Positions 1 through 64,000 of a stretch of 64,000 nucleotides of DNA are shown here, one piece after another. The DNA is from a virus (taxonomy: Duplodnaviria; Caudoviricetes). The translations under genes were made by a program, and so were the position numbers. Every line of letters starts with the position of its first letter. Position 1 is the first letter of the stretch. The stretch lies in the IMG/VR virus record IMGVR_UViG_3300024255_001563, positions 128,001 to 192,000 of that record; one strand, given 5' to 3'. Under the pieces are notes generated by a model that was not told the origin of the DNA, searched no databases, and saw only the letters and a list, made by a program, of their open reading frames with translations.

Positions 1-1
1 T

Positions 2-2509
2 ACTGAACCTGCTAATGGAGATAATATTTCGATTATATCTTCGAGCTTAGGAGGTACGAACTTAGTTGACTACGGCGAAACATATACAGATGCTAGTACA
101 TACATATATGAAACTACTATTTCATATAGCAGCGAAAATACTGCATACGTAACAGTAAACGGCGTAGAATTGCCCTTTGAACTTATTGATGATAATGGCA
201 AAACAGCAATTAAATTTAGTGAATCTCTACCAGCTAACAGACTAATACAATATGGTGTTTTTGATTCAAATATTGAAACTTTTAGCAAAATATCAATAGA
301 TGAAATTACAGCAGATGGTTCTTCTATTAGTTACGAATTATCAAGAGCGCCGTTTGAACAACAACCTACGTCCTATTACACTGTTGTTACAGTAAACAAT
401 GAGCGTGTTCTAAATGCAGGATATAGCGAAAGATTTATTGTAGAAGAAAGTGTACTACAGTACAAAATGAAAGTATGGCAAATACCTGTAGGATCAGTTG
501 AAGGAACAGAACTTAAAGTGTTCTTAAACGATAGAGAACTAACATTCTTGCAAGAATGGACATACGAAGGCGCAGGCAGCTTTAATGCTAGGATTAGTCC
601 AGATGCGCAGCCTGGAAGTACTATTATATTAAATCGCGGCGTTGCAAATGCCGGAGATGAACTAAAAGTGTTTATACTTTCGACAGGAGAATATAGATTT
701 GGGTATTTTGATACAGATAACGATTTTGTTGACACAAGCGGAAAACAAACAGCAGCAATACTTACTCCAGTAATCGAAGATGGCGTAATAACAGAAGTTA
801 CTATCGTTGATAGCGGACGCGGCTATAATGCTTCTTCAGGAATTTCTGCTAAATCTGATACTGGTACAGGAGCAGAACTTGAAATTACTGTAGATGAATT
901 AGGATCAATACAAAGTGTTATTGTTAATAACGGTGGCAGAGATTACAATAGCTCTACAACAATTATTACAGAACTAGTTCCGGTACCTGCTATAATATAC
1001 TTTGATGAAACTTTCGAATCAGGAGATATTATTAAGGTTTATCAATTTACTAATCATGACGGTTTAGGTATTGAACGTGAAAAATACAATGTAGTAGAAC
1101 GTACTCAAATGACAGTTGGTACTCCTGGCTATTACGATTCTCGTTTACTTAAAAATAATTTGATTGACTTGCGTAAACAAGCAGTGAGTGTAGACTATGT
1201 ATGGATTAATGTTAATGGCAAGTGGCTAATACCGACTGCTGATTATATTTTGTTAGAAGACAAAAAACGTATTCGATTTGTTACAACACTAAATGATTAC
1301 GACATTGTAGATATCATACACTTTGCTGCACCATCTGTAAGTAATAGAATTGGCTGGAGACAGTTTAAAGATATGTTAAACAGAACTACTTATTTACGCT
1401 TGTCAAGCGAGGATGAATTTACAATAACAAGTCCTCTACATTGGTACGACAGGACTATTGAAGTAAGCGAAGGCTATGAAAATTTACCTCAGCCAACTGC
1501 TAACAGTAAGTATCCAGGCGTAATTTTCATCGACGGAGAACGAATTGAATATTTCCGCAGAGAAGACAATATTTTAAAACAGCTTCGTAGAGGAACAATG
1601 GGAACTGGAGTTAAAGACATTTATATTGCTGGTACAACAATGTATAATCAGGGAATCGATAGTGTTATTCCTTATAAAGATGAAGAGGATCGGTTTAGTG
1701 TTACTTCTGGAAAATACACAGATATGACTACCTATTATCCGGACACTGAATCTGAAATTGTTGTTGATACTATTACATATGACTTTAACAATAATACAGT
1801 GTTTCCGGTAAGAGTTGCAGACGTATACGAACAAATTGCAACAGTTACTGGTAGCGGTTTTAGATCAGGTGTACAGGTGTTTATGCAGGATGCAGAAGGA
1901 ATTTCGAGAGAGCTAGAAAAGGTATCAAGTACAGATACTGAAATTCAATTCCATACAGAGACAATGCCTGTAGGAGCATATGATTTAGTAATTTATAACC
2001 CAAGAGAAGAAGCACCGGCTGTTAGAGCTGCCGAAAGTTTAGTATTACCTAAGTTTTTGCCATATGTGCAAATACTAGTAGATTTTAATCCTGAAGCATT
2101 TACTGACGTTGTAACTAATCCGACAGAAACTGGAGACTGGTACAAGGCACCGTTTGATGAAGGCGGGATACCAACAGAATACTGGCAAGCACTAAACATT
2201 GAAGTATTTTCAAATGGACGTAGACTGCGTAAAAATCCTGTTACAGTGTATGATGTAAACAGTGGGCAGTTTAGCCCGGACGGCGATATACAGCTCGAAG
2301 CTGAATTTGCAGTTAATAAAAACGAAGGAGCATATGTGCGTCTAACTACGCCACCGGCACCTGAAACTACACTAACTATAGTTAGAAAGCTTGGCGAAGA
2401 ATGGAGAGAGATTGAAACAACTAGTCCTCTAACGTTTAAACCACTAGGAAATTCCAACACGGAAGTAGCAACTTTCTTGCGTGGGAAGACAATTAATTTA
2501 CCGCGATAA
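2..2509 (+). CDS. Large virion structural protein (baseplate wedge/tail-associated), 5'-truncated by the window edge
   Basis: Frame is open from base 2 (TEPANGDNISII...) into the 779-aa ORF. It has repeated 'ITEVTIVDSGRGY / IQSVIVNNGGRDY' beta motifs typical of T4-like baseplate proteins and an IPT/TIG-like segment (TVTGSGF...GAYDLVIYNP), and lies upstream of tail-fibre genes. Confidence 0.7.
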   Translation, partial: TEPANGDNISIISSSLGGTNLVDYGETYTDASTYIYETTISYSSENTAYVTVNGVELPFELIDDNGKTAIKFSESLPANRLIQYGVFDSNIETFSKISIDEITADGSSISYELSRAPFEQQPTSYYTVVTVNNERVLNAGYSERFIVEESVLQYKMKVWQIPVGSVEGTELKVFLNDRELTFLQEWTYEGAGSFNARISPDAQPGSTIILNRGVANAGDELKVFILSTGEYRFGYFDTDNDFVDTSGKQTAAILTPVIEDGVITEVTIVDSGRGYNASSGISAKSDTGTGAELEITVDELGSIQSVIVNNGGRDYNSSTTIITELVPVPAIIYFDETFESGDIIKVYQFTNHDGLGIEREKYNVVERTQMTVGTPGYYDSRLLKNNLIDLRKQAVSVDYVWINVNGKWLIPTADYILLEDKKRIRFVTTLNDYDIVDIIHFAAPSVSNRIGWRQFKDMLNRTTYLRLSSEDEFTITSPLHWYDRTIEVSEGYENLPQPTANSKYPGVIFIDGERIEYFRREDNILKQLRRGTMGTGVKDIYIAGTTMYNQGIDSVIPYKDEEDRFSVTSGKYTDMTTYYPDTESEIVVDTITYDFNNNTVFPVRVADVYEQIATVTGSGFRSGVQVFMQDAEGISRELEKVSSTDTEIQFHTETMPVGAYDLVIYNPREEAPAVRAAESLVLPKFLPYVQILVDFNPEAFTDVVTNPTETGDWYKAPFDEGGIPTEYWQALNIEVFSNGRRLRKNPVTVYDVNSGQFSPDGDIQLEAEFAVNKNEGAYVRLTTPPAPETTLTIVRKLGEEWREIETTSPLTFKPLGNSNTEVATFLRGKTINLPR

Positions 2510-2512
2510 ATA
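2505..2512 (+). promoter_or_regulatory. T4-like late promoter (GATAAATA)
   Basis: ATAAATA motif in the short gap before the 2531 gene; the same motif recurs upstream of many genes. Confidence 0.6.
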
Positions 2513-2530
2513 CTATGACAGGAAACTTAC

Positions 2531-3145
2531 ATGGCAGATAATTTTAAAGACACACAAGGAATAATGTTGCAAGGACACATTAAGATTCACGACCCGGAAA
2601 GCGGTGAAGTTCTTATTAACAAACGTAACGCTATTCATTATGAAAATATGAGTATTGCTCTTGCTGAGAGTTTAAGTAACTCAGGCGAAGGCTGGATTAA
2701 CGAGATGAGTTTTGGTAATGGAGGTACGTCAGTAGATCCAACAGGCGTCATTACATACTTAACTCCAAATAGCTCCGGAGTAAATGCAAGTTTATATAAT
2801 CAAACATTTACAAAAGTTGTAGATGACAGGAGTGTAAACAACATTGACCCTGCACGTAACAAAACAGAAATACGTCATGTTAGCGGTACTAACTACACTG
2901 ACATACTTGTTACTTGTTTGTTAGATTACGGTGAACCAGACGGGCAAGACGCATTTGATACAGCATCAAACGCAGATAATTTATATGTATTTGACGAATT
3001 AGGACTTAAAAGTTATTCTGCAGACGGTACTAGCAGACTATTAACGCATGTTATTTTTCATCCAGTTCAAAAGTCTTTAAATAGGCTTATACAAATTGAC
3101 TATACTGTAAGAATACAGAGTTTAACTGGTTTTAACGAGGGGTAA
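2531..3145 (+). CDS. Tail/baseplate-associated structural protein (204 aa)
   Basis: Intact ORF with RBS ACAGGA. The 'FDELGL...LLTHVIFHPVQKS' pattern resembles tail-fibre attachment proteins; context is structural. Confidence 0.55.
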   Translation: MADNFKDTQGIMLQGHIKIHDPESGEVLINKRNAIHYENMSIALAESLSNSGEGWINEMSFGNGGTSVDPTGVITYLTPNSSGVNASLYNQTFTKVVDDRSVNNIDPARNKTEIRHVSGTNYTDILVTCLLDYGEPDGQDAFDTASNADNLYVFDELGLKSYSADGTSRLLTHVIFHPVQKSLNRLIQIDYTVRIQSLTGFNEG

Positions 3146-3148
3146 TAG

Positions 3149-5242
3149 ATGTCATATACAATTAGTTACACTGACCTAGCAAAAGAAGGCACAATTACAG
3201 TACAAGATGGTACTATTAACGATCAAACTACGTTAAAACTACCCGGAAGAAACACAACTTCTTATGGTGCTGTTATTGCAGAAAACTTTCTGCATCTATT
3301 AGAAAACTTTGCTGCTACAATAGAACCTGCAAATCCTATAGAAGGACAAATATGGTATAATAATTCAGTTGACGAAGAGCAACTGTTTATGTATAACGGA
3401 ACAAATTGGGTTCCGGCTAGCGGAATTACAAAGTCAATTGGTACACCTGCTTTTGCACAAACAGGTGATCTTTGGGTAGATACAGATAATCAGCAGTTAT
3501 ATCTATTTACAGGCGGCGGCTGGATTTTAGTTGGTCCACAATTTAGTGAAGGTTTGTCGACTGGTGCTAGAGCAGATCAAATTGTAGGACAAGACAATGA
3601 ACTGTACAATGTATTAAGGATCGAAGTAGGCGGAGTAGTAGTAGGTATAATTTCAGGATCTGATAATCCGTTTTTACCAAAAGCAACTGTTGCAGGGTTT
3701 CCAGTAATTAATCCTGGATTTAACGTAATTAGTAGAGATACTGATGCAGACGGACTTAGCAATTTTAAATTCTTTGGAACTACAGAAAAGGCAGAGAGCT
3801 TAATTGTAAATAATCAAGTTATTCCTGCAGGAAATTTTCTTAGAGGCGACACGTTAAGCATAACAGATTCTCCAATTAATGTTCAAAATAACTCAGGTAT
3901 CAACTATGGAGTTAACGGAGAACTAACAATCGGTGTTGAAGGGCAAGCAGGTATTATTCAACATAATATTGGCGGATCAAATATTGACATGCGTGTTAGG
4001 AATAACAATCAAACACGAACAGTAGTACGAGTAGATTCAAATCTACGTGTTGGTGTAAATACAGAAGCCCCAGAAGAAGCATTAGATGTAGTAGGTAATG
4101 TACAGTCTAGTGGTAATTTATATGTTAACGCAACTACACAAAGTACTACAATTAATAATGGTGCGTTAATTGTTAGAGGCGGCACAGCCGTTAAGTTAAA
4201 TCTTAATGTAGGCGGCGAAACAGAGTTAAGTAATTTGCTTACTACCCGAGAAATTGTACCCGATGACAATAGTATCCGAGATATAGGCACCTCACAGAAT
4301 CAATATAAACACATTTATGCAAACAGACTGTTTGGCGACATTACTGGTACAGTAACAGGTAAAGTAAATGGTCCGTCTACGGAAACAGATAAATTAACCT
4401 CGCGTACTACATTTATTATGGAAGGCGATGTATCAACAGTTGTTCCTGTTGAGTTTGACGGCAGTTATCAAGATCCTAATTTTAACAATGGTCAAAACGT
4501 TGACGGAGAGCCGCTGGCGGTGGGAGAACAGCCGTTACAGAAAAAGTTTCGAACTGAAATATCAAACCAGTTTATTTCGGGCAAAACACAAGAATTTGAT
4601 GTTGCTAGCAACGATTTGCTACTATTTGACGATCAAGAAGGCGACAGTCCGGGACTAAAACATGTTACTAAAAGTGATTTATTAAAAACAATACCAAGAA
4701 ACCCTCCAGGGATAATTCTTCCTTACGGTGGAAATGTAGCTCCTACAGGATGGCTGTTATGCGATGGTAGAGAGATTAACAAAGACGAATGGCAAGCGTT
4801 GTTTTCAGCAATTGGTTATAATTTTAAATCTGAATCTCAAGTACAAAACAATTATTTTGCAATACCTGATTTACGAGGAAGAATGCCATTAGGTGCAGAC
4901 AATATGGGTGGCACAAGTTCAAACACTGTGCAAGCTAATTCTGCAGATGTTGTAGGCGCCAGAGACGGCGCAGAAAGCAAAACTCTTAACATAGCGCAAA
5001 TTCCTGATCACCAACACGATATGCAAGACGGAAGTAATAACCAATACTATGCATATCAAGATCGTCGAGACACAACAGTTGACGGAGTAGCAGAAGAAAC
5101 TTCTGGTGTAGGCGATGGTAATGCACAGCGTATACCTAATTCAGGCGGCATACAAGATAGAAGAGGAGCAGATACTGCGCCACTTAATATTATGCCACCG
5201 ACAGTGACAATAAATTATATTATTTACGGCGGAAGAGAATAA
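3149..5242 (+). CDS. Tail fibre protein with C-terminal phage tail-collar domain (697 aa)
   Basis: C-terminal 'PPGIILPYGGNVAPTGWLLCDG...LFSAIG...FAIPDLRGRMPLG' is the tail-collar motif; the N-terminus is shared with the next two ORFs. Confidence 0.85.
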   Translation: MSYTISYTDLAKEGTITVQDGTINDQTTLKLPGRNTTSYGAVIAENFLHLLENFAATIEPANPIEGQIWYNNSVDEEQLFMYNGTNWVPASGITKSIGTPAFAQTGDLWVDTDNQQLYLFTGGGWILVGPQFSEGLSTGARADQIVGQDNELYNVLRIEVGGVVVGIISGSDNPFLPKATVAGFPVINPGFNVISRDTDADGLSNFKFFGTTEKAESLIVNNQVIPAGNFLRGDTLSITDSPINVQNNSGINYGVNGELTIGVEGQAGIIQHNIGGSNIDMRVRNNNQTRTVVRVDSNLRVGVNTEAPEEALDVVGNVQSSGNLYVNATTQSTTINNGALIVRGGTAVKLNLNVGGETELSNLLTTREIVPDDNSIRDIGTSQNQYKHIYANRLFGDITGTVTGKVNGPSTETDKLTSRTTFIMEGDVSTVVPVEFDGSYQDPNFNNGQNVDGEPLAVGEQPLQKKFRTEISNQFISGKTQEFDVASNDLLLFDDQEGDSPGLKHVTKSDLLKTIPRNPPGIILPYGGNVAPTGWLLCDGREINKDEWQALFSAIGYNFKSESQVQNNYFAIPDLRGRMPLGADNMGGTSSNTVQANSADVVGARDGAESKTLNIAQIPDHQHDMQDGSNNQYYAYQDRRDTTVDGVAEETSGVGDGNAQRIPNSGGIQDRRGADTAPLNIMPPTVTINYIIYGGRE

Positions 5243-7203
5243 TGAGTTATAAAATTAACAAAACAAATGGAGAATTGTTAGTAGATCTAGTAGATGGACA
5301 AATTGACACTACGTCAACTGATATAACTCTTATAGGACGTAATTATAAAGGGTTTGGCGAATTAGTTAATGAAAATTTTGTCAAAGTCATGGAAAACTTT
5401 GCCAAGTCAAGTGCTCCAGGAGCTCCTCTTGTAGGACAATTATGGTATGATACTGCTGAAGAAAGATTAAAGGTATATACAGGAGAAACATTTAAGACAG
5501 CATCTGGAGCATTAGTCAGTCAGACACAGCCTAATCTTGTAACAGGTGACATTTGGATTGATAGTTTCAATAATAAACTTTACTTTTACGACGGCGAAGA
5601 TATTGTATTAGTTGGCCCGCAGTACAGTGCGCAACAGGGCAAAACAATTGTAGAAGCTGCAACTATTATTGACGAAACAGGCCAAGACCAAACAGTTTTA
5701 TATATGTACATAGGTGGATTGTTAACAGGAATATATTCTAGAACAGAATTTAGACCGTCGCTTAACATTACTGGATTCCCAATAGATATTGATGATACAA
5801 ATATTCCTAAAAGACAATTGATTAAAACAGGATTTAATCCTGTTAGTGCTGATTTTGTATGGCAGGGTACTGCAAAGAGTACACAGTCATTGATTAGTGC
5901 TGGCGGCGAAGCATTTACAGATGCTAACTTTATGAAAACTGACAGTGACACTAGCACAAGTGGATCTCTTGCAGTTAAAGACGAGCGTGGACTAACCGTT
6001 GGTAAAAACGATAATGTTTATGCTGCATTACGTGTAGACACTGGCGATATTACTACGCTCGAGTCACAGCAAGGTAATAAAGATTTTGTTATTCGAACAA
6101 AACGTGGTAGTAACTATGATAATGTATTTTATGTTAAATCTGCGGTAAAGCGTGTAGGTATTCTTACAAATACTCCAGCATTTGGATTTGACGTTAATAC
6201 CGATGCTAGAATAAGTGGAGAGCTAACAGTTGACGGAAACTTAACTGTAAAGGGTGATAGTACTTTTCTTCAAACAGAAACATTACAAGTTGAAGACAAA
6301 AACATTGAATTATCAATAGACGCTGCGGGACTTCCAGCAGGCAACGACACTGTTGCAGATTTAGGTGGTGTTACTTTAAAATCAACCGACGGCGATAAAA
6401 CAATATATTGGTCAAACACTACTCAAAACTGGACTGTTGATCAAAACTTTGATTTAGAAACAGGTTTAGCTTATAAAATTAACAACATAACAAAACTATC
6501 TGATGACAGATTACATAATTCTGTTTTATATGCAGACGGATTAATACGTGTTGGTACATTACAATACTTAAATGTAGATCAATTTAACTTTTTAAATTCT
6601 ACAATGACTACAACAAGTCCTCTAAGCATAGTATCTAATGGTACTATTACAGTTAACAACAAATTAATTACGGGTGTATCAACGCCAATAAGTCCACGGG
6701 TAGCTGCAAGAGATACTCTTACAGAAACTACAGACAGTGCAGTAGTTACTAAGCAGTATGTAGATGCAGAAATAAAAGCAGAGCCATTAGTTACATCTCT
6801 AGATGTAACAGGTTATGCAGATCCTGAATCAAACTTTGCTGCCAACGGACCGTACAATAACGTTAAAGCAATATTAGAACAACTTTATAGTGCTGCTGAT
6901 AAGGAAGAAGGTACCTTTGCTAAGGTTTATTGTACAAACTATGTTAATACTACAGTTACAAACATTGACGTTGATCAATTAGTTGATGATCCGGATAATC
7001 CGGGCGGTCCTCAAATTAGTGCTGTTCGTAAATCTTATATTGCTGTAGACAAGGATGGAAATCTAAGTGACGAATCAGTAGTACAAGATATTGAGTTCTT
7101 ACCAGTATCTGCTACAGCAGGATTTATTCCGGATAGGGCAATAATGGAATTTGAAGTACAAACAAATGCATGGACGTGGCTCCGTACCAACGTACTTCCG
7201 TGA
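5242..7203 (+). CDS. Tail fibre-like protein, paralogue 2 (653 aa)
   Basis: N-terminal domain 'LIGRNYKGFGELVNENFVKVMENFA...GQLWYDT...GDIWIDS' is paralogous to the flanking ORFs; beta-rich fibre-like body; TAATG coupling. Confidence 0.8.
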   Translation: MSYKINKTNGELLVDLVDGQIDTTSTDITLIGRNYKGFGELVNENFVKVMENFAKSSAPGAPLVGQLWYDTAEERLKVYTGETFKTASGALVSQTQPNLVTGDIWIDSFNNKLYFYDGEDIVLVGPQYSAQQGKTIVEAATIIDETGQDQTVLYMYIGGLLTGIYSRTEFRPSLNITGFPIDIDDTNIPKRQLIKTGFNPVSADFVWQGTAKSTQSLISAGGEAFTDANFMKTDSDTSTSGSLAVKDERGLTVGKNDNVYAALRVDTGDITTLESQQGNKDFVIRTKRGSNYDNVFYVKSAVKRVGILTNTPAFGFDVNTDARISGELTVDGNLTVKGDSTFLQTETLQVEDKNIELSIDAAGLPAGNDTVADLGGVTLKSTDGDKTIYWSNTTQNWTVDQNFDLETGLAYKINNITKLSDDRLHNSVLYADGLIRVGTLQYLNVDQFNFLNSTMTTTSPLSIVSNGTITVNNKLITGVSTPISPRVAARDTLTETTDSAVVTKQYVDAEIKAEPLVTSLDVTGYADPESNFAANGPYNNVKAILEQLYSAADKEEGTFAKVYCTNYVNTTVTNIDVDQLVDDPDNPGGPQISAVRKSYIAVDKDGNLSDESVVQDIEFLPVSATAGFIPDRAIMEFEVQTNAWTWLRTNVLP

Positions 7204-7207
7204 AACA

Positions 7208-7215
7208 GATAAATA
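7208..7215 (+). promoter_or_regulatory. T4-like late promoter (GATAAATA)
   Basis: Motif in the intergenic gap before the 7240 gene, followed by RBS AGGGG. Confidence 0.6.
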
Positions 7216-7239
7216 CAATGTCGCAATAGGGGTTTATAA

Positions 7240-8787
7240 ATGGCATATACAATTGATACATACAGTAATAGTCGATCTTGGAAGATTGAAGATGGTACTA
7301 TTGACCAAACTACAGATTTAAAACTTGTAGGTAAAAACTATGCAGGTTATGGTGAAATACAAAACGAAAATTTTGTATTTTTGCTAGAGAACTTTGCAGG
7401 ACAAGTTGAGCCTCCGAGAAAAGTAGCAGGCCAAATTTGGTTTGACTCGAGTAATTCAAAATTAAAATTTTATGACGGGCTAAAATGGCGCACAACAGGT
7501 GGCGCAGAAGTTAGTTCTACAGTTCCAACAGGATTAAAACAAGGTGATTTTTGGTGGGATACAGGAAATGAACAACTTTATACATTTAATGGCGGCGACT
7601 TTGTACTTATCGGACCCCAAAGTGCAGGCTCAGGCCAAACACAGATTGTAAGCCGTTCACTTCGCGATACACTAGGAAATAGTAAAAATGTTATTACCGC
7701 AGTTGTAAACGACGAAACAGTATTAACATTTAGTTCACAAGACTTTACAATTGATACTAGCGATGTAGATAGTGATATTCCTGGATTTGACAGAATACGT
7801 CCAGGTCTAACCCTTAAAAATACTATTAATAGCGCAGGCGGCGTTACTAGTGGAGCATTTAGACTTCATGGTACTGCATCAAATGCAGAAAAATTAGGCG
7901 GCATTTCATCAGATAATTACGTACAGTCTAATAATGCATCGTTTACAGGACTTGCACAATTTGGAACATCTGGCATACAAATAGGCGAAACTGCAAACTT
8001 TACTTTGTCAGTAGAAGGTGATAACCAAGGTGTAATTTCAAACGATAACGGCAATCAGATTATAATCCGTGCCAAAGACTTGTTTGGTAATGTATTAAAC
8101 CCTGCAAGAATATTTTATAATGCACTAACTCCAGGATTTGTTCCAGGAACTACTACAGTTGCAGCTACAAGTTTAGGTACAGAAGAATACAGATGGCCTG
8201 ATGTATATGCTAGAACAATAAAAGGCTTAAGCCAAGTAACTAGCGGCTTACTAAAACCTGGCGCAACTTATAAAACTCCAATTGATGATCCAGTCAATGG
8301 TGGAACAATGGCAAACGGAGATGCACTATTACCTTCAGAACAAACTGCTGCTAATACTATTCCTGTAAGAGACGAAAACGGAGACATATTTGCTAATAAA
8401 TTCCAAGGTATTGCTACTGAAGCTTGGTATGCTGATCTTGCAGAAAAGTATTCAACTCCGCATGAACTTTCCCCAGGAACAGTTGTAAGTGTTTGTGTAC
8501 ACGAAGATCACGAAGTTGACGCTGCAACAAGAGGAAATATTGCAATAGGAGTAGTTTCAACAGAACCTGCTCTTAAAATGAACGCTGGAGCAGAAGGACA
8601 ATACATTGCACTTAAAGGGCGTGTGCCTGTTCGTATAGTTGGTGCAGTTGTTAAAGGCGCTGCTGTTTATGTCGATGACAATGGTTATGCTAGCACTAAT
8701 ATTAATGGCGGATCACTAGTTGGTGTTGCATTAGAAACTAATGAATCTGTAGAAGAAAAATTAGTCGAGTGCGTACTTAAAGTATAA
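7240..8787 (+). CDS. Tail fibre/spike protein with C-terminal intramolecular chaperone/autocleavage (Peptidase G2-like) domain (515 aa)
   Basis: Shared N-terminal domain; C-terminal 'YADLAEKY...PGTVV...IGVVSTEPA...IALKGRVPVRIVG' is typical of G2-type autocleaving chaperones. Confidence 0.75.
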   Translation: MAYTIDTYSNSRSWKIEDGTIDQTTDLKLVGKNYAGYGEIQNENFVFLLENFAGQVEPPRKVAGQIWFDSSNSKLKFYDGLKWRTTGGAEVSSTVPTGLKQGDFWWDTGNEQLYTFNGGDFVLIGPQSAGSGQTQIVSRSLRDTLGNSKNVITAVVNDETVLTFSSQDFTIDTSDVDSDIPGFDRIRPGLTLKNTINSAGGVTSGAFRLHGTASNAEKLGGISSDNYVQSNNASFTGLAQFGTSGIQIGETANFTLSVEGDNQGVISNDNGNQIIIRAKDLFGNVLNPARIFYNALTPGFVPGTTTVAATSLGTEEYRWPDVYARTIKGLSQVTSGLLKPGATYKTPIDDPVNGGTMANGDALLPSEQTAANTIPVRDENGDIFANKFQGIATEAWYADLAEKYSTPHELSPGTVVSVCVHEDHEVDAATRGNIAIGVVSTEPALKMNAGAEGQYIALKGRVPVRIVGAVVKGAAVYVDDNGYASTNINGGSLVGVALETNESVEEKLVECVLKV

Positions 8788-8790
8788 ATA
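8783..8790 (+). promoter_or_regulatory. T4 late promoter, exact consensus TATAAATA
   Basis: Exact T4 gp55-type consensus overlapping the stop of the 7240 gene, upstream of 8817. Confidence 0.7.
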
Positions 8791-8816
8791 AAACTAGTAT
8801 ATAATAGGAAATGTAA

Positions 8817-9737
8817 ATGGCAGTTGAATTCGAAACAAGGATAACCGCAGCAAACTTTAACACTCTACAAAATAGAGTTGAAAGACTTTTGGGCGGAGGC
8901 AGCGGTCAGTCAGGATATGGGCAGGTTCCTAACAGTTCTCCAGTTCCTCCTCAAAGTGTTGTATACGCCAGCGACTTAAACAAACTATTACTTGATATTA
9001 ATAGAATATCAATACACCAGACTGGTAGCATAACTGATCTAAGTCCAGTTACACAGAGTTCAAAAATTAGAGCAGATGAAGAAACAGTAGGAGACCGTGA
9101 CGGCTGGAAGCAATATATTGCAAAAATAGCCGAACTTGAAACAGATCCATTAGTTGTAGACGGAACACAAGTTAGTATTGAAACTATTGCTACAGATTCA
9201 AGATTTTCTCCGTGGCAAGGACAACTTTCGCACAGTTTTACATTAACATTTACTGATACTGATCATAGACGTGCATTTTTTAATAGTGGCGGACAAATTT
9301 ATATTAGTGCGCAAATTGAATCACCATCTACGCCAAAATCAAATGACTGGAAAACTATGTTAACAAACATGGGCGTTATTCAATTTAAAGCAAATACTAC
9401 ATCCAAAACTGGATTAGGCGGAACGTTGTTTCCGAACGATGACGGGCCAGTTGGAAACTTTCAATTAACAGCAGGCTTAGTAACATTATTTGAAAGAACT
9501 GGACAATTAGACTCTTATTCAGAAAATAGATATTACATCTTTGGTAAAGAAGTAAGCCAAAGCGCAATCCAATTTACAATTCAATTCCAAGATCAAGATC
9601 AAGGTGATCCAACTATTGACGAAGAAATTGCTGGAACTGTAGTAAGTAGAATACAAGCATTACGTCCATCGGGCGAGTATGTTAGTGTTCCGTTGCCAAG
9701 TTATTCCGTACAGTCCAGTCTAGAATTAGGAGACTAA
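8817..9737 (+). CDS. Virion structural protein, paralogue A (306 aa)
   Basis: Intact ORF; 'LLGGGSGQSGYGQ' and 'HRRAFFNSGGQI' motifs are shared with the next ORF; structural context. Confidence 0.6.
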   Translation: MAVEFETRITAANFNTLQNRVERLLGGGSGQSGYGQVPNSSPVPPQSVVYASDLNKLLLDINRISIHQTGSITDLSPVTQSSKIRADEETVGDRDGWKQYIAKIAELETDPLVVDGTQVSIETIATDSRFSPWQGQLSHSFTLTFTDTDHRRAFFNSGGQIYISAQIESPSTPKSNDWKTMLTNMGVIQFKANTTSKTGLGGTLFPNDDGPVGNFQLTAGLVTLFERTGQLDSYSENRYYIFGKEVSQSAIQFTIQFQDQDQGDPTIDEEIAGTVVSRIQALRPSGEYVSVPLPSYSVQSSLELGD

Positions 9738-9740
9738 TAC

Positions 9741-10769
9741 ATGGTAGCTACGGGTAATACAGTCCAGGCTAGCCATTATACAGGTGCTCTTGGACGAGTA
9801 CTAACAGTTCTCGGCGATGGTAGTGGACAAAACGGCTATGGACAAATTGTTCCTAGTTATGAATCATATCGAAATGTAAGTACAAACGACGAACTTATCG
9901 ATCATGATCACACTTCTAAATTAGCAGTTGATATTAATACTTGTGCTAGCCATCAAGGAATTTCCGGAGTTTCATCTTCATTTAATTCTGCAGGCAAAAT
10001 CATAGGTGCAAATGCTTCAGGTAATTCTCCAACTAGTCTAACTGACACATCTAGAGGGTTTAATGACTTATTAGCAGGAATAACAAACATTGAAGCTTCT
10101 GCTGATAGTTCAGTTGGATTTACTATTGACGATGTAAGAACTCTTACTTCTAGTACTAGATTTACTGCCTGGGGAGGCGACGGAGATCCTGATGATAACA
10201 TTTGGAGTGAACTAGATGTTATTTTTGAAGGCGGATATGCAACAACAAATACTTCCGGAAGAACCACAGCAACTGCGGCCGATCATCGTAGACATTTTTT
10301 TAACGCCGGTGGCGATGTTAGGATAACTTTTTTTGGTAATTCTAATACTACAAAGGATATTGACTGGAATTCTATGCTTAGTAATGTTACCGTTGTATTT
10401 GGTAAAAACAATACAACAGCAAACTCAGGATTAGCTCGTGACGGGTCAACAGATGTAAATGGTGGCGGCATTGACAGTGCTTTTGGAAATTACCAGTTAA
10501 CAACATCTTATAATATTATCTTTAGAAAATTTGGATCAGGTGCATATTCGACTAACTATGTACAAGTTCGAGCAAAGCGTGTAGGCACCAATGTTATACG
10601 TTTTAGAGTTGACTTTAACGACTTTGCAGAAGGCAATCCAAATTTTGACGAACGTGTGCTTGTTAGCGGCGGATCAATGGGCGCAGGCCTGCACTTAAAA
10701 CGTCCAACTGGTGTAGTAACAGTTCCAACTCCGTCAGACGCCGTCGCGACTGAATTCCAAGATACATAA
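9741..10769 (+). CDS. Virion structural protein, paralogue B (342 aa)
   Basis: 'VLGDGSGQNGYGQ' and 'HRRHFFNAGGDV' motifs; Gly/Ser/Thr-rich. Confidence 0.6.
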   Translation: MVATGNTVQASHYTGALGRVLTVLGDGSGQNGYGQIVPSYESYRNVSTNDELIDHDHTSKLAVDINTCASHQGISGVSSSFNSAGKIIGANASGNSPTSLTDTSRGFNDLLAGITNIEASADSSVGFTIDDVRTLTSSTRFTAWGGDGDPDDNIWSELDVIFEGGYATTNTSGRTTATAADHRRHFFNAGGDVRITFFGNSNTTKDIDWNSMLSNVTVVFGKNNTTANSGLARDGSTDVNGGGIDSAFGNYQLTTSYNIIFRKFGSGAYSTNYVQVRAKRVGTNVIRFRVDFNDFAEGNPNFDERVLVSGGSMGAGLHLKRPTGVVTVPTPSDAVATEFQDT

Positions 10770-10776
10770 TCAACTC

Positions 10777-10805
10777 TTGACATAATTATTAACTGAGTAT
10801 ATAAT
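10777..10805 (+). promoter_or_regulatory. Sigma70-type (early) promoter, perfect consensus
   Basis: TTGACA (10777-10782), 17 nt spacer, TATAAT (10800-10805); RBS GGAG before 10830. Confidence 0.85.
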
Positions 10806-10829
10806 TAATAGTATACTTGGAGATTTCGT

Positions 10830-11177
10830 ATGGATGAAAGATTAGCAAAAGCATTAGAGTTTTCGAATTACATGACAACTCTAAATAATCAAAAACGCAT
10901 TATAAGAGAACAATTTTTAGAAGATTGTGTTCATTATATTAATGGTGGTAAATTTGCAGTTAACAGAGAATTGATTACATTTTGTCAAACACTTGTAAAT
11001 AATCAACAACCTACTGCGGTACTCATTGATGATAACGAAACGCCTATTGAAGTAACAGATTTGAAAAAGTTTCTAGACGACATTCTTGATATTTATTTTA
11101 CTACAACTAATCAGTATTTAGACAAATACAACGAGATAAAAACAAATAGGACAATTGAAGGTTTAATTAACATATGA
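10830..11177 (+). CDS. Hypothetical protein (115 aa)
   Basis: RBS GGAG; ATGA overlap with the next gene. Confidence 0.7.
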   Translation: MDERLAKALEFSNYMTTLNNQKRIIREQFLEDCVHYINGGKFAVNRELITFCQTLVNNQQPTAVLIDDNETPIEVTDLKKFLDDILDIYFTTTNQYLDKYNEIKTNRTIEGLINI

Positions 11178-12028
11178 GTCGCGGCGTACTTTTATTTGCG
11201 CAAAACAATCATACTATTGACTATATTAAACAAGCACTATTTTGCGCAAAGAAAATTAAAAAACATTTAGGACTATCAGTAACTATTGCTACAGATACGC
11301 CTAAGTACCTTTATGAAAAATATCCATACTATTCTAAATATATTGATAATGTAATAAATTTAGATTGGGAAGAATGTTCGCAAAAGCGTGTCTATCAAGA
11401 CGGTACTATGAGTAACAGAAACTTAGAGTGGAGAAATCACAATAGAACAACAGTGTATGACATTACGCCATACGACGAAACTATTGTAATGGACACTGAC
11501 TTTATAATAGGCAATAATCAGTTGTTGCATACATTTGACACTGCTGAAGATTTTTTAATTGTTAAAGATATTACAGATGTTAACCCGGAAAGAAATACTT
11601 CATTTAATAAAATTAGTGATAGAAGTATTGACATGTACTGGGCAACATTATTTTATTTTAAAAAAACAGAACAAACAGAATTATTTTTTAATTTAGTTAC
11701 ACACATTAAAGAAAATTGGTTGTATTATAGATTAGTATATCAGATACCTGATAAGATGTACAGAAACGATTTTAGTTTTAGTATTGCTATACACCTTATG
11801 AATGGAAATCAAAAAACAAACTGGCCAAAACAGCCGCCAGGCAATCTTTGGTTTACTACTGATATGGATGTCTTAATAAAAATGGAAGACGAAGATTATG
11901 TGTTTCTATTAGACAAAAAAGACTGGAAAGGACATTATATTGCTGCATCTGTAAAGGATGCTAGTATACATATTATGAACAAGTTTAGTCTTGATAGAGC
12001 AATTAGTGAGGTGTTAAAAAATGAGTAA
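11174..12028 (+). CDS. GT-A fold glycosyltransferase-like protein (GT8-like), paralogue 1
   Basis: 'TPYDETIVMDTDF' DxD motif; 'RNDFSFSIA' motif; paralogous to the next ORF. Confidence 0.65.
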   Translation: MSRGVLLFAQNNHTIDYIKQALFCAKKIKKHLGLSVTIATDTPKYLYEKYPYYSKYIDNVINLDWEECSQKRVYQDGTMSNRNLEWRNHNRTTVYDITPYDETIVMDTDFIIGNNQLLHTFDTAEDFLIVKDITDVNPERNTSFNKISDRSIDMYWATLFYFKKTEQTELFFNLVTHIKENWLYYRLVYQIPDKMYRNDFSFSIAIHLMNGNQKTNWPKQPPGNLWFTTDMDVLIKMEDEDYVFLLDKKDWKGHYIAASVKDASIHIMNKFSLDRAISEVLKNE

Positions 12029-12860
12029 AGGATTTTGTTTACTTGCACAAAACAATAGCACAACAGATTATGTTCGCCAGGCATATGCTCTCGCCTTAAG
12101 TTTACACAAGTACAATCGTAATCAAAAAATTAGTCTTATTACAAATGACACAATTCCAAAAGAATGGCAAAAAGTGTTTGATCAGATTATTCCGATTCCG
12201 TGGACAGATAGTGCAGAAACTAGTAACTGGAAAATAGAAAATCGTTGGAAAGTTTATCATGCTAGTCCGTACGAGCAAACGATTGTATTGGAAGCAGACA
12301 TGCTTATACTAAGTGACATAACGCACTGGTGGAAAGAGCTAGATAAGTATGAATTGTTTTTTACTAGCAATGTACAAACGTATAGACAAGAAACAGTAAC
12401 TTCTCGGTATTATAGAAAAACATTTGATGCTAATAACCTTCCTAATCTATATAGCGCATTACATTATTTTAAAAAAGGCAATACTGCAAAAGAATTCTAT
12501 ACACTACTAGAGATTATAGTTAATAACTGGGAATTATTTTACAGTAAATATGCAAAAGAGCGTTATCAAAAATGGTGCAGTATCGATTTGTGTGCAGCAA
12601 TTGCTAGTAAAATTTTAGGCAATGAAAAACAAATAACAAATGCAGATAGTTATATAACGTTTACCCACATGAAGACGCATACACAAGCTTGGCAATATGT
12701 TCCTGAACAATGGACTAATGTAATAGGAAAGTACTATCGAAATGATGGAAGTTTAGTGTTAGGTAATTTTGCACAAACCGGAATACTTCATTACGTAGAA
12801 GACAATTTTTTAACAGATAAAATAATAGAGAAATTAAAAGATGCAAAAGTATTATCTTAA
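12021..12860 (+). CDS. GT-A fold glycosyltransferase-like protein (GT8-like), paralogue 2
   Basis: 'SPYEQTIVLEADML' (ExD at the DxD position); 'NLYSALHYFKK'; C-terminal 'GILHYV'. Confidence 0.65.
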   Translation: MSKGFCLLAQNNSTTDYVRQAYALALSLHKYNRNQKISLITNDTIPKEWQKVFDQIIPIPWTDSAETSNWKIENRWKVYHASPYEQTIVLEADMLILSDITHWWKELDKYELFFTSNVQTYRQETVTSRYYRKTFDANNLPNLYSALHYFKKGNTAKEFYTLLEIIVNNWELFYSKYAKERYQKWCSIDLCAAIASKILGNEKQITNADSYITFTHMKTHTQAWQYVPEQWTNVIGKYYRNDGSLVLGNFAQTGILHYVEDNFLTDKIIEKLKDAKVLS

Positions 12861-13407
12861 CTTTAGAGAAGACGGTACAATTTTAAAAGTTGGCAATGTA
12901 CTTGACGAGTCTTCCTTATACATAGAAATAGAAAAATATTTAGTACAAGATTTTGCAAATTGTAAAAAAGAGTTTAAAGACTATCTTGTAGTCCCAAGCG
13001 ATTCTGCAGATGCAAACTATGTAATGAAATTTAGGCATACATCATTAGAAGACTTTGATGTTGACAGAAGTATTTTACAATTGTCTAAAACTCTTATTAG
13101 CGAAAGACTAAACTTTATTATTCTACAAGACCCTAGAAACGGAGTATGGAAAGCAAAATTAACAGACGATTTAAAATCTTTGTTAACAAGCACATCATAT
13201 TATAAAGATAAATCGCATACACTATTTGTCACAGACGAAGATGATCCTAATGTATTACTTGACACACTAGTTGTTGAGTTTTCTGAATTGCTTTATAAAG
13301 ACGAGTGCATAATAAAAAATACTAATAAAGAGGTTGCTCAGAGGACTGATGTGAGTGTATACTGTGGTAAGGTCTTTGAAAATTATAGTCATATTATGGA
13401 GAACTAA
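12841..13407 (+). CDS. Hypothetical protein (188 aa)
   Basis: Intact ORF overlapping both neighbours. Confidence 0.65.
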   Translation: MQKYYLNFREDGTILKVGNVLDESSLYIEIEKYLVQDFANCKKEFKDYLVVPSDSADANYVMKFRHTSLEDFDVDRSILQLSKTLISERLNFIILQDPRNGVWKAKLTDDLKSLLTSTSYYKDKSHTLFVTDEDDPNVLLDTLVVEFSELLYKDECIIKNTNKEVAQRTDVSVYCGKVFENYSHIMEN

Positions 13408-14306
13408 TGCCTAATAAAATTAAAATAATTGATCAAGATATTATCTTTCTTAGTTACGACGAGCCTAACGCAGAAAAAAATTATGCAGACTTGTGTAGTA
13501 AAGTACCGTGGGCAAAACGTGTGCATGGTGTACACGGCAGTGATGCAGCTCACAAAGCTTGTGCAGATTTAAGTGAAACAGAATACTTTGTTACTGTAGA
13601 TGCAGATAATATTGTTGATCCAGAGTTTTTAAATCAAGTAGTTGATTACGAATCGTTAGGGCTGTCAGCAGACCATGTGTTTAGTTGGTGCGGTAAGTTA
13701 CATGTTAACGGACTAATGTACGGCAACGGCGGATTAAAAATGTGGACACGTAAGTTTGTACACAATATGAAGACACATGAACATTCAGAAGACGGCGACG
13801 AACGCGGCAAAGTAGAATTTTGCTTTGACGACAAGTACTATCAGTTCAACGAAAACTTTAGTGTATCCTACACAAACGAAACACCTTGGCAAGCCTGGCG
13901 AGCTGGATTTAGAGAAGGTGTTAAGATGAGTTTGGATCAAGGTGCTAAAGTAGAAGACTTGCGTAAAGTATGGTGGCAAAACTATGATAGGCTTTTAATA
14001 TGGAGTCAAGTAGGTGCTGATGTTAAAAATGGTATATGGAGTATACTAGGCGCACGACAAGGTTGTTATCTAACAAACTGTACACCATGGGACTATGCTA
14101 ACGTGCGTGACTTTGAATGGCTAAACAACTTTTGGGAAACAGAAGTAAAAGATGTTGATCCAAAAGAAGAAGCAGAACGTTTAGGTTTAGAAATACTTAA
14201 AGGTACCGGAGTTGATATTTCTACTAAACCTTTAGACGCAGAACAAAGCAAATTTTTTAAACAAGTCTATCAAAATAGTGCAAGGATACTAAGAAGAGCA
14301 AAATGA
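13407..14306 (+). CDS. GT-A (GT2-like) glycosyltransferase (299 aa)
   Basis: 'IIFLSYDEPNA...AAHKACA...YFVTVDADN' DxD motif; paralogous to the C-terminal domain of 22598-24532. Confidence 0.7.
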   Translation: MPNKIKIIDQDIIFLSYDEPNAEKNYADLCSKVPWAKRVHGVHGSDAAHKACADLSETEYFVTVDADNIVDPEFLNQVVDYESLGLSADHVFSWCGKLHVNGLMYGNGGLKMWTRKFVHNMKTHEHSEDGDERGKVEFCFDDKYYQFNENFSVSYTNETPWQAWRAGFREGVKMSLDQGAKVEDLRKVWWQNYDRLLIWSQVGADVKNGIWSILGARQGCYLTNCTPWDYANVRDFEWLNNFWETEVKDVDPKEEAERLGLEILKGTGVDISTKPLDAEQSKFFKQVYQNSARILRRAK

Positions 14307-14800
14307 ATTTAAATGTAAAAAAATTTAAAGCGTCAATTGACAACTTTTTTGGCTGGGTAAAGAAAACAGAACTAGTAGAGCTAGATGATATTGATGTAAC
14401 AGAAGATCCAGTACGTCCAGAGCTTGATGTAGAATGGCGTACTAGTTATGGACGTAAGATATACGGACTAAAGCACGAAAATGAAATTGAAGGTATTATC
14501 TGCATTGCATATACTAATGATGTACCTAAAAGTGTAAAAGAGTTAGACTTAATGAGTCAAAATGCTCATTTTAAAAATGATGTTAATACGGCAGTTGCTT
14601 ATACAGTATGGAGTCGTAAGCGTGGCGCTGGTAAAGAGATAATACACAAAATAGGCGACTTAATGAAGTCTCGTGATGATATTGAAACACTAGTAACCCT
14701 ATCACCGTTAACGCCAATGGCAACACACTTTCACATACGTAATGGTGCAAAACAAATTGCTATTAGCAATACAACACAGAATTTTAAATATACATTATGA
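14303..14800 (+). CDS. GNAT-like acetyltransferase-fold protein (165 aa)
   Basis: 'AVAYTVWSRKRGAGKEII' resembles GNAT motif A (RxxGxG/A). Confidence 0.45.
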   Translation: MNLNVKKFKASIDNFFGWVKKTELVELDDIDVTEDPVRPELDVEWRTSYGRKIYGLKHENEIEGIICIAYTNDVPKSVKELDLMSQNAHFKNDVNTAVAYTVWSRKRGAGKEIIHKIGDLMKSRDDIETLVTLSPLTPMATHFHIRNGAKQIAISNTTQNFKYTL

Positions 14801-16179
14801 GTAATGAACAGCGTATACAAGTACTAGAAGAAAAACGTGAAAAGATAAACAATGTAAGTTGTTCATTCTGTACGGCTAAATGGTTACAAACTACGCTACT
14901 ATTACAAAACGGTTACAATCACAGTTGTCATCATCCTGCTCCACATAAGATTCCGTTGCACGAAATTGAAGCAAATCCAGCGGCACTACACAACAGTAAG
15001 TTTAAAAAAGAACAACGTGCTAAGATGCTTAAAGGTGAGCGTCCTAAGGAGTGCGGATACTGTTGGAAAATTGAAGACTTAGATAAAAACTATTTTAGTG
15101 ATAGACATTATAAAACAAGTGACTCTTGGGCCTGGGATAGATTTGAAGATATTGCTAAAAGCAATCCACAAGACGATGTGTACCCAAGTTACTTAGAAGT
15201 ATCATTTAGTAATGCTTGTAACTTTGCTTGTGCATACTGTTCACCTGAGATTAGTAGCAAGTGGATGGAAGACGTAAAGCAACACGGAGAATATCCAACC
15301 AAGCACGGTTCGCATAATCTAGACTATTTAAAAGAGTCTGGTAAGATGCCAATACCTAATAGAGAACATAATCCTTATGTAGAAGCATTTTGGAAATGGT
15401 TTCCTGATGCATTACCGCATTTAAAAGTGTTGCGTATCACAGGCGGCGAGCCTACTATGTCAAAAGATACCTGGAAGCTTCTAGATTATCTAATAGAAAA
15501 TCCACGCAAAGGTTTAGACATTTCCATTAATACAAACGGATGTGTAGAAGATAAACTAATTGACAAACTAATTTTAAAAGTTAACAAACTTGCAAAAGTA
15601 GGAGTTAAAGTTGACATATACACTAGTCTTGAAAGCACAGGCCGCCAGGCGGAATATGCTAGAGACGGATTAGTATACTATGATTGGGTTAAAAACATAG
15701 AGCGTTTGCTTTCTGAAACAAAAAGCACAGTTGCAATTATGACAACAATTAACATTCTTAGCTTGCCTACATTCGTCGACTTTATTATGACGGTAATGGA
15801 TTTGCGTAAACTTTATAATACTAGTTTTGAGTGTAATAGAGTGCCGTTGAGTATTAATATTATGCATTGGCCTCCGCATCTTCAATGTACTTTGCTCGAT
15901 AAAGAACAACGTGTAAAGACTGCTAACACTATTGAAACACTTTGCAAAAGTTGGTTAAAATATTATACTAAAGAAAAGTATGCTAGAATATATTTAGAAG
16001 AGTTTGATCAAATACAAAGATTTTGTGATTATTTAAGAACCTCAGAACCAACAGTGGAACACAGAGAAGACTTTGTAAGATACATACAAGCGTACGACAA
16101 AAGAAGAAATAAAGATTTTGCAGAAATATTTCCACAGTATACACATTTATTAGAGGAATGGAATGCCAAAGAAGACTGA
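14797..16179 (+). CDS. Radical SAM protein with N-terminal Cys/His-rich auxiliary domain (type A')
   Basis: CNFACAYC; TGGEP; N-terminal 'FCTAKW...SCHHP...ECGYCW'. Confidence 0.9.
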   Translation: MSNEQRIQVLEEKREKINNVSCSFCTAKWLQTTLLLQNGYNHSCHHPAPHKIPLHEIEANPAALHNSKFKKEQRAKMLKGERPKECGYCWKIEDLDKNYFSDRHYKTSDSWAWDRFEDIAKSNPQDDVYPSYLEVSFSNACNFACAYCSPEISSKWMEDVKQHGEYPTKHGSHNLDYLKESGKMPIPNREHNPYVEAFWKWFPDALPHLKVLRITGGEPTMSKDTWKLLDYLIENPRKGLDISINTNGCVEDKLIDKLILKVNKLAKVGVKVDIYTSLESTGRQAEYARDGLVYYDWVKNIERLLSETKSTVAIMTTINILSLPTFVDFIMTVMDLRKLYNTSFECNRVPLSINIMHWPPHLQCTLLDKEQRVKTANTIETLCKSWLKYYTKEKYARIYLEEFDQIQRFCDYLRTSEPTVEHREDFVRYIQAYDKRRNKDFAEIFPQYTHLLEEWNAKED

Positions 16180-17611
16180 TGAAACGTTACAACAGTATCG
16201 TGATAGAGTATTAGACAATAAAAGTAAGAGTTTCTGCGGAGCCAAGTGGTTTAACGCTACTACCTGGCTTGGTAGTGGTACAACTGCTAGTTGTCATCAC
16301 CCGCCTGCACATAAAATTCCATTAGTAGAAGTAGAAGCAGACTACACTGCTATTCATAATACCAAGCATAAAAAAGAAATGCGCCGCCAAATGCAGACAG
16401 GTGAACGCCCAGCTGAGTGCGAGTATTGTTGGAAAATGGAAGATATGAAAAAGGATGCTGTCAGTGACAGAACCTTTAAAAGCATTATCTATTCTGATGA
16501 AGAGTTACAACGTGCATATGATATGGATCATCATGAGAATGTTAATCTAAAAACATTTGAGATTGCTTTTGATAGAACGTGTAACTTAGCATGTAGTTAT
16601 TGCAATGCAAGTTTCTCAACTACGTGGGCTAAAGATATTAAAAAGAATGGCGAGTACACAAACTTAGTAAGTGATGGCGCTGGTGCATTTAGACAAGACG
16701 GCAGTTGGACACAACCTTACAAAGATGATGACGATAATCCTTACATTCAAGCGTTTTGGAAATGGTGGGATAATGGTTTAGCAGACAGTTTAGAGGAACT
16801 GCGTATCACTGGCGGCGAACCTTTAATGAGCGGAAACACTTGGAAGTTGTTTGATTGGTTTAATAAGCAAGATTCAGATATGCGTTTTGCAATTAATAGC
16901 AATCTAATTGCTAAAGATGCTATTATAGACAAGCTAATTGAGAAAACACAAGGTATGAATCACTTTGAGTTGTATACTAGTTGTGAAGCAGTAGGTGCTC
17001 AAGCAGATTATATTCGTGACGGACTAGATTATGACGAATGGACTAAAAATATTAAACGTATACTAACAGAAGCAAATACTAAAGGCGTACACATTATGAT
17101 GACTATTAACAGTCTTTGCTTGTTTAGTATTACAGAATTCTTAGATGATGTTTACAAACTAAAAGAGCTCACACAAAGTAGAACGCCAACTGTAAGTTTA
17201 AACTTATTACGCTTTCCGAGTTTTCAATCACCGCTGGCATTGCCTAATCATATTAAGGATCATTGCCATAATAAATTGTCAACATGGTATGAAGCTAACA
17301 AAGACAAGCCGGGCTGGAGTGAGTTTGAAAAAGCAAGTATTGAACGTTTAATAGATTACTTGGTAACTGTAGATGCTCCGCATAGACGTACAAGTAACCC
17401 TACTACACTATGGCGTGATTTTAAAACATTCTATGCACAGTATGATGTACGTAGAAACAAAAGCCTAAGTGTATTTCCTAAAATACTAACAGACTGGGTC
17501 GATAGTATTCCAGATACTGATGCAAGCATTATGGAACTTGCAGAAAAAGAAGGTTGGATATTAAAACCTGATAATAAAAACATAGAAATACCTTTGGCAA
17601 CGTATGACTGA
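16163..17611 (+). CDS. Radical SAM protein, type A' paralogue
   Basis: CNLACSYC; TGGEP; N-terminal 'FCGAKW...SCHHP...ECEYCW'. Confidence 0.9.
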   Translation: MPKKTDETLQQYRDRVLDNKSKSFCGAKWFNATTWLGSGTTASCHHPPAHKIPLVEVEADYTAIHNTKHKKEMRRQMQTGERPAECEYCWKMEDMKKDAVSDRTFKSIIYSDEELQRAYDMDHHENVNLKTFEIAFDRTCNLACSYCNASFSTTWAKDIKKNGEYTNLVSDGAGAFRQDGSWTQPYKDDDDNPYIQAFWKWWDNGLADSLEELRITGGEPLMSGNTWKLFDWFNKQDSDMRFAINSNLIAKDAIIDKLIEKTQGMNHFELYTSCEAVGAQADYIRDGLDYDEWTKNIKRILTEANTKGVHIMMTINSLCLFSITEFLDDVYKLKELTQSRTPTVSLNLLRFPSFQSPLALPNHIKDHCHNKLSTWYEANKDKPGWSEFEKASIERLIDYLVTVDAPHRRTSNPTTLWRDFKTFYAQYDVRRNKSLSVFPKILTDWVDSIPDTDASIMELAEKEGWILKPDNKNIEIPLATYD

Positions 17612-18914
17612 TAAAATTGGACCTTACTTTTGCACAGCACCCTGGACACATACTTACGTTAGCCCGCAAGGCGAGCGTAGGTTGTGTTGTGCTAGTAGAG
17701 AAGATGCAAGTTTTCAAAAGCAGTATATAGATGCAGGTGATAAAGACAACACTGAATTTGATCCAATAACACTCGAAGAACATTGGAACAGCGATTATAT
17801 GAAAGATATTCGTAAGCGTATGTTAGCCGGAGAAAAACTAAGCCAGTGCGATGTGTGTAATAATCAAGTATTAAATTTACATACATACAAAAACTATTTT
17901 ACTAATACACTATTTCCGCACAAAGTCGAAGACATAATAGCTAGTACAAAAGAAGACGGCTACACAACTATGCAACCAATTAGTTTTGATTATCGTATAA
18001 GCAATCTTTGTAATTTTAAATGTCGCATGTGCGGTGAACAACTTAGTTCAAGTTGGGAAACTGAAAAGATTAAACATAATGTAGTTAACTACAAACGTGA
18101 AAAATGGATGCAACCAGACACACGAAAGAAGATTGCTACATTTCAAAAAGAAGTTCTCGAAACAGAACTACAAACAGCAGTTGACAAAGGCATTGTAGAG
18201 GAGTTATACTGGGTAGGCGGCGAGCCACTTATGTATGATATACATTGGCGTATTATGCAACAGCTAGTAGACGAAGAAAAAAGCCAAGACGTAGTTGTAC
18301 GTTATAATACAAACTTGAGCAGAACACACTACAAGAATTATAAACTGTACGACATGCTAGATAACTTCAAACGTGTTAACCTTTGTGCTAGTATAGACGG
18401 GGTAGGCGAAGTCGGCGAATACATTAGAACAGGACTCAAATGGGACGAGTGGCTACAAAACTTCAAAGATGGCATGTTTCTTATCAATAAGTATGGAGAC
18501 GATGCATTAGTATTTGATGTTACACTAACAACTCCGGGATTGTTTGATTTGAAACGTATGTTTGATGTAGTTACAGAATTAGATGTTAAGAGTTACTTTA
18601 AAATTACATTTGCATTTGACCCTAGTGTTCTAATGAGTCCTATGTGTTTGCCAAGAGAAGTATTAGATGAGCAAATACACAAACTACTAGACTACATTAA
18701 GCCTAGAGTTACACACAAAACTCGTGTGTACCAAGAAACATTAGAAAACATGCTTGAACGCAAAACGTTTGAAGAAGAATACACTGACTATAAAGATGGT
18801 TGGAGACGAGGTAAAAAGAATATAATGTTTATAGAAAGCATCAGAACGCAAGACGTTACATTTAGAGACACTCTTAGTGACGCAGGTAAAGAATGGTGGG
18901 ATAGCATTGAGTAA
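17604..18914 (+). CDS. Radical SAM protein with N-terminal twitch/SPASM-like domain (type A)
   Basis: CNFKCRMC; VGGEP; N-terminal 'FCTAPWTH...LCC...QCDVC'. Confidence 0.9.
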   Translation: MTDKIGPYFCTAPWTHTYVSPQGERRLCCASREDASFQKQYIDAGDKDNTEFDPITLEEHWNSDYMKDIRKRMLAGEKLSQCDVCNNQVLNLHTYKNYFTNTLFPHKVEDIIASTKEDGYTTMQPISFDYRISNLCNFKCRMCGEQLSSSWETEKIKHNVVNYKREKWMQPDTRKKIATFQKEVLETELQTAVDKGIVEELYWVGGEPLMYDIHWRIMQQLVDEEKSQDVVVRYNTNLSRTHYKNYKLYDMLDNFKRVNLCASIDGVGEVGEYIRTGLKWDEWLQNFKDGMFLINKYGDDALVFDVTLTTPGLFDLKRMFDVVTELDVKSYFKITFAFDPSVLMSPMCLPREVLDEQIHKLLDYIKPRVTHKTRVYQETLENMLERKTFEEEYTDYKDGWRRGKKNIMFIESIRTQDVTFRDTLSDAGKEWWDSIE

Positions 18915-20094
18915 TACATTTTGCCCTTTACCGTGGACACACTTAGCAACACATCCGCACGGTAGTGTTACACTTTGCTGTGAAAGCGATATGACGAATC
19001 GTGCAAGCGAATCTCAAAATTTACCACGTGAATTTATCACACTGCACAACTCAGAGTATGATTTTAAAAAAATAATGAACTCAGACTTGTTTAAACAAGT
19101 GCGCAAAGACATGCTAGAAGGTAAACAGCCAGCACCTTGTACAAAGTGTTACAAACTAGAAACACTAGGCAATCAAAGCAAACGTACCCGAGACACAGAG
19201 TTGCTGGACTTTAGCATAGAAGATGCACAGCGTATTACACAAACAGACGGCACACTAGATGAAGTTAACTTTGAGTTTATTGAACTGCGACTAGGCAATA
19301 TTTGCAACCTAGCATGTCGCAGTTGCAATCCACAGAGCAGTTCAAAATGGAAGAGCGACTGGGAAAAACTAAATGAGCGTAAATTTGATATGCCACAAAG
19401 CATGTTTGATTGGCCCTTAGATGAACGCTTTTGGGTAAGTCTAGCAGAACATTGTAATAACACACGCAAAGTATACATTAACGGCGGCGAACCTCTGCTA
19501 GTAGACAAGCACATGCGCTTCTTAGAGTTTTTGATTACCAAAGATTTGGCTAAGAATATTACACTAGTATACAGTACCAACAGTACAATCATAAACGACA
19601 AGTACGTTAACTTGTGGAACAAGTTTAAGCAGGTTGAGTTTATGGTGAGTATTGATTGTTTAGAAGACCGCAATAATTATTTGCGTCATCCTGCTAAGTG
19701 GAATAATATAATAGAAGCATTTGATTGGTTACATAGCTTAGGACATAAAAGTTATGTGTTACAAACAGTAAGTGTAATGAACATATACTATATCAAAGAG
19801 TTTTGGGAGTTCTTTAGAAGCAAGGGTGTTAATGTATCACATAATATGGTACATCATCCTAACTATTACAGTGCAGCAAATGCGCCTCAACATGCCAAAC
19901 AAGCAGTATTAGACAAGATTGTCGGCATGCCGTTCTATGGTAGTATAAATAATTTTTTAAGTCAAGAATCAAACACACTAGCATTTGAACAGTTCTTCAA
20001 AGAGAACGAAAGACTAGATGCTATACGTAAACAGAGTTACGCAGAGACGTTTAAAGAGTGGCACAACATAATAAAGGCAAACAATGACAGATAA
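18907..20094 (+). CDS. Radical SAM protein, type A
   Basis: CNLACRSC; NGGEP; 'FCPLPWTH...LCC...PCTKC'. TTG start at 18907 is preferred (8-nt overlap like the neighbours) over 18877. Confidence 0.9.
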   Translation: MSNTFCPLPWTHLATHPHGSVTLCCESDMTNRASESQNLPREFITLHNSEYDFKKIMNSDLFKQVRKDMLEGKQPAPCTKCYKLETLGNQSKRTRDTELLDFSIEDAQRITQTDGTLDEVNFEFIELRLGNICNLACRSCNPQSSSKWKSDWEKLNERKFDMPQSMFDWPLDERFWVSLAEHCNNTRKVYINGGEPLLVDKHMRFLEFLITKDLAKNITLVYSTNSTIINDKYVNLWNKFKQVEFMVSIDCLEDRNNYLRHPAKWNNIIEAFDWLHSLGHKSYVLQTVSVMNIYYIKEFWEFFRSKGVNVSHNMVHHPNYYSAANAPQHAKQAVLDKIVGMPFYGSINNFLSQESNTLAFEQFFKENERLDAIRKQSYAETFKEWHNIIKANNDR

Positions 20095-21274
20095 ATTATG
20101 CGCTGCACCGTGGGTGCATCTACACACATTTCCGAGTGGGCAAGTTTATCCTTGTTGCCTTACACCTATGGAATTTCCTGTAGGAAATCTAAATAACCAA
20201 TCCTTAGAAGAAGTTTGGAATAACGAAAAAATACGTAATATTCGTAAACAAATGATTGCAGGTATAGAGCCAGAAAGCTGTAAACGATGCTTCGAACAAG
20301 AAAAACACGGCAAAGATAGCTTTAGAGAGCATATGAATCAAACGTTTCCAAATTATGAAAATCTAATACAAACCACCGCTGCTGACGGTTCGTTAGATAA
20401 TATGGATCTTCGTTATTGGGATTTTAGATTTTCAAACATTTGTAATATGAAATGCAGAAGCTGCGGACCTCAACTTAGCACCGGTTGGTATGAAGATACT
20501 AAAAAGATATGGGGCAGTCTTCCTAACGATATACCTGATAAAATTAAGCAATTTGATTTATGGGACCAAATTCTTCCGTTTTTTGATACTGTAGAAGAGA
20601 TTTATTTTGCAGGCGGCGAGCCTCTTATAATGGAAGAACATTATAGAATTTTAAAAAAGTTAGAAGAAATAGATAGGTATGACGTTCGTCTAAAGTATAA
20701 TACAAATTTTAGTCAGATGAAATACAAAAAGCTAGACGCTTTAGAAACATGGGCTAAGTTTAAAGATGTCGAAGTAGGTGCTAGTTTTGATGGCTACGGC
20801 AAACAAGCAGAATATATCCGAAAAGGAACTGATTGGGATCAAATCTATCAAAATAGGTTAAAACAAAAAGAAATAGCGCCTAATGTTAACTTTTTTGTAA
20901 ACTTTACATTAAGCGTAATGAATAGTTTGCATATTATTGATTTCCATCATTATGCAGTAGAGTCTAAATTAATAGATACCTACGATAATTTACATATTAA
21001 CTTTGTACATTCGCCTGAACATATGAGCTTACAAGCATTGCCGCCAAAGCTAAAAGAAACAGTAAAAGCAGCCTATAAAAAGCATATAAGTTTTTTAAAA
21101 GAAAATTTGCAGAATCGCTCCGCTGCTCAGTTTGAAAGTTCTATTAGTTTTATGGAATCAGAAGACAAATATATCTTAAATTCTAAATTTAAAGATTATA
21201 TGAAAACATTAGATGACATACGCAATGAGTCGTTTATAGACACGTTCCCGGAATTAAAAGAAATGCTTGAATGA
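20084..21274 (+). CDS. Radical SAM protein, type A
   Basis: CNMKCRSC; AGGEP; 'LCAAPWVH...PCC...SCKRC'. Confidence 0.9.
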   Translation: MTDKLCAAPWVHLHTFPSGQVYPCCLTPMEFPVGNLNNQSLEEVWNNEKIRNIRKQMIAGIEPESCKRCFEQEKHGKDSFREHMNQTFPNYENLIQTTAADGSLDNMDLRYWDFRFSNICNMKCRSCGPQLSTGWYEDTKKIWGSLPNDIPDKIKQFDLWDQILPFFDTVEEIYFAGGEPLIMEEHYRILKKLEEIDRYDVRLKYNTNFSQMKYKKLDALETWAKFKDVEVGASFDGYGKQAEYIRKGTDWDQIYQNRLKQKEIAPNVNFFVNFTLSVMNSLHIIDFHHYAVESKLIDTYDNLHINFVHSPEHMSLQALPPKLKETVKAAYKKHISFLKENLQNRSAAQFESSISFMESEDKYILNSKFKDYMKTLDDIRNESFIDTFPELKEMLE

Positions 21275-22581
21275 TAAATTTATATTACGATAATATAATT
21301 GACGGCGTTCCGGCACCTAACGGTACATTTAATTTTGAAATATCTAAAGACGCTCGGAGAATTCCATACGTTAAAGATTATAGAGCAGAGATGCCTATAG
21401 CAAAGTTTAATACGTTTTATTTTGTAATGAAAGCAAATAAAACAGTAGTAAACCTTGTGTCAGGCAAGCCTAAAAATATTAAAAATTTATATTATCCTAT
21501 TGAATTAAATTATTCTTATTACGGCTGGAATAGAAACTTAACAGCACTAATATCCCCTAGAGCTAAAAGTTTAATAAAAAAGGGAAGGTTAAAATTATTA
21601 ATTTTAGCTCCGAGGCTAGCCGGTAATTCTTTTATTATTGAACAGTTAAAGCAAAGAGTTGACGAAATAGTAGAATTACTTGGTATTAAAAAAAGCCAAA
21701 TATACATTGTGCTAGGAGAATTAAATAATGTATATAGGACGTTGTTAGACACTAAAAACGTTTTTGGTATAGATTGGTGGCAAATATATATGCAATTAGT
21801 TTATAAAGTTCGAAGTGGATTGTCGTCATTATCGTGGATATGTGAAGATCCATTTTTAAAGATATCAAAAGATTTGACTATTGACCACGAAAATTGGAAC
21901 CCTAAAAAAGTTTACAATACTTCGTTTACAAATTATTTTCAGACAGATGTAACTGTATTTCTTGAGTTGGCTCATAATAACTTACTTGATGACGGGTATG
22001 TTAAGTTAAATTCAAGTAACTATAATTTATCTAAAACAATATCGCCTATGCTAGTTAATCCTAGATCTTCGCAACTTGAAAAAGAATCTAAACAAGGATT
22101 ATTAAAACATATAGACAATTATTCGCAAGAAGTTAACAATACGTTAATGAATTACAATATCGAAGAATACCAAGATACAGTATTATCTATATTGTGTGAT
22201 GACATTGAGATTGATGTTAATACTCAGTATAAACAAGAGGTAGCATCATTTACGTTAGGACCTAACGTATGGAAACACATATATATCGGACACCCTGCGG
22301 CTATTATAGGATGTTCGTCGGTCCATAATTACCTTAATAATCAAGGATATTTTAGTTGCAATGCATTAATTAATCAACATTATGATACAATGTACGATCC
22401 TACAAACCGTGCAGAGCATATTAGAAAAAATATTGAATATCTAAAAAGTCTTAGTAGTGAAGATATAAGCGAATTAATAGCAGAAGCAATACCGTTTTTA
22501 AAAAAGAATCGTGAAATATTTTTAACAAGACGCATGCAGCCTAAATTTTTATCACTTTTTGTTGACATGAATAACAATTGA
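21271..22581 (+). CDS. Hypothetical protein (436 aa), possibly a degenerate glycosyltransferase-related protein
   Basis: Intact ORF; C-terminal 'HPAAIIG...YLNNQGY...YDTMYDP..R' resembles a motif of phage glycan-island proteins. The function is uncertain. Confidence 0.5.
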   Translation: MINLYYDNIIDGVPAPNGTFNFEISKDARRIPYVKDYRAEMPIAKFNTFYFVMKANKTVVNLVSGKPKNIKNLYYPIELNYSYYGWNRNLTALISPRAKSLIKKGRLKLLILAPRLAGNSFIIEQLKQRVDEIVELLGIKKSQIYIVLGELNNVYRTLLDTKNVFGIDWWQIYMQLVYKVRSGLSSLSWICEDPFLKISKDLTIDHENWNPKKVYNTSFTNYFQTDVTVFLELAHNNLLDDGYVKLNSSNYNLSKTISPMLVNPRSSQLEKESKQGLLKHIDNYSQEVNNTLMNYNIEEYQDTVLSILCDDIEIDVNTQYKQEVASFTLGPNVWKHIYIGHPAAIIGCSSVHNYLNNQGYFSCNALINQHYDTMYDPTNRAEHIRKNIEYLKSLSSEDISELIAEAIPFLKKNREIFLTRRMQPKFLSLFVDMNNN

Positions 22582-22590
22582 GTTTATAAT
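22562..22590 (+). promoter_or_regulatory. Sigma70-type promoter, perfect consensus
   Basis: TTGACA (22562-22567), 17 nt, TATAAT (22585-22590), immediately before the ATG at 22598. Confidence 0.8.
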
Positions 22591-22597
22591 ATACATA

Positions 22598-24532
22598 ATG
22601 TATGATATCATTTTTATTAATAATAATTCTAAATATGCACAGGTCTCTTGGAATAAGTTAAAACAACAGTATCCAAGAGCAAAGTCTGCTGATAGTTTTG
22701 AGCAAGCTCAAAAAATAGTGTTTACAAAAATGTTTTGGGTTGTTTGGCCCGATATCGATATTGCAGATGATTTTAAATTTGATTATCGTGCAGACGAATA
22801 TAGTCAAGAATATGTTCATACATTTTTAAATAGAGATACTTATGACGGTGTAATACTTGTACCCAAACGTGCTGAAATATCAGAACGTGAATTGCGCCAT
22901 AGATTCTTTATAAACAAAAAAGAAGTAGATATTGTAGCAAGTACACCTAAGCCGTTTGACTTGTATTACATTGACACTTGGGAAGACTACGAATATGCAC
23001 TTGAAAATAGTTCAACAGAAATGTTTTGGGCAGTATCGCATAACTTAAAATATAGTCTATCATACATAAACAACTTTTATTTTAGTCACCATAACAGTTA
23101 CGACAGGAAAGAAAATCATGCATTTGTACATGAGGTTGATGGAAGGAAATTATACAATGGCGTATTCTTATGTTCGCAAAACAAACCTCTCAACAAAAAA
23201 CAAATAGACTACAGATTCTTAGTAAACGCTAAACAGTGGGACGATGTAGTAAGTGGTCCTAGGCAGTATGAGATATATGCAGTAACTAACTATAATGATT
23301 ATCTAGATATAATAGATCATTGTCCTACAGAGATGTTTTGGATGATACCTTCTCATGTTCAAGTACGTGATGATTTTAACTTTGAAATGTACTTTAGTCA
23401 TGAAAGTGAATACGATAGAAAAATAAATCATGTATTTAAGAACGGCGAATACTACGATGGTATTATTCTATGTAGTAAACATGCACCTATTAGCGAGCGA
23501 GAATTTAAGTATAAATTTATTACTAATAAAAAAGAACATGACGTAATTGCAAGCGATGCATTAGAATATGATAAAATTGTAGTCAACACATATGAAGAAT
23601 TTTGTGAATTAGGACAAAAAGTTAGCACAGACTTCTTTTATGTAATACCTAATGACGTAGACGTAGACTGGGACTTTAACTATCATATACCTTACTACGA
23701 ACGTGAAAACATACACGTATTTAAAAACGGCAAGTACCACGACGGTGTGTTTCTAATACACAAAGATAAGTCACTTGCACAACGTGAGTTTGATTATAGG
23801 TTCTTTGTAAATAAAAAAGAAATTGATATAACTGTTAGTACGCCTAAACCATATGACATTGTGTTTATTAGTTATAATGAACCTAACGCAGATGATAACT
23901 ATCGTTTGCTTACAGACCGTTTTCCTAGAGCAAAACGAGTACACGGTGTAAAAGGCATTCATCAAGCACACATTGAAGCAGCAAAGCTATGTACAACAAA
24001 TATGTTTTTTGTTGTAGACGGGGATGCACAAGTATTAGAAGATTTTGTGTTTGAACATCAAGTTCCTAAATGGCAAAGAGATCAAGTGTTTGTTTGGCGC
24101 AGTCGTAATCCTATTAATGATTTAGAATATGGTTACGGAGGAATTAAACTGTTTCCGGTAAGAGAAACACTTAACATGGACGTTACTAAAACTGACATGA
24201 CTACAAGCATTAGTCCTAAATTTAATGCTATGGAAAGTGTAAGTAACATCACAACATTTAACACAGACGCCTTTTCAACATGGAAAAGTGCTTTTAGAGA
24301 ATGCTGTAAATTAGCAAGTAAAACAATCCGTGGACAAGTAGATAATGAAACAGAAGAAAGACTTAAACAATGGTGCGAAGTAGGGCACGATGCACTATAC
24401 GGAAAATATGCTATACATGGTGCATGTAGCGGCCGTAATTGGGGTAATGACAATAAGCATTATCCGGATAAACTAAATTTAATTAACGACTTTGATTGGT
24501 TATATGAAGAATTTTCAAAACATACCTTTTGA
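22598..24532 (+). CDS. Multi-repeat GT-A (GT2-like) glycosyltransferase (644 aa)
   Basis: Four ~100-aa degenerate units (MFWVVWPD, MFWAVSHN, MFWMIPSH, FFYVIPND) precede a complete domain 'DIVFISYNEPNA...MFFVVDGD...WKSAFRE'. Confidence 0.75.
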   Translation: MYDIIFINNNSKYAQVSWNKLKQQYPRAKSADSFEQAQKIVFTKMFWVVWPDIDIADDFKFDYRADEYSQEYVHTFLNRDTYDGVILVPKRAEISERELRHRFFINKKEVDIVASTPKPFDLYYIDTWEDYEYALENSSTEMFWAVSHNLKYSLSYINNFYFSHHNSYDRKENHAFVHEVDGRKLYNGVFLCSQNKPLNKKQIDYRFLVNAKQWDDVVSGPRQYEIYAVTNYNDYLDIIDHCPTEMFWMIPSHVQVRDDFNFEMYFSHESEYDRKINHVFKNGEYYDGIILCSKHAPISEREFKYKFITNKKEHDVIASDALEYDKIVVNTYEEFCELGQKVSTDFFYVIPNDVDVDWDFNYHIPYYERENIHVFKNGKYHDGVFLIHKDKSLAQREFDYRFFVNKKEIDITVSTPKPYDIVFISYNEPNADDNYRLLTDRFPRAKRVHGVKGIHQAHIEAAKLCTTNMFFVVDGDAQVLEDFVFEHQVPKWQRDQVFVWRSRNPINDLEYGYGGIKLFPVRETLNMDVTKTDMTTSISPKFNAMESVSNITTFNTDAFSTWKSAFRECCKLASKTIRGQVDNETEERLKQWCEVGHDALYGKYAIHGACSGRNWGNDNKHYPDKLNLINDFDWLYEEFSKHTF

Positions 24533-25502
24533 CAACATAACAAAGTTTGGACAAAAAACCTTGTTAGACACTAACTTGTTTACAGTGTCTTGGATCCTTG
24601 CGAGATTTTGTAATTACAATTGTAGCTACTGCTGGCCTTATGCAAGAAGTAGTACACCCGACCATCAAACATTAGAAACATACAAAACTGCATTAACTGA
24701 AATAAAGCGACAGGCAAGAGATAACGGATTTACAGACTTCCATTTTAGTTTTAGTGGAGGCGAGCCTACGGCATATAAATACTTTGGGGAGCTCATAGAG
24801 CATTATTGCAGTGATGCAACACCCGAATACCAAAGTATCCACATGACAACAAATCTTAGCCCGGGAAGCAAATGGTGGAACAAGTGGTTAGAAACTACAA
24901 GCACTCTGCAACGTAGAAGTATAACAGCGAGCTATCACGCAGAGTTTGCTAATGAACAAGAATTTGGAGACAAATGTCTTCAACTTATGAAAGAAGGTGT
25001 TTATGTTACAATCAATCAAGTTATGGTTCCGGAAATGTTCGAAGAGCTTTACGGACGCTTGGAGCGATTTGCCGCCAGAGGTATTAATGTCACTCTCAAA
25101 CCCCAGTCCGATCCTACCGCCAGTAGTGTGGTACATGGTTACACAACCAATGAAATCGAAACCATGCAAAAAGGGTTCCCACAAAAAATCCCAGATGAAT
25201 TTAAAAGAATAATTCCTTTACTGCAAGTTGAATTAGAAGACAGCACTGGAAAAACGTACTACATAGATCAAGCAGAACGCTTTAATGCATTTGGATTTAA
25301 TAAGTTTAAAGGATGGGAATGTAATGCAGGCTATCAAGGATGCGTTATACGTAGTAATGAAGTTAAACGCAGCTACAGTTGCCACGATGAACCCTTAGGC
25401 ACGTTAGACGGCGGATTTGAGCTGTTTAAAGCACCACGTAAGTGCGTTACTCCTAGCTGTGTAAGCAGTGCAGATAGTAAACTACCAAAGAGAAAAATAT
25501 GA
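24504..25502 (+). CDS. Radical SAM protein with C-terminal twitch-like domain (type B)
   Basis: CNYNCSYC; SGGEP; C-terminal 'WECNAG...SCH...CVTPSCVS'. ATG 24504 preferred over 24492. Confidence 0.88.
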   Translation: MKNFQNIPFDNITKFGQKTLLDTNLFTVSWILARFCNYNCSYCWPYARSSTPDHQTLETYKTALTEIKRQARDNGFTDFHFSFSGGEPTAYKYFGELIEHYCSDATPEYQSIHMTTNLSPGSKWWNKWLETTSTLQRRSITASYHAEFANEQEFGDKCLQLMKEGVYVTINQVMVPEMFEELYGRLERFAARGINVTLKPQSDPTASSVVHGYTTNEIETMQKGFPQKIPDEFKRIIPLLQVELEDSTGKTYYIDQAERFNAFGFNKFKGWECNAGYQGCVIRSNEVKRSYSCHDEPLGTLDGGFELFKAPRKCVTPSCVSSADSKLPKRKI

Positions 25503-26104
25503 AAATAGATATACAAGATGTATTATTCTGGATGGATGCAATTCGCAACAGCGATGACAAATACCGTACACTTGAAAGCTTCTGGAAAGGACAAGTCAAC
25601 AGCAAGATATGGCTTGCTGACGCACTGCGTGTAAACTACGTTGACGATGATGCTCGTATTGTAATATACGGCGGCTGGAATGGTGTGCTTTCTAGTATCT
25701 TATTTAATAGCAGTTTAAGCATTGAGCATATTACAAGTGTTGACATTGATGAAGATTGCCAAGAAACTGCATACACAGTTAATAAAAACTATGAAATAGC
25801 AGGAAGATTTGATGCAGTAACCGCAGACATGTGTACTTACACAGAACCTGCTGACATTGTTATTAACACAAGCTGCGAACACATTACGCAAGAACAATAC
25901 GAACAGTGGTTAGACATTCAACCAGACGATGCGCTATTTGTAATACAAAGCAATAACTACTTTGAGTTAGACGAGCACATTCGTTGTGCAACTGATCAAG
26001 ATGACTTTATGCGCATGAGTAAAATCAAACCATACTGGAGAGGCGAATTTAAAACCCCTAAGTATACTCGTTATATGATTATAGGTAAAAAGAAGAATGT
26101 ATAA
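25499..26104 (+). CDS. Class I SAM-dependent methyltransferase (201 aa)
   Basis: 'IVIYGGWNGVL' motif I, 'TSVDID' motif II, 'DIVINTSCEH' motif IV. Confidence 0.75.
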   Translation: MKIDIQDVLFWMDAIRNSDDKYRTLESFWKGQVNSKIWLADALRVNYVDDDARIVIYGGWNGVLSSILFNSSLSIEHITSVDIDEDCQETAYTVNKNYEIAGRFDAVTADMCTYTEPADIVINTSCEHITQEQYEQWLDIQPDDALFVIQSNNYFELDEHIRCATDQDDFMRMSKIKPYWRGEFKTPKYTRYMIIGKKKNV

Positions 26105-26915
26105 TAGAATAGTAGCATATGGGTGTAGTATTACTTCAGGATTTGAACTTGCAGATTACGAACTAATGCCATCTTTAAATTTTGTTGAAATAAATAAAAT
26201 AAAAGCAAAGGGAGTCGAATTCTGGAGAGACAAAATTGAAAGCAAATACTCTCTTGAATATATTGACAGTAGAGAACATAATCACGCCTGGCCGCAGCAT
26301 TTAGCAAACAAACTTAATGTTGACGTAGTTAATAGAGCTTATCCAGGAAGTAATAGTGAGTCGTCTATATATTTTTTAGAGGAAGATATTAGTAGAGGTT
26401 TTATAAAACCTACTGATCTTATAATTGTTGCTCATACAGAAAGTTCGAGATGGTTCTATCTTGACAAAGAATGCAAAAAACATCATTGTTGTCCAGGCGG
26501 CCTACCAAAAGAGTGGAATTCACAGCTATCGCACAGATTAAGATGGCCGTCGAAATCGTTTCATAAAGATTATGTTTTACATGTATCTAACGATTTTAAC
26601 GATATGTTTCGATGGTTTAAAGATATAAAGTATCTAGAAATGCTATCAAAAAAACATAATATTTTACAAGTTTTTGCATTCACCCCGTTTTTAACTCAGT
26701 TACACAATAACATTAACAAGTTTAAAGAATACAATTTATTAAATGCATATAACTCAGTTAAAGAATTTAATTCTATATTAGATAACTACTTTTCTTTTAA
26801 TGATTTAGTTAATTGGGATGATTCTAGTCAATTGCATACATACACGCATCCTAAAGAAGAATATCATATAGAGTACGCAAATTATATATACAAAAAAATA
26901 AAAGACAGGCAGTAG
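26097..26915 (+). CDS. SGNH/GDSL-hydrolase-like protein (272 aa)
   Basis: 'IVAYGCSITSG' block I Ser, 'VVNRAYPGSNS' block II, C-terminal 'THPKEEYHIEYA' His. Confidence 0.65.
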   Translation: MYNRIVAYGCSITSGFELADYELMPSLNFVEINKIKAKGVEFWRDKIESKYSLEYIDSREHNHAWPQHLANKLNVDVVNRAYPGSNSESSIYFLEEDISRGFIKPTDLIIVAHTESSRWFYLDKECKKHHCCPGGLPKEWNSQLSHRLRWPSKSFHKDYVLHVSNDFNDMFRWFKDIKYLEMLSKKHNILQVFAFTPFLTQLHNNINKFKEYNLLNAYNSVKEFNSILDNYFSFNDLVNWDDSSQLHTYTHPKEEYHIEYANYIYKKIKDRQ

Positions 26916-28004
26916 ATGTTTAACTTTGAAAATTTAGAAAAGGCACAAGTCGAAATAACCAATCGTTGCCAAGCTAGCTGTCCAATGTGCTTAAGGAATA
27001 TTCACGGCGGTATAGAAAATCCTAATCTAACTAGTCATGATTGGACATTAGAAGATTTTAAAGAAATATTTACACCAAAAATTTTACAACAATTAAAGCG
27101 TATAGACTTTTGCGGAGATTTTGGAGAACCTACAGTTAATAATGATTTAATTAGCATGTGTGCTTATATTAAACAGCAAAATCCTGAACTAGAAACTGCT
27201 ATTTTTACTAACGGTAGCACAAGAACACTAGGCTGGTGGAAACGCCTAGCACAGGCGCTTACAGTGCGTCACAAGGTAGAATTTGCACTAGATGGACTTA
27301 GTGATACGCATAGTTTATATAGAGTCGGAACAGACTATGATAAGATTACTAAAAATGCACAAGCATTTGCAAAAGCCGGTGGATATGCAGTATGGATGTT
27401 TATAAGATTTAAACATAACCAAGAACAAGTAAAAGACGCAGAAATTATATCTAGAAAGTTTGGGTTTTCAGAGTTTCATGTTAAAAACAGCAAACGATTT
27501 GGAGATACCTTTCCAGTATTAGATAAACAAGGCAATGTAACACATTATTTAGATCAGCCAGATGTTACACCTATCAAGTTCTTTGATAAAAATGATTTGT
27601 TATCTTACAAATCTTGGCCTGAAGCAGAAAAAGTTAATTGTATGGTGTTACACGATAAAGAAATTTATATAGATGCTAACTTTACAGTATTACCGTGCTG
27701 TCTGCTTGGTAGTTTTTTATATGCAAACTATGATGAAGTTTTATATAAAAAGTATGATGTATATAAGCATTCATCTATTGTAGATGTAGGAAAAATTGCA
27801 CAAAAGGAAACTTATAGAATTGTAGAAGAACTTGGCGGATTACAAGCATTAGATGCAAAAAAAGGTTTAGAAAATATTGTTAATGATCCTAAATGGCAAA
27901 CTATTTGGCAAAGAGAATGGAGTAACAAAACATCTCCTGCATGTATTGTATTATGCGGAAAAAATACTCCATTAACACGGGTCGAAGATCAGGTAGAGCG
28001 ATAA
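26916..28004 (+). CDS. Radical SAM protein, type C
   Basis: CQASCPMC; CGDFGEP; C-terminal 'VNC...LPCC...ACIVLCG'. Confidence 0.9.
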   Translation: MFNFENLEKAQVEITNRCQASCPMCLRNIHGGIENPNLTSHDWTLEDFKEIFTPKILQQLKRIDFCGDFGEPTVNNDLISMCAYIKQQNPELETAIFTNGSTRTLGWWKRLAQALTVRHKVEFALDGLSDTHSLYRVGTDYDKITKNAQAFAKAGGYAVWMFIRFKHNQEQVKDAEIISRKFGFSEFHVKNSKRFGDTFPVLDKQGNVTHYLDQPDVTPIKFFDKNDLLSYKSWPEAEKVNCMVLHDKEIYIDANFTVLPCCLLGSFLYANYDEVLYKKYDVYKHSSIVDVGKIAQKETYRIVEELGGLQALDAKKGLENIVNDPKWQTIWQREWSNKTSPACIVLCGKNTPLTRVEDQVER

Positions 28005-28013
28005 GTAGATATA

Positions 28014-29096
28014 ATGATAAACTTTAATCAACTTAAACAAATCCATTTAGAAATTACAAATAACTGTCAAGCAAGTTGTCCTATGTGTACTAGAAATATT
28101 CACGGAGGACTTAAAAATCCTAATATTAATAAACGTGGATGGACACTTGATGACTATAAAAAAATTATATCTCCAGAAGTTATAGAGCAAATTGAAAATG
28201 TTTACTTTTGTGGAAACTATGGCGATCCATTATTGAACGACCAATTGCTCGAAATGGTCGAGTATACTACTTCTATTAAAAAAGATATCAAAATTACTAT
28301 ACATACTAATGGTAGTTTAAGAAGCAAAGAATGGTGGACAAACTTAGCAAAAGTTATGCCTAATAGTCATAGAGTAGTTTTTGCTATAGATGGATTAGAA
28401 GATACACAAACAATTTATAGAATTGGTACTAGTTACGAAAAAATAATCGAAAATGCAAAAGCATTTATAGATGCCGGCGGCATTGCAGAATGGGCTTATA
28501 TAAGATTTAAACATAACGAACATCAAGTAGAAGAAGCAAGACATCGAGCAATTGATATAGGGTTTGAATACTTTACAATGAAAGATAGTTCGCGGTGGTT
28601 AATGGAACCTAAATTTAAAGTCTTGGATAAACAAGGTAATATTGATTATTATTTAGAACCAAGTCAACATTCAACTATTAAAATTGTTGATACCGATATT
28701 ATTGGAAATTATAAAAGTATTTTAGAAAAAACAGAAATTAATTGTTATGCAAAACATGTAAAAGAAGTTTACATAGATTCTTATGGGCATGTATTTCCGT
28801 GTTGTTGGCTTGCAATGATTCCGTATCATCCTAAAGATTTGGAACACGAATTACATGAAATTCGAGAAGCAATTTATGCAGAATATTTTGACTTAGTTAA
28901 ATCACTAGGTGGTATAGACGCATTAGACGTAAAGAAAAAACCGTTGAAGGATATTATTAATTCAGACGAATATCAAAATGTTTGGAATAGTTATTGGACG
29001 GATAAAAAATTAATTACTTGCGGCAGAGCTTGCGGAATACAACCTGAATTGTTTTCTACGCCGCAGGACCAATTTACAAGTAGGGAAGAGCTATGA
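28014..29096 (+). CDS. Radical SAM protein, type C paralogue
   Basis: CQASCPMC; CGNYGDP; C-terminal 'INC...FPCC...TCGRACG'. Confidence 0.9.
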   Translation: MINFNQLKQIHLEITNNCQASCPMCTRNIHGGLKNPNINKRGWTLDDYKKIISPEVIEQIENVYFCGNYGDPLLNDQLLEMVEYTTSIKKDIKITIHTNGSLRSKEWWTNLAKVMPNSHRVVFAIDGLEDTQTIYRIGTSYEKIIENAKAFIDAGGIAEWAYIRFKHNEHQVEEARHRAIDIGFEYFTMKDSSRWLMEPKFKVLDKQGNIDYYLEPSQHSTIKIVDTDIIGNYKSILEKTEINCYAKHVKEVYIDSYGHVFPCCWLAMIPYHPKDLEHELHEIREAIYAEYFDLVKSLGGIDALDVKKKPLKDIINSDEYQNVWNSYWTDKKLITCGRACGIQPELFSTPQDQFTSREEL

Positions 29097-30505
29097 AAGA
29101 TTTATATTGGCTACAAGACGAAAATAGTCGAATGGGAAAAGGACAGCGAGATGTTTTTGAAAAAACAGGATCTTATACATTTTGCGCACTTCCTTGGATA
29201 CATATAGCAACAAGACCTAACGGTGATGCTAGACTTTGCTGTGTAACAAATGCATCAGGTGCTCATACAGGAGATCACGAAGTTGGTCTTGTTAAAATGG
29301 AAAATGGTGAGCCTGCAAACTTTGGTAAAGATTCATTAAAAGAAGCATTTAATAATGACTACATGTGTAGTGTAAGAAAAACAATGATAGAAGGTAAAAT
29401 ACCTGCTAGTTGTACAAAGTGCTTTGAAGAAGAATCAAACGGAGTTGTAAGTAAACGTCTCTGGGAATTACATGAATGGAACAACGATGGGTTGGATTTT
29501 GCACAGCTAATAAAAGATACAAGCGAAGATGGAAAGATTCCGCACGAAATACAATATTTTGATTTAAGATTAGGTCATACTTGTAACTTGAAGTGTGTAA
29601 TGTGTAGTCCGCACGATAGCAGTCGATGGATGGAAGACTACGAAAAGATTATAGCAACCTCAAACAGTCAAACAGTTATACGACAAATAAGTTGGGATAA
29701 AACAAAGTTTAATAATAAATGGTACGAAAAGCCAGAACTTTGGGAAGAAATTTTTGAACAAATACCACATATTAAACAGTTGTATTTTGCTGGCGGTGAG
29801 CCTTTAATGATTAAAGAACATAGAAAATTTTTATTAGAAATAATTAAAAGAGGATATGCTAAAAATATATGTTTACGATATAACTCTAATGGTGTCTTTG
29901 TAAATCAAGATATGATCGATATTTGGACAGAATTTAAACAAGTTAGATTTGCATTTAGTTTAGATGCAGTCGACGAACGTAACTATTATATTAGATACCC
30001 TACTAAGTGGAAAGATGTAGAGCGTAGTTTAGAGTTAATGGATAATACTCCGGATCATATACATTGTCATATTGCCTGTGCAGTACAGGCATTAAATGTA
30101 AAACATATTGTTCACTTTGCAAAATGGAAACTTACTAAAGGCTATAAGAAAATTAATAAGTTTAAAACAGATATCTATGAAGCAGGTGGCGGAATAATTA
30201 ATCTACATTTACTGTACATTCCTACATTTTTAAGTGCAAGGATATTACCTGAAAAAGACAAACAAGAAATACGTGAACAGTTTGCAGAGTTTAAACAGTG
30301 GCTTTGGGACAATTATACACAAGATGATAACTTTTGGCACGAAAATCCTTATGGTTGGAAACGTTGGGAAGGTATATTAAGATTTATCGACGCAGAAGAT
30401 CATTCACACTTATTACCTGACTTTAAAGATTATGTTAATAACCTTGATAAAATTAGAGGCTTAAATGCAAAAGAAGTATTTCCAGAATTGAAACATTTGC
30501 TATGA
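29093..30505 (+). CDS. Radical SAM protein, type A
   Basis: CNLKCVMC; AGGEP; 'FCALPWIH...LCC...SCTKC'. Confidence 0.9.
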   Translation: MKDLYWLQDENSRMGKGQRDVFEKTGSYTFCALPWIHIATRPNGDARLCCVTNASGAHTGDHEVGLVKMENGEPANFGKDSLKEAFNNDYMCSVRKTMIEGKIPASCTKCFEEESNGVVSKRLWELHEWNNDGLDFAQLIKDTSEDGKIPHEIQYFDLRLGHTCNLKCVMCSPHDSSRWMEDYEKIIATSNSQTVIRQISWDKTKFNNKWYEKPELWEEIFEQIPHIKQLYFAGGEPLMIKEHRKFLLEIIKRGYAKNICLRYNSNGVFVNQDMIDIWTEFKQVRFAFSLDAVDERNYYIRYPTKWKDVERSLELMDNTPDHIHCHIACAVQALNVKHIVHFAKWKLTKGYKKINKFKTDIYEAGGGIINLHLLYIPTFLSARILPEKDKQEIREQFAEFKQWLWDNYTQDDNFWHENPYGWKRWEGILRFIDAEDHSHLLPDFKDYVNNLDKIRGLNAKEVFPELKHLL

Positions 30506-31539
30506 CAACCCCTATTAAGATAAAATCTACTAGAGAAGACTCTTATCTAGATATTAGATGGATGCCTAATAACGTTTGTAATTTTAAATGCAGATACTGT
30601 TTTCCAGGTAGTAATGACGGGGACTATCCTAGCCCTAAAGATATAAATCTTATTATAAAAAACTTCAAACATTTGTTAACTGTTTATAAAGAGCAGTTAG
30701 GAAAAACAAAAACACATATTGAAATTATGGGGGGAGAGCCTACACTTTGGAGAGATCTTGATATATTCGTACAAGAAATTAAAAAAGATCACAATGTTTA
30801 TATTAGTCTTATAACTAATGGGTCACGAACATTGCGGTGGTGGAAAGAAAAAGGACACCTCGTAGACAATATTCATTTGACACATCATGTTGCTCAGGCA
30901 AACTTAGATCACACAATTGGTGTAGCAGATGCTATGTATGATTTAGGAAAGAAAATTACTGTAAAAGTTTTGATGGATCCTACTTGTTGGGACGATTGTG
31001 TAGATGCTGTAGAATATTTAAAAAGGAACAGCAAACACAAATGGTTTGTTACAGTAGCAGAAGTAATAGAAACGGAATCAACTACGTTAAACGACATTAG
31101 AATAATAACCACTGATGATTTAAAGTATACTCCGGAACAGAAAAAGTATATGAAATGGGGTATAAAACAATTACCTAATTTTAAATGGTTTTGGAATAAC
31201 AGAAATCTTATAGCAAACGGTGAAATTAGATATACTGAAAGTGTTGCTACACTAGAAAACAATAAAAAGGTAAGAGCAGAGTCCGGAACTTACATTAATA
31301 AAAATTGGAACAATTTTAAAGGATGGAGTTGCAACATTGGCGTAGATAGTATCTTTATTAATTGGGACGGAACACTTAAAGGATCTTGTGGAGAGTTTCT
31401 TTACGGTTTGAATTATTACTACAACATACTTGACAACGACTTCGAACAAAAATTTGATACGGAAATAAAGCCAACTATATGTTCAAAGTTTAATTGTATT
31501 TGTGCTCCTGAAACACATCTAACTAAGAAGAAACTTTAG
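30502..31539 (+). CDS. Radical SAM protein, type B
   Basis: CNFKCRYC; MGGEP; C-terminal 'WSCNIG...GSC...ICSKFNCIC'. Confidence 0.9.
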   Translation: MTTPIKIKSTREDSYLDIRWMPNNVCNFKCRYCFPGSNDGDYPSPKDINLIIKNFKHLLTVYKEQLGKTKTHIEIMGGEPTLWRDLDIFVQEIKKDHNVYISLITNGSRTLRWWKEKGHLVDNIHLTHHVAQANLDHTIGVADAMYDLGKKITVKVLMDPTCWDDCVDAVEYLKRNSKHKWFVTVAEVIETESTTLNDIRIITTDDLKYTPEQKKYMKWGIKQLPNFKWFWNNRNLIANGEIRYTESVATLENNKKVRAESGTYINKNWNNFKGWSCNIGVDSIFINWDGTLKGSCGEFLYGLNYYYNILDNDFEQKFDTEIKPTICSKFNCICAPETHLTKKKL

Positions 31540-32428
31540 TTAACGGAATATCAGCAGCACAAGTACACCACTTACGTGTACAAGTAATTGGTTCTAAAGG
31601 TTGTTTAAACGTACCATTATAAATATTTCCTAGACTACCGCCTACTCTACAAGTAGCACGATGAACCTCGCCGTCCCAATTGATCATCAGACTTTCTAAA
31701 CCTGCATTACAAGTCCAGCCCTCGAATTGATTTAGTTTATGTTTAATAATATCATTAGCATGTATCATATCTTTTCCGTCTATGACGCAGTTTGCCTTCA
31801 CAGTTGCAGTTTTACTAAGTATCCATTCTAAGTCTTGTCCGTTATACCTCATATCGTCAAACCATTCTCGATCGTCAGCATCAGTCCATCGTATTCGTCT
31901 ACACACATACGGAATACGATGACTTTCAAGCAATGATGCTACATCGCGTACTTGATTCATATATTCATGATGACACATTAAGTTAACTTGAAATAGCGTA
32001 TCCTTGCCCTCCATGTCTAGTAACTGACTATATCTAATAATATTTTCGCCTGCTCTTCGGCTATGTTCGTTGTCAAAGTGCAAACTAAATACCCATTGAT
32101 CTACAGGTTGTTTAATATACCACTCTGGCGAACGCAATCCGTTTGTAGTAACACTTAGCCGCTGTAGTCGTTGACTTCCACATTCTAAGATATCATTAAT
32201 TTTAGGATGTACAGTAGGTTCGCCTCCTGTTAAACTTAGTCGTATTGGTTTATTAATCTTTTCCAATTCATAGATTGTGTTAACCATAACATTTAGATCA
32301 GTGTGAGGGCTAAAGTTATCGTGTATTTCAGCAGGACAGTAAGCGCAATCTAAGTTACAGCGTTTGCCAATATTCCATTCGACATGAATACTGGTATGGT
32401 GTCCCCAACGATTTTCTATGCTATGCAT
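31523..32428 (-). CDS. Radical SAM protein, type B
   Basis: CNLDCAYC; TGGEP; C-terminal 'WTCNAG...ATC...TCTRKWCTC'. Start at 32428 (MHSIENR) gives an 8-nt overlap with the upstream gene. Confidence 0.9.
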   Translation of the reverse strand: MHSIENRWGHHTSIHVEWNIGKRCNLDCAYCPAEIHDNFSPHTDLNVMVNTIYELEKINKPIRLSLTGGEPTVHPKINDILECGSQRLQRLSVTTNGLRSPEWYIKQPVDQWVFSLHFDNEHSRRAGENIIRYSQLLDMEGKDTLFQVNLMCHHEYMNQVRDVASLLESHRIPYVCRRIRWTDADDREWFDDMRYNGQDLEWILSKTATVKANCVIDGKDMIHANDIIKHKLNQFEGWTCNAGLESLMINWDGEVHRATCRVGGSLGNIYNGTFKQPLEPITCTRKWCTCAADIPLTKVSS

Positions 32429-33686
32429 ATGGTTTAAACTCTGGTGTAGCATCAAGAAAAGACTGATTACGGCTTGCATCTAATCTTTTATTGTATTCGA
32501 TAGTGTCTTGCCATAAATTGCTTTGATCGTTTGCTTTTATAAAATTAATTATTCCGTCTATTTGACCTAGCGTAATATTTAATAGTATTGGATTTTCTTT
32601 TACATAATAAAAGTTAGGAACATCTAATTTTATAGTTTCTAATCGTCTAATTGCTTCTAGCTTTAATTCTTCGGGCAATACTTGTGGACATAATACTCTA
32701 GGATAATTTACCATGTTTGTGTAAAATACAATTCCTATATTGTTAAGAAAGTGTTCTATCATTTTATCTAGTATTAATACATTACTAACTTGTACAGCAA
32801 CAGCACCTACTATTCTTGTAATATTAGGAAAAGTTTTAAAAACTTTTATGTTCTCCATAATGTCTTCGAACTTGCCATTGCCTCGTACATATTCGTAACT
32901 ATCGCCTATACCATCTATACTTACATTAAGTGCGATTGTTTTAAACTTGGGCCAATAGTCGTGTATAGTACGTCCACCTTTAATACCGGTAGTTGTTCCG
33001 TTAGTAGCATACTTTAGTTCAATGTTTTCTCCGTATGGAGCCAACATATCGAGTATACGATAATGTTGCGGATCCATTAATGGTTCTCCCCCAGCAAACT
33101 CTACACGTCTAAAGTAAGGCAATAACTTTTCAAAACTATTCCACCAATTTGGATTGTCATCAAATTTGTCCAAATAAGGTTTTTTCATTAAGTTGAGCTT
33201 ACGTATTTCCTCAACCATAAAGTTACCTTCTTTCACATAAAATTCTTCTACTTCTTTATAGTCATTCCAACTAGTACTATCCATTGGATGACACATACGA
33301 CATTTTAAATTGCACAAGTTATTGAGCTTAATTTCCATAGTAGGAATTTCGAAAGGCATGCTATAATCTTCGTCTAATGCGTCTAATGCATCAGGGTATA
33401 AGTTGACCCTAGCTTCCGGTATTACTCCTGCTATATGACGCTGTCGTAAGCTCTCTACCCCCTGATCTTCAAGGTTAAAGCATGGCGCACATTCGCTAGG
33501 ACGATCATTATTTAAAACTTGTTTTCGAATACGTTTCATAGTATCGTTATTCCAAATTTCTTCAAGAGTTTGTTCTTGTATATTACCTACAGGATGACTA
33601 CGACAGCAAGCCATGACAGCACCGTCACTGCGTGTTGCAAGTCCTGTAAAAGGATGCATACAGAATGTACATGATTTATTTTGCAT
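32421..33686 (-). CDS. Radical SAM protein, type A
   Basis: CNLKCRMC; AGGEP; 'FCMHPFTG...ACC...ECAPC'. Confidence 0.9.
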   Translation of the reverse strand: MQNKSCTFCMHPFTGLATRSDGAVMACCRSHPVGNIQEQTLEEIWNNDTMKRIRKQVLNNDRPSECAPCFNLEDQGVESLRQRHIAGVIPEARVNLYPDALDALDEDYSMPFEIPTMEIKLNNLCNLKCRMCHPMDSTSWNDYKEVEEFYVKEGNFMVEEIRKLNLMKKPYLDKFDDNPNWWNSFEKLLPYFRRVEFAGGEPLMDPQHYRILDMLAPYGENIELKYATNGTTTGIKGGRTIHDYWPKFKTIALNVSIDGIGDSYEYVRGNGKFEDIMENIKVFKTFPNITRIVGAVAVQVSNVLILDKMIEHFLNNIGIVFYTNMVNYPRVLCPQVLPEELKLEAIRRLETIKLDVPNFYYVKENPILLNITLGQIDGIINFIKANDQSNLWQDTIEYNKRLDASRNQSFLDATPEFKPYA

Positions 33687-34374
33687 TATCTACTGCCCAA
33701 TCTCTTTCTTTGCACCAAAAGCACTCATTACAGACAGGAACTAATTCGCCTTTTTTATAGTTTCTATAATCTAACCAATCAAACGTTCCTTCACAACTTC
33801 TAGTAATATTAAATAAATCTACAATGTCTTCTTGTTTATATTTTTCAATTAACTTATCTTTGCTAGTAAAACGAAATGGATGAATAGCATATCTTTCCAT
33901 ATGTTCCATTATAAGTAAATGTTTATTTTCTTCTGTAGGTTCAATATCTCGTTCTATCATTCCGCCTAAGTTTTCATTTGGATTTTTAGTAACACCATTA
34001 TAGTAAGCATCAACATTATTTTTAAAGCATACGTATTCTGCATACGATCTTATTTGTATATTATCACCACTTACTATTTTACCGTATTCGTCTTTGATAC
34101 TAGGTCCTATTTCTCCGTATTCAATATCAGGAGCAATAAAGTTTTTATGTAGTTTAAAGTTTATTGCTGGAAATCTTTTTCTAATCCATGTTATAACATA
34201 TTCTGCATCGTGTTCTTGCCAAGGTTTAGTTTTCCAACATCTTACATTATTGATAATATGAACTGTCTGACTAGTAACTTCTTTGCATAGTAGATATAAT
34301 AGTAATGCACTGTCTGCACCGCCGCTAACACTTACAGCAATATTATTCCATTTCTTGTCAAAAAATAAATTCAT
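33676..34374 (-). CDS. QueC-like PP-loop ATP pyrophosphatase (232 aa)
   Basis: 'IAVSVSGGADSALL' PP-loop; C-terminal Zn-binding-like 'TRSC...VCNECFWCKER'. Confidence 0.65.
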   Translation of the reverse strand: MNLFFDKKWNNIAVSVSGGADSALLLYLLCKEVTSQTVHIINNVRCWKTKPWQEHDAEYVITWIRKRFPAINFKLHKNFIAPDIEYGEIGPSIKDEYGKIVSGDNIQIRSYAEYVCFKNNVDAYYNGVTKNPNENLGGMIERDIEPTEENKHLLIMEHMERYAIHPFRFTSKDKLIEKYKQEDIVDLFNITRSCEGTFDWLDYRNYKKGELVPVCNECFWCKERDWAVDNAK

Positions 34375-35213
34375 TTTTCTAAGTACCTTAGTAATGGGCT
34401 TACTCCTACTGGAGACCCACTACGATCTTTAGCAATATGTATACTGTTAGTTTCTTTTAAATTAAAATCTTTACAGATTTTTGAATAGTTTTCTAAATGA
34501 GTGCTCCAAAGATGTCCAGGCCTTGTATTTTTTAAAAAATGTAAACCTACCATTGCAAGCACTCTATTATTCATACGAAAGTCATTCATGATGCTAATTG
34601 AATCAGTAGTGTCTTTTGACCAACGCACACCAATTCTGTTCCAACCTAGTCCTAATCCTTTGCTTAAACTAATAGCAACGCTTTTTATAGCAGGATGATT
34701 AAAATTAAAATTAATATTTCTTGAACAAGTAATCCACGCTCCGTCTATGTGTACAGGTATACTCATATTATAGCATAAGTCTAATAATTTGTCAACGTCT
34801 TGTATAATGTCTCCTGTGCTAGGAAACGGCAATGCAAGTATAAGAGGAATGTTATCTTTTAATGTGTCTATAGTAACAGGCGTATTTCCTAATCGTTGAT
34901 GGTATTTATAATCGCCTTTTAGTGTTTGTACATCTCCGACCATATATTGATTGTCTATAAATTGTGTACAACCAATACAGATATCTTTTCGACTGAATGT
35001 TTCAAATCCTGTCAAATTGTTTTGTGGCATTAGTTGAATCCAAGCCTCGCACTCTTTAATAAAATCTTTGTACACTTGATCACTAGTGTCTTTACTAAAG
35101 TCATTTTGCATAACTTCTTGTATTAGACGTTCTATAGTTTTATCGGTTAATGGCTGCGGCCTATCAGTGTCTAGCCAGTCTTCTGTGTATGTTGTTGCTG
35201 TAAGTATATTCAC
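34371..35213 (-). CDS. PLP-dependent fold-type-I enzyme (aminotransferase/decarboxylase-like)
   Basis: 'PVHIDGAW' (PLP Asp) and 'SVAISLSKGLG' (Schiff-base Lys). GTG start at 35213 inferred to avoid overlap with the divergent gene. Confidence 0.65.
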   Translation of the reverse strand: MNILTATTYTEDWLDTDRPQPLTDKTIERLIQEVMQNDFSKDTSDQVYKDFIKECEAWIQLMPQNNLTGFETFSRKDICIGCTQFIDNQYMVGDVQTLKGDYKYHQRLGNTPVTIDTLKDNIPLILALPFPSTGDIIQDVDKLLDLCYNMSIPVHIDGAWITCSRNINFNFNHPAIKSVAISLSKGLGLGWNRIGVRWSKDTTDSISIMNDFRMNNRVLAMVGLHFLKNTRPGHLWSTHLENYSKICKDFNLKETNSIHIAKDRSGSPVGVSPLLRYLEK

Positions 35214-35240
35214 ATCGTATTTACCTGAGTTAACTGCGCA

Positions 35241-35248
35241 GATAAATA
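35241..35248 (+). promoter_or_regulatory. T4-like late promoter (GATAAATA)
   Basis: Located in the 40-nt divergent gap, just before the 35254/35263 ATGs. Confidence 0.55.
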
Positions 35249-35253
35249 TTTCT

Positions 35254-35928
35254 ATGTTAACAATGACACAATATAATGTTCCTCCTCTCTTCCTTAAAGA
35301 CGGGTTAGATTCGATACCTTCTGAATCTTTTAGGACTGCAATTAACAAACCTACAGGAAATTTTTTCTATGACCCATGGGTTATAGCTGATGAATTTAAA
35401 GATACAGTTTGGGAAAGAATTTATAATACTTTGCTGGTAGAAGATAAGGGAGAAGCTAGATTAATTAAATTAGAACCTGGCGAGTGTTATCAATCACATG
35501 CAGATATTGATGACAGGTATCATCTTAATCTAAGTGGCAATAACTGTTTTCTTATTAATTTAGAAACTGAAAAACTAACGCCTTTAAATTTTGATGGTAT
35601 TTGGTGGGAAATGGATGCAGGAAGTATACACACTGCGGCAAATTTTGGCAATCGGACTAGATATCAGTTAGTAATAAGAAAACTACTTGACAAAGTAATA
35701 CTTGACAAGCCTGTTGAAGTAAGTATTACTATTCCTAAAACAGTAGATCAAGAAGACTGTAGATATATTTTTGACCAAAGAGTAAGTCCTTGGCTTAACA
35801 AAGCAAATAAACTAGGACTTATACAAGACTTCAAATATGCACCAAGAAACGTTAATTTCAAAACTACAAAAGAGAACATAGAAGATATTCAAGATATACT
35901 ACCAAGCGAGTTTACTTTAAATGTATGA
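35254..35928 (+). CDS. 2OG-Fe(II) oxygenase, Asp/Asn beta-hydroxylase-like cupin
   Basis: 'ARLIKLEPGECYQSHADID...SIHTAAN...TRYQLV' gives HxD...H...R. Start trimmed from 35086. Confidence 0.75.
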   Translation: MLTMTQYNVPPLFLKDGLDSIPSESFRTAINKPTGNFFYDPWVIADEFKDTVWERIYNTLLVEDKGEARLIKLEPGECYQSHADIDDRYHLNLSGNNCFLINLETEKLTPLNFDGIWWEMDAGSIHTAANFGNRTRYQLVIRKLLDKVILDKPVEVSITIPKTVDQEDCRYIFDQRVSPWLNKANKLGLIQDFKYAPRNVNFKTTKENIEDIQDILPSEFTLNV

Positions 35929-37120
35929 TACTAAAGACTGGAAACACTTTTTAAAAATTGATCCTGAATCATTTGACAGGACAATGAATAATAATTTATA
36001 TACTCCATTTGTGAGTCCGGATGGAAAAATTTTATGTATGCACTGGGATAAAGCCAGTGAATATCAAAAACGAGACGGACAAGGAAGGGTACTTACAAAT
36101 GATCTAATGGATTTCTTTTTTGAAAGAGAATTAAAATACCTAAAATTATTTAAAAACTATGCCTGGTGTCCAGAAGTATTGTCTATAGATTATACCAATA
36201 AAAAAATTTTTATAGAATGGCATAACGAAACTTGCAATGACATTATATACGGTGAAGGTGATATAGACAAACAATTTCCTGATTGGCAAGAACAACTCTT
36301 TACTATAATTAATGATATTACAAAAAGTGGACATTATAAAACTAGTTTGTATCCTCATTGTTTTTTCTTTAATAGTAAAGGACAATTAAAAACATTTGAT
36401 ATGTATGCATGTACACATAAAGATGATCCTTATATTTCCTTTGAGCAAATAAAAGGTATGATGGGTAAAGAATCTATGGAAAGTGGTAGATTCAAAGAAG
36501 CGTCAGAAGGCGATTCTTTAAACTTAGGAAAATTTTTTAAACGAGCATTAGCCGAACATGTAATATGGCCCCATAATGCATTACAAAGAATATATGAGCG
36601 TGTATTTTTTGATTGGAACAATGTTATTGATGACTTAGAAAAACAAGACGGTGTAAGTATTACTGCTGATCCAAGTAAATGGAATCTAGATACACCGGGA
36701 TATACAGACATTTATAAGTTATGGCAAGAAGCAAACTTTAATCCTAGTGCAATTAAATGGATTAACTATTACCCTAAGACCCACTATTCTAAAAAAATTA
36801 TAGATGAACTATCTGAAGGGTTGCATATTAAAGTATTGCGATCTTGGATTAGTAAAATAGAGCCAGGATACTTTGCACCTTGGCACTGGGATGTTGACGA
36901 TAACGAAGAAGAGTATTTACAAGGTGGCGATATTGTTAGATATAGTTGTTTCATTGAACCGCCTGCAATGGGTCATGTGTTTATAATTAACGATGATTAT
37001 TACTTTAATATGCTACAAGGCAAAATAGTAAAATGGAATAATTATAAAGATTGGCATTGTGGAATTAATGGCGGATTAAAATCTAAATATATGTTACATA
37101 TATTAGGAAATCCTTTATAA
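35921..37120 (+). CDS. Fusion: N-terminal kinase-fold domain + C-terminal 2OG-Fe(II) cupin (399 aa)
   Basis: N-terminal 'FFERELKYLKLF...SLYPHCFF...LKTFDMY'; C-terminal 'SKIEPGYFAPWHWD...DWHCGIN'. Confidence 0.65.
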   Translation: MYDTKDWKHFLKIDPESFDRTMNNNLYTPFVSPDGKILCMHWDKASEYQKRDGQGRVLTNDLMDFFFERELKYLKLFKNYAWCPEVLSIDYTNKKIFIEWHNETCNDIIYGEGDIDKQFPDWQEQLFTIINDITKSGHYKTSLYPHCFFFNSKGQLKTFDMYACTHKDDPYISFEQIKGMMGKESMESGRFKEASEGDSLNLGKFFKRALAEHVIWPHNALQRIYERVFFDWNNVIDDLEKQDGVSITADPSKWNLDTPGYTDIYKLWQEANFNPSAIKWINYYPKTHYSKKIIDELSEGLHIKVLRSWISKIEPGYFAPWHWDVDDNEEEYLQGGDIVRYSCFIEPPAMGHVFIINDDYYFNMLQGKIVKWNNYKDWHCGINGGLKSKYMLHILGNPL

Positions 37121-37657
37121 GGATTTTGACAAATCTTTGTAAGTTGTTATCTGAAAAGTGTATCTAGGTTTAAAACCAATATTAACTGCACCGTGTATAC
37201 ACATCGGGTCACTCCATCTGTATAAATCACCGGCTTTATAGTTACTAATCATCTTATCTTCGTATTGATAAATGTGTCCAGGTTGCCAGTCTTGTAAAAA
37301 TAAAGTGTAACGCTGTGGATCTTCTGCATATACTAATTGTGGGTCAAAATGCATAGGTTGAAATTGTCCTGGTAGCAATTTTATAAACCACCAATAACTT
37401 TCTCTACCTTCTTCTTCGCCTAGCGGAGGAAGCTCAACATTTATACCTTTTATATCAGGACTACTATTAGCATATTGATGAAACACATCTCCTCTATCAG
37501 CATACCCGCTTCTTGTTTTTTCGCGAGCTTCGTCTAGCATAGGATGATCTTTCCACTTATCTGGCTGCCATACTGGAACAACATCACCTGTGCGATTTTC
37601 CATAGCATCCATTATTTCGTCTGTAACGAATTCTCTATAGTTATCTAAAAATATCAT
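37115..37657 (-). CDS. 2OG-Fe(II) oxygenase-like cupin, tandem paralogue 4
   Basis: 'FIKLLPGQFQPMHFD...IHGAVNIG...RYTFQIT'. Confidence 0.75.
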   Translation of the reverse strand: MIFLDNYREFVTDEIMDAMENRTGDVVPVWQPDKWKDHPMLDEAREKTRSGYADRGDVFHQYANSSPDIKGINVELPPLGEEEGRESYWWFIKLLPGQFQPMHFDPQLVYAEDPQRYTLFLQDWQPGHIYQYEDKMISNYKAGDLYRWSDPMCIHGAVNIGFKPRYTFQITTYKDLSKSL

Positions 37658-38163
37658 TTAATTATCCTTTGTGTAATATTTAGGGCAAGTCGAGTAGAAA
37701 ATCCTATATTACTCGATCCATGTAGCAGATCCGGATCAGTAAACATAAACATATCTCCTGCTTTATAGTCGATGGCTAATTCATTATTACAGATTAACAG
37801 ATGGCCCGGTTGATAATCCAGCATTGACATCCAATATCGTGCTACAGTTGTAGTTTCCTCTTCTTCTTGATCAACGTGTAACGGGCTATATTGACCGGGT
37901 TTTTGTTTTATGAACCACCAAAGAACAGCATTCTCGACTGGCATTTCTATATCAAATGGTAAATCGTTTTTTTCAAAAAAACAACTCCATTCCGTTGTAA
38001 GATCATAGCCTGCGTTTTTAAACTTGTTAAAAATATGGTTTTCAAAATCGTTCTCAGATTCTTTGTTACACGGACGAGGAACACCGTCGTTTTCTAACAT
38101 ATACCTTACCCATTCGGGATTAATCCAGTGAGAATAGTTTCCTATATATTTGAGTGATTTCAT
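37654..38163 (-). CDS. 2OG-Fe(II) oxygenase-like cupin, tandem paralogue 3
   Basis: 'FIKQKPGQYSPLHVD...LHGSSNIG..TRLALNIT'. Confidence 0.75.
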   Translation of the reverse strand: MKSLKYIGNYSHWINPEWVRYMLENDGVPRPCNKESENDFENHIFNKFKNAGYDLTTEWSCFFEKNDLPFDIEMPVENAVLWWFIKQKPGQYSPLHVDQEEEETTTVARYWMSMLDYQPGHLLICNNELAIDYKAGDMFMFTDPDLLHGSSNIGFSTRLALNITQRIIK

Positions 38164-38687
38164 TTAGCACTCCATGTAGTAAAATTAAACACTAGTCTAG
38201 TATAATGTCCCATATTACCTCCAGCATGCCAAGCATCGCTTTTATGAAACTTAAACAAATCGCCTTTCTTATAATTGCTTACTTGTTCATTTTCATACCA
38301 GAATATATGCCCTTCTTTAAAGTCTTGCATAGGCATCCAATAACGATTAACATTTAATCCATCTTCTATTGGCAAGTCTTGATGCACCGGTTGTACTTTT
38401 CCAACATTATACTTAACAAACCACCATTCATTATCTGTATAGGTTTCTTCTATTTCTGGTAGTATAAGTTTAAACGGAAATTGTTCTTGTTTATATGAGT
38501 GACAAACTGTATCATTAAAGTCCCATTCTTCTCTACCGTGAAAATCATCATTACCTACAAAACAAGTTTGTTCTACTATATCTTTAGGTATTGCTTTAGG
38601 CAATCTTTCGCCGTCATTGTTTAAAATGTAATCAACCCATTCGTCTGAGATCCAGTCTGCATAATTTCCAATATAAATTAAACTCAT
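38160..38687 (-). CDS. 2OG-Fe(II) oxygenase-like cupin, tandem paralogue 2
   Basis: 'FVKYNVGKVQPVHQD...WHAGGNMG..TRLVFNFT'. Confidence 0.75.
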   Translation of the reverse strand: MSLIYIGNYADWISDEWVDYILNNDGERLPKAIPKDIVEQTCFVGNDDFHGREEWDFNDTVCHSYKQEQFPFKLILPEIEETYTDNEWWFVKYNVGKVQPVHQDLPIEDGLNVNRYWMPMQDFKEGHIFWYENEQVSNYKKGDLFKFHKSDAWHAGGNMGHYTRLVFNFTTWSAK

Positions 38688-39262
38688 TTAGGATACACCG
38701 TTAAGTTAAAGGTTAATCTAGTAGAATGTCCCATATTGCCTCCGCCGTGCCAGATATCTTCGCCGTCGTGTTTGAACATATCTCCTTTTTTGTAGTCTTT
38801 AAGTATTTTATTGTCATAAAGGAACAAATGTCCTCTTTTATAATCTTGTAAAGGTATCAAGTATCTTTCAACATTGTTTTTGTTTGACATTGCTACGCCG
38901 TCAACATACTCTTTTCCGTAATCTGCATAATCTTGATGTACTGGTTGTACCATACCTGGGCGTAGTTTCATAAAAAACCATTCGTGTTCATGAGGTATGT
39001 CAAATGGCATTTCAACTTTAAAAGGAAGTTCGTGTTGTTTATATGTAATACAACAGACCCAATCAGTTCCCCATTCTTCTTTTCCGTCTGCAATTCTAAC
39101 TCCGCTATTAGGATCCTCGCCTCTTATAGCGGCGTCAACCATACCAGGCTCTTCCTCGGCTGTAGCATCTCTTGGAAAACAAGAACCGTCTACAGAAAGA
39201 AAGTGTTCTATCCATTCGTCTTTGATCCAGTCTGCATAATTGTTTACAACCTTTAATGCCAT
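38684..39262 (-). CDS. 2OG-Fe(II) oxygenase-like cupin, tandem paralogue 1
   Basis: 'FMKLRPGMVQPVHQD...WHGGGNMG..TRLTFNLT'. Confidence 0.75.
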   Translation of the reverse strand: MALKVVNNYADWIKDEWIEHFLSVDGSCFPRDATAEEEPGMVDAAIRGEDPNSGVRIADGKEEWGTDWVCCITYKQHELPFKVEMPFDIPHEHEWFFMKLRPGMVQPVHQDYADYGKEYVDGVAMSNKNNVERYLIPLQDYKRGHLFLYDNKILKDYKKGDMFKHDGEDIWHGGGNMGHSTRLTFNLTVYPK

Positions 39263-40068
39263 TAATAACTCTCCAAATGATTAATACCTAATTGTGTGCG
39301 AAATTCTTCTGTAAATTTGCCGTCAATGCGTAGTGCATAACTAGGTTCCATTGTCATTTCGCCACCGTGCCAGTCTTGATCATTCCACCAAGCGGCTCTT
39401 GTATTTAGATATGTTTTATTCTTCTTTTCCGGATCCCATACATAAAACGCTTTTTTAGTGTTAGGTCTAATATGTATAAATTCATTACGATGCGGATATC
39501 TTACATCGACACCGTTTTTAGCATCTAAGTCTCTATGTTCAAAAGGTATTCCTCCTGCTTCAATGCAGAAAAATATGACTCTACCAATATGCTTAAATAT
39601 ACCATTATCGACCATTTGGTTAACCCACTTAACTGCACCTGGAAAATACGCTGCTTCTGGTGTAGGTTTTCTTTCAGCAGTTCTGTCGTTCCAGTCACCT
39701 TCTTCCCAAAGAAAGTAATAAGTGTAAGGATCATATGCACCAACTGCCATTTTTAAATAACGTGTAAATAAATTTCTTGTATGATGATCTTTAATGTTAT
39801 CATACATTTTCATACCTTCTATTTTAATAGGATCGTTGTCGTCTAATGCCATAAACTTGTCAATAGCATACGGAATAGGTAACCAGTTTAATTTATAGCT
39901 ACAGTCGTCCCAAGTAAAACCGGGTCGCATCCATGTACCTTCTTTTGCTAAATCTTTTGCTTCTGCAAATCCTCTTAGTATTTCAGGTTGCAACTTATCA
40001 AACGTAGTCATATCTAAAAATGGTTCTAAGTCAAGATATGGCTTTTTGTCTATACCTTTAAATGACAT
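39262..40068 (-). CDS. Protein with C-terminal Asp/Asn beta-hydroxylase-like cupin (268 aa)
   Basis: 'GRVIFFCIEAGGIPFEHRD...WNDQDWHGG'. Confidence 0.65.
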   Translation of the reverse strand: MSFKGIDKKPYLDLEPFLDMTTFDKLQPEILRGFAEAKDLAKEGTWMRPGFTWDDCSYKLNWLPIPYAIDKFMALDDNDPIKIEGMKMYDNIKDHHTRNLFTRYLKMAVGAYDPYTYYFLWEEGDWNDRTAERKPTPEAAYFPGAVKWVNQMVDNGIFKHIGRVIFFCIEAGGIPFEHRDLDAKNGVDVRYPHRNEFIHIRPNTKKAFYVWDPEKKNKTYLNTRAAWWNDQDWHGGEMTMEPSYALRIDGKFTEEFRTQLGINHLESY

Positions 40069-40069
40069 T

Positions 40070-41116
40070 TTATCTCCTATATTTTTCTGGCACTGTGTCG
40101 TGCAAAGGCAATCCGTTATTTACTGATGCATCTCTTAGTATTGCCTGATGAACAAGTGGGCTAATTGGTTTTCCTGGTAAAAAATCTGCCCAAGTCTCTG
40201 TTTCCATTTCTTCTAAGTCTATAGTTTTTACATCAGGCCATTGTATTAGTTTTATAAAAACTCCGTTAATTAAAACAGGATAATGTGCCCTGATGCCTAA
40301 TTGCGAGTTTGTTTCGTATGTCCAATTATTCTTAACACATAGTTCTTTTACATAACCTACTAGTTGACTTAGATAAATTTTTTCTTCTTTAGGATTTCTT
40401 CCAATGTCTGCACTTACACGTATTCTAAAATGATTGCATATGTCTTTATTAAAATCTAATATTTCTTTAATGCAATCTTCTGTTTGGAATAAACCTTCTA
40501 GAGTAAAACTTACATCTTTTATGTCTAGACCTAAGTCTTTACAGTTACGCATGCCTTCTTCTTGTTTATGTCTTACAGTGTGACCTTGGTAGTCAGGATG
40601 GTTTAACCCTACAGTCCAGCTTACATTATCAAATTCTGTAAACTGCTGTGCATATTCTTTTCTTGAAAGATTCACACCGTTTGTTAATATAAAAATATGT
40701 CGCGGCTTCATATCAATAGAATTAATTGCTTTTATTATATCATATAAATCTTTTCTTACTGTAGGCTCAGCGCCGGCAAAACAAATATTATATCCATCAT
40801 CGTCCCAAGACTTTACTTTATCTACATAATATTGCACAGACTCGTCGATGCTTTTATTATCTGGTATTTGATAACAATGCGGGCATGCTAGATTGCACCT
40901 ATTTGTAAGTTCTATAAAGTAAGTATCTAGTACACGTCTAGGATATTGATAATTTTTGTAAAATTCAGCATTAGGTTCTATCAGGTGCTCGATTTTATCG
41001 TGATCCGGACAATGCTTCTCTAGCCAAACTTGTCCGTCACGTTCTAATTTTATTGCCGGTATGTGTCTATAACAATGTTCGCATAGACTGATAGTGTCAG
41101 ATATCTTGTTCATCAA
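40070..41116 (-). CDS. Radical SAM protein with N-terminal Cys/His metal-binding domain (COG1964-like)
   Basis: CNLACPHC; AGAEP; N-terminal 'SLCEHCYRHIPA...LEKHCPDH'. Confidence 0.85.
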   Translation of the reverse strand: MMNKISDTISLCEHCYRHIPAIKLERDGQVWLEKHCPDHDKIEHLIEPNAEFYKNYQYPRRVLDTYFIELTNRCNLACPHCYQIPDNKSIDESVQYYVDKVKSWDDDGYNICFAGAEPTVRKDLYDIIKAINSIDMKPRHIFILTNGVNLSRKEYAQQFTEFDNVSWTVGLNHPDYQGHTVRHKQEEGMRNCKDLGLDIKDVSFTLEGLFQTEDCIKEILDFNKDICNHFRIRVSADIGRNPKEEKIYLSQLVGYVKELCVKNNWTYETNSQLGIRAHYPVLINGVFIKLIQWPDVKTIDLEEMETETWADFLPGKPISPLVHQAILRDASVNNGLPLHDTVPEKYRR

Positions 41117-41119
41117 TAA

Positions 41120-41127
41120 TATTTATG
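41120..41127 (-). promoter_or_regulatory. T4-like late promoter (CATAAATA)
   Basis: On the - strand just upstream of the 41116 start, in a divergent gap. Confidence 0.55.
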
Positions 41128-41153
41128 ATAAATTATATTAACGGCGGACACTT

Positions 41154-41840
41154 ATGAAGTATTACTATTATTACAACGATGTTCCGGGAGAAGGCTTGTC
41201 TAGAAATAATCTAATCTATACAAGTTTAATGTCGGAAGATAACACTACATTTGTACAATGGTATCATAATGATACCACGTATCATGCTGGACAAAATCAA
41301 GTAATTGATCCTGCACTGATGCAAGAAAAATTTGAAAGAGAAATTAAGTATCTAACATTAATGTACAAAAAGTTTCCTCAACATGTTCCGGAAATAAAAG
41401 ATATTGACTACAACGAAAAGAAAATTTATTTACTTGTAGACGGAAAAGATTTTTGGAACAGAGCAAACTGTACAACAAAAAATTACGATAGCGTTTTACC
41501 TGACTGGCAAGAACAAATTAAAGAAATAGTATCGGCGCACAGAAGTTTAGGACTATGGAAATACAGTATGCATCCTAGTAGTTTCTTTGTAGTAGGCGAA
41601 AAATTAAAAAGTATTAATTACTTCTTTACATACGAAGCAAAAGAAAGTAATATAAGCATACGCGATGTAGAAAGTCATATTTACAGTACTCGTCAAGAAG
41701 AACTTAAAAAATATCTAACTCCATTAGGTATAGATTGGAATACCCCGCAGTCTTGGGAAATATTAAACACATTGTGTTGGGAAAGTTTTAGAACTAATTA
41801 TCCTAACAATTTTATTGAGGATGTTAAATGTATAAATTAG
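41154..41840 (+). CDS. Kinase-fold protein (228 aa), paralogue of the 35921 N-terminal domain
   Basis: 'FEREIKYLTLM...PEIKDIDY..KKIY...PDWQEQI..I...SMHPSSFF...LKSINYF'. Confidence 0.6.
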   Translation: MKYYYYYNDVPGEGLSRNNLIYTSLMSEDNTTFVQWYHNDTTYHAGQNQVIDPALMQEKFEREIKYLTLMYKKFPQHVPEIKDIDYNEKKIYLLVDGKDFWNRANCTTKNYDSVLPDWQEQIKEIVSAHRSLGLWKYSMHPSSFFVVGEKLKSINYFFTYEAKESNISIRDVESHIYSTRQEELKKYLTPLGIDWNTPQSWEILNTLCWESFRTNYPNNFIEDVKCIN

Positions 41841-42391
41841 TACCGTTCGATAAAACGCTTGACTTACAAGAGTTTTATAAAGAAGCACAAAAACGAGGCC
41901 ATTTAAACAACGCCAGTCAGCAAGCAATGGTTGATTGTTTTCGCAACGAAGAAAAATCTCAAGTATGGATATTATATAAAGACAATCGTGCAATCGGTAG
42001 TGTAGCAGCACACACTTTTCCAGAAATGGGACCTAATGCTTATAGAATACTAACACGCACTTGTGTGCTTGATGGTGTAATTCCAAACAACGGCAAAGGG
42101 CTAGGTACAGGACGTTGGTATATTCAACAGCACCAAAATACTACTTGTCAGTTTTATGTTCCAAAAATGATTGAGTGGTGCGGCATTGATAGTAAAATGT
42201 ATGCTACAAGTAATCAATTAGACGGCGGCAGTCAAAGGAAAGTACATAATATCTACTTTCCACTACTTGAAAAACAGGGTGAGTGGGAAAAGTATTCTAC
42301 TATAGAATACAGAGGGTGTACACAGCAAGTTTGGAAATTTAATCCAACTGTGTTTTTAGAAAATTTAAAAAGGTACCCTAAATGGCATTAA
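41828..42391 (+). CDS. GNAT-like acetyltransferase (187 aa)
   Basis: 'WILYKDNRAIGSVA...YRILTRTCVL' strand pattern and Gly-rich 'NGKGLGTG' acetyl-CoA loop. Confidence 0.5.
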   Translation: MYKLVPFDKTLDLQEFYKEAQKRGHLNNASQQAMVDCFRNEEKSQVWILYKDNRAIGSVAAHTFPEMGPNAYRILTRTCVLDGVIPNNGKGLGTGRWYIQQHQNTTCQFYVPKMIEWCGIDSKMYATSNQLDGGSQRKVHNIYFPLLEKQGEWEKYSTIEYRGCTQQVWKFNPTVFLENLKRYPKWH

Positions 42392-43824
42392 AATTCAAAA
42401 CATCTCATAACAAGAAAATTGCATGTTGTATTGTAGACAGGCACAACGAATTACCATCTACATGGGGAGTATCAATATCAAAAAATATTTCTGATTATAT
42501 GATACATAGATTTGCTTTGTTTGATTTTGATATCTATATTAGTACAGACGAAGACGATTTGTTGCGTACAGTATCTAAAAATGATTTTTATTCTCACGCA
42601 GTTGTTGTATCTACAGGTCTTTATTTTGGATTAAGTGATAGAATTTTTAATGCTATTGAAGAAAAATGTAAAGAAGATTTTTTTGTAGCAGGACATGTGT
42701 TACATAGAGGTTCCGAATCAGGGTTTTTTGCAAATAGTTATTATGAGTTACATCATCAGCTATATCTTATAAATTTAAAAGATTATAGAGATATCGGATG
42801 TCCGTCTGTAGGACAGCAATCTCTAGACGAAACCCATAAACAAATTGAGCCTATTCGAAGTAAGGAATACTTGTTTGATGATCACGAAGTTCCTGTGTGG
42901 ATAAAACCTGGATCAGTTGAAAAAGAATATAAAGTAAAATTACATGGTTATAATATTATAAGTAAAGGCTTAGAATATGATAAAAAATTTATTGATATAG
43001 GTAACAACATTAGAAATAATAAGCAATATTTCTATTATGAATGGGATCATGTATTTGTAAATCAACTACAGCAAGTTTATTATGATCACTTATTTGTAAA
43101 CAACTTCTTTGCCAGTTGGAATAGTGATCAGCATAAAACAAATTTTAATTTCGAAGGACCTGTTGAGCAATATGTTACAGTAGGTATAGGAGTATACTGG
43201 GTTACTAATTTATGCAATTTAGGAATAACAGAAAATACTAAAGTTATTTTTACTGATATAAACAATAATACATTAGACTTTATGAAAAAGTTAGTCGAAG
43301 AATGGGACGGAAATGATTATCATTTATTTTATAAAAATAATCTTCCTAGACTTCCTGCAGGGTTTGATAAAAACATTGACCAATATATTGATTACACAGA
43401 GCAAGAGTGGAATAAGTTTAAAGAACAATACCCAAATTGGTTAAAACTTTGGAACAAAGTTAAAAACTTAGAGTTTGATTATATTCTAATAGATTATATG
43501 GCAAAGTATGATTTAAACTGGCTCGATAATTCTAAAAAGACGTTTATAAATATAAGTGATGTATTCACACATAGTCCATATACACCTACACAAAGTTTTA
43601 AATATCGGGTAGGTTGCGAAAATAGATTAATTAAAAATCTTCAACAGTTTAATCCAGATATACATTTACACATGACATCGCGAGCAACTGACGGGTTTGA
43701 TGATTCGAAACGTATTATGAGCGGTCCTGTTAAGTCGTTTAGTTTGTCTAACATTAATGATCTATTGCAGCCAACTTGGCATTCAACTACAGACGAATGG
43801 CGTGTTCTTAGACCTCTTGTCTAA
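42382..43824 (+). CDS. Hypothetical protein (480 aa), possibly two-domain
   Basis: Intact ORF coupled to its neighbours. C-terminal half has Rossmann-like 'VIFTDIN'; no confident family. Confidence 0.55.
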   Translation: MALKFKTSHNKKIACCIVDRHNELPSTWGVSISKNISDYMIHRFALFDFDIYISTDEDDLLRTVSKNDFYSHAVVVSTGLYFGLSDRIFNAIEEKCKEDFFVAGHVLHRGSESGFFANSYYELHHQLYLINLKDYRDIGCPSVGQQSLDETHKQIEPIRSKEYLFDDHEVPVWIKPGSVEKEYKVKLHGYNIISKGLEYDKKFIDIGNNIRNNKQYFYYEWDHVFVNQLQQVYYDHLFVNNFFASWNSDQHKTNFNFEGPVEQYVTVGIGVYWVTNLCNLGITENTKVIFTDINNNTLDFMKKLVEEWDGNDYHLFYKNNLPRLPAGFDKNIDQYIDYTEQEWNKFKEQYPNWLKLWNKVKNLEFDYILIDYMAKYDLNWLDNSKKTFINISDVFTHSPYTPTQSFKYRVGCENRLIKNLQQFNPDIHLHMTSRATDGFDDSKRIMSGPVKSFSLSNINDLLQPTWHSTTDEWRVLRPLV

Positions 43825-44477
43825 ACTCTTATTTCGTGAGTTTCGTAATGTCCTGTGGTTCCTGTTAATAATGCAGCAGTGTTAATAGCTTCTTTCCATT
43901 CATTAGTACTGTCGTGTCTAGCAACAATTAAATGATATCTATCTTCGTCGCTATGATTATATACAGCATGTTCGTAACTAATGTTCATTGCATAGACTCC
44001 ACCAGGCTCCATATAAAAAGTTTGCCCATCTCCCCAATGCCATAAACATTCCTTTGGATTATTTAACGGTATATTAATATTTTCTAATATTTTGTAATTA
44101 GTATCGCTGTGTAATCCAATGAACCCACCAGCTTCGACAAGCATAAGTCTTACTCTGCCAAATCTATTACTAGGAAATTTATTCTGTAGCCAATTAATAA
44201 TTGTCGGACATTCTGTAGCCGCCTTTGTCCAAACAAAATCTTTTGCGGCTTCGACAGCATTAGTATAACCGTAATCTTGCCAACTTTCGTGACGGTCTTC
44301 TGATAATCCGTACAGTGCTAAACTTTTCCAACCTGCATGAGTTTCGTCATCTCTATGGCTAGTAAACCTATTCTTAAGAGCAACAGCTTCTTTATGCATT
44401 TTCTCGTACGGAACAGGTATATCTAGTTTCAAATATTTTGCTTCTGAAAAATAATAATCTTTATATAAATGTTGCAT
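43821..44477 (-). CDS. 2OG-Fe(II) oxygenase, Asp/Asn beta-hydroxylase-like
   Basis: 'RVRLMLVEAGGFIGLHSD...NIPL...YEHAVYN...DRYHLIV'. Start trimmed to 44477. Confidence 0.8.
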   Translation of the reverse strand: MQHLYKDYYFSEAKYLKLDIPVPYEKMHKEAVALKNRFTSHRDDETHAGWKSLALYGLSEDRHESWQDYGYTNAVEAAKDFVWTKAATECPTIINWLQNKFPSNRFGRVRLMLVEAGGFIGLHSDTNYKILENINIPLNNPKECLWHWGDGQTFYMEPGGVYAMNISYEHAVYNHSDEDRYHLIVARHDSTNEWKEAINTAALLTGTTGHYETHEIRV

Positions 44478-45540
44478 CTGGTAACTTAAAGTTGTTAATC
44501 TCAGCAGTTCGAACAAAATCTGTAATTTCTTCAACATATTTTTGTGCATATTCTTTTTGAAAATAAGGTTGATATGCGCAGTCCTGTAACGTTGAATAGT
44601 CATGTTGTACTCGATGACATAGACGATCTTTAATGTCGCCTAGTCGTCTGTGTAGTGTAATAGAGTTATCAAACAGTAAAAAGTCACCGTCGTTTTTATA
44701 CCAGTGATCGTATTGATATTTCTCTACAAACAGACCTTTATTAATTTCGTCAAATACTTTATTGCTATCTTCTTTGCTCAGTCCTTTAATTCTATGCACA
44801 GTATTAATTGAATAATGTAATCCTTTAATGCCACCGGGACTTTGAATAACCATCGGTATTTCAACATCGTCTTCTGGACACATATTAGCATGCATAACTT
44901 CGTCTTGTTCCATCCGTAGTCCAGGATTAATTTTCCCCGGTGTAAATCTATGCATAAGAATCATTTCGTCTAGTTCGCTTCTAAAACTTTCAGAAACATT
45001 TTCATAATAGTCAGTAGTAGTTAAGAACCCAGTAGAACTGCCTACAGTATTTTCGCTTGCAAGTAACGCAACACCAGGAGTAAAGGTAAGTGTACCACTT
45101 TCGTTTGAATGCCAAAGCAGCTCGCCTTCTGCAAACATGCCTAAAGGATTTCCGTTTTCGTCACGCTTACCAGTAACCCGCATTACATTTTTCCCGTCAA
45201 CGCTTGTTTCTTGCATACGTGCAATATTAGTTAAACGTACTTTATCAATATCGTCAACTGACGAATCATTAGCAAAAGCCATTCTAATAACTTGACTAAA
45301 TGTTTTACCTGGATATTTTTTAAGGATGTTATAGCGAATGTTATAACGTGTGTCGCCCCACTTAGTACACCAGTCGGACTGATCTTCCCACTTTAAGTTA
45401 CAATCTCTAATGATAGTAACAAGATTTTGCATATGAATTTTTCCAATTTCGAGCCATTCTTCATCTGTTAAATTCTCAAAATTAACGCCGTCAATGAACA
45501 CTCCGTAGTTTCCAAGGCCTGGAATTTTTGATATTTTCAT
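44461..45540 (-). CDS. TauD/TfdA-family dioxygenase-like protein
   Basis: 'LLWHSNE', 'GSSTGFLTT', 'HWYKNDGDFLLFDNSITLHRR'; RBS GGAG before ATG 45540. Confidence 0.8.
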   Translation of the reverse strand: MKISKIPGLGNYGVFIDGVNFENLTDEEWLEIGKIHMQNLVTIIRDCNLKWEDQSDWCTKWGDTRYNIRYNILKKYPGKTFSQVIRMAFANDSSVDDIDKVRLTNIARMQETSVDGKNVMRVTGKRDENGNPLGMFAEGELLWHSNESGTLTFTPGVALLASENTVGSSTGFLTTTDYYENVSESFRSELDEMILMHRFTPGKINPGLRMEQDEVMHANMCPEDDVEIPMVIQSPGGIKGLHYSINTVHRIKGLSKEDSNKVFDEINKGLFVEKYQYDHWYKNDGDFLLFDNSITLHRRLGDIKDRLCHRVQHDYSTLQDCAYQPYFQKEYAQKYVEEITDFVRTAEINNFKLPDATFI

Positions 45541-45571
45541 TTTATCTCCATTCATTATAAGTCATTCTATA

Positions 45572-45589
45572 TATTTATTAAGGTAAATA
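45572..45589. promoter_or_regulatory. Back-to-back late-type promoters (ATAAATA on -, GTAAATA on +)
   Basis: TATTTAT at 45572-45578 and GTAAATA at 45583-45589, in the divergent gap between the TauD and desaturase genes. Confidence 0.5.
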
Positions 45590-45594
45590 TTTGT

Positions 45595-46461
45595 ATGGAC
45601 AATCTTGAAATTTATCAACGTAACAAATATCAAATTGCATATAGACTTTTACTTGTATTCGGTATGATAGGTGCTGGAGCATTCGTTTTTTATAGCATAC
45701 TTTTAGATTTTTCTAACCAATGGTATTGGTTAATTATTGCGTTAGTTTATGCAATAACTGTAGAAGAAACTTTTGCACATAGAATATGTGCTCATAATGT
45801 TTTTAAAATAAACACTAAATCTTGGACATATAAAACTTTAACATGGTTGAATAGTGTAAATCAGTCACACGGGCCTGTAAGATATCTCTGTATGTGGCAC
45901 CCTGCACATCATATGTATTCTGATCAAGGGAAAGCAGATAATGTAAACTGGAAAGAATTCTGGTACGGTTCTGCAAGTACATTACCTTTAGAATTTTTAT
46001 GTGACTTCCAAATACCTAAGCCAGAAAAAGTTATTGATAACGGATACAGACAGTGCTCTAATATTATCGATGATCCTTTTACAAGATTTTGCGAAAAGTA
46101 TTCTTTAATAATTAGTACATGCACTATAGCAGTTCTTATTTTAGTTGCACCTATAATATTATTTAACGTAATATTTTTAGGAAGATTTATTATGATGTTA
46201 GGAATGATGGCAGCTGGAATAGCACATTTAAAAGACTTTCCTTTAACTTACCGCTTAAAAGATACCAATGACGATTCTAACAACAATTTAATATTACATT
46301 ATTTGTTCTTAGGAGTGTTCAGTGGCTTACTACAAAATAATCATCACAGTTCGCCTAAAGCAATAAATTTAGGTTTTAAATGGTGGGAAGTTGACACTAG
46401 CGCACCAATAGCATATATCCTTAAATTTTTAATGGAAGACCGACAACCTTCAAACGCATAA
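45595..46461 (+). CDS. Membrane fatty-acid desaturase (delta-9-like) (288 aa)
   Basis: His boxes 'HRICAH', 'HPAHH', 'QNNHH' plus 'WWEVD'; hydrophobic segments. Confidence 0.85.
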   Translation: MDNLEIYQRNKYQIAYRLLLVFGMIGAGAFVFYSILLDFSNQWYWLIIALVYAITVEETFAHRICAHNVFKINTKSWTYKTLTWLNSVNQSHGPVRYLCMWHPAHHMYSDQGKADNVNWKEFWYGSASTLPLEFLCDFQIPKPEKVIDNGYRQCSNIIDDPFTRFCEKYSLIISTCTIAVLILVAPIILFNVIFLGRFIMMLGMMAAGIAHLKDFPLTYRLKDTNDDSNNNLILHYLFLGVFSGLLQNNHHSSPKAINLGFKWWEVDTSAPIAYILKFLMEDRQPSNA

Positions 46462-46464
46462 ATA
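46457..46464 (+). promoter_or_regulatory. T4-like late promoter (CATAAATA)
   Basis: Upstream of 46489, with RBS GGAG. Confidence 0.55.
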
Positions 46465-46488
46465 CAATATAAAATTTGGAGTACTCAT

Positions 46489-47412
46489 ATGAAACTTTTA
46501 GACACTATTAAAAAACTAATTTATCTTGCACCATGCAGATGCGGCAGAACTTATTATCATTGTAATATTCAACCTTCAGCTGATAATATAAAATTAACAT
46601 TTACACCAACTAACAAATATCTTTTTATTGATCCTAGAAGAGAAGATGAAGAATTTATGCCTGAAAGATTTCATGCATTTGAAAAGGCAGAACATATTGG
46701 TATTGCTATAGGTCAAATAGAATTTTTCTTAAAAAGCAAAGGAATCGAGTACAGTGTCGACGGAGATTCAGTTGTTGAGTTAGTAATTAATAGTGCTAAT
46801 ATAGATTCAAATGACGATCTAAGCGTATATGCAACACACAAACATGCACATCGAAGCTTTGACATGGATCAAAAAGTTGATGCTAATACACTAGATGTTC
46901 TTGAAAACAAGATTGATACATTCCTTAGTTCTTATAACGGACATAAAATACTTGTAGACGATCCTGCTGTTGTTAAAAAATTAAGAGCGTTAGCAGTATA
47001 TTGGGAGTCTTCGGGCGATATGTGCGACGGTGCACCACAAATGAAAGCTCCACTAATACTAAGTGTTCCTCCAAAAGAATACGATTTAATACATTATTTA
47101 CATATGGGTAGATTATATGCTGATATTGCTCTTACAGCAATTAGTGCAGGTTACCAATTTGCATACAGCAATACATTTAATTATCCTGATCCAAGAGTAA
47201 AAAGAGTACAAGAACATTTATTTCTCGACTACGATGCATACACAGTCGATACAGTTGTACCTAGATCTTTCATGTGTATAGGCAAAGCATTAGATCCTAA
47301 TAAGCCATATAACTGGGTAGCAGAAGAAAACATATATAACGACGACATTCAACCTAGTTGCATACTTGTAACTAAAGAATTTGTACAAGTTAAGGAACTT
47401 GAGGTTGTTTGA
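46489..47412 (+). CDS. Nitroreductase-like protein (307 aa)
   Basis: C-terminal half 'HAHRSFD...APLIL...MGRLYADIALTAISAGY' follows the nitroreductase fold pattern; N-terminal 'YLAP'. Confidence 0.45.
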   Translation: MKLLDTIKKLIYLAPCRCGRTYYHCNIQPSADNIKLTFTPTNKYLFIDPRREDEEFMPERFHAFEKAEHIGIAIGQIEFFLKSKGIEYSVDGDSVVELVINSANIDSNDDLSVYATHKHAHRSFDMDQKVDANTLDVLENKIDTFLSSYNGHKILVDDPAVVKKLRALAVYWESSGDMCDGAPQMKAPLILSVPPKEYDLIHYLHMGRLYADIALTAISAGYQFAYSNTFNYPDPRVKRVQEHLFLDYDAYTVDTVVPRSFMCIGKALDPNKPYNWVAEENIYNDDIQPSCILVTKEFVQVKELEVV

Positions 47413-47737
47413 AGTAAAAGTTAAATTTCAACGGAACTCTACTGATCAACGTTGGTGGCACAGTGACGAAGATATTTTTGATTACATCCAAGAAGAATAT
47501 GTTGACACAGGAAAAATTTTAGAGCAATCGATTATAATATCAGAAGATATGTATAAAAAGGAACATACTATTGTTTTTGATTGCGAAGAGTCTTTTAACG
47601 AATGGCTTACTGACGAAGTCTTAGTGTACGAAAGACAACGTATGCGCAGATATCATAATATAAGTAGGATAGCACATTCTATAAACGCTTATGATGTAAA
47701 AGTTACGAAAGACTTGTATTCAGTATACGAGCATTAA
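47405..47737 (+). CDS. Hypothetical protein (~110 aa)
   Basis: TTG 47405 with upstream AAGGAA; intact ORF. Confidence 0.55.
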   Translation: MFEVKVKFQRNSTDQRWWHSDEDIFDYIQEEYVDTGKILEQSIIISEDMYKKEHTIVFDCEESFNEWLTDEVLVYERQRMRRYHNISRIAHSINAYDVKVTKDLYSVYEH

Positions 47738-47743
47738 TATACA

Positions 47744-48286
47744 TTATTTTTTAGCAAGCCAATACTTTTTTAATTCTTCTGAAGTATTATCTATGTATAG
47801 ATACGGAATTTCAACTTTACTTTCTATAAGCCACTTAATAGTAGTTACTACATCTACAGGGTCTAAGCGCATATAATCTTTATTTGTACTTTTTAAACCT
47901 CCCACAGTTATGTGTGTAGTTTTTAAAGTTTCTGAATTTAATAGTAAACTTAAATCTTTAAGTTCTTTTTTAATCTTGGCCGCCGGCGGATCAATCCAAC
48001 TCCATTGGTCAAATTCTAATATACTTCCGATATTAAAAATTTTTCCCTTACTAAGTTTGTTTGCAGCAATCTTTAGTAGTGTAAGTTGTCCGTCTGGTAT
48101 TAACTGTGAATGATTTATAAACACATCAAACGTGTGAATAATGGAAGAAAATTTTTCTAAGCCTTCAGGTGATAATAAATCATAACCTGAAGATCTAGAA
48201 ATAAACTTTGTGTTTGGATAAACTTCTTTAAATTCTTTTGCTATACCGTTATCATTAGGATTGCCGGTACACAGTATCCTAAGCAT
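47744..48286 (-). CDS. Atypical short-chain dehydrogenase/reductase-like protein (180 aa)
   Basis: 'ILCTGNPNDNGIA', 'SRSSGYDL', 'DVFINHS', 'IFNIGS'; lacks the YxxxK Tyr. Confidence 0.6.
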   Translation of the reverse strand: MLRILCTGNPNDNGIAKEFKEVYPNTKFISRSSGYDLLSPEGLEKFSSIIHTFDVFINHSQLIPDGQLTLLKIAANKLSKGKIFNIGSILEFDQWSWIDPPAAKIKKELKDLSLLLNSETLKTTHITVGGLKSTNKDYMRLDPVDVVTTIKWLIESKVEIPYLYIDNTSEELKKYWLAKK

Positions 48287-48289
48287 CTA

Positions 48290-49696
48290 TTAGCCTAGTA
48301 CTACCCAGCTTGTTCCGTTCCACCCTTTAAATTCGTTTGTAGTGCTATCAAACACAATCGAACCTGGACCTACATCGGCACCGGTTGGAATATCTCCTGT
48401 AGCGTAAGAACCTGATTTTAGCACCGGAGCAGTAAAAGTTCCTAGCCCGCCGTCCATTATAAACTGTGTTGGAAATGTACTGTTATTGCTACCTACAAAA
48501 TATGTTAGTGAAGCGCCTGGAAAGCCTTCGTTAAAATCAGCATCTGATTTCCATGCTGCCAATGCGTTAACAGCATTAACATATCCAGTAGTTCTATAAC
48601 CGTCAATAGCAAAGCCGCCTAGAACATCGCCAGCAGTTGTATCTGCTTTATTATCTAAATCAGTTCCCTTATATGCTCTAAAAGGAACAACAGAAAGACG
48701 ATTAAAAGTACCATCTGTTATGCCTTCAAACGTGATGCGTTCTTGTTCTGTGTCATTAAAAGCAAGTCTAGTAGTATTATCACTAAATCCAGTACCATCT
48801 CTAGAAGTTATTTCATTTATTCTTGCCAAATTAGCAGTAACATTTTGATTAATACCGTCAATTATTACACTACTGTCATCACTAAACACACTACCAGTAA
48901 GATCGCCAGTAACTTGGCCTCTAACATTTCCGAGTAAGTCGCCTTCTATGTTACCAACAAATCCAGTAAATGATTCAATTCTGTTAGCACTAATATCTTG
49001 TCTTGGAATGAGATTGTCCTGGCCAATTGCGACACCGTCTATTGAACCACCTGTAATCGTTACAGTTCCGATTGTAGCAGTACCAAGATTTGATACACCT
49101 AAAGATGTAATGTTGCCGGTTACATTACCGGTTACATTGCCAGTTAAAGCACCAGTTATATCAGTAGCATTAACAGTTCCTACAGTCAGCACATTGGATA
49201 AGTTATTATAAATTACAGTACTATCACTTCCGATAATATTAGTAACTGCAATACTGTCTGCAGATAGTTGTCCAGTTATTTCTGCACCTTCTGCGTGTAA
49301 TGTATTCCATCTACGTAACCCTGTACCTAAGTCATAACCGCCGTCGATAGCAGGTTTAAGAGACGAATTAATTACACCGTTAACATTAATAATGTCTGAT
49401 GCATCGTCGCCTAAGCCAATATTTCCAGTTGCATTTATTGTGCCGTCAATATTAATATTGCCGATGCCTGTAATATTATTATTATTGAGATCTAAGTCTC
49501 CACCTAGTTGCGGAGTAGTATCTCCTACTAGTTCAGTAAATTGATCTGCTGCTGTAGGTCCTACTAAGACCCCTCCTGCTGTAGAACCATCTCCAACGTA
49601 TAATTTTTTGGTATCGGTAGCATATACTAACTCGCCCTGAAGCGGAGTTATTATTTGTCTTTCTGCATCTGTACCACGTCTTAATCGTAAAGCCAT
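48290..49696 (-). CDS. Tail fibre/receptor-binding-like protein with Mtd_N-like N-terminus (468 aa)
   Basis: 'MALRLRRGT...GELVYATDTKKLYVGDG' N-terminus; 'PQLGGDLDLN'; 'TGNVTGNVTGN' repeats; C-terminal 'IVFDSTTNEFKGWNGTSWV'. Confidence 0.75.
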   Translation of the reverse strand: MALRLRRGTDAERQIITPLQGELVYATDTKKLYVGDGSTAGGVLVGPTAADQFTELVGDTTPQLGGDLDLNNNNITGIGNINIDGTINATGNIGLGDDASDIINVNGVINSSLKPAIDGGYDLGTGLRRWNTLHAEGAEITGQLSADSIAVTNIIGSDSTVIYNNLSNVLTVGTVNATDITGALTGNVTGNVTGNITSLGVSNLGTATIGTVTITGGSIDGVAIGQDNLIPRQDISANRIESFTGFVGNIEGDLLGNVRGQVTGDLTGSVFSDDSSVIIDGINQNVTANLARINEITSRDGTGFSDNTTRLAFNDTEQERITFEGITDGTFNRLSVVPFRAYKGTDLDNKADTTAGDVLGGFAIDGYRTTGYVNAVNALAAWKSDADFNEGFPGASLTYFVGSNNSTFPTQFIMDGGLGTFTAPVLKSGSYATGDIPTGADVGPGSIVFDSTTNEFKGWNGTSWVVLG

Positions 49697-49727
49697 GTAT
49701 GAAAACTCCTAGAATAACTGTTATATG

Positions 49728-49735
49728 TATTTATG
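49728..49735 (-). promoter_or_regulatory. T4-like late promoter (CATAAATA)
   Basis: Upstream of 49696, with RBS AGGAG. Confidence 0.6.
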
Positions 49736-49743
49736 TCTATCTA

Positions 49744-50064
49744 TTACTTTCTTTTCTTTAAGAAGTATTTTGTTCTTTTAGTAATATCTTCTTTAAGTTT
49801 AACAGTGTTTAGTCTAAAATCAACATTTATAATGTAGTCATCGTACTCTTCAAATAAAGCTTCTAACGTGTCTTCTAAAGAGTCGGCACCGTTCTTTTCC
49901 ATTGACTTTTCTAAGTCAATGTCCCAAACTTTTCCGTCTTCAAAGTAAACACGTATAGAATCTAAATACTCTAACGGCACAACTTTAACATCGAGATCGC
50001 CGAATATTTCAGGCCAATGTTCTACAACTTCCGGCGGTAACTGATTATCAGATTTTTTACCCAC
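49744..50064 (-). CDS. Hypothetical protein (106 aa)
   Basis: Intact ORF overlapping the upstream gene by 8 nt. Confidence 0.65.
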   Translation of the reverse strand: MGKKSDNQLPPEVVEHWPEIFGDLDVKVVPLEYLDSIRVYFEDGKVWDIDLEKSMEKNGADSLEDTLEALFEEYDDYIINVDFRLNTVKLKEDITKRTKYFLKKRK

Positions 50065-50662
50065 TTACTTCGGACTTCGTTTTAGCTTTCTTTTTAGTCG
50101 GAACAAGTTCCTCAGCTTGCTTACGGAGCGATTGTGCTTCTTTAAACAATGCATCTGCTTGCGAACGATATTGTGCCGCTAATGATTCGTCAGTTAACAC
50201 ATCGTCAGTTGCAGGCTCTATATATGCATCAGCAGGGTTTTGTGTTGTCTGAGTCTCAGGCGTCTGTCTGCCGCCTTCAGGCTGAAGAGCTAAATCTTCT
50301 ACTGTAACTCCCTTTTGTTGTGCAATAATTTTATTAAGTTCCGCAAGATTAATAGTTGTCTTATTATCAGGTTGCATTTCAACTTCACTAGATGCAACTT
50401 TTAATAGCTTTCCTGTGGTATGAAATCCTGCAAGCATATTACGACCGTCTGGTAGTTGTGTTCTAGACATTGCTTCTGCTAATTCATAAGCACTTTGTCC
50501 AGCATCGGACTCGACTAATTTAATTAAAGAATCGTGTTCGTCTGCCATTAAGTTTTCTGTTGTTACTATTAGTGCATTATCTGCTTCTCCAGGAACTACT
50601 CTATATGCAACAATTACTTTTCGTTGATTTCTTACTAATCGACCTACATGTTTAATAGCCAT
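50057..50662 (-). CDS. Hypothetical protein (201 aa)
   Basis: Intact ORF with RBS GGAG. Confidence 0.7.
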   Translation of the reverse strand: MAIKHVGRLVRNQRKVIVAYRVVPGEADNALIVTTENLMADEHDSLIKLVESDAGQSAYELAEAMSRTQLPDGRNMLAGFHTTGKLLKVASSEVEMQPDNKTTINLAELNKIIAQQKGVTVEDLALQPEGGRQTPETQTTQNPADAYIEPATDDVLTDESLAAQYRSQADALFKEAQSLRKQAEELVPTKKKAKTKSEVSG

Positions 50663-50663
50663 A

Positions 50664-50891
50664 TTATGCTCCTTGCTCTGCCTCAGCAGACTGCTGAACT
50701 GCGGTTAAAAACGCTTCTAATTTTGAATACGTTTGTCCAACAGTTACCATTTCGTTTGGTTTAAATGCTCCGCGTTGGCTAGCAACGTCGATAATTTGTT
50801 TAAGTGCTGATAAGTCTTGAACAGTTAAATCGACTGGGTTTGCTTGGGCTTCTGCAGGCTGCTCAGTTGGTTGAGTATTTTCTTCGCTCAT
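50664..50891 (-). CDS. Hypothetical protein (75 aa)
   Basis: RBS AGGAG; late-type motif GTAAATA (50927-50933) upstream. Confidence 0.7.
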   Translation of the reverse strand: MSEENTQPTEQPAEAQANPVDLTVQDLSALKQIIDVASQRGAFKPNEMVTVGQTYSKLEAFLTAVQQSAEAEQGA

Positions 50892-50928
50892 TTTAATCTC
50901 CTGTTATGAATGTGCATTGTTAATGTAT

Positions 50929-51210
50929 TTACGTATATTTTAAATACGGGCATGCCAAAGTGAAATAAGAACTTTCCTTTGGATCTTCAAAACCTACTAG
51001 TACATATGGTGCAAGTAAGTTTGAAGAATCTGTTTTGATAGATTTGCCTAAGTAAAATCTACCTTTAAGATTAGTTTCAATCCATTTAACTATGGAATCT
51101 TCGATATTATATCGTAAAGGAACATCAACATATTCGAAATGTTTTGGAGGGAACTCAATACGTCTAATATTAAAAAAGTTTAATGGATTAGGATGTTTAT
51201 TTTTTATCAT
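50929..51210 (-). CDS. Hypothetical protein (93 aa)
   Basis: ATGA overlap with the VWA gene. Confidence 0.65.
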   Translation of the reverse strand: MIKNKHPNPLNFFNIRRIEFPPKHFEYVDVPLRYNIEDSIVKWIETNLKGRFYLGKSIKTDSSNLLAPYVLVGFEDPKESSYFTLACPYLKYT

Positions 51211-52553
51211 TTGAACTCGTAATGTGCTGTCTGTCCAAACGGTGCTTGTACATTCTTATCGTGGTGGCTGTGAATAACAAATACTGTGTCACAGTAGTCT
51301 TCTTCGCCCCAGCTATCCCAAGCATAGCCGTCTGTAAACATAATAAACTTCTTAGGAACATATCCGGTCTCTTTCATATATGTCCAGTTAACCATAAAGT
51401 CAGTGCCGCCACCGCCCATAATTTCATAGTCTAGCAAGTCATCACCGCCGTCTGAACTATAGTCTTGTTCGTTATAAACCTTAGTATCAAAGCACCACAA
51501 CTTAATGTTATAATCTTGATATTCGTCCATAATGCCTTTAATTTCGCTAAGAAAGTCACGAGCTTGTTCATTGCCAATTGAGCCGCTCATATCAAGAGCT
51601 ACTGCAATATCAATAGTATCTTGGTAATTCATTCCTGGCAAAATAGCACCGCTCATTTGTCCTTTGCGTGATGGACGACTAAATGTATAATCGCTTTTAA
51701 TAGTACTTTGGATTTGTTGCCGAAGAAGTTCACGCCAGTTCATCTTAGGTTCAGTAAGCTCTTTAATCATACGCTGTACTGCCGCAGGAGTATTACCAGC
51801 ACCCGCAGCTTGTGCGGCATTAATCATTGACTCTTTGACTTCGTCTTTGATCTGCTTCATTTCCTCTTTAGAGTACTTTGCAGGCTTTTTACTTATACTG
51901 TTGCCTTTTCCGTCTTTGCCTTCTTCGCCCGCTTCACCATCTTCACCATCTTCACCTTCGTTGTCAAGGTGCTCGTCTAGCATTTCGCCAAGTTGCTGTA
52001 ATGCTTCTTCGCCGTTCTTTTTAGCTTGTTCGAACAAGTCGTCATAAACTTCTTCTGACATCCATCCTTCGTATTTAAAGTCTTGAAAGCAGTTTACAAT
52101 ACTAGGAGATGTTCCAATACGATCACGCACAAGAATGTTGTTTACAATATAATCGGCAGCAATATTGTATAGCATAGGATTACGTTCTTCACGCCGTCCT
52201 AAGTGATCAAATACCATGTGCAGAATTTCGTGTGCAACAACAAACTCAATTTCTTTATTGTTCATTGCGTTAAAGAATTGCGTGTTAAAATACAAGTTGC
52301 GCCCGTCTACAGCCGCAGTAGGCAACCAGTCATCTGCTGCCAAAATGCGCAGGCGTGTAGCCATGTTACCAAAGAAAGGGTGACGCAGTAGCAATCCTAC
52401 CCGTGCAACAATAATGCGATCGAGTACTTCTACACGCATTTCTTCTAGTTGCTCGGGTGTAATATTAGGGTCAGGTTGCCAGTTTTTTAGTTTGCTTGCT
52501 GTCTTTTCTGTAGACATTTGCATTGCTACATGCTGTGGTAAAAAATCTAACAT
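51207..52553 (-). CDS. VWA-like protein with N-terminal HExxH metallopeptidase-like domain (DUF2201 type)
   Basis: 'VVAHEILH'; 'VALDMSGSI' MIDAS; 'GGGGTDF'; 'FIMFTDGY'. Confidence 0.85.
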   Translation of the reverse strand: MLDFLPQHVAMQMSTEKTASKLKNWQPDPNITPEQLEEMRVEVLDRIIVARVGLLLRHPFFGNMATRLRILAADDWLPTAAVDGRNLYFNTQFFNAMNNKEIEFVVAHEILHMVFDHLGRREERNPMLYNIAADYIVNNILVRDRIGTSPSIVNCFQDFKYEGWMSEEVYDDLFEQAKKNGEEALQQLGEMLDEHLDNEGEDGEDGEAGEEGKDGKGNSISKKPAKYSKEEMKQIKDEVKESMINAAQAAGAGNTPAAVQRMIKELTEPKMNWRELLRQQIQSTIKSDYTFSRPSRKGQMSGAILPGMNYQDTIDIAVALDMSGSIGNEQARDFLSEIKGIMDEYQDYNIKLWCFDTKVYNEQDYSSDGGDDLLDYEIMGGGGTDFMVNWTYMKETGYVPKKFIMFTDGYAWDSWGEEDYCDTVFVIHSHHDKNVQAPFGQTAHYEFK

Positions 52554-52586
52554 ATCGCGCCTCTCATTGTTTTAACTTATGTATAT

Positions 52587-52614
52587 ATTATAACACATTT
52601 ACACTAGGTGTCAA
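52587..52614 (-). promoter_or_regulatory. Sigma70-type promoter for the VWA gene
   Basis: TTGACA, 16 nt, TATAAT with extended -10 TG. Confidence 0.7.
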
Positions 52615-52617
52615 GAG

Positions 52618-52645
52618 AAAAGTGAGCTCTTTGGAGCTCACTTTT
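52618..52645 (-). terminator. Rho-independent (probably bidirectional) terminator
   Basis: AAAAGTGAGCTC-CAAA-GAGCTCACTTTT, a perfect 12-bp inverted repeat 6 nt after the MoxR stop. Confidence 0.85.
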
Positions 52646-52651
52646 GGATCA

Positions 52652-53737
52652 TTATGCAGACTGTGCAGCCTTAATATACTTACCATAACGCTCATGGAAT
52701 TCATCAAAGCATGCTACTTCGTCCGGATCAATTGGCAATGAATACTGTGTTAGTGCAAGCTTAATGCCCATAACAACTAGTTCGGTATCAAAGTTATCCA
52801 TTGAAAAGCGTAGGAAGTTATTAACTTTGTCATCAAACTTCTTGTCGCCTGCGTCACTTGCTTCTTTAAGTTCGTAGCACAAAGACACAGTTAAAGAGTA
52901 CATTGCACTAATTTCTTTAGTCTTCATCTCTTTTACTTTGCCTGCTAGAATATCAGTTGGGTTAGGCATGCTAGCCGCAACTTTACGGTGTGCCATAAAC
53001 TTAACAGCCAAGCCTTCACCTACTGCACCACTAACTAAGTCAGTAGTAGTGTTTTCATCTAATTCATCTTCTATCAATTCTGAAACAAACGACCATGAAC
53101 GAGGTGTTGCGAACGAACGACTCGGTGATTTAGGATCAAAGTCATACAAGTCTTTCTTGCTGAAAGTAAGATAACCAACAACATCGTTATGTACTTTATT
53201 GTCAACTGCCCATTGGAACCAGTCATCAAAGTTAACAGCAAGTTCTAAGTGGATAAAGCGGTTAGCTAACGGAGCAGGCATACGATACGTAACACCTTTG
53301 TCAGCTTCACGGTTACCAGCCGCAACAATCATAACATTGTCTGGCAACTTGTAAGTACCTACTTTGCGGTTAAGAATCAATTGGTATGCTGCCGCTTGTA
53401 CACTAGGCGCTGCCGAGTTCATCTCGTCTAAGAACAATACAATGTTGTCATACTGTGCCGCAAATTCTTCGCTTGGAAGTTCGCTAGGCGCACCCCACAC
53501 CATAGTACCTGAGTTGCTATCGAAGTAAGGAATACCTTTAATATCTGTAGGCTCCCAAAGCGACAAGCGAATGTCAATTAGATGTGAGTTTGTAAATCCA
53601 TCTGTAATTTGTTTAACAATATCAGACTTACCAATGCCTGGAGGTCCCCAAAGAAAGATAGGACGTTTTTTTGTAAGTGCATGCTTGATGCTTGCTTTTG
53701 CGCCATTTGGGCTAACTGTACGTGTTGCTGTATCCAT
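52652..53737 (-). CDS. MoxR-family AAA+ ATPase (361 aa)
   Basis: Walker A 'GPPGIGKS', Walker B 'LFLDE', 'AAGN', 'LANRF'; adjacent to the VWA protein. Confidence 0.88.
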   Translation of the reverse strand: MDTATRTVSPNGAKASIKHALTKKRPIFLWGPPGIGKSDIVKQITDGFTNSHLIDIRLSLWEPTDIKGIPYFDSNSGTMVWGAPSELPSEEFAAQYDNIVLFLDEMNSAAPSVQAAAYQLILNRKVGTYKLPDNVMIVAAGNREADKGVTYRMPAPLANRFIHLELAVNFDDWFQWAVDNKVHNDVVGYLTFSKKDLYDFDPKSPSRSFATPRSWSFVSELIEDELDENTTTDLVSGAVGEGLAVKFMAHRKVAASMPNPTDILAGKVKEMKTKEISAMYSLTVSLCYELKEASDAGDKKFDDKVNNFLRFSMDNFDTELVVMGIKLALTQYSLPIDPDEVACFDEFHERYGKYIKAAQSA

Positions 53738-53776
53738 TGTGTAGTACCCTCTGTGTTTTATTTAAACTATACATAT

Positions 53777-53804
53777 ATAATAACATCATTGTACGATATG
53801 TCAA
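53777..53804 (-). promoter_or_regulatory. Sigma70-type promoter for the MoxR gene
   Basis: TTGACA, 16 nt, TATTAT with TG extension and an upstream A-tract; RBS GAGGG. Confidence 0.6.
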
Positions 53805-54031
53805 GTCTTTTTTTTCAACTTTATACTAAAACTTCCAGGATTATGTTTGGTTTGAACACATTCTCTAATGCGTGGATGATTGCTTGCCCACGTATATATT
53901 TCACGCATCATAGCACCTTGGCCGGTAACTACATGACATTTTTTGTATCCGCTAAGATATGCTTCTTCTATTTGTTGATTAAAGTGCCGCCAGCCGTTGT
54001 GTATATGCAAGCCGTGTAGATCAATTCTCAT
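53801..54031 (-). CDS. Stand-alone Smr-domain protein (76 aa)
   Basis: 'IDLHGL...HVVTGQG...NPGSFSI' Smr signature. Confidence 0.8.
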   Translation of the reverse strand: MRIDLHGLHIHNGWRHFNQQIEEAYLSGYKKCHVVTGQGAMMREIYTWASNHPRIRECVQTKHNPGSFSIKLKKKT

Positions 54032-54407
54032 GTTTACTTCTGTTCATGGCCTTTGTTAGGCCATATTTTCGTACATCACCACTAAAAAGGGTAAGTTCGA
54101 CAGCTTTCTTTTGATCTGTAACAATAATACTACGATTTGTAAGATAATAAGGACAAGATATAAATTGATCTAAGAATATAATTACTTGCGTAGTTAGTGG
54201 CATATCGCGAGGATACGGAATATCGTATATTTCAACATCGATTTGATTTAGTATTTCAAAGCCTGCATCTGTTAATCTAAGGCCGCCTACTAATTTATTT
54301 CTAGTATTTTTCCACCACAATGGCATGTATTGCTTAACTGTAGTACTATCTGTACTTTTGTTAAGTTGTTTTAAAAACACCTTTGTGTATGTATCTTTCC
54401 AGTTCAT
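54021..54407 (-). CDS. Hypothetical protein (128 aa)
   Basis: Intact, coupled ORF. Confidence 0.7.
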   Translation of the reverse strand: MNWKDTYTKVFLKQLNKSTDSTTVKQYMPLWWKNTRNKLVGGLRLTDAGFEILNQIDVEIYDIPYPRDMPLTTQVIIFLDQFISCPYYLTNRSIIVTDQKKAVELTLFSGDVRKYGLTKAMNRSKHEN

Positions 54408-54694
54408 TCTTCTTCGACAATTTCGCCTGTAGTCATTCTTACTACTACAAACTCGTCACTACTAAACATTTCGTTTAATTTTTTAGCAAGATTGTGTGCA
54501 TGTCCAGGATTGGAGAAGCTAGTTTTTTTATATTTTGGTCCAGGATAATTTGTTAGTACATTAAAACTTTTCAAATTAAAAGGCTCGTTTTGATAAAAAA
54601 CTGCCCAAATTGCGTCGGCTTTTAAGACTTGCTCACTTTTGTAAGTTTTTTTATCTATGCTTTCGAGAATAATTGTTGGTTTTGGTCTGCTCAT
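54404..54694 (-). CDS. Hypothetical protein (96 aa)
   Basis: RBS AAGGA; late motif GATAAATA (54724-54731, -) upstream. Confidence 0.7.
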   Translation of the reverse strand: MSRPKPTIILESIDKKTYKSEQVLKADAIWAVFYQNEPFNLKSFNVLTNYPGPKYKKTSFSNPGHAHNLAKKLNEMFSSDEFVVVRMTTGEIVEEE

Positions 54695-54744
54695 ACACGC
54701 ATTTCCTTAGTTATATACGCATATATTTATCTTTTTTAATAGGT

Positions 54745-54896
54745 TATCTACGCAGTTTATAGCGCCAGACGTAGTATACTAACACATAGACGGGATATGG
54801 CACGGGGATGCTGTGACAGCGAATTCCGCGCACTACTAAGATGTACCATATCCAAGATTTTCCTATATGTGTAAAGCCAACAATTGCCACATATAC
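54745..54896 (-). ncRNA. Candidate structured non-coding RNA/DNA element
   Basis: The largest intergenic gap, GC-richer than its flanks, holds three stems: TATATGTG/CACATATA (54864-54895), GGATATGGTAC/GTGCCATATCC (54793-54853; 11 bp with one G-U on the - strand) and CTACG/CGTAG (54748-54774). No family recognised. Confidence 0.4.
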
Positions 54897-55142
54897 CTAC
54901 TTCCAGTTTGCATCGGAACTTCCGAGTTGCACTACAATATTTTCTTTGGCAGTTGAAGATGCAGATAAGATTTTTTCTAGATCGCCTTCTAATCGAGACA
55001 TTACTTCTCCTAATGTAAAAGCAAGACGCTTTGCAGTATTAATATCTAATTTTACTTCTCTTGCTTTACTAGAATCTGCTGATTTTACTGTAGATATAAA
55101 TTGTTGTATTGGTAACGTGTTTAATGGTTCGTTAATTGGCAC
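54897..55142 (-). CDS. Hypothetical protein (81 aa)
   Basis: Intact, coupled ORF. Confidence 0.65.
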   Translation of the reverse strand: MPINEPLNTLPIQQFISTVKSADSSKAREVKLDINTAKRLAFTLGEVMSRLEGDLEKILSASSTAKENIVVQLGSSDANWK

Positions 55143-55602
55143 GACTAAGTTCCTGTTTCATTTCAAATTCTGTTTTATATGGGCCTTTAGTTTTGTAACG
55201 TTCTACTGTAATTAACTTTGGACAAAAACTTTTAACCCAGCCTTTGTCAAACTTAATAATAAAATATCCTGCACAATACAAACTTTTACTTTTGACACTT
55301 TTTGTAAATAAGGGCAGTTTCTTTTTTACATCATACATGGGATTATAAGGTGCGCAACTAGTTGGATAGTTGTGTACTTCTTTATCTAATGTTTTAATAT
55401 TAGATTCTGTCGAAGTCCACGATATTTCAGTACCTAATTTATTTTTAAGTTGCTTAATATTTTTAAAGAATTTAGTACCATCATCGTTAGTATACATATA
55501 TTGATGTTCCTCACCAACACTCAAGGTACCGACACGATCTCCTTGTTCGGACTCTACAATCCAAAACTTGTTTTTTAATATTTCTTTTGCTTTAAATGCC
55601 AT
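55132..55602 (-). CDS. Hypothetical protein (~156 aa)
   Basis: ATG 55602 (MAFKAKEIL) with RBS GAGG. Confidence 0.7.
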   Translation of the reverse strand: MAFKAKEILKNKFWIVESEQGDRVGTLSVGEEHQYMYTNDDGTKFFKNIKQLKNKLGTEISWTSTESNIKTLDKEVHNYPTSCAPYNPMYDVKKKLPLFTKSVKSKSLYCAGYFIIKFDKGWVKSFCPKLITVERYKTKGPYKTEFEMKQELSRAN

Positions 55603-56584
55603 TATCATACCTCGCTTGTAATGGTGGTGCATAATATTGCGCCTGGTCAGCAACACGTTGCATATCCCACTTAGCACAAAACTTCATAAGACGCATACCT
55701 ACTTGTGTAATGTCTTTAGGTTCTACGTTTGCAATAGTTGTATCAATAATCTCTCTAATGTCTGCAGGTTGTGCAGTCAAGTCACACAATACAACATTGC
55801 GATTGTAATCATCTAGTACACGATGTTCTACACCTTCATGATCAGTCCAGCGTTGTAGCATCATGTTATTCCAGTTGTAGCCTTTTGTACTCTTGTCTTC
55901 GTATGCTTCAATAAGACCTACTTTGTTCTTAGTGCCTTTCTTACGTACACCAGGGTAAGCACTAAACACGTTGTCACTTGTGTCGCCACGCATACACTTC
56001 TCAAACAACATAAAGTCAGGCTGCGGTGCAGGCTTTGCTTCTTTAGTCTTCTTGTCAATAACAGGCTCTAACTTCTTGTCGTCAAAGTAACCTTCATGTG
56101 TAATAATAGTATTACTTACACCATTGTATTGCTTTACATTAGGTGCAATAAGTTGTGCAAAGTCACCGTCAGTACTAATAATAACATGCTCGTCATTAGG
56201 GTGTGCTTGCACCCAGCCAGCAATAAGATCATCTGCTTCTAGTTGCTTGTGTTGAATAACAGTGCAGTTAGTCTTGTCTGTCATAAAGTTCTTAAACTCA
56301 TCAAAGATTTCCCAAAACGCTGTATCTTCTTCACTCTCAGTTACAGTCATTTTATCACGAGCAACTTTTCTATTACGCTTGTAAGGTTCGTAATAGTCCT
56401 TGCGCCAGCTACGACCTTCTAAGCAGATCACAACATGCGAACCGTCAAAGTCTTGCCAAGCCTTCTTAATGCTGTTAAGAGTAATGTGTAGTGCCATACC
56501 TACTTTAGTGTCAATGTCGCCACGTACAACGTGCCGAGCTCTAAAGAAAGTGTTTGCTGTGTCTACAAGAATGTAAGTAGCCAT
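55592..56584 (-). CDS. rnh: T4 RNase H-like 5'-3' exonuclease/flap endonuclease
   Basis: 'YILVDTAN', 'LEADDLI', 'ISTDGDFAQL', 'GDTSDNV' FEN-fold acidic motifs; start at 56584. Confidence 0.85.
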   Translation of the reverse strand: MATYILVDTANTFFRARHVVRGDIDTKVGMALHITLNSIKKAWQDFDGSHVVICLEGRSWRKDYYEPYKRNRKVARDKMTVTESEEDTAFWEIFDEFKNFMTDKTNCTVIQHKQLEADDLIAGWVQAHPNDEHVIISTDGDFAQLIAPNVKQYNGVSNTIITHEGYFDDKKLEPVIDKKTKEAKPAPQPDFMLFEKCMRGDTSDNVFSAYPGVRKKGTKNKVGLIEAYEDKSTKGYNWNNMMLQRWTDHEGVEHRVLDDYNRNVVLCDLTAQPADIREIIDTTIANVEPKDITQVGMRLMKFCAKWDMQRVADQAQYYAPPLQARYDNGI

Positions 56585-56585
56585 A

Positions 56586-56672
56586 TTATGAACACCCTGA
56601 TACACATAATGAGAAGATGTCGCCATTCTGTACGAATGCAACAAGTATTGTAATGCCTAAAATTTCTAACAT
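56586..56672 (-). CDS. Unlisted small hydrophobic peptide (28 aa, MLEILGITILVAFVQNGDIFSLCVSGCS)
   Basis: First ORF after a sigma70 promoter, with RBS AAGG; stops 1 nt before the rnh ATG. Confidence 0.55.
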   Translation of the reverse strand: MLEILGITILVAFVQNGDIFSLCVSGCS

Positions 56673-56701
56673 AGTTCTGCCTTTATATAATTTATAGTAC
56701 T

Positions 56702-56730
56702 ATTGTAACACCAGATCTGGCTGTTGTCAA
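56702..56730 (-). promoter_or_regulatory. Sigma70-type promoter
   Basis: TTGACA, 17 nt, TACAAT. Confidence 0.75.
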
Positions 56731-57126
56731 TCATCCTATTGAACTTTTTCCTTTGTCGATTGGTACTACATTGACATAGCCCATTTCTCTATCAGTCGAT
56801 TGTCCTTCTTCATCTAACATCTGCATTACAATAGTTCTAAACCATGCATCAACAATTTGTTCATTAGACTCACCTTTGTACCCAACATCAAGTAATTGTT
56901 CGATAAATTCGTTGTTCCAATCGAGCTCAAAGAATCCGTTACGAATGTTTTCAGGATTAATTTGTGTGTCGAGTACAGCAACCCACGGTTCGCCTGCTTT
57001 AGTAGCAGCTTGTTTTTCTGCTTCTAACGCTTCTCGACGTAAGTCTTCTGAAGTTTTTTCAACTTCAGACTCTTCAATTTTCTTTTTATCACCTGCGTCT
57101 CTTGCCAGTTTATTCCACCAACCCAT
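56731..57126 (-). CDS. Hypothetical protein (131 aa)
   Basis: Intact ORF; TAATG coupling upstream. Confidence 0.7.
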   Translation of the reverse strand: MGWWNKLARDAGDKKKIEESEVEKTSEDLRREALEAEKQAATKAGEPWVAVLDTQINPENIRNGFFELDWNNEFIEQLLDVGYKGESNEQIVDAWFRTIVMQMLDEEGQSTDREMGYVNVVPIDKGKSSIG

Positions 57127-57233
57127 TATATTAATCCTTTTTCTCTAAGTTCTGCATCTAAGTTTTTACGTATTGGAGCCTTCATTGCTTTATCAAGTTT
57201 TTCTTGTTGCACTTGATCAAGTGCCCCATGCAT
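57126..57233 (-). CDS. Possible small ORF (35 aa, MHGALDQ...EKGLI)
   Basis: Fills the gap after the queE stop and ends in TAATG coupling with the 57126 gene. It is the tail of the listed 57126-57635 ORF. Confidence 0.35.
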   Translation of the reverse strand: MHGALDQVQQEKLDKAMKAPIRKNLDAELREKGLI

Positions 57234-58176
57234 TTCCGAATAAGGATATGTGGAGTCTGGGCGTGAATCGCCATCCTTTTTCCATACAGACCTGCGCAAC
57301 CTCTTGAACGTTGAGGACATACTCTTCCGAGCGTCCCCCAAGCGGCATACAATATACTGGACACTCAACGCCGACATCACGATATGCTTGCACAGCTCTG
57401 CCAGCTTCTTCAATATCTGCACGATCAGCAACAACAAATTTAAGATAAACATCACTGCCAGCAACAGTGGAATAATTAAGAGCGACACTAGGACGTATAG
57501 CGTCCTCCCAAGATTCTCCGCTAACGGATAGCTTTGGCGAACACGACCATGTGACTGTAATTCTGTCGCTATCGTTGAGATAGTTGTATAAGTCGTCGTG
57601 TAGAACTTGTGTAGTGTTTGTTTCAAATGTGACATTTTTTAAATCCTTCATGCGGGGATGTTCGAACAGCTCTACGTAAAGACGTTGCCACGCTAACAAC
57701 GGTTCACCACCTGTCATAATAAGATGGATATCTTGACCGTTATCCATTGTCCACTTACCTTCTGGAGTAAGCGATAGCAAATGTTCAACTACTTCGTCAA
57801 CTTCTGCAAGTTTGTTAAAGTCTTTAAACTCGGGATAGATACTTGCATAAGTGTCACACCCTGTATGAATGATAGGCAAGTCTGTAAACTTTTCAGTCTT
57901 TTCAACAATGCCATCATCTAGTAAGTCTTTTACTTCTTGATTGTATCGTTGTCCTGCTTCATGCTTCTCTGCACGACTAGGTTCGTCTTTCCCAAGTCCA
58001 AAGTTCATACAACGAAAGTTACAACCGAATGTGCGTAGGAATACACTAGGTACTCCTACAAACTTACCTTCGCCTTGTACTGAATAAAATGCTTCTGAAT
58101 ATCTAAGTTTCATAGCTGGCTTTCTGTTAACTGCTTCATAAGAGGGATAACCTTTTTCAAATACTGGTGCTATCAT
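57217..58176 (-). CDS. queE: 7-carboxy-7-deazaguanine synthase (radical SAM)
   Basis: 'SEAFYSVQGEGKFVGVPSVFLRTFGCNFRC...GCDT', 'MTGGEPL', 'FETNTT', 'SCSPKL', 'FTPRLHI'; next to folE. Start at 58176 via ATGA overlap (58113 is an alternative). Confidence 0.9.
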   Translation of the reverse strand: MIAPVFEKGYPSYEAVNRKPAMKLRYSEAFYSVQGEGKFVGVPSVFLRTFGCNFRCMNFGLGKDEPSRAEKHEAGQRYNQEVKDLLDDGIVEKTEKFTDLPIIHTGCDTYASIYPEFKDFNKLAEVDEVVEHLLSLTPEGKWTMDNGQDIHLIMTGGEPLLAWQRLYVELFEHPRMKDLKNVTFETNTTQVLHDDLYNYLNDSDRITVTWSCSPKLSVSGESWEDAIRPSVALNYSTVAGSDVYLKFVVADRADIEEAGRAVQAYRDVGVECPVYCMPLGGRSEEYVLNVQEVAQVCMEKGWRFTPRLHISLFGNAWGT

Positions 58177-58307
58177 TTGTTTAGCATCCTTGCACAAGTT
58201 AGGAATGAATTCTCTTCAAGGCAATCAGTCCATATATGATTTAAATAAAATCCTATGCCTACAATAAAAATAACTGCGGCAGCACCGTAAATTAATTTCT
58301 CAATCAT
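58173..58307 (-). CDS. Unlisted small membrane protein (44 aa, MIEKLIYGAAAVIFIVGIGFYLNHIWTDCLEENSFLTCARMLNK)
   Basis: TAATG coupling to the folE stop and ATGA coupling to the queE start; single TM segment. Confidence 0.7.
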   Translation of the reverse strand: MIEKLIYGAAAVIFIVGIGFYLNHIWTDCLEENSFLTCARMLNK

Positions 58308-58990
58308 TAGCAACTAAACTCCTGTTGTAGTTTAATGTTATCAAAGAACTCTTTCTTTGTACCTGCGTCATCTTTAAATGCACCACGTAGTACTGTAGTT
58401 TGTGTTAAACTACTGTGTGCCATAATGCCACGATTCTCACAACAACCATGTGTTGCTTGAATATAAACACCTAAATGTTCTGCATCAGTTGCCGCCTGAA
58501 TCTCTCTAGCAATATCATTTGCAAGTTCTTCTTGTAGTGTTCCACGTCTAGCACACCATTGTGCAATACGTGTGTACTTGCTTAGACCAATTAATTTGTC
58601 TGCGGCAATAATACCAATGTATGCAATACCTGCTACTGGCTGGTGATGATGCGAACACATACTCTTTAGTTCCGAACGCACTACTAACATACCTTCATAA
58701 CGATCATCGCTGTCGTTTGGAAATGCTGTTGCAGTTGGAGCAGGGTCATAACGTCCTGCCATAATTTCATTGTAGTACATTTTAGCAAGACGTTTTGCTG
58801 TACCTTTAGAGTTAGGATCTTGATATCTATCAATTACAAGTGCATCTAGTACACTTTCAAATGCTGTAGTTGCTTCGTCGATAAGTGCTTCTTTGTCACC
58901 TTCTTGCAATACTGCACTAATATTGTCGCCAGCCCAGTAACGACTCTTTGCCTGTACTAGGCGGGCTTTAATTTCTTCACTTTTACTCAT
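58307..58990 (-). CDS. folE: GTP cyclohydrolase I
   Basis: 'TAKRLAKMY', 'SMCSHHHQPV', 'IGLSKYTRI', 'LQEEL', 'HGCCENRG', 'KKEFF'. Confidence 0.95.
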   Translation of the reverse strand: MSKSEEIKARLVQAKSRYWAGDNISAVLQEGDKEALIDEATTAFESVLDALVIDRYQDPNSKGTAKRLAKMYYNEIMAGRYDPAPTATAFPNDSDDRYEGMLVVRSELKSMCSHHHQPVAGIAYIGIIAADKLIGLSKYTRIAQWCARRGTLQEELANDIAREIQAATDAEHLGVYIQATHGCCENRGIMAHSSLTQTTVLRGAFKDDAGTKKEFFDNIKLQQEFSC

Positions 58991-59052
58991 GTGTTTCTCC
59001 GATGTTTAGGCAGTGGATTGCCGGTAGTAATACAATGCACAATATAACTTAT

Positions 59053-59081
59053 ATTATACATTGTATTTAGGTTTTTGTCAA
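59053..59081 (-). promoter_or_regulatory. Composite promoter: sigma70 consensus with a late-type motif in the spacer
   Basis: TTGACA-aaaaCCTAAATAcaatg-TATAAT (17-nt spacer containing CTAAATA), upstream of folE. Confidence 0.8.
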
Positions 59082-59287
59082 GCACTAAAATATTTTGTTA
59101 ACATTTCCATGCGATCGTTAGCAGCAGCCATTTTATCAAGTTCTTCTTGAATAGCTTCTACAATGTCACTGTGTTCACCAATACCTGTGGCATTGTTCAT
59201 GTATACCATGATGTTAGTCTTTGCTCTTTCGAGCTCTCCTTCGGCATGCATACGTGCGGCTTTTACTAATTGTTCTTTCAAAATCAT
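59078..59287 (-). CDS. Hypothetical protein (69 aa)
   Basis: RBS AAGGAAAGGA; intact. Confidence 0.7.
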   Translation of the reverse strand: MILKEQLVKAARMHAEGELERAKTNIMVYMNNATGIGEHSDIVEAIQEELDKMAAANDRMEMLTKYFSA

Positions 59288-59306
59288 TTCCTTTCCTTTA
59301 TATGAT

Positions 59307-59858
59307 TTAATATTCAGCTACGTTTTCCCAAGGGTAAACTAGCCAAACATCTTCTTCTGTTTTGTTAATTTCGTGACAAGTGTAACGTACATTGTCAAAC
59401 TCACTTGCATCGTTGTTTGTTAGAGTAGCAAATCGAACATTGTTAGCCCAAACACTTGCCCAAGCATTGTCTTCTTGTGGTAAGCAACTTGATTCCCAAT
59501 CTTGTTTAATCCAGTTAAACGTAGCACCAGTATCGTTAATATCATCTACAACAAGAATGTTTTTACGTTTTTTATTATCCCAACGACAGGTTTCTTGTTC
59601 TTCTAGTGGAACATATCCAAACGCATCTTCTGACATCCACAAGTTACTTTCAGGACCCATTTCGTCATCACGTAAACTTACTTTAAGTGCTTCGCAACGA
59701 ATGCCAGTCATATTACTAATAATAGTAGCAGGTACATTGCCACCGCGTGTAAGACCTACAATGTAATCAGGACGCCAGTTGTCAGTGTACATTTGATTAA
59801 CAATGCTTACGCACATGCGTTCAACATCAGTCCAGCTGTAATAATGTTTCTTAATCAT
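59307..59858 (-). CDS. Type I phosphoribosyltransferase (purine PRT-like)
   Basis: 'IVGLTRGG' and PRPP loop 'ILVVDDINDTGAT'; C-terminal 'WLVYPWE' as in xanthine-guanine PRT. Confidence 0.9.
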   Translation of the reverse strand: MIKKHYYSWTDVERMCVSIVNQMYTDNWRPDYIVGLTRGGNVPATIISNMTGIRCEALKVSLRDDEMGPESNLWMSEDAFGYVPLEEQETCRWDNKKRKNILVVDDINDTGATFNWIKQDWESSCLPQEDNAWASVWANNVRFATLTNNDASEFDNVRYTCHEINKTEEDVWLVYPWENVAEY

Positions 59859-60043
59859 TTGCCTTCCTTTGAAGATTTTTCTGCTTTAGATAGTTTGTTG
59901 TTCCAGGTGTTGTTACTAATGCCTAGTTCGCTTGGCATAGGCTTTGTTTTGCCTTTAGTAATTTCACCGCCCTTAGCAAGGAACTCTGCCTTCATGCGTT
60001 CTAGTTCTTCGTCTTTGGGTTTTGCATCGTGGTTCATGCTCAT
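59855..60043 (-). CDS. Hypothetical protein (62 aa)
   Basis: Coupled ORF with RBS. Confidence 0.6.
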   Translation of the reverse strand: MSMNHDAKPKDEELERMKAEFLAKGGEITKGKTKPMPSELGISNNTWNNKLSKAEKSSKEGK

Positions 60044-60061
60044 AGGTAGATTCCTTTATTG

Positions 60062-60424
60062 TTAGAATGGGAAGTCGTTATCAAGCTCCCCTGCTTTTCG
60101 TTTGCCTTCATAATCTTGTTTAACCATATCGTATACGCTTTTAAAGTTGCGCCATACTTTAGACAGCGCTGGATATTCTTTGCACATATTGTCAACTTCT
60201 TCTGGGTCAATCATATTATCTAAAACATTAGTATAAGGATATGTGCTGTTGTTATCTATAGTAATAGTTGAAGACGAAGTGTCTGTGCCACTAATAGTAA
60301 TATCACTAAGACTAAGTCCACCATCGGTAATGCTATACGTACCTGTATTACTGCTAATACTATCTAAGTTAATAGTAATATCATCGTCGAGACTAATAGT
60401 AAATGTTTCGTTTTCATTCGCCAT
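60062..60424 (-). CDS. Hypothetical protein (~120 aa), Ser/Thr/Asp-rich N-terminus
   Basis: ATG 60424 with RBS GAGG. Confidence 0.6.
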   Translation of the reverse strand: MANENETFTISLDDDITINLDSISSNTGTYSITDGGLSLSDITISGTDTSSSTITIDNNSTYPYTNVLDNMIDPEEVDNMCKEYPALSKVWRNFKSVYDMVKQDYEGKRKAGELDNDFPF

Positions 60425-61475
60425 CTGCAATCGCCTCATATAATGCTGCACCACTAAAGAATTCTTTGTTAAGTTTTGTACGTTGCTTTTCTAAACTTAC
60501 TTGTAAGTCATCAAAGTTTTCCATGTAGTTTACAATTTGTGCAACTACTTTATCTCTGTTGTGTAAATATGCATCAAAGTTCTCAGTCCATTCACTTGGA
60601 TATTTAAACTCAGGCAGTGCCATTTCACCGTAGCTGAGTCTGTCTGGCACCATAGGAATAGCATCTACTAGAGCACCTTCATACCAACTAATACCTAGTG
60701 TTTCTTGTAGGTTAGCACTAAACACAAGTTTAGCTTCACCTAGTAAGTTATGGTATTCGTTCTTGCTTAATTCCTGTTCTTGGCACACAACAAATTCATA
60801 TTGTGGTAAACGTTCTTTAAGATCTCTAAAGATATCAACTTGTTTCTCAGGAGCAACACGATGTGGAAACAAGATCAAATCTCGCTTTTCCATACCCTTG
60901 TAGCTAGTTAAACTGTCCTTTAGATATTCCATAGGCCAGCCCACACGTTTAATTTTGTCCCAATCAATTACGTAGTCTTCGTCGAATACATCAGTAAACA
61001 TATCAATATGGAAGTCACTTGCAAAGAAGTTATCATCATAACATTCAAACATTGCCATTTCAGCATGTCTTACCCAAGGCTTATCACCTATAAGTCTTCC
61101 TAAAAAATCTTGCGGATCATAACTACCTGCATGCCACAAACCACCAATGCTAATGTCAACACCCAGTAATTCTGCCATATAGCGTAGTTGAATAACTGTA
61201 GGGTTCCAGGCATCGGTATAGAGAAAATAGTCACCGTCTTTAACAGTTCCATTGCAGAACATTTCTCCTATCTGTTCGAGTTGTTTTGATTTGTACACAT
61301 TTGTACCACCAAAGTTAAGGAAAGCCCCAGGCGTTGTAGCCTGAGGCGTTTCCCCACCGCTAATAACTACAACATCTTCATTTGTAGCTCGTCGCAGTTG
61401 CTTTGGAAGATATTCCTTCCATTGCTTAGTATAGCGTGTATCTACTGCTTCAATGTCTACAATATGAATAGTCAT
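60414..61475 (-). CDS. GT-B (GT4-like) glycosyltransferase (353 aa)
   Basis: 'LILFPHRVAPEKQ' and 'QETLGISWYEG' (Ex7E), 'PMVPDRLSYGEM'. Confidence 0.8.
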   Translation of the reverse strand: MTIHIVDIEAVDTRYTKQWKEYLPKQLRRATNEDVVVISGGETPQATTPGAFLNFGGTNVYKSKQLEQIGEMFCNGTVKDGDYFLYTDAWNPTVIQLRYMAELLGVDISIGGLWHAGSYDPQDFLGRLIGDKPWVRHAEMAMFECYDDNFFASDFHIDMFTDVFDEDYVIDWDKIKRVGWPMEYLKDSLTSYKGMEKRDLILFPHRVAPEKQVDIFRDLKERLPQYEFVVCQEQELSKNEYHNLLGEAKLVFSANLQETLGISWYEGALVDAIPMVPDRLSYGEMALPEFKYPSEWTENFDAYLHNRDKVVAQIVNYMENFDDLQVSLEKQRTKLNKEFFSGAALYEAIADGE

Positions 61476-61480
61476 AATTA

Positions 61481-61705
61481 TTATCCTTTGTTGTACTGCT
61501 TGCGAGGACGTTGTACAAAGTCTCGCCCGCCGTTACGGGCCTTTGCTCGTAGCCAACCTTGATACTTTTGATAGGCAATCCAAATCGGTGCATCCTTTTT
61601 ATACAAGTCTGCCTCGTTAAATACTTTACCTTCAAAGCGACAATAGTCACGGTATTGATCAAGATCGTTAAACACTTTATTCACTGCTGGATTAGCAATT
61701 GTCAT
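61481..61705 (-). CDS. Hypothetical protein (74 aa)
   Basis: RBS GAGGA; intact. Confidence 0.7.
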   Translation of the reverse strand: MTIANPAVNKVFNDLDQYRDYCRFEGKVFNEADLYKKDAPIWIAYQKYQGWLRAKARNGGRDFVQRPRKQYNKG

Positions 61706-61720
61706 AATATATTCCTCTTG

Positions 61721-62191
61721 TTATGACTTGGGATAAAAAATAGAACAGCCATTTTCATTGTCTTCAGCTACGCTGATCTCTACAAAGCGGCCAGGGTACT
61801 TTGTAGCGATTTCTTCATACAAGTCATCTGCGATCATTTCGCAGCTCTTGTGATCCAGCTGTAGTACAGATGTAGAGCTATCTACTTCAGCGTACAACCG
61901 TTCCATCCAGCGTTTAAACTGAATGAATTCAATATCGCGATCGTTGTGAAACACTTCGATGCGAACTTTAAAGTGGAAGATATGACGATGCGGAATGCCT
62001 AAGAATGATACATCATCCCAATCGCCGGTTGCTAGTTTAGGATCAGTATCTGCGCCTGGGTACATATGTACCCCCTCTTTATTAAAGGTTACCCAAATAC
62101 TGCGTTCTGCTTTGTTTAGCATGTTTGCTTGTGACATTTTGTCTTCTTCTCTCATTCTACGTAACATGTACTCATAATAGCGTTCTTGCAT
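61721..62191 (-). CDS. dpdL: QueD-paralogue T-fold protein (DpdL-like)
   Basis: 'EGVHMYP...FLGIPHRHIFHF...SCEMIADDL...VAEDNENG'. It has LxxxHRHxF in place of the QueD CxxxHGH motif and sits in the deazaguanine cluster. The symbol rests on a recalled signature. Confidence 0.6.
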   Translation of the reverse strand: MQERYYEYMLRRMREEDKMSQANMLNKAERSIWVTFNKEGVHMYPGADTDPKLATGDWDDVSFLGIPHRHIFHFKVRIEVFHNDRDIEFIQFKRWMERLYAEVDSSTSVLQLDHKSCEMIADDLYEEIATKYPGRFVEISVAEDNENGCSIFYPKS

Positions 62192-62198
62192 TGTATTA

Positions 62199-62227
62199 AG
62201 TATACTTTCACTTTAGAACTTTGTCAA
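62199..62227 (-). promoter_or_regulatory. Sigma70-type promoter
   Basis: TTGACA, 17 nt, TATACT, directly before the QueD-like gene. Confidence 0.75.
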
Positions 62228-62729
62228 GGCCATATTTGCTCCAGTCCGTAAATTTATTACGGTCCATCAAGTCATGCAGGCTATGGCACCAAACGCCTGG
62301 ATTACTTGCTTTAAAATCTTTGTCGTCGATTTTAATCATTGTATTATAATTCCATTGTGCAACATACGGAACTACAACACGAAGTTGCGGAATAAAGTTA
62401 TCACTTTCAACAAGTCCACCGTCTAAAAACCATTCAAGGTTAATAGTGCTTGGAATGTCTAAACTACAAAGGATACCTTGATCCGTAAACGCACGAATCA
62501 TTAGATCCCAATCTTCAAACTCATCTGCTGACACAGGATGATAACTGTGATTAGCACCAAAGAAGATATGTTCGCATTGTTGATATGTGTAATGCATCAT
62601 AATTTCATTATAGTCTTGAACACCAGTAACAAACAGTGTCTTCATTCCAAACGCAGGAGTCTTTTCAACTTCTACGCCTGTAAAGAATATTGGAGTATCG
62701 CTTACGCCACTTTCATAATTACGTTTCAT
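62208..62729 (-). CDS. Hypothetical protein in the deazaguanine cluster (173 aa)
   Basis: Intact, TAATG-coupled; 'FFTGVEVEKTPAFG...EHIFFGANHS...GVWCHSL'. Confidence 0.7.
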   Translation of the reverse strand: MKRNYESGVSDTPIFFTGVEVEKTPAFGMKTLFVTGVQDYNEIMMHYTYQQCEHIFFGANHSYHPVSADEFEDWDLMIRAFTDQGILCSLDIPSTINLEWFLDGGLVESDNFIPQLRVVVPYVAQWNYNTMIKIDDKDFKASNPGVWCHSLHDLMDRNKFTDWSKYGLDKVLK

Positions 62730-63268
62730 TAAAATGCTCCAAAGAGATCGTTTAACTGCTTGCGTGAACTAGACATGCCAAATAAGTTTTCTGCCTTATT
62801 AAATTTTACACGCAACTTCCAACTGTTACTTTTAACTTTTTCTAATATTAAATGTTCAGACTTAGGAGCATTTGTGCCATTCGACAATTGATCTGAAAGT
62901 TCGGCTAGTTCTTCTTCAATAACATCTTGAATTGGTCCAAAGTCAATCTTTCTTACTTCTTTAAGAACGCCGCCTTCGTGAATATGAAGATTCCATTTTT
63001 TAAACTTGTCTAAAAATATGCTACCATCAGTAGCATATATGTTATCAAATGTACTCGAAGCAACACTAATGTGTCCTTTCTTAGTTTTGTCCCAACTTTT
63101 AATTTCAAGATCTAGATCAGGAATATCATTTCCAGGACCGTAGTTAGTTTCTATACCCCGTTCATCATAGGCTCTTTGTATAGCCACTCCGTAACCACCG
63201 TCACCAAACCCGCTCGCCGGTGACACATAACCAGATTCTATTATAGGAATTACTCGATTTACTTGCAT
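62729..63268 (-). CDS. Putative PD-(D/E)XK restriction-endonuclease-like protein (179 aa)
   Basis: 'GNDIPDLDLEIKS' gives PD...ExK, preceded by a helix 'GVAIQRAY'. Confidence 0.45.
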   Translation of the reverse strand: MQVNRVIPIIESGYVSPASGFGDGGYGVAIQRAYDERGIETNYGPGNDIPDLDLEIKSWDKTKKGHISVASSTFDNIYATDGSIFLDKFKKWNLHIHEGGVLKEVRKIDFGPIQDVIEEELAELSDQLSNGTNAPKSEHLILEKVKSNSWKLRVKFNKAENLFGMSSSRKQLNDLFGAF

Positions 63269-63483
63269 TATTCTAAACCTTTTTGTACCAAATATGCATT
63301 GATACGATGCATTTCATCTTTTAGATAAAGTTTCATAGTTTTCATTCTACGAACTTCGTCTGTTATTGTCATATTATTATACTTGGTTTCGAGCTCTGTG
63401 TCAAGCTCTCTATGTTTCCGTTGTAGTTCGTTGTAGTGTGCAAGAAGTTTATCTCTTTCATCTTCATAGTTGCTCATCTTCAA
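63268..63483 (-). CDS. Small coiled-coil protein, DUF465/YdcH-like
   Basis: 'LQRKHRELDTEL...RMKTMKLYLKDEM' pattern. Confidence 0.6.
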   Translation of the reverse strand: MKMSNYEDERDKLLAHYNELQRKHRELDTELETKYNNMTITDEVRRMKTMKLYLKDEMHRINAYLVQKGLE

Positions 63484-64000
63484 GTTCCTCTAATTTAGTC
63501 TCGTCTAGTTCTTCAACAGGTTCAATAGGTTCTTCTACATCAAACAGTGCATCAAAGAATGTCGAACTGTTTACTGTCTTTTTACCAATTGCGCCACGTG
63601 TTCCAGGAATAGCCATCCAAAACTTTGAATATTTCTCGATTGTTTCTAATGACTCTTCTCGAGTTGTCTTTGAAAAGATTTCGTCTATGACATCTCTAAC
63701 TAGTACTCTGTCAAATCGTTCTTGTACAAGCATCTTAGGTATAACACCTGCATCATACTGTCTGTTAGCTTCTTGTACAGCATTGATGTGCGTCCATACG
63801 TTATGACCCATTTGAATAGCATAGCTAAATGAATCCCAGCTTGTTGAGTCTTTCTTGCGTACAATAGGATTACCTTCAGTATCTAATACAGGTTGATCAT
63901 GTTTGTCTAGTTCAACTTCGCCTGCACTTACTTTAGGTACGCCAATCTTGTTGCGATCGCCTTTTTTGTATGTGCAAATATCACTTACTAGCAATCCATC
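63464..64000 (-). CDS. dpdA: C-terminal part of a TGT/DpdA-like transglycosylase (5'-truncated by the window edge)
   Basis: Frame is open to the window end; 'SWDSFSYAIQMGHNVWTHINAVQEAN' resembles the TGT C-terminal helix with HN; it heads the folE/queE cluster. The catalytic region is outside the window. Confidence 0.55.
   Translation of the reverse strand, partial: DGLLVSDICTYKKGDRNKIGVPKVSAGEVELDKHDQPVLDTEGNPIVRKKDSTSWDSFSYAIQMGHNVWTHINAVQEANRQYDAGVIPKMLVQERFDRVLVRDVIDEIFSKTTREESLETIEKYSKFWMAIPGTRGAIGKKTVNSSTFFDALFDVEEPIEPVEELDETKLEELEDEQL

Follow-up and report, generated by a model that had tools for sequence, protein, structure and literature searches.

A radical SAM-rich island beside the tail-fibre genes of a marine jumbo phage, possibly a pathway for assembling and tailoring a glycan

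The window analysed here is a stretch of 64,000 nucleotides (IMGVR_UViG_3300024255_001563:128001-192000) from a viral record of 200,843 bp that is about 57% complete. The source is a marine jumbo phage, with a capsid protein about 70% identical to that of Rak2-like jumbo myoviruses. Between positions 10830 and 48286 lies an island of 41 open reading frames (ORFs) with a coding fraction of 0.993, in which 32 of the 40 junctions overlap or abut and the largest intergenic gap measures 142 bp (Table 1). This bears out the original prediction of a tightly coupled block of about 40 genes and its claim that no precursor peptide is present, as the gaps are too small to hide such a gene. The fibre genes announced on both flanks were found as well, g3149 on the left with a Pfam tail Collar domain and PHROG tail-fibre matches and g48290m on the right with Mtd_N. 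All 41 island proteins but one, the membrane protein g45595, are soluble, and about 14 ORFs had no Pfam, PHROG, NCBIfam or PDB-sequence match. The island has two parts, a left 10 kb forming a cassette of conserved order and a right 27 kb which is a lineage-specific addition with more radical SAM (rSAM) genes, about 8 Fe/2OG-type oxygenase domains and proteins of no assigned family. The added part is organised as one more promoter unit together with several divergent ones, which carry another GT-A fusion, eight further rSAM genes of four types and acyl-, methyl-, PP-loop- and PLP-like proteins.

Table 1. Features of the island and its flanks, in window coordinates
Feature	Position	Strand	Basis
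Tail-fibre module: g3149, g5242, g7240 (fibre); g8817, g9741 (paralogous, fibre-distal)	3149..10769	+	PHROG tail-fibre, tail-collar matches
Promoter P1	10777..10805	+	perfect TTGACA-17-TATAAT; ends 25 bp upstream of g10830 ATG
g10830, 115 aa, DUF4376-like/prefoldin-like small protein	10830..11177	+	model pLDDT 94
g11174, g12021, paralogous GT8-like glycosyltransferases	11174..12860	+	paralogy, family profile
g12841, 188 aa	12841..13407	+	weak match only, to PHROG of unknown function
g13407, GT-A fold glycosyltransferase	13407..14306	+	model pLDDT 90.4
g14303, GNAT-fold acyltransferase-like (MCD C-terminal domain)	14303..14800	+	Pfam PF05292, E 2.5e-5, above cut-off
Five N-terminal-twitch rSAM: g14797, g16163, g17604, g18877, g20084	14797..21274	+	NF033640
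g21271, 436 aa, virus-only family	21271..22581	+	structural neighbours in Atlas viral
Promoter P2	22562..22590	+	perfect TTGACA-17-TATAAT directly before g22598
g22598, 644 aa, N-terminal 420 aa of no known family, C-terminal GT-A domain	22598..24532	+	paralogy
Short viperin/STM4011-like rSAM (1 of 3)	24492..25502	+	profile matches, paralogy
g25499 methyltransferase-like, g26097 SGNH-like	25499..26915	+	weak profile / motif
Two paralogous rSAM with C-terminal SPASM-type domain	26916..29096	+	Pfam/NCBIfam matches; 41% mutual identity
Sixth N-terminal-twitch rSAM	29093..30505	+	NF033640, 390 bits
Two further short rSAM, convergent: g30502 (+), g31523 (-)	30502..32479	both	profile matches, paralogy
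Seventh N-terminal-twitch rSAM	32421..33686	-	NF033640, ~330 bits
g33676m PP-loop ATPase-like, g34371m PLP-enzyme-like	33676..35213	-	weak match / motifs
Promoter P3	34767..34795	-	perfect consensus with TG extension, inside g34371m
g35086 Asp/Asn-hydroxylase-like, g35921 with C-terminal 2OG/cupin-like domain	35254..37120	+	weak Pfam / motif
Four tandem ~175-aa paralogues, probable small Fe/2OG-type oxygenases	37115..39262	-	paralogy, motif
g39262m	39262..40068	-	profile searches, no match
Thirteenth rSAM, N-terminal HMPTM-type zinc ribbon, Tes/TrsS-like	40070..41116	-	profile matches
g41154, g41828, g42382	41154..43824	+	profile/PDB-sequence searches, no match
Fe/2OG oxygenases g43821m (Asp/Asn beta-hydroxylase family), g44461m (TauD family)	43821..45555	-	Pfam
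g45595, desaturase/hydroxylase-like membrane protein	45595..46461	+	three hydrophobic segments, HxxxxH + HxxHH
g46489, g47381 (+), g47744m (-)	46489..48286	both	Rossmann-like N-terminus in g47744m only
g48290m, isolated fibre/receptor-binding-type gene	48290..49696	-	Pfam Mtd_N, E 4.8e-11

The block had been described as consisting nearly entirely of tailoring enzymes; judged from its predicted structure, the first ORF, g10830, is probably a fibre chaperone and not an enzyme, which shifts the boundary of the enzyme set. It has no Pfam match by sequence, its model matches many DUF4376 proteins in AFDB (TM 0.5-0.7), and its best PDB match in a wide structure search is prefoldin beta (Z 7.6). Among the 82 related phage loci that we compared, its family occurs in 41, always between a fibre-distal gene and the GT8 pair. 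The DUF4376 tail-fibre chaperones of Alteromonas phages, V22 gp27 and A5 gp9 (PMC7289586, PMC10579305), are likewise small proteins encoded directly after a fibre gene; g10830 differs from them in being a bare domain and in coming first in an enzyme operon that follows a sigma-70 promoter. The GT8-like pair, with conserved DxD and C-terminal H...K, is found in 49-50 of the 82 loci and the family profile of g12021 matches glycogenin (GT8, E 1.2e-4), while g12841 has homologues in 5 loci. The family of g13407 is present in 54 loci with an invariant D65-x-D67; the top Foldseek matches of its model are the capsid-glycosylating transferase of PBCV-1 (A64R) and ThuS/SunS, with a VIA Z of about 10 against diverse GT-A enzymes, at a low TM (0.3-0.4) that does not define an acceptor. 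With the C-terminal third of g22598 (residues 420-635, 31% identical to g13407, weak GT2 match), four domains support the predicted minimum of four glycosyltransferase-like proteins, and one of two proposed GNAT-like proteins was recovered, the MCD_C match in g14303. A coupling to the fibres is supported by the DUF4376-chaperone-like first gene of the operon and by GT-A matches that glycosylate a viral capsid protein or peptides.

The rSAM genes number exactly 13, as predicted, each with CX3CX2C, and account for all PF04055 matches in the whole record. Seven of their products match NF033640 (N_Twi_rSAM; cut-off 170 bits) at 305-410 bits, with a four-Cys auxiliary-cluster domain at the N-terminus followed by CX3CX2C, and six are of other types. 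The five in the cassette share 22-37% identity with each other versus 45-92% with their positional orthologues in other phages and form five distinct orthogroups; that each paralogue has its own orthologues points to a multi-step pathway. The sixth N-terminal-twitch gene has no orthologue reaching 40% identity in the related loci. By profile matches, the solved relatives nearest to the island rSAM proteins include the twitch/SPASM enzymes SkfB, YydG and sactipeptide maturases. BtrN and other sugar-acting twitch/SPASM enzymes resemble the island N_Twi proteins in combining an auxiliary [4Fe-4S] domain with a radical SAM core, and the substrates of BtrN are carbohydrate-like; their auxiliary domain is C-terminal, whereas that of the island N_Twi proteins is N-terminal, and the BtrN match is marginal (E ~3e-5 over ~60 residues). 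To our knowledge, no member of NF033640 has a characterised activity, product or acceptor, so family membership gives no reaction.

Of nine claimed Fe/2OG domains, Pfam recognises three, g43821m (PF05118, E 4.6e-16) and g44461m (PF02668, E 8.2e-16) strongly and g35086, which probably starts at 35254, weakly. Five more, the four tandem paralogues and the C-terminus of g35921, are suggested by motifs and marginal profiles: the tandem family (136 representatives) conserves H-x-D...H...R over 47 members and marginally matches AtsK and a beta-hydroxylase, while the N-terminal domain of g35921, of no known family, has a paralogue in g41154. The proposed methyltransferase and PP-loop proteins gave weak Pfam matches, to a spermine-synthase fold in g25499, which has orthologues at the head of the rSAM array in 11 loci, and to PF01171 and TilS_N in g33676m. 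The SGNH, PLP, desaturase and SDR-like assignments stand at motif level, namely G-x-S-x-x-S-G as the one first-block SGNH feature of g26097, D-G-A-W and S-x-S-K in g34371m (true start probably at 35111 or 35213), the histidine motifs of g45595, which has no Pfam match, and the Rossmann-like part of g47744m. A PDB-sequence search returned no match for g33676m or g34371m. No HMM matched g21271, some viral Atlas neighbours of which are fused to a methyltransferase or a sugar epimerase/dehydratase, and the N-terminal part of g22598 has viral hypothetical neighbours only. The predicted census was largely correct, its kinase-fold and nitroreductase-like entries and the second GNAT excepted.

Perfect sigma-70 consensus sites occur 13 times in the genome where 0.47 would be expected, and an 11/12 version of P1 is kept at the same position in loci L021-L027 and L041. 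The island promoters belong to the class found before replication-side genes, unlike the type before a fibre gene, TATAAATA, located at 8783 directly upstream of g8817. Promoters of the replication class would suit an early role, in modification of the host surface or DNA, no less well than decoration of the virion.

In the related phages the orthologues are linked and not scattered, with the order fibre, fibre-distal, g10830-like, two GT8, GT-A and N_Twi array common to about 40 loci, where fibre and fibre-distal homologues (clusters 6 and 4) lie directly upstream of the cassette. Of the 82 loci, 38 have a carbamoyltransferase gene within 10 kb, 22 a sugar epimerase/dehydratase, 21 a DegT aminotransferase and 17 a UDP-Glc/GDP-Man dehydrogenase. 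Bacterial NF033640 members score lower, at about 155-181 bits, and frequently have additional GT4 or CBM domains, fusions to CBM_4_9 included. One lies on a Methylomagnum plasmid with GT2, GT4, GT39, an ABC transporter, UbiA and a sulfotransferase, another on a 2.9-Mb chromosome with Wzm/Wzt_C, GT2/GT4, polysaccharide deacetylases and an N_Twi-GT4 fusion, a third with GT2 and RmlABCD-like (dTDP-sugar) genes; a further locus has 4-5 tandem N_Twi genes with UbiA, GT32-like, PhyH and GT2. These neighbourhoods and fusions suggest a link of NF033640 to glycans. Genes for a KdsB-type CMP-sugar synthetase and for a sugar epimerase lie in this genome outside the island. No exporter, flippase, initiating phosphoglycosyltransferase or thymidylate-synthase-family/hydroxymethylase homologue was found in the 200 kb; given the completeness of the record, export or hydroxymethylase genes may sit in the missing part.

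Islands of this kind are already in the literature. The host recognition cluster (HRC) of pelagimyophages and cyanomyophages, bordered by VrlC and gp14 (Zaragoza-Solas et al. 2020, PMC7029224), is likewise large, variable in content and located in the structural region, with tail-fibre genes, glycosyltransferases and rSAM cassettes; compared by lineage and gene content, our island belongs to another lineage, carries a far larger enzyme load and, unlike the HRC as described, contains a conserved core cassette that a host-type promoter of its own precedes. The T4-like environmental viral genome TARA_ERS488813_N000010, from a marine myovirus, has 12 rSAM genes, a dozen or so as here when compared by description; it was called Fe-S-rich and discussed only as regards Fe-S supply, with no analysis of pathway or context (Nishimura et al. 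2017, PMC5332604). In the chlorovirus PBCV-1 A64R and mycobacteriophage capsid/tail systems (the latter by Freeman et al. 2023, as cited in a passage of PMC12619734), cytoplasmic virus-encoded GT-A enzymes beside structural genes decorate virion proteins, with few transferases and no rSAM or oxygenase tailoring, whereas virion glycosylation in our phage is a prediction.

The explanation that we favour, at about even chances, is that the island encodes a cytoplasmic pathway assembling and tailoring a glycan, most likely for the phage's own fibre proteins, the acceptor being the weakest step. A conserved core with three glycosyltransferase-type proteins, together with nucleotide-sugar genes elsewhere in this genome and within related islands, favours building as well as tailoring, while soluble proteins in all cases but one and a 200-kb sequence devoid of exporter and initiating transferase fit a cytoplasmic acceptor. 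The original prediction of a large, uncharacterised, expanded tailoring system is upheld, physically tied to fibre genes; its statement that scaffold-building enzymes are lacking was wrong because the island encodes glycosyltransferases, and with the KdsB-type gene and the nucleotide-sugar enzymes of related islands these also speak against modification of a pre-existing macromolecule only. Among its three targets, a virion glycan is favoured over the host envelope, which is possible, and DNA comes last.

Remodelling of the host envelope, with LPS, O-antigen or capsule altered in infection so that superinfection by competitors is blocked or progeny are kept from re-adsorbing to lysed cells, seems to us unlikely but worth serious thought: early expression is suggested by the sigma-70 promoters, cellular relatives of the N_Twi enzymes are found in O-polysaccharide loci with Wzm/Wzt, the island encodes a hydroxylase of the LpxO family (PF05118) and a membrane protein resembling desaturases, the genome has the KdsB-type gene, and such a role was proposed for the HRC glycosyltransferases of pelagimyophages (PMC7029224). 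Yet the 200 kb without initiating phosphoglycosyltransferase, flippase or ABC exporter and the solubility of 40 of 41 proteins argue against it, and the strict adjacency to fibre and fibre-chaperone-like genes is left unexplained. Modified DNA, with a glycan or other adduct on phage bases evading restriction, is the least probable outcome, hardly to be expected given the absence of a thymidylate-synthase-family hydroxymethylase from the roughly 57% complete record, conserved neighbours that are fibre and not replication genes, and cellular relatives in polysaccharide loci; it could draw on the promoter class shared with replication and nucleotide-metabolism genes, on the rSAM, PLP and PP-loop enzymes known from base-modification pathways and on phage glycosyltransferases which, according to a passage in PMC12619734, hypermodify DNA with glycans. 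Barely more probable is a diffusible, modified metabolite, derived from sugars or resembling an aminoglycoside, which might for instance serve to influence the host or its competitors. BtrN, an aminoglycoside-biosynthesis twitch enzyme, is among the profile matches and comparable cyanophage genes were interpreted as 'antibiotic synthesis' (PMC12801897), but the island lacks an export gene, lysis would set any such compound free no earlier than the end of infection, and three glycosyltransferase types with the fibre linkage indicate a product that is a polymer or is bound to protein.

A point against a glycan is that peptides are the classic targets of twitch/SPASM rSAM enzymes and of Asp/Asn hydroxylases. 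The rSAMs and hydroxylases could instead act directly on fibre residues in a RiPP-like manner, by epimerisation, cross-links and beta-hydroxylation, with glycosylation as only one step. SkfB, YydG and the sactipeptide maturases among the solved relatives would agree with this, as would protein hydroxylation by PF05118 enzymes, the adjoining fibre genes with a chaperone-like gene in the same operon, and the resemblance of the GT-A protein to the peptide S-glycosyltransferases ThuS and SunS. We nevertheless consider it improbable, since profile searches found no PqqD/RRE domain in any island ORF, the g10830 model matched no solved structure significantly by Foldseek and reached no Z above 8 in the wide search, no precursor-type small gene or space for one exists, bacterial family members are fused to GT4 or carbohydrate-binding modules inside polysaccharide loci, and related phage islands hold nucleotide-sugar enzymes.

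In the favoured glycan pathway, the transferases would draw on nucleotide sugars from the host and from phage genes outside the island to make a short sugar chain, after which each rSAM orthogroup would perform one distinct C-H-directed step, candidates being epimerisation, oxidation, deoxygenation and C-methylation or C-C bond formation. Oxygenases and transferases would attach hydroxyl, acyl, methyl or amino groups, and modification of the fibre proteins would take place in the cytoplasm, ahead of assembly or in its course. If so, the product would shape host recognition or virion stability.

The tailoring island marked out by the original prediction is real and far above chance, and the fibre genes said to bracket it were recovered on both sides, with a Collar domain and PHROG tail-fibre matches on the left and an Mtd_N domain on the right. 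It contains 41 ORFs (designated here by g and the window position of their left end, with m for the minus strand) at a coding density of 99.3%, and 32 of the 40 junctions between them overlap or abut. GC content is slightly lower than in the remaining genome (0.339 compared to 0.361). A Megablast search with the island and its flanking sequence found no match among 50,697 phage records; PHROGs, applied to 20 island ORFs of unknown function, gave only three matches, every one to function-unknown families, and about 14 island ORFs had no match in Pfam, NCBIfam, PHROGs or PDB sequences. The record measures 200,843 bp, with a CheckV completeness of about 57%. Its major capsid protein, of the T4 gp23 type, is approximately 70% identical to that of Rak2-like jumbo myoviruses (Serratia phage BF, Yersinia fHe-Yen9-04, Erwinia pEa_SNUABM, Vibrio 2.275.O and Sinorhizobium Phosso), and the record is therefore considered a fragment of a marine jumbo myovirus genome of about 350 kb. 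Identical sequence was found again in many seawater metagenomes, and over 19 seawater DNA runs (2018, 2024) contain the phage.

Comparison with 82 of the at least 472 related loci in IMG/VR separated a conserved core cassette from the rest of the island. In these gene neighbourhoods, by which the original prediction was to be checked, the orthologues are linked and the left 10 kb is syntenic in about 40-54 of the 82 loci. The conserved order is fibre proteins, a homologue of the fibre-distal paralogues g8817 and g9741, a g10830-like gene, two paralogues of about 280 aa, a g13407-like gene and, in fixed order, an array of radical SAM (rSAM) genes of NCBIfam family NF033640 (N_Twi_rSAM, with an auxiliary Fe-S domain N-terminal to the radical SAM core). 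From 21271 rightward almost no homologues occur in the same loci and, judged by this comparison, the right 27 kb is a lineage-specific addition. The five core NF033640 paralogues are only 22-37% identical among themselves, and orthologue identities elsewhere reach 84-92%; an orthologue at 40% identity or more is present in 80 (g20084), 73 (g16163), 58 (g17604), 24 (g14797) and 19 (g18877) of the 82 loci, the median locus having five family members. As identity between the paralogues is low and each has its own orthologues, the duplications are old and the copies not redundant, as would be expected for successive steps in one pathway. The related proteins number more than 6,000. Cultured phages carry family members too, namely gene 202 of Ralstonia phage RsoM2USA, 59% identical to g16163 over its full length, and four N-terminal-twitch rSAM paralogues in Vibrio phages K566/K567; in RsoM2USA and K566 their annotation does not go beyond hypothetical or a generic radical SAM protein.

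The predicted number of 13 rSAM genes was borne out exactly by Pfam and NCBIfam, with the CX3CX2C motif in all 13, and no other PF04055 match occurs in the whole record. In the genome scan eleven of these ORFs passed the Pfam threshold, and the remaining two were recovered by NF033640 with more than 300 bits. Four groups can be distinguished: seven NF033640 members, three short viperin/STM4011-like proteins, a pair with a C-terminal SPASM-type domain and one zinc-ribbon Tes/TrsS-like protein. Compared to the curated whole-protein cut-off of NF033640 (170 bits), the seven members score 305-410 bits and the other six rSAMs 18-51 bits, and the latter are thus non-members. In the members, Pfam places SPASM at about residues 6-90, N-terminal to Radical_SAM, and the N-terminal cysteines C6, C25, C66 and C69 are invariant, followed by C120/C124/C127. 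A scan of bacterial genome contigs with g20084 gave three partial SPASM-domain matches only, and a pattern scan of IMG/VR yielded no close relative of the island ORF g40070m. Literature searches revealed no characterised N-terminal-twitch rSAM of this family and nothing on rSAM enzymes in combination with jumbo phages and glycosyltransferases.

Upstream of the rSAM array, the cassette encodes glycosyltransferase-like proteins. The family profile of g12021 matches glycogenin (GT8) with an E-value of 1.2e-4, covering the first ~100 residues only; the profile of its paralogue g11174 reaches E 0.6, neither protein has a Pfam match, and both families conserve a DxD and a C-terminal His/Lys motif. 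The structural model of g13407 (pLDDT 90) contains a GT-A domain in which D65 and D67 of the DxD are invariant, and by VIA it aligns with many GT-A enzymes at Z 9-10 over ~140 residues. Its best Foldseek matches (E ~2e-5), all with low TM, are the chlorovirus capsid-glycosylating protein A64R and the peptide S-glycosyltransferases ThuS and SunS. Because nucleotidyltransferases of the same fold score ~Z 9 too, the transferase chemistry of g13407 is presumptive. g22598 carries another copy of this GT-A domain in its C-terminal third, and Atlas neighbours of g13407 and of the g22598 N-terminus are viral hypothetical clusters only. The first cassette gene, g10830, was modelled (pLDDT 94) as a helix / beta-hairpin / helix / beta-hairpin / helix protein that resembles many DUF4376 models (TM 0.5-0.7, E 1e-3 to 5e-2), with no DUF4376 reported by Pfam and no Foldseek match in the PDB at E <= 0.001. 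A wide structure search gave prefoldin-like helical matches only, below Z 8, the best of which (prefoldin beta, Z 7.6) is non-decisive. In Alteromonas phages V22 and A5, DUF4376 is the domain of tail-fibre chaperones that have been defined by experiment (PMC7289586, PMC10579305), and g10830 lies directly downstream of the fibre genes, as is typical of these chaperones. Complex prediction of g10830 with the fibre-distal protein g9741 gave a score of 0.00, which is no verdict, neither for nor against binding.

As NF033640 has no known reaction, the argument for a glycan rests on context, and this context, as read from gene content, is consistent and drawn from independent sources. Bacterial proteins with NF033640 as best NCBIfam match (155-181 bits) are located in surface-polysaccharide loci. 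The locus on a Methylomagnum megaplasmid encodes GT2, GT4, GT39, an ABC transporter, UbiA, a polyprenyl synthase, AsnB, a methyltransferase, a PhyH dioxygenase and a sulfotransferase, and that on a 2.9-Mb chromosome Wzm, Wzt with Wzt_C, multi-domain GT2/GT4, polysaccharide deacetylases, a CBM protein and an rSAM fused to an EpsE-like GT4. A third locus combines GT2 genes with an RmlABCD-like dTDP-sugar set, and a fourth holds four or five tandem family members together with UbiA, GT32-like, PhyH, methyltransferase and GT2 genes. Fusion of the N-terminal-twitch rSAM to an EpsE-like GT4 or to CBM_4_9 was seen in the bacterial proteins P0190, P0165, P0168, P0176 (~855 aa) and in P0160, P0170 and P0181. 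In the related phage loci, four gene families are among those most frequent within 10 kb: a carbamoyltransferase, present in 38 of 82 loci, an NAD-dependent sugar epimerase/dehydratase in 22, a DegT-type sugar aminotransferase in 21 and a UDP-glucose/GDP-mannose dehydrogenase in 17. The genome under study encodes, far outside the island, a KdsB-type CMP-sugar synthetase and an NAD-dependent sugar epimerase/dehydratase, and therefore the absence of nucleotide-sugar genes in the island is no pathway gap. We consider it probable that the island pathway makes or tailors a glycan.

Among the other enzymes, about eight of the nine Fe/2OG oxygenase domains originally predicted could be counted: two by strong Pfam matches, namely an Asp/Asn beta-hydroxylase (g43821m) and a TauD-family oxygenase (g44461m), a third hydroxylase by a weak one, and five by motif and marginal profile matches. 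These five, four tandem paralogues of ~175 aa and the C-terminus of g35921, conserve an HxD...H...R motif (47 family members), match AtsK and a beta-hydroxylase at E 0.07 and are probable Fe/2OG-type oxygenases. g41154 is a paralogue of the N-terminal half of g35921 (29% identity over 175 residues); the domain they share has no detectable relatives and in g35921 is fused to the small oxygenase-like domain. Pfam further gave weak matches to a PP-loop ATPase, a methyltransferase fold and a GT2 domain, and one match above cut-off to the GNAT-fold MCD domain; the SGNH, PLP, desaturase and Rossmann assignments have short motifs only as their basis. PDB sequence searches produced nothing usable for the g13407 family, g34371m, g46489, g41154 and g42382. 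The family of g21271, the first gene of the right part, is virus-only and elsewhere in phages is fused to a methyltransferase or a sugar epimerase/dehydratase. One island protein only is membrane-embedded. The longest-ORF calls of the PLP-like gene g34371m and of g35086 overlap by 262 bp on opposite strands, and their true starts are likely 35111 or 35213 (g34371m) and 35254 or 35263 (g35086).

The whole record holds 13 perfect TTGACA-N16/17-TATAAT sites compared to 0.47 expected by shuffling, and these have the look of a separate class of host-type consensus promoters at transcription-unit starts. P1 (perfect TTGACA-17-TATAAT) ends 25 bp upstream of g10830, and 11 of 12 positions of the site 5' of the g10830 orthologue are kept in the nearest relatives. 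P2 is a perfect consensus directly 5' of g22598. P3, perfect and with a TG extension, lies inside g34371m; given the revised start of this gene it would be internal to it and would drive the downstream PP-loop and rSAM genes only. Whereas P1 follows the host-type consensus, the fibre-distal gene g8817 is preceded by the T4-type TATAAATA, so the cassette would be a separately promoted unit for host-type RNA polymerase. Across the window this T4 late motif shows no enrichment (6 sites compared to 11.6 expected), and therefore promoter timing is not assignable for most units. By analogy with T4-like phages, the promoter type suggests that the cassette may be expressed early. Over window positions 5001-25000, the stretch examined, three seawater metatranscriptomes contain contigs that align with both fibre genes and island at no less than 99% identity; as such RNA-library contigs carry no level, strand or start information and may stem from DNA carry-over, they are compatible with island expression, not proof of it. 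Outside the island, a perfect consensus promoter sits immediately upstream of a 448-aa protein that matches PHROG 1314 (labelled HNH endonuclease) with E 2.8e-115.

Coordinates of the island, its promoters and the genes discussed (window positions unless a contig or locus is named)
Feature	Position	Strand	Remark
Island	10830-48286		
P1	10777..10805	+	5' of g10830
P2	22562..22590	+	5' of g22598
P3	34767..34795	-	inside g34371m
Perfect consensus site	52587-52614	-	replication/nucleotide-metabolism side
Perfect consensus site	59053-59081	-	replication/nucleotide-metabolism side
Perfect consensus site	63376-63404	-	replication/nucleotide-metabolism side
g34371m	34371-35348	-	longest-ORF call
g35086	35086-35928	+	longest-ORF call
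g35921	35921-37120		
g41154	41154-41840		
448-aa protein	51207-52553	-	PHROG 1314
Major capsid protein	G000:C1:89856-90803 (L105:1426-2604)	-	outside the window
KdsB-type synthetase, sugar epimerase/dehydratase	G000:C1:9001-9558, G000:C1:194026-194586		outside the island
RsoM2USA gene 202	L106:11944-13326		
K566 rSAM paralogues	L100:14971-21707		
rSAM fusion locus	L102:10001-12562		bacterial

With regard to the acceptor, the 200-kb record yielded neither an initiating phosphoglycosyltransferase nor an ABC-2 exporter nor a match to PF00303 (thymidylate-synthase-family hydroxymethylase), which at ~57% completeness does not prove their absence. Combined with the single membrane protein, the constant location downstream of the fibre genes and the chaperone-like first gene, this speaks for a protein acceptor in the cytoplasm, the simplest candidate being the fibres themselves; that the acceptor belongs to the virion is a serious possibility, short of an even chance. 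Alteration of the O-antigen has been proposed for such islands (PMC7029224), and a host-type promoter class would suit an early function in modifying the host envelope, but the lack of an initiating transferase and an exporter argues against this acceptor, which we regard as rather unlikely. DNA is a highly improbable acceptor, since glycosylation based on hydroxymethyl-pyrimidines is at odds with the lack of a PF00303 match in the 200-kb record. A purely peptide-directed, RiPP-like modification is weakened by the fusions of the family to GT and CBM domains, by the lack of a PqqD/RRE match in any ORF and by the absence of a precursor gene, already noted originally and upheld here, as no gap in the island exceeds 142 bp.

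The original interpretation, an expanded system modifying a macromolecule already present, is partly right. Returning to the fibres as acceptor, we tentatively propose, as a reading that may well prove wrong, that the core cassette is a widespread and so far undescribed virion-maturation system. Large aquatic phages would attach a glycan to their own tail fibres, this fibre glycan would then be rewritten by successive radical C-H chemistries new to protein-linked sugars, and lineage-specific oxygenases and rSAMs would diversify the coat in a host-recognition arms race.

Of the systems on record, the island comes nearest to the host recognition cluster of pelagi- and cyanomyophages, a fibre island of hypervariable content that combines glycosyltransferases with radical SAM cassettes and has no tested function (PMC7029224). 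A T4-like environmental genome carrying 12 radical SAM genes was reported in 2017 (PMC5332604). Like the host recognition cluster, the island has fibres on both sides, glycosyltransferases, rSAMs and a variable content, its right 27 kb being nearly homologue-free in the 82 loci; unlike the T4-like phages that carry the cluster, the source phage is placed with the Rak2-like jumbo phages by its capsid protein. The island is a very large new version of a phage island type that is known but functionally unexplored. New here are the split between a conserved core and a lineage-specific part, the five orthogroups in fixed order, the chaperone-like first gene, the promoter class, the structure-based GT-A and profile-based GT8-like assignments, the bacterial fusions linking NF033640 to glycosyltransferases, the Rak2-like lineage and the cultured carriers. 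Experiments could start from a defined minimal cassette, from the class of promoter driving this cassette and from the cultured phages RsoM2USA and K566/K567. With at least 472 IMG/VR matches, the cassette family extends to hundreds of environmental phage contigs. If its product decorates fibres, it would add a new level to how abundant ocean phages determine their host range and protect their virions, and would also be a source of new radical carbohydrate chemistry.

Follow-up and report, generated by a model that had tools for sequence, protein, structure and literature searches.

Radical SAM genes in other phages

The 'host recognition cluster' of pelagimyophages carries radical SAM (rSAM) gene cassettes (Zaragoza-Solas et al. 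2020, PMC7029224), which are mentioned there in passing, without family, count or function. The Campylobacter T4-like phages CP220 and CPt10 encode 11 and 12 radical SAM proteins, respectively (Timms et al. 2010, PMC2853527), and an exchangeable module of five radical SAM proteins and an amidinotransferase in these phages was likewise reported without an assigned function (PMC2853527). Both the cassettes and the high copy numbers are thus already in print, without function.

The phage described here is an abundant, uncultured, marine jumbo phage, assigned as T4-like by a gp23 match. Its contig comprises 200,843 bp at an estimated completeness of about 57%, and a window of 64,000 nt was analysed (positions 128,001 to 192,000 of IMG/VR record IMGVR_UViG_3300024255_001563); coordinates below refer to this window. 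Like the pelagimyophages it is a T4-like marine myophage with a large variable island among its fibre genes, and in both cases the island holds glycosyltransferases and rSAM cassettes that vary between relatives. The 5,266-aa giant ORF upstream of the island has VrlC as its candidate counterpart in pelagimyophages. The present phage is larger (200 kb at about 57% completeness) and has 12 rSAM copies plus one. CP220 and CPt10 infect gut bacteria, whereas this phage is marine. No Campylobacter phage occurred among the tblastn matches of the array gene r20084 at E ≤ 1e-5, so the CP220 and CPt10 proteins likely belong to a different family.

Position and composition of the array

The island lies directly downstream of the giant ORF, behind tail-fibre genes, with a tail-collar protein (3149-5242) on one side and an Mtd_N protein (48290-49696) on the other. 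All 13 radical SAM matches of the contig were located between 14.8 and 41.1 kb of the window and none elsewhere, which indicates clustering rather than chance. The 13th gene (40070-41116) is Tes/GDGT-MAS-like. Of the others, the ten on the + strand form one overlapping operon with glycosyltransferase genes, with gaps between array genes of −59 to +16 nt; as the earlier note had stated, no substrate gene is adjacent.

Each of the 12 ORFs in 14797-33686 contains exactly one CX3CX2C motif and matches Pfam PF04055; r16163 and r20084 fall marginally under the Pfam cut-off and score 305-410 bits with NCBIfam NF033640, for which the cut-off is 170 bits. The twelve intact CxxxCxxC ORFs described in the earlier note were therefore recovered, together with its GGEP/GEP/GDP-type motifs (GGEP in ten ORFs, GEP or GDP in the C pair), and none is decayed. 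Two of its start positions, 18907 and 24504, proved to be internal ATGs of longer ORFs starting at GTG 18877 and TTG 24492; ATG 18907 may be the true start of the former.

Seven copies (A and A') are full-length members of NF033640 (N_Twi_rSAM, 305-410 bits), with an auxiliary-cluster twitch domain (C...CC...CxxC) N-terminal to the CX3CX2C core. On the + strand, A'1 (14797-16179, 330 bits, motif at residue 141) has orthologues 59-63% identical in L001, L002 and L004, and A'2 (16163-17611, 305 bits, residue 140) has orthologues at 68-70% identity. Three A genes follow, at 17604-18914 (323 bits, residue 136, dN/dS 0.043 against L011), 18877-20094 (342 bits, residue 143, dN/dS 0.060) and 20084-21274 (r20084; 410 bits, residue 120, dN/dS 0.096). 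The last is the array copy nearest to bacterial single-copy homologues, and its AF2 model has a pLDDT of 90.7. Further downstream are the B gene r24492 (24492-25502, residue 40, dN/dS 0.095), with a C-terminal Cys cluster; C1 (26916-28004, residue 18, GEP), ending in C-x18-CC...CxxxC; C2 (28014-29096, residue 18, GDP), with C-terminal SPASM-like Cys and more than 5,000 homologues, many from phage contigs of 250-370 kb; an A gene (29093-30505, 390 bits, residue 164); and a B gene (30502-31539, residue 26) that ends the + operon. The − strand carries a B gene (31523-32479, residue 41) and an A gene (32421-33686, 330 bits, residue 125).

Identity was 37% within the A' pair, 26-35% within the five A copies, 20-24% between A and A', and 41% within the C pair. 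The C pair and the highly divergent B copies have a Cys-rich domain at the C-terminus, and identity among the three B members is as low as 20-24% (E 1e-6 to 1e-15). Of the four subfamilies proposed before, A', A and C held, A and A' being one NCBIfam family, whereas B is better seen, on sequence, as three families with a common architecture. In all, the 12 intact radical SAM genes of the array are of the SPASM/twitch type, represent at least nine orthogroups that diverged long ago, and do not all belong to a single characterised family. NF033640, which seven of the twelve match end to end, N-terminal twitch domain included, is an uncharacterised subfamily without assigned substrate or reaction; it is mostly single-copy in cellular genomes, whereas this phage combines seven deep orthogroups in a single operon.

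Glycosyltransferase-like and other genes of the island

The long + operon starts with a 115-aa protein of no assigned function (10830-11177), with conserved counterparts in L001 and L002, two loci of related phages. Next are two paralogous GT8-like (glycogenin-like) glycosyltransferase candidates on the + strand. The profile of 12021-12860 matched glycogenin-2/-1 in PDB (E 3e-5) over the N-terminal nucleotide-sugar half; the GT-A protein at 11174-12028 matched that profile in hhalign (99.5% probability) and also glycogenin weakly. A phage-specific GT2-like GT-A candidate with a DAD motif (13407-14306, +) keeps its place immediately before the A' pair in L001-L003. Its AF2 model (pLDDT 72) gave 14 Foldseek matches at E ≤ 0.001 with TM ~0.3, of which 13 were GT-A glycosyltransferases (GlyE, PBCV-1 A64R, RmlT, GtrB, hyaluronan synthase) and one a glucose-1-phosphate thymidylyltransferase. 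A 644-aa protein (22598-24532, +; dN/dS 0.087) consists of four degenerate repeats of about 100 aa and a GT2-like C-terminal domain paralogous to 13407-14306. The 436-aa phage-specific protein at 21271-22581 (+) is possibly GT-B-like according to its Atlas structural neighbours, which carry methyltransferase or GDP-mannose dehydratase/epimerase domains as fusions; its nearest named family, GT10 at 0.77, is a lead only. It is 39% identical to its near-relative counterpart, compared with 79-92% for adjoining genes. These glycosyltransferase assignments are remote (E 3e-5, TM ~0.3, model pLDDT 72).

Other + strand genes encode a 165-aa protein (14303-14800) that weakly matches the C-terminal domain of malonyl-CoA decarboxylase (acyl-CoA/GNAT-like; E 2.5e-5, 24.5 bits where the cut-off is 23.2), a 201-aa protein (25499-26104) with a homologue in L004 and a weak methyltransferase-fold (SAM-dependent, spermine synthase-like) match below cut-off (E 0.0085), and a 272-aa protein (26097-26915) for which domain and profile searches found no family match. 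A PP-loop ATP pyrophosphatase-like protein (33676-34374, −), with weak TilS-N, NAD synthase and LarE matches, is co-transcribed with the two − strand rSAM genes (32421-33686, 31523-32479). Aminotransferase-like and Fe/2OG-cupin genes also occur in the island, and Asp/Asn beta-hydroxylase-like cupins are plentiful. One 288-aa protein of the island has three hydrophobic segments.

Promoters

Perfect sigma-70 consensus promoters (TTGACA-N17-TATAAT) precede three transcription units. The first (10777-10805, +) lies 25 nt ahead of the + operon's first gene, the second (22562-22590, +) 8 nt before 22598-24532, and the third (34767-34795, −) faces the − unit of PP-loop, rSAM A and rSAM B genes. In relatives L011 and L012, 11 of the 12 positions of the second promoter are kept beside diverged coding DNA, and the site homologous to the third is likewise perfect in L096. 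The 200-kb contig contains 13 perfect sites, against 0.48 expected from shuffles. These promoters suggest that the array is expressed early by host polymerase. Fragments from RNA libraries could be DNA carry-over.

Conservation and selection

Each of the seven N_Twi copies belongs to its own orthogroup, common to other phages, so the sequences identify the array copies as not recent duplicates. Where a near relative allowed measurement, in seven genes including five rSAM genes, dN/dS was 0.04-0.13; these genes are under purifying selection, and the check proposed in the earlier note revealed no relaxed selection. Its view that so many retained copies imply distinct, selected roles agrees with these values and with the separate orthogroups. 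The gene order B-x-x-C-C-A-B-B-x-A is kept in L096, rSAM cassettes have been gained and lost between relatives, and orthologous arrays adjoin fibre genes in many phages. In L004-L007, an independent lineage of phages, the rSAM orthologues occur among two UDP-glucose/GDP-mannose dehydrogenase-like genes and the genes for a cytidylyltransferase and an O-carbamoyltransferase.

Possible substrates of the array

We consider it somewhat more probable than otherwise that the array forms the oxidative-editing half of a cytoplasmic pathway for building glycans, encoded by the phage in its fibre region, and the rSAM enzymes most likely edit sugars of a phage-made glycan, by analogy with known sugar-acting enzymes. 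This is suggested by the GT8-like, GT2-like and GT-B-like genes co-operonic with the rSAM genes, by the sugar-nucleotide genes beside the orthologues in L004-L007, and by the long homologues of r24492, all seven of which, where scanned, are fused to GT2, GT1 or GT4 domains. These homologues also carry extra methyltransferase, GNAT or sulfotransferase domains, and a cellular genome is the source of at least one. The N-terminal domain of the N_Twi copies aligns with the twitch domain of BtrN (2-deoxy-scyllo-inosamine dehydrogenase, PDB 4M7S/4M7T) at the PC, GN, W and CxxC columns, although that domain is C-terminal in BtrN, and the best structural match was the sugar-nucleoside decarboxylase BlsE (Z 12.9), tied with anSME, SkfB and MoaA. 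Distinct maintained roles, as indicated by the seven shared orthogroups, the dN/dS values and the L096 gene order, and the perfect promoters at the unit starts also favour a glycan pathway. In a hydropathy scan, no protein of the island qualified as a polytopic membrane protein or as a flippase-like or polymerase-like candidate, in keeping with a soluble pathway.

Several observations weaken this reading. NF033640 and the B and C families contain no member with an assigned substrate, and the glycosyltransferase assignments are remote. Whole-protein likeness to twitch sugar enzymes is generic (TM ~0.4, 13-19% identity), and the best Foldseek matches, CteB, anSME, SkfB and SuiB, are peptide enzymes that match as well as sugar enzymes do. 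Long bacterial homologues of the A type are fused to protein-binding TPR or Sel1 repeats, not to glycosyltransferases, and the neighbours of bacterial single-copy homologues are heterogeneous (among 49 neighbour proteins at 13 loci, three were PhyH-family and two GT1).

The fold matches and protein-binding repeats would also agree with post-translational modification of full-length virion proteins, the glycosyltransferases acting separately. Tail fibres, the 5,266-aa protein or the Mtd-like protein would then undergo residue epimerisation or receive thioether or C-C crosslinks, as with RiPP maturases and anSME. Peptides are the substrate of most characterised SPASM/twitch enzymes, the island lies between fibre genes, and the family of its abundant cupins includes protein hydroxylases. 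However, domain searches found no RRE/PqqD domain among the array proteins, all peptide-maturase and anSME NCBIfam models scored far under their cut-offs (TIGR03942, 25 bits against 349), and the operon leaves no room for a precursor-peptide gene, which favours glycan over peptide. The sactipeptide/ranthipeptide and anSME analogies drawn earlier thus found no support. The gene context consists of glycosyltransferases rather than peptides or sulfatases, and the B-type homologues, too, are fused to glycosyltransferases and not to peptide-handling domains. Cys is scarce in fibre ORFs (several ORFs of more than 600 aa have 0-8, although two giant ORFs in other parts of the contig have 13 and 19), which makes broad thioether chemistry improbable for most candidate targets, and the promoters suggest expression ahead of late structural proteins. 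Such direct modification of virion proteins is, on balance, unlikely.

It appears distinctly improbable that the product is a small molecule, either diffusible or nucleotide-activated, for example an aminocyclitol, an aminoglycoside-like compound or a rare-sugar metabolite. In that case free or nucleotide-linked precursors would be the substrates of the rSAM enzymes, as they are for BtrN, DesII and AprD4; the BtrN-like twitch domain, the PP-loop and aminotransferase-like genes, the early-type promoters, and the rSAM genes found with amidinotransferase and sugar-aminotransferase genes in published phages (PMC2853527, PMC12801897) are compatible with this. Four or five glycosyltransferase-like genes in one operon instead imply that an oligosaccharide is assembled, the island showed neither an exporter nor a resistance gene, and the fibre-region position is conserved across lineages (PMC7029224).

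The same promoter class serves the replication/deazaguanine region (52587, 59053, 63376), as would be expected if the island hypermodified phage DNA early, for instance with a modified base that is first glycosylated and then radically edited. T4-like phages glycosylate DNA, and Lee et al. (2018/2021) are said to have described thymidine-hypermodification pathways that include radical SAM and PLP enzymes. Against this, domain searches of the island found no base-hydroxymethylase, kinase, DpdA/TGT or DNA-binding domain, the deazaguanine module is separate, the glycosyltransferases are GT8-/GT2-like rather than the GT63 or GT72 of T4, and orthologous arrays adjoin fibre genes; we regard DNA as a very improbable substrate. 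Least probable of all is remodelling of host lipids or lipid-linked parts of the envelope, such as lipid A, Kdo or membrane lipids. Three fatty-acid-desaturase-family genes interleaved with rSAM genes in a 369-kb relative hint at a lipid substrate and count against the glycan reading, and the Tes/GDGT-MAS-like 13th gene and the Asp/Asn-hydroxylase family, which includes the lipid A hydroxylase LpxO, also favour lipids. On the other side, no acyltransferase or Lpx homologue was detected in the island, nor any polytopic membrane enzyme except the 288-aa protein.

In the glycan pathway favoured here, the glycosyltransferases would assemble an oligosaccharide on an acceptor, most likely a virion protein such as a fibre, less likely the host envelope or DNA. 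Virus-own cytoplasmic glycosyltransferases also serve PBCV-1 A64R capsid glycosylation, Mimivirus fibril glycans and mycobacteriophage virion glycosylation, and A64R is among the top matches of the 13407-14306 model; to our knowledge, none of these systems includes radical SAM enzymes. By means of a 5'-deoxyadenosyl radical, each rSAM enzyme would abstract hydrogen from one specific C-H of a sugar, with the auxiliary [4Fe-4S] cluster taking or giving the electron. Such H-abstraction from a sugar carbon is the chemistry of BtrN and BlsE and, with HygY, AprD4 and DesII, provides the model; the product may be a keto sugar, an epimer, a deoxy or decarboxylated sugar, or a C-C link. The PP-loop, aminotransferase-like, methyltransferase-like and Fe/2OG-cupin neighbours could add further groups. 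The number of paralogues would then reflect the number of positions or steps, and gain and loss of cassettes between relatives would vary the final glycan.

Radical SAM genes and their genomic setting

The array of 12 radical-SAM (rSAM) genes that the earlier note had proposed at 14797-33686 was confirmed. All 12 were intact ORFs matching the Pfam Radical_SAM family, and each contained exactly one CX3CX2C motif (12/12). The gene list itself needed revision: two start codons were corrected, and two of the genes were placed on the minus strand. The genes are named here by their start positions. The curated cut-off of PF04055 (29.5 bits) was passed by 10 of the 12 proteins; r16163 (23.2 bits) and r20084 (27.5 bits) were just below it, yet above the cut-off of NCBIfam NF033640. 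The GGE-type motif of SAM binding was GGEP in 10 copies and GEP or GDP in r26916 and r28014. A 13th rSAM gene on the minus strand (40070-41116) was of a different kind, with a zinc ribbon of the HMPTM type at its N-terminus and a core like that of Tes/TrsS. No further rSAM genes were found elsewhere in the 200,843-bp contig.

The contig, an IMG/VR viral record with an estimated completeness of 57%, of which the window covers bases 128001-192000, belongs to a T4-like myophage. A gp23 major-capsid match (E 6e-99) is located upstream. The island is flanked by two fibre-type proteins, one with a tail-collar domain (3149-5242) and one of 468 aa on the minus strand with an Mtd_N match (48290-49696; E 5e-11), which bounds it. 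Mtd_N is the N-terminal domain of the major tropism determinant of the Bordetella phage. An ORF of 5,266 aa (G000:C1:114709-130509, ending at window position 2509) immediately precedes the fibre genes, where pelagimyophages have the VrlC-like giant protein, a likeness by position alone. A T4-like phage, a variable island among fibre genes and glycosyltransferases are all present here, as in the host recognition cluster of pelagimyophages, and the giant ORF is likened to that cluster by its position. Near-identical copies of the island were present in at least 21 seawater DNA runs. In one DNA run (X2), joints that skip cassettes were seen, for example from 27062 to 28201; their sides were short, and they may derive from other strains or paralogues, so they were given no weight.

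Subfamilies and domain architecture

All-against-all BLAST reproduced the four subfamilies into which the copies had been sorted from the sequence alone. Identity was 37% in the A' pair (r14797 and r16163), 26-35% among the five A copies (r17604, r18877, r20084, r29093 and r32421), 41% in the C pair (r26916 and r28014) and only 20-24% among the three B copies (r24492, r30502 and r31523). The seven A and A' copies were full-length members of NF033640, scoring 305-410 bits (membership cut-off 170 bits) and spanning model positions 1-3 through 389-397 of 398. This is a curated family, named "twitch domain-containing radical SAM protein", without an assigned function. The B and C copies scored 34-51 bits against the same model and are non-members; no curated family model matched them over its cut-off.

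In the five A copies, a Pfam SPASM match was located at residues ~6-110, N-terminal to the rSAM core. The auxiliary-cluster Cys pattern of these copies was C...CC...CxxC, with a variant C(xxC)...C...CxxC in the A' pair. The C pair had C-x18-CC...CxxxC in the C-terminal part, and Cys clusters were also located at the C-terminus of the B copies. The Cys pattern of the NF033640 copies is compatible with the single auxiliary cluster of BtrN-like sugar dehydrogenases, and the PC, GN, W and CxxC columns of their N-terminal domain align with the BtrN twitch, but the E-value was only 0.03 and the domain is at the opposite end of the protein, C-terminal in BtrN and N-terminal in the NF033640 copies.

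Conservation and origin of the copies

In a quick IQ-TREE analysis of 83 rows, each of the seven NF033640 copies formed its own well-supported clade with genes of other phage contigs, and the bacterial single-copy homologues were nearest to the r20084 clade. Orthologues in other phages were 45-92% identical, as against 20-41% for paralogues inside the window; on these values, the idea that the array arose by recent tandem duplication was rejected.

The copies had been judged not to be decayed, and this was upheld by the intact ORFs and by dN/dS against a near relative (L011/L012) of 0.043 for r17604, 0.060 for r18877, 0.096 for r20084 and 0.095 for r24492. For the A' pair, dN/dS against more distant contigs (L001/L004) was 0.07-0.12, with dS near saturation. 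The order B-x-x-C-C-A-B-B-x-A was kept in a second near relative, L096. With separate orthogroup clades, low dN/dS and this conserved order, the copies neither collapsed into one characterised family of known function nor showed relaxed selection.

One gene of the operon behaved differently. The 436-aa gene at 21271-22581 (plus strand) was only 39% identical to its counterpart in the near relative (L011:6002-7315), with dN/dS of 0.37, and the flanking genes were 79-92% identical; within a conserved operon, this gene is hypervariable.

Homologues were abundant, at more than 6,000 for the A query, about 360 for B and more than 5,000 for C. Most came from marine metagenomes, and many were located on phage contigs of 150-370 kb. 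Megablast of the 19-kb array against cultured phages gave no match, and tblastn found only relatives of 22-27% identity in KVP40-like Vibrio phages and Ralstonia RsoM2USA. Among prokaryote genomes, a single-protein scan returned three N-terminal fragments only, whereas an alignment-based scan was successful. Three contigs binned as bacterial, one labelled Bacteriovoracaceae (L029, MAG contig DIVA01000093.1) and two labelled Haliscomenobacter (L023/L026), contained 5-8 NF033640 genes in 17 kb, of the same orthogroups as those of the phages. Probably these are phage contigs that were binned in error, or else prophages. On a 369-kb phage contig (L098, 6017-14186), three fatty-acid-desaturase-family genes and Asp/Arg-hydroxylase genes were interleaved with rSAM genes.

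Promoters and transcription

Three perfect sigma-70 consensus sites (TTGACA-N17-TATAAT) were located in the island, exactly at the starts of transcription units and in the correct orientation: 10777-10805 and 22562-22590 on the plus strand, the latter before the gene starting at 22598, and 34795-34767 on the minus strand. Perfect sites (12/12 positions, spacer of 16-17 nt) numbered 13 in the 200 kb contig against 0.48 expected. Six of them lie in the window, at 10777, 22562, 34767, 52587, 59053 and 63376; outside the island, they are directed at genes of replication and DNA modification. In L011 and L012, the site before 22598 retained 11 of its 12 positions, where the adjoining coding sequence had only 39% protein identity, and the homologous place of the minus-strand site was also perfect in L096. 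By comparison with T4-like phages, we infer that the host polymerase transcribes early from this class of promoter. The T4 late promoter TATAAATA was not enriched, with six matches where 11.6 would be expected.

Two further genes precede the minus-strand rSAM pair, at 33676-35348 on that strand: one is PP-loop ATPase-like, and the other is an ORF with a weak likeness to fold-I aminotransferases. The promoter at 34795-34767 falls inside the longest form of the aminotransferase-like ORF, so its TTG start at 35348 is probably wrong. Seawater RNA libraries contained fragments identical to parts of 10701-30700, which fell in 26 of its 30 bins for X22 and 16 for X23; they may be DNA carry-over and do not by themselves demonstrate transcription.

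Glycosyltransferase-like and other genes of the island

The non-rSAM genes of the island point to carbohydrates. Profile comparisons identified a GT8/glycogenin-like paralogous pair (11174-12028 and 12021-12860, plus strand). The product of the next gene considered (13407-14306, plus strand) is a member of a phage "GT2-like" cluster: Foldseek of its model gave 14 matches at E <= 0.001, of which 13 were GT-A glycosyltransferases and one a glucose-1-phosphate thymidylyltransferase. A PDB profile search with the same protein gave chance-level matches only. The 644-aa protein at 22598-24532 (plus strand) contains four degenerate repeats of ~100 aa followed by a C-terminal GT2-like domain of the same kind. 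Its repeats, revealed by a motif scan and undetected by self-BLAST, share MFW..., DG.(I/V)L and RF..NKK motifs and resemble the part of the GT2-like domain that follows its DxD motif. The phage-family protein at 21271-22581 has structural neighbours fused to GDP-mannose dehydratase/epimerase or methyltransferase domains. No match to PHROGs was found for ten non-rSAM island proteins.

The upstream genes and the A' pair were syntenic in three other viral contigs, with five rSAM genes each. A second marine phage lineage, distinct and very abundant, has orthologous rSAM genes in the company of a cytidylyltransferase gene, a carbamoyltransferase gene and two genes of UDP-glucose/GDP-mannose dehydrogenase-like proteins. 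The strongest single clue is the fusion of r24492 homologues to glycosyltransferase domains: all seven long homologues scanned were multidomain proteins with GT2, GT1 or GT4 domains. Methyltransferase, GNAT or sulfotransferase domains also occur in this set, which includes a protein of Desulfonatronovibrio magnus. Long homologues of the NF033640 copies bore TPR or Sel1 repeats, not glycosyltransferase domains; like the desaturase-family genes of L098, this is a clue in another direction than glycans. The neighbourhoods of 13 bacterial single-copy homologues were mixed, with no consistent partner, and neither support nor refute the glycan reading.

A hydropathy scan of the island found no polytopic membrane protein except one 288-aa ORF (45595-46461, plus strand; three hydrophobic segments by Kyte-Doolittle), which is without a family match. 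The pathway therefore looks soluble.

Four tandem paralogues of 170-190 aa, 30-41% identical, are located at 37115-39262 on the minus strand, and their neighbours in a language-model search were Asp/Asn beta-hydroxylase/cupin clusters. Two neighbouring plus-strand genes (35921-37120 and 41154-41840) contain related segments. Together these make up a predicted array of oxygen-dependent oxygenases adjacent to the oxygen-sensitive Fe-S enzymes. It is puzzling that phages of oxic surface water should combine such Fe-S enzymes with predicted Fe/2OG-type oxygenases, which depend on oxygen.

Peptide maturation and other candidate substrates

An analogy to sactipeptide, ranthipeptide or anaerobic sulfatase-maturase (anSME) chemistry had been suggested for the array. 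Every membership feature testable here failed. None of the 12 copies matched the PqqD/RRE family, and curated maturase models (PapB, AlbA, StsB, CteB-type and others) gave at best 20-40 bits against cut-offs of 340-850. The anSME model TIGR03942 gave only 22-25 bits (cut-off 349), and the island gave no match to a sulfatase family. The genes abut or overlap on the plus strand from 10830 to 31539 and on the minus strand from 34374 back to 31523, with spacing of -59 to +16 nt, which leaves no room for a separate precursor-peptide gene in 10830-34374; a precursor might be nested or distant. The earlier statement that no substrate gene is adjacent thus holds for a separate precursor gene. Direct modification of the fibre proteins is unlikely: their position on both sides of the island speaks for it, and the failed maturase features speak against it.

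A small-molecule product is improbable. The AF2 model of r20084 was confident (pLDDT 90.7), and searches of PDB Foldseek, AFDB Swiss-Prot and VIA wide recovered only the generic rSAM core of solved structures (TM about 0.4). Because sugar-, peptide- and cofactor-acting enzymes (BlsE, anSME, SkfB, MoaA and CteB) were tied at Z 11.8-12.9, fold searches cannot assign the substrate of r20084. DNA hypermodification is more doubtful still. Lipid or envelope remodelling has very little chance of being correct. The core of the 13th rSAM protein had its best matches in TrsS and the tetraether lipid synthase Tes, at 85 bits, far under their cut-offs.

Proposed pathway and its significance

The best-supported reading, which we consider somewhat probable, is that the array is a phage-encoded cytoplasmic pathway in which glycosyltransferases build a glycan that many rSAM enzymes then edit. 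Each rSAM enzyme would abstract one specific sugar hydrogen, and its auxiliary cluster would handle the electron; the outcome could be BtrN-type dehydrogenation or a related epimerisation, dehydration or decarboxylation. As a first guess, the acceptor of the glycan may be a virion fibre protein.

A bolder form of the glycan reading, which we offer tentatively, is editing after assembly, on the fibres of the virion itself. In this view, each of the dozen rSAM enzymes, most of which belong to the family whose twitch is permuted to the N-terminus, would alter a single sugar C-H, through epimerisation, oxidation, deoxygenation or crosslinking, and gain and loss of cassettes would give a combinatorial surface chemistry. 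If so, this chemistry would tune the host range of marine jumbo phages or their resistance to degradation. It would represent new enzymology, in which sugars bound to a polymer are edited by radicals, and would give phages a new means of diversifying their receptor-binding structures.

Pelagimyophages have been mentioned to carry radical SAM cassettes in their fibre-region "host recognition cluster" (PMC7029224), and a 2010 paper described 11-12 radical SAM proteins in T4-like phages of Campylobacter (PMC2853527). Since NF033640 also has no assigned function, the array is a striking case of something noticed and never explained. As far as our searches show, there is no published account of the glycan-tailoring link, the permuted twitch, the deep orthogroups or the early-type promoters.

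The A, B and C enzyme families are not rare, yet they have no known substrate. If they are glycan editors, they would constitute a large unexplored stock of radical carbohydrate chemistry and the first example of a virus making so heavily tailored a glycan, with a possible effect on host recognition or virion protection in abundant ocean phages.

What the first reader, a model, noticed from the sequence alone, without database searches (positions are those of the whole stretch)
60414..62227. GT-B glycosyltransferase co-transcribed with the QueD paralogue
Seen: one sigma70 promoter (62199-62227) precedes QueD-like, a 74-aa ORF, GT-B, two small ORFs and the PRTase. Established: T-even DNA glucosyltransferases are GT-B enzymes acting on hmC. 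Inference: candidate for glycosylating a deazaguanine (or other base) in DNA, which would be a new sugar-deazapurine hypermodification.
Basis: inference. Interest (0 to 1): 0.65.

Follow-up and report, generated by a model that had tools for sequence, protein, structure and literature searches.

The report
Sugar transferase inside deazaguanine DNA-modification genes
An abundant uncultured marine jumbo phage carries a real sugar-transferring enzyme that, in phages and in bacterial islands, always sits beside the enzyme that swaps guanine in DNA for 7-deazaguanine, so these genomes may hold a sugar-bearing purine that I found described in no paper.

Summary
Window 60414-61475 (- strand) encodes a 353-aa protein. 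Its model is confident (pLDDT 95.6) and has a GT-B fold closest to retaining GT4 enzymes (Z about 25-26). The EX7E motif is intact.

It lies in a tightly packed run behind a near-consensus sigma70-like site (62227-62199). The run holds a T-fold gene, a 74-aa ORF, the GT, two small ORFs and a purine-type PRTase.

The "QueD paralogue" is DpdL of Cui et al. 2023 (motif LxxxHRHxF). A 559-aa gene upstream is a DSGGFQ-bearing DpdA/TGT-like transglycosylase. FolE and QueE follow downstream.

- Of 50,697 phage records, 22 hold the GT and 17 of these hold DpdL. The other 5 are a distant outgroup.
- In IMG/VR loci, DpdL lies within 2 kb in 81/82 and the DpdA-like gene within 8 kb in 38/38.
- In alphaproteobacterial islands, the DpdA-like gene lies within 4 kb in 16/16, often without DpdL.

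So the GT belongs to the deazaguanine DNA-modification module. Its acceptor is untested: it could be the base in DNA or the free base. I found no paper describing such a base.

This scan has reported the same theme before on many other genomes. The prediction can be tested in cultured phages (PA5oct, ACP17, Phosso, X1).

The parts
62199..62227 (-). sigma70-like promoter TTGACA-17-TATACT ahead of dpdL
   Evidence: 11/12. It is one of four sites of 11/12 or better, all on the - strand. Simulation gave a mean of 0.48 and a maximum of 3 in 300 runs.
61721..62191 (-). DpdL, a QueD-fold T-fold protein and predicted CDG decarboxylase. The likely real start is at 62137.
   Evidence: phrog_17812 at 4.6e-31. 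The motif L-GIP-HRH-I-F equals LxxxHRHxF, which defines DpdL in PMC10516641. Homologues at 40-63% identity lie next to the GT in Phosso, PA5oct, ACP17, X1 and BCSR5.
61481..61705 (-). 74-aa basic ORF (pI 9.8), function unknown
   Evidence: It is conserved between dpdL and the GT in most marine-lineage loci.
60414..61475 (-). GT4-like GT-B glycosyltransferase (P0001, 353 aa)
   Evidence: AF2 pLDDT 95.6. Foldseek and VIA matches: SPS Z 26.5, BshA 25.7, MshA 25.0. EX7E = E258/E266, with R206/K211 conserved. The family profile hits AmGGT 8xsg at E 3e-5 with EX7E aligned. PF00534 is found in 30/40 relatives.
60062..60454 (-). 130-aa acidic ORF overlapping the GT stop by 41 nt, function unknown
   Evidence: tblastn hits at the same position in many related loci.
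59855..60043 (-). 62-aa ORF, function unknown
   Evidence: Weak phrog_14822 hit.
59307..59858 (-). purine-type phosphoribosyltransferase
   Evidence: PF00156 at 2.9e-8. The closest PDB sequences are HGPRT and archaeal purine PRTases. Six of its nine phage-database homologues are in DpdL-bearing phages, including the phiST group.
59053..59081 (-). consensus sigma70-like promoter ahead of folE
   Evidence: 12/12.
58307..58990 (-). FolE, GTP cyclohydrolase I
   Evidence: PF01227 at 1.4e-38.
57217..58197 (-). QueE-like radical SAM enzyme (CDG synthase)
   Evidence: phrog_2076 at 5.4e-50.
62208..62729 (-). 173-aa ORF of unknown function, conserved upstream of dpdL
   Evidence: Present about 1.3 kb upstream of the GT in nearly all marine loci. 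It has a homologue in ACP17 between folE and dpdA. No family or Atlas lead.
63464..64000 (-). 3' part of the 559-aa DpdA/TGT-like transglycosylase. The gene runs to 65143, beyond the window (L003:1464-3143).
   Evidence: DSGGFQ motif. hhalign against the X1/ACP17/BCSR5 DpdA: 96.2%, E 2e-9. All top-50 Foldseek matches of a low-confidence model are TGT/QTRT1. It is 32% identical to PA5oct gp316.

Best explanation
The 353-aa protein is an active, NDP-sugar-dependent glycosyltransferase of the retaining GT4 type. It is a dedicated part of a DpdA-dependent 7-deazaguanine DNA-modification module.

Shown: the fold, the intact donor-side catalytic motifs, and near-invariant linkage to a DSGGxQ DpdA-like transglycosylase and, in phages, to DpdL, FolE and QueE.

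Inferred pathway: FolE, an unidentified QueD activity and QueE make 7-carboxy-7-deazaguanine from GTP. DpdL converts it, probably to 7-deazaguanine as proposed for phiST. The DpdA-like enzyme exchanges it for guanine in phage DNA. The GT puts a sugar on the deazaguanine, either after insertion (the logic of T4 glucosylation of hmC) or on the free base before insertion. The virion DNA would then carry a glycosylated 7-deazaguanine that blocks restriction and glycosylase defences.

The attachment atom and the sugar are unknown. The exocyclic N2, as in huimycin, is the only site with a chemical precedent.
For: Fold and motifs.

Synteny in cultured phages: Phosso, PA5oct, ACP17, BCSR5 and X1 all have the GT next to DpdL/DpdA/FolE/QueE.

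Phage database: 17 of 22 GT-bearing records are among the 28 DpdL-bearing records, out of 50,697.

IMG/VR loci at 28-92% GT identity: DpdL within 2 kb in 81/82, DpdA-like within 8 kb in 38/38, FolE and QueE each in 35/38.

The lineage at 27% identity (L089-L091) has the order polB-DpdL-GT-DpdA.

Alphaproteobacterial islands: DpdA-like within 4 kb in 16/16, some carrying a YhhQ/Vut_1-type precursor transporter in place of the biosynthetic genes.

No ThyA-family hydroxymethylase in the 200-kb contig, so the usual hmC/hmU acceptor is not provided.

Literature: PA5oct DNA resists G-site restriction enzymes and is targeted by a nuclease family that the authors propose senses hypermodified bases; its base is chemically unidentified (PMC12191111). 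A GT4-type enzyme, HuiG, glycosylates N2 of a 7-deazapurine (PMC7439116; 10.64898/2026.04.15.718813).
Against: No chemistry has been measured for any GT-bearing phage.

7-Deazaguanine has no hydroxyl for ordinary O-glycosylation.

The best structural matches (sucrose-phosphate synthase, BshA, MshA, LmbT) use small-molecule acceptors, and the T4 enzymes are not among the top 50.

The protein is strongly acidic (pI 4.65; family median 5.6), which is unlike what I recall of a classic DNA-binding GT. The DpdA-like protein is acidic too.

DpdL-bearing phages without this GT exist. phiST replaces all G with plain dDG, so the GT is not needed for dDG itself.

The window protein itself misses every Pfam threshold.
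Confidence: 0.55

Rival explanations
1. The GT works only on the soluble pool. It glycosylates a free 7-deazaguanine base or nucleotide (huimycin-like chemistry), and the product is a metabolite, a storage or export form, or an inhibitor that never enters DNA.
For: The closest folds are small-molecule GT4 enzymes. The protein is acidic. There is a HuiG precedent. A purine PRTase in the same operon shows that base- or nucleotide-level chemistry goes on here.
Against: The invariant neighbour is the DNA transglycosylase homologue, not the biosynthetic genes, and this holds even in bacterial islands that lack FolE/QueE. The cluster sits among replication genes.
Confidence: 0.15
2. The GT acts with DpdA but on another target: another base, a DNA end, or the DpdA-like protein itself. 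Alternatively it is a structural partner of DpdA.
For: The linkage is to DpdA rather than to any one 7-substituent pathway. DpdL is absent from about half of the bacterial islands. No obvious acceptor group exists on dDG.
Against: EX7E, R206 and K211 are invariant or nearly so across the family, which argues for catalysis with an NDP-sugar. No hydroxymethylase is present to supply hmC or hmU.
Confidence: 0.13
3. The GT is unrelated to DNA and serves phage or host glycan synthesis. Its position reflects hitch-hiking in the replication module.
For: Nucleotide-sugar genes lie near polB. A remote relative in PhiXhv-12 sits with GlmS and a deacetylase and has no deazaguanine genes nearby.
Against: The pairing with DpdA/DpdL persists through rearranged gene orders, down to 24-28% identity, and in non-phage islands that lack replication genes.
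Confidence: 0.05

Closest known systems
DpdL/DpdA 7-deazaguanine (dDG) system of Cellulophaga phage phiST (Cui, Hutinet et al., NAR 2023, PMC10516641)
   Same: FolE, QueE and DpdL with LxxxHRHxF. No QueC. A TGT-superfamily transglycosylase. A purine PRTase homologue is also encoded by phiST.
   Different: phiST has no GT of this family. Its transglycosylase is the short DpdA3 (259 aa), which lacks the DSGGxQ motif and is only weakly similar (hhalign 64.6%). The paper never mentions a glycosyltransferase. It co-expressed ACP17 dpdL and dpdA without the GT gene that lies between them.
T4 alpha- and beta-glucosyltransferases (hmC-DNA glucosylation)
   Same: GT-B fold. A phage enzyme placed among replication and modification genes. 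The same expected pay-off: a sugar shield on a non-canonical base.
   Different: No detectable sequence relation. They are not among the top structural matches. The proposed acceptor is a purine analogue without a hydroxymethyl group, and no hydroxymethylase gene was found.
HuiG of the huimycin pathway (GT4-type, PF13439), which attaches GlcNAc to the 2-amino group of a 7-deazapurine base
   Same: A GT4-type GT-B enzyme encoded beside FolE/QueD/QueE homologues. The acceptor is a 7-deazaguanine-derived base.
   Different: It is an actinomycete secondary-metabolite enzyme acting on a free, O-methylated preQ0 base. There is no DpdA and no DNA involved.
QTMAN/GTDC1, the eukaryotic GT that mannosylates queuosine in tRNA (from my own knowledge; also raised by earlier notes e1-5973801 and e1-5804470)
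   Same: A GT-B enzyme that glycosylates a 7-deazaguanine derivative already sitting in a nucleic acid.
   Different: Its acceptor is the cyclopentenediol of queuosine, which these phages cannot make. Its DUF3524 N-domain was not detected in any of 40 family members or among the nearest Atlas clusters.
AmGGT/Agt alpha-1,6-glucosyltransferases of Actinobacillus (PDB 8xsg)
   Same: The only solved structure reached by the family's sequence profile (E 3e-5). Its EX7E glutamates, E223 and E231, are among the residues whose alanine mutants had the strongest effect on glucosyl transfer, and they align with E258/E266.
   Different: It acts on glucosides and glycopeptides. Only the C-terminal donor domain aligns.

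Membership tests
Retaining GT4-type GT-B glycosyltransferases (Pfam Glycos_transf_1 clan) | Two-Rossmann-domain GT-B fold | tested here: met
   pLDDT 95.6. Full-length matches at Z 22-26.5, rmsd about 3 A over about 300 residues.
Retaining GT4-type GT-B glycosyltransferases (Pfam Glycos_transf_1 clan) | EX7E motif and basic R/K pair in the C-terminal donor domain | tested here: met
   E258 is nearly invariant, E266 invariant, and R206/K211 nearly invariant in 40 sequences. The motif aligns to AmGGT E223/E231.
Retaining GT4-type GT-B glycosyltransferases (Pfam Glycos_transf_1 clan) | Match to PF00534/PF13439 above the curated threshold | tested here: inconclusive
   P0001 has no hit. Of 40 relatives, 30 match PF00534 at E <= 1 (best 6.5e-7) and 3 match PF13439 weakly.
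Retaining GT4-type GT-B glycosyltransferases (Pfam Glycos_transf_1 clan) | NDP-sugar donor use with retention of configuration | not testable with these tools
   Needs an enzyme assay.
T4-type DNA hmC glucosyltransferases (AGT/BGT) | Sequence or closest-fold relation to AGT or BGT | tested here: inconclusive
   No PDB sequence hit. Neither is listed among the 50 rows shown by Foldseek or VIA, which does not exclude a distant relation.
T4-type DNA hmC glucosyltransferases (AGT/BGT) | Genome supplies hydroxymethyl-pyrimidine (ThyA-family hydroxymethylase) | tested here: inconclusive
   No PF00303 match in the 200.8-kb contig, but CheckV rates the contig 57% complete.
DpdL-type 7-deazaguanine DNA-modification system | DpdL with LxxxHRHxF in place of the QueD motif CxxxHGH | tested here: met
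   The protein reads FLGIPHRHIF. The definition is in PMC10516641.
DpdL-type 7-deazaguanine DNA-modification system | FolE and QueE present, QueC absent | tested here: met
   No PF06508 match in the contig.
DpdL-type 7-deazaguanine DNA-modification system | Canonical QueD (PTPS) | tested here: not met
   No PF01242 match at E <= 10 in the contig. It may lie in the missing part, come from the host, or be too divergent to detect.
DpdL-type 7-deazaguanine DNA-modification system | DpdA-family (TGT-fold) transglycosylase | tested here: met
   Pfam TGT is negative. The DSGGFQ motif is present, hhalign gives 96.2% / E 2e-9 against annotated phage DpdA, and TGT is the only fold among the top 50 matches of a low-confidence model.
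DpdL-type 7-deazaguanine DNA-modification system | 7-deazaguanine derivative present in virion DNA | not testable with these tools
   The phage is uncultured. Mass spectrometry on cultured relatives is needed.
QTMAN/GTDC1 queuosine mannosyltransferases | DUF3524 (PF12038) N-terminal domain | tested here: not met
   It is not among the families hit by any of 40 members at E <= 1.

The most novel reading that the evidence does not exclude
DpdA-like transglycosylase plus this GT form a two-gene core that writes a sugar-bearing 7-deazaguanine into DNA. This would be the first glycosylated purine analogue in a genome. The core is used by abundant marine jumbo phages, by PA5oct-type Pseudomonas phages and by alphaproteobacterial mobile or defence islands. 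It is fed either by a phage CDG/DpdL pathway or by imported queuosine precursors.
Probability: 0.5. Interest if true: 0.85.

Novelty: new variant of a known kind. Interest (0 to 1): 0.72.

Why it matters
As far as I know, DNA glycosylation is known only on pyrimidines. The eight 7-deazaguanine marks listed by Cui et al. carry no sugar. A sugar-bearing deazaguanine would be a new class of DNA hypermodification.

It could explain why PA5oct DNA resists G-site restriction enzymes yet is attacked by nucleases that sense hypermodified bases. It could also explain why ACP17 dpdL plus dpdA failed to reconstitute dDG: the GT gene that lies between them was left out.

The gene family is very abundant. 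More than 8,000 close relatives turned up in ocean metagenomes, and 1,168 clusters at 50% identity.

The idea can be tested now in cultured phages and in sequenced bacterial isolates.

Tried and rejected
- Megablast of the region against the phage database: no match.
- Pfam, PHROGs and a PDB sequence search on the GT itself: nothing usable.
- A single-protein scan with P0254 found nothing.
It was repeated with A5.
- The profile of the DpdA-like family against PDB sequences gave no hit. Its AF2 model is poor (pLDDT 56), so only the uniform TGT ranking was used.
- The Atlas search on the 173-aa ORF gave chance-level leads only.
- Supplementary tables of Cui et al. are not held.
- T4 AGT/BGT do not appear among the top structural matches, which is not proof of absence.
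- The QTMAN idea: DUF3524 was not detected. No direct comparison was made with the human protein.
- Rejected reading: an hmC/hmU glucosyltransferase, because no hydroxymethylase gene was found.
- Rejected reading: the GT is required for dDG formation as such, because phiST makes dDG without it.
Full report
**What is there.** The window is bases 128001-192000 of a 200.8-kb viral contig that CheckV rates 57% complete. Between 55.5 kb and the window end, every sizeable ORF is on the - strand.

In transcription order the run continues upstream into L003:
- family-B DNA polymerase
- a cytidylyltransferase-like gene, closest to ethanolamine-phosphate and glycerol-3-phosphate cytidylyltransferases; its PHROG family is named for an ADP-heptose enzyme
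- a eukaryote-type phosphomannomutase-like HAD protein
- a 255-aa NAD-dependent epimerase/dehydratase
- a 559-aa ORF
- ORFs of 71, 179 and 173 aa
- the T-fold gene
- a 74-aa ORF
- the 353-aa protein in question
- ORFs of 130 and 62 aa
- a PRTase
- a 69-aa ORF
- FolE and a QueE-like radical SAM enzyme
- a 131-aa ORF
- a 5'-3' exonuclease.

**The observation.** The promoter-like site at 62227-62199 is TTGACA-17-TATACT. Loose promoter-like matches are no more frequent than in shuffles. Matches of 11/12 or better are enriched: four occur in 9 kb, all on the coding strand, against a simulated mean of 0.48 and a maximum of 3 in 300 runs. The next such site sits just ahead of folE. A unit running from dpdL to the PRTase is therefore reasonable, though it is inferred from sequence alone.

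**The glycosyltransferase.** The protein itself hits nothing in Pfam, PHROGs or PDB sequences.
- An exhaustive search found 1,168 clusters at 50% identity with E <= 0.001. The word-indexed search filled its 8,000-candidate limit, and the 120 rows shown are mostly marine metagenome proteins at about 90% identity.
- With a 40-sequence alignment, AlphaFold2 gives pLDDT 95.6 and pTM 0.92.
- Foldseek and VIA-align put it with retaining GT-B enzymes over its full length. These are sucrose-phosphate synthase (Z 26.5), BshA (25.7), MshA (25.0), GlgM, PglA, PimA and glycogen synthase.
- The EX7E signature (E258, E266) and the R206/K211 pair are invariant or nearly so.
- The family profile reaches one solved structure, AmGGT (8xsg), with EX7E aligned to its glutamates E223 and E231. 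These are among the residues whose alanine mutants most strongly affected glucosyl transfer.
- Thirty of 40 relatives give weak PF00534 hits.

It is a divergent but evidently catalytic GT4-like enzyme. The N-terminal acceptor domain has its own conserved set of acidic and aromatic residues: E9, R14, Y15, W19, Q65, D82, D88, W90, H115, D120, D123, E139 and D147.

**The neighbours.** The "QueD paralogue" carries LGIPHRHIF, the LxxxHRHxF motif by which Cui et al. define DpdL. They predict DpdL to be a CDG decarboxylase but did not show this biochemically.

The 559-aa ORF is negative for Pfam TGT, yet three lines point to a DpdA-family transglycosylase:
- It has the TGT hallmark DSGGFQ.
- It aligns by hhalign with the annotated transglycosylases of phages X1, ACP17 and BCSR5 (96.2%, E 2e-9, once bacterial members are added).
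- Even its poor model (pLDDT 56) returns only TGT/QTRT1 among the top 50 matches.

No QueC, canonical QueD or ThyA-type hydroxymethylase was detected in the contig. The pathway therefore stops at or near CDG, as in phiST, and no hydroxymethyl-pyrimidine acceptor is supplied.

- Phage database (50,697 records): the GT is found in 22 records and DpdL in 28, with 17 shared. The shared records are Phosso, eleven PA5oct-type phages, ACP17 (two records), X1, BUDD and BCSR5.
- The five GT-only records (PhiXhv-12 type) match at 25% identity over 64% of the length. They form the long-branch outgroup of the family tree and sit with GlmS and an LmbE-type deacetylase.
- In each cultured lineage the GT is embedded among DpdL, the transglycosylase, FolE and QueE, in a different gene order each time.
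- Among 138 non-identical IMG/VR loci (28-92% GT identity), counted where flanks allow: DpdL lies within 2 kb in 81/82, the DpdA-like gene within 8 kb in 38/38, FolE in 35/38, QueE in 35/38, the PRTase in 29/38 and the epimerase in 19/38.
- A scan of one genome per prokaryotic species found the family in alphaproteobacterial isolates as well: Ochrobactrum, Devosia, Pelagibacterium, Aurantimonas, Azospirillum and Magnetospirillum. There the DpdA-like gene lies within 4 kb in 16/16, DpdL within 2 kb in 8/16 and FolE in none.
- Ochrobactrum and Devosia have the order DpdA-like, YhhQ/Vut_1-type transporter, GT. They are flanked by integrase or resolvase genes, and Ochrobactrum also has a GmrSD nuclease nearby.
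- Magnetospirillum has the order CoiA-like nuclease, GT, DpdL, DpdA-like, QueD.
- Pelagibacterium has an OLD-family nuclease nearby.

The invariant partner of the GT is thus the DSGGxQ transglycosylase. phiST's DpdA3 lacks this motif, is only weakly similar, and has no GT beside it.

**How it most likely works.**
- Shown: a catalytic-looking GT-B enzyme genetically locked to a DNA transglycosylase homologue and to 7-deazaguanine biosynthesis or import.
- Inferred: it glycosylates the deazaguanine that ends up in DNA.
- Open: whether this happens on DNA (T4 logic) or on the free base (HuiG logic). For DNA speaks the tie to DpdA rather than to biosynthesis. For a small acceptor speak the closest folds and the acidity (pI 4.65).
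- The attachment atom is unknown. N2 has a natural-product precedent, whereas dDG offers no hydroxyl.
- The phage's own nucleotide-sugar genes may supply the donor. In several loci the epimerase moves to sit directly after the GT (L095, L139, L147). These genes are lineage-specific, and the same phage has a glycan operon that could also use them.

**Literature.** Cui et al. 2023 list eight deazaguanine derivatives and no glycosyltransferase. PA5oct DNA has a suspected modified G of unknown identity. Searches combining deazaguanine or DpdA with glycosyltransferase or glycosylation terms found no description of a glycosylated deazaguanine in DNA. The held library is incomplete, so this is not proof of novelty.

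**Relation to the rest of this scan.** Earlier notes and follow-up reports on many other genomes reached the same reading. They are not independent evidence. My own tests agree with them.

**Verdict.** It is a new variant of known kinds, namely DNA base glycosylation and 7-deazaguanine DNA modification.

Noticed in passing
window 59307-59858 (-): Six of the nine phage-database homologues of the purine-type PRTase are in DpdL-bearing phages: five records of the phiST group, whose G is fully replaced by dDG, and Synechococcus phage BUCT-ZZ01. None of these six has the GT. This suggests either a nucleotide-level step like the tubercidin pathway (CDG or DG plus PRPP) or salvage of the guanine released by DpdA.
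   Followed up: partly
window 62729-63268 (-): The 179-aa ORF between the DpdA-like gene and the 173-aa ORF has no counterpart in any of 80 closely related loci. It looks like a recent insertion, for example a homing-type nuclease.
   Followed up: partly
L089:1590-2618 and L089:10007-11065: One 115-kb viral contig carries two paralogues of the GT (58% and 28% identical to the window protein). One lies next to folE and the other between dpdL and the DpdA-like gene. L090 also has a second, remote copy. This could mean two sugars or two linkages.
   Followed up: no
L176, L180, L182, L178, L193 (bacterial genomes): Alphaproteobacterial islands carry DpdA-like plus GT, sometimes with a YhhQ/Vut_1 precursor transporter. 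They sit beside GmrSD, OLD-family, HEPN or CoiA-like nuclease genes and integrase or resolvase genes. This may be a modification-restriction system distinct from the known Dpd system.
   Followed up: partly
L008:9408-10232 (Rhizobium phage RHph_I1_18): This DpdL-bearing phage lacks the GT. A macro-domain (Appr-1-p processing) gene follows dpdL at the position where the GT sits in other phages.
   Followed up: no
L007:6669-9903 (Xanthomonas phage PhiXhv-12): The outgroup GT lies in a GlmS, LmbE-type deacetylase, GT trio with no deazaguanine genes nearby. This may be a different, amino-sugar-based modification.
   Followed up: no
window 63376-63404, 59053-59081, 56702-56730 (-): Three more near-consensus sigma70-like promoters lie on the coding strand at gene junctions of this cluster. 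Together with 62199-62227 they are far more than simulated sequence gives.
   Followed up: yes
L003:3825-5706 (window 65825-67706, beyond the window end): A nucleotide-sugar or CDP-alcohol activation trio lies between polB and the DpdA-like gene: a TagD/ECT-like nucleotidyltransferase, a eukaryote-type PMM-like HAD protein and a short SDR epimerase/dehydratase. The first two are present in only about half of the related loci, while the epimerase is retained more widely and sometimes sits directly after the GT.
   Followed up: partly
whole 200.8-kb contig: No canonical QueD (PF01242) was detected, although FolE, QueE and DpdL are present. The step that makes CPH4 is unassigned. The conserved 173-aa ORF at 62208-62729 is uncharacterised.
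   Followed up: partly
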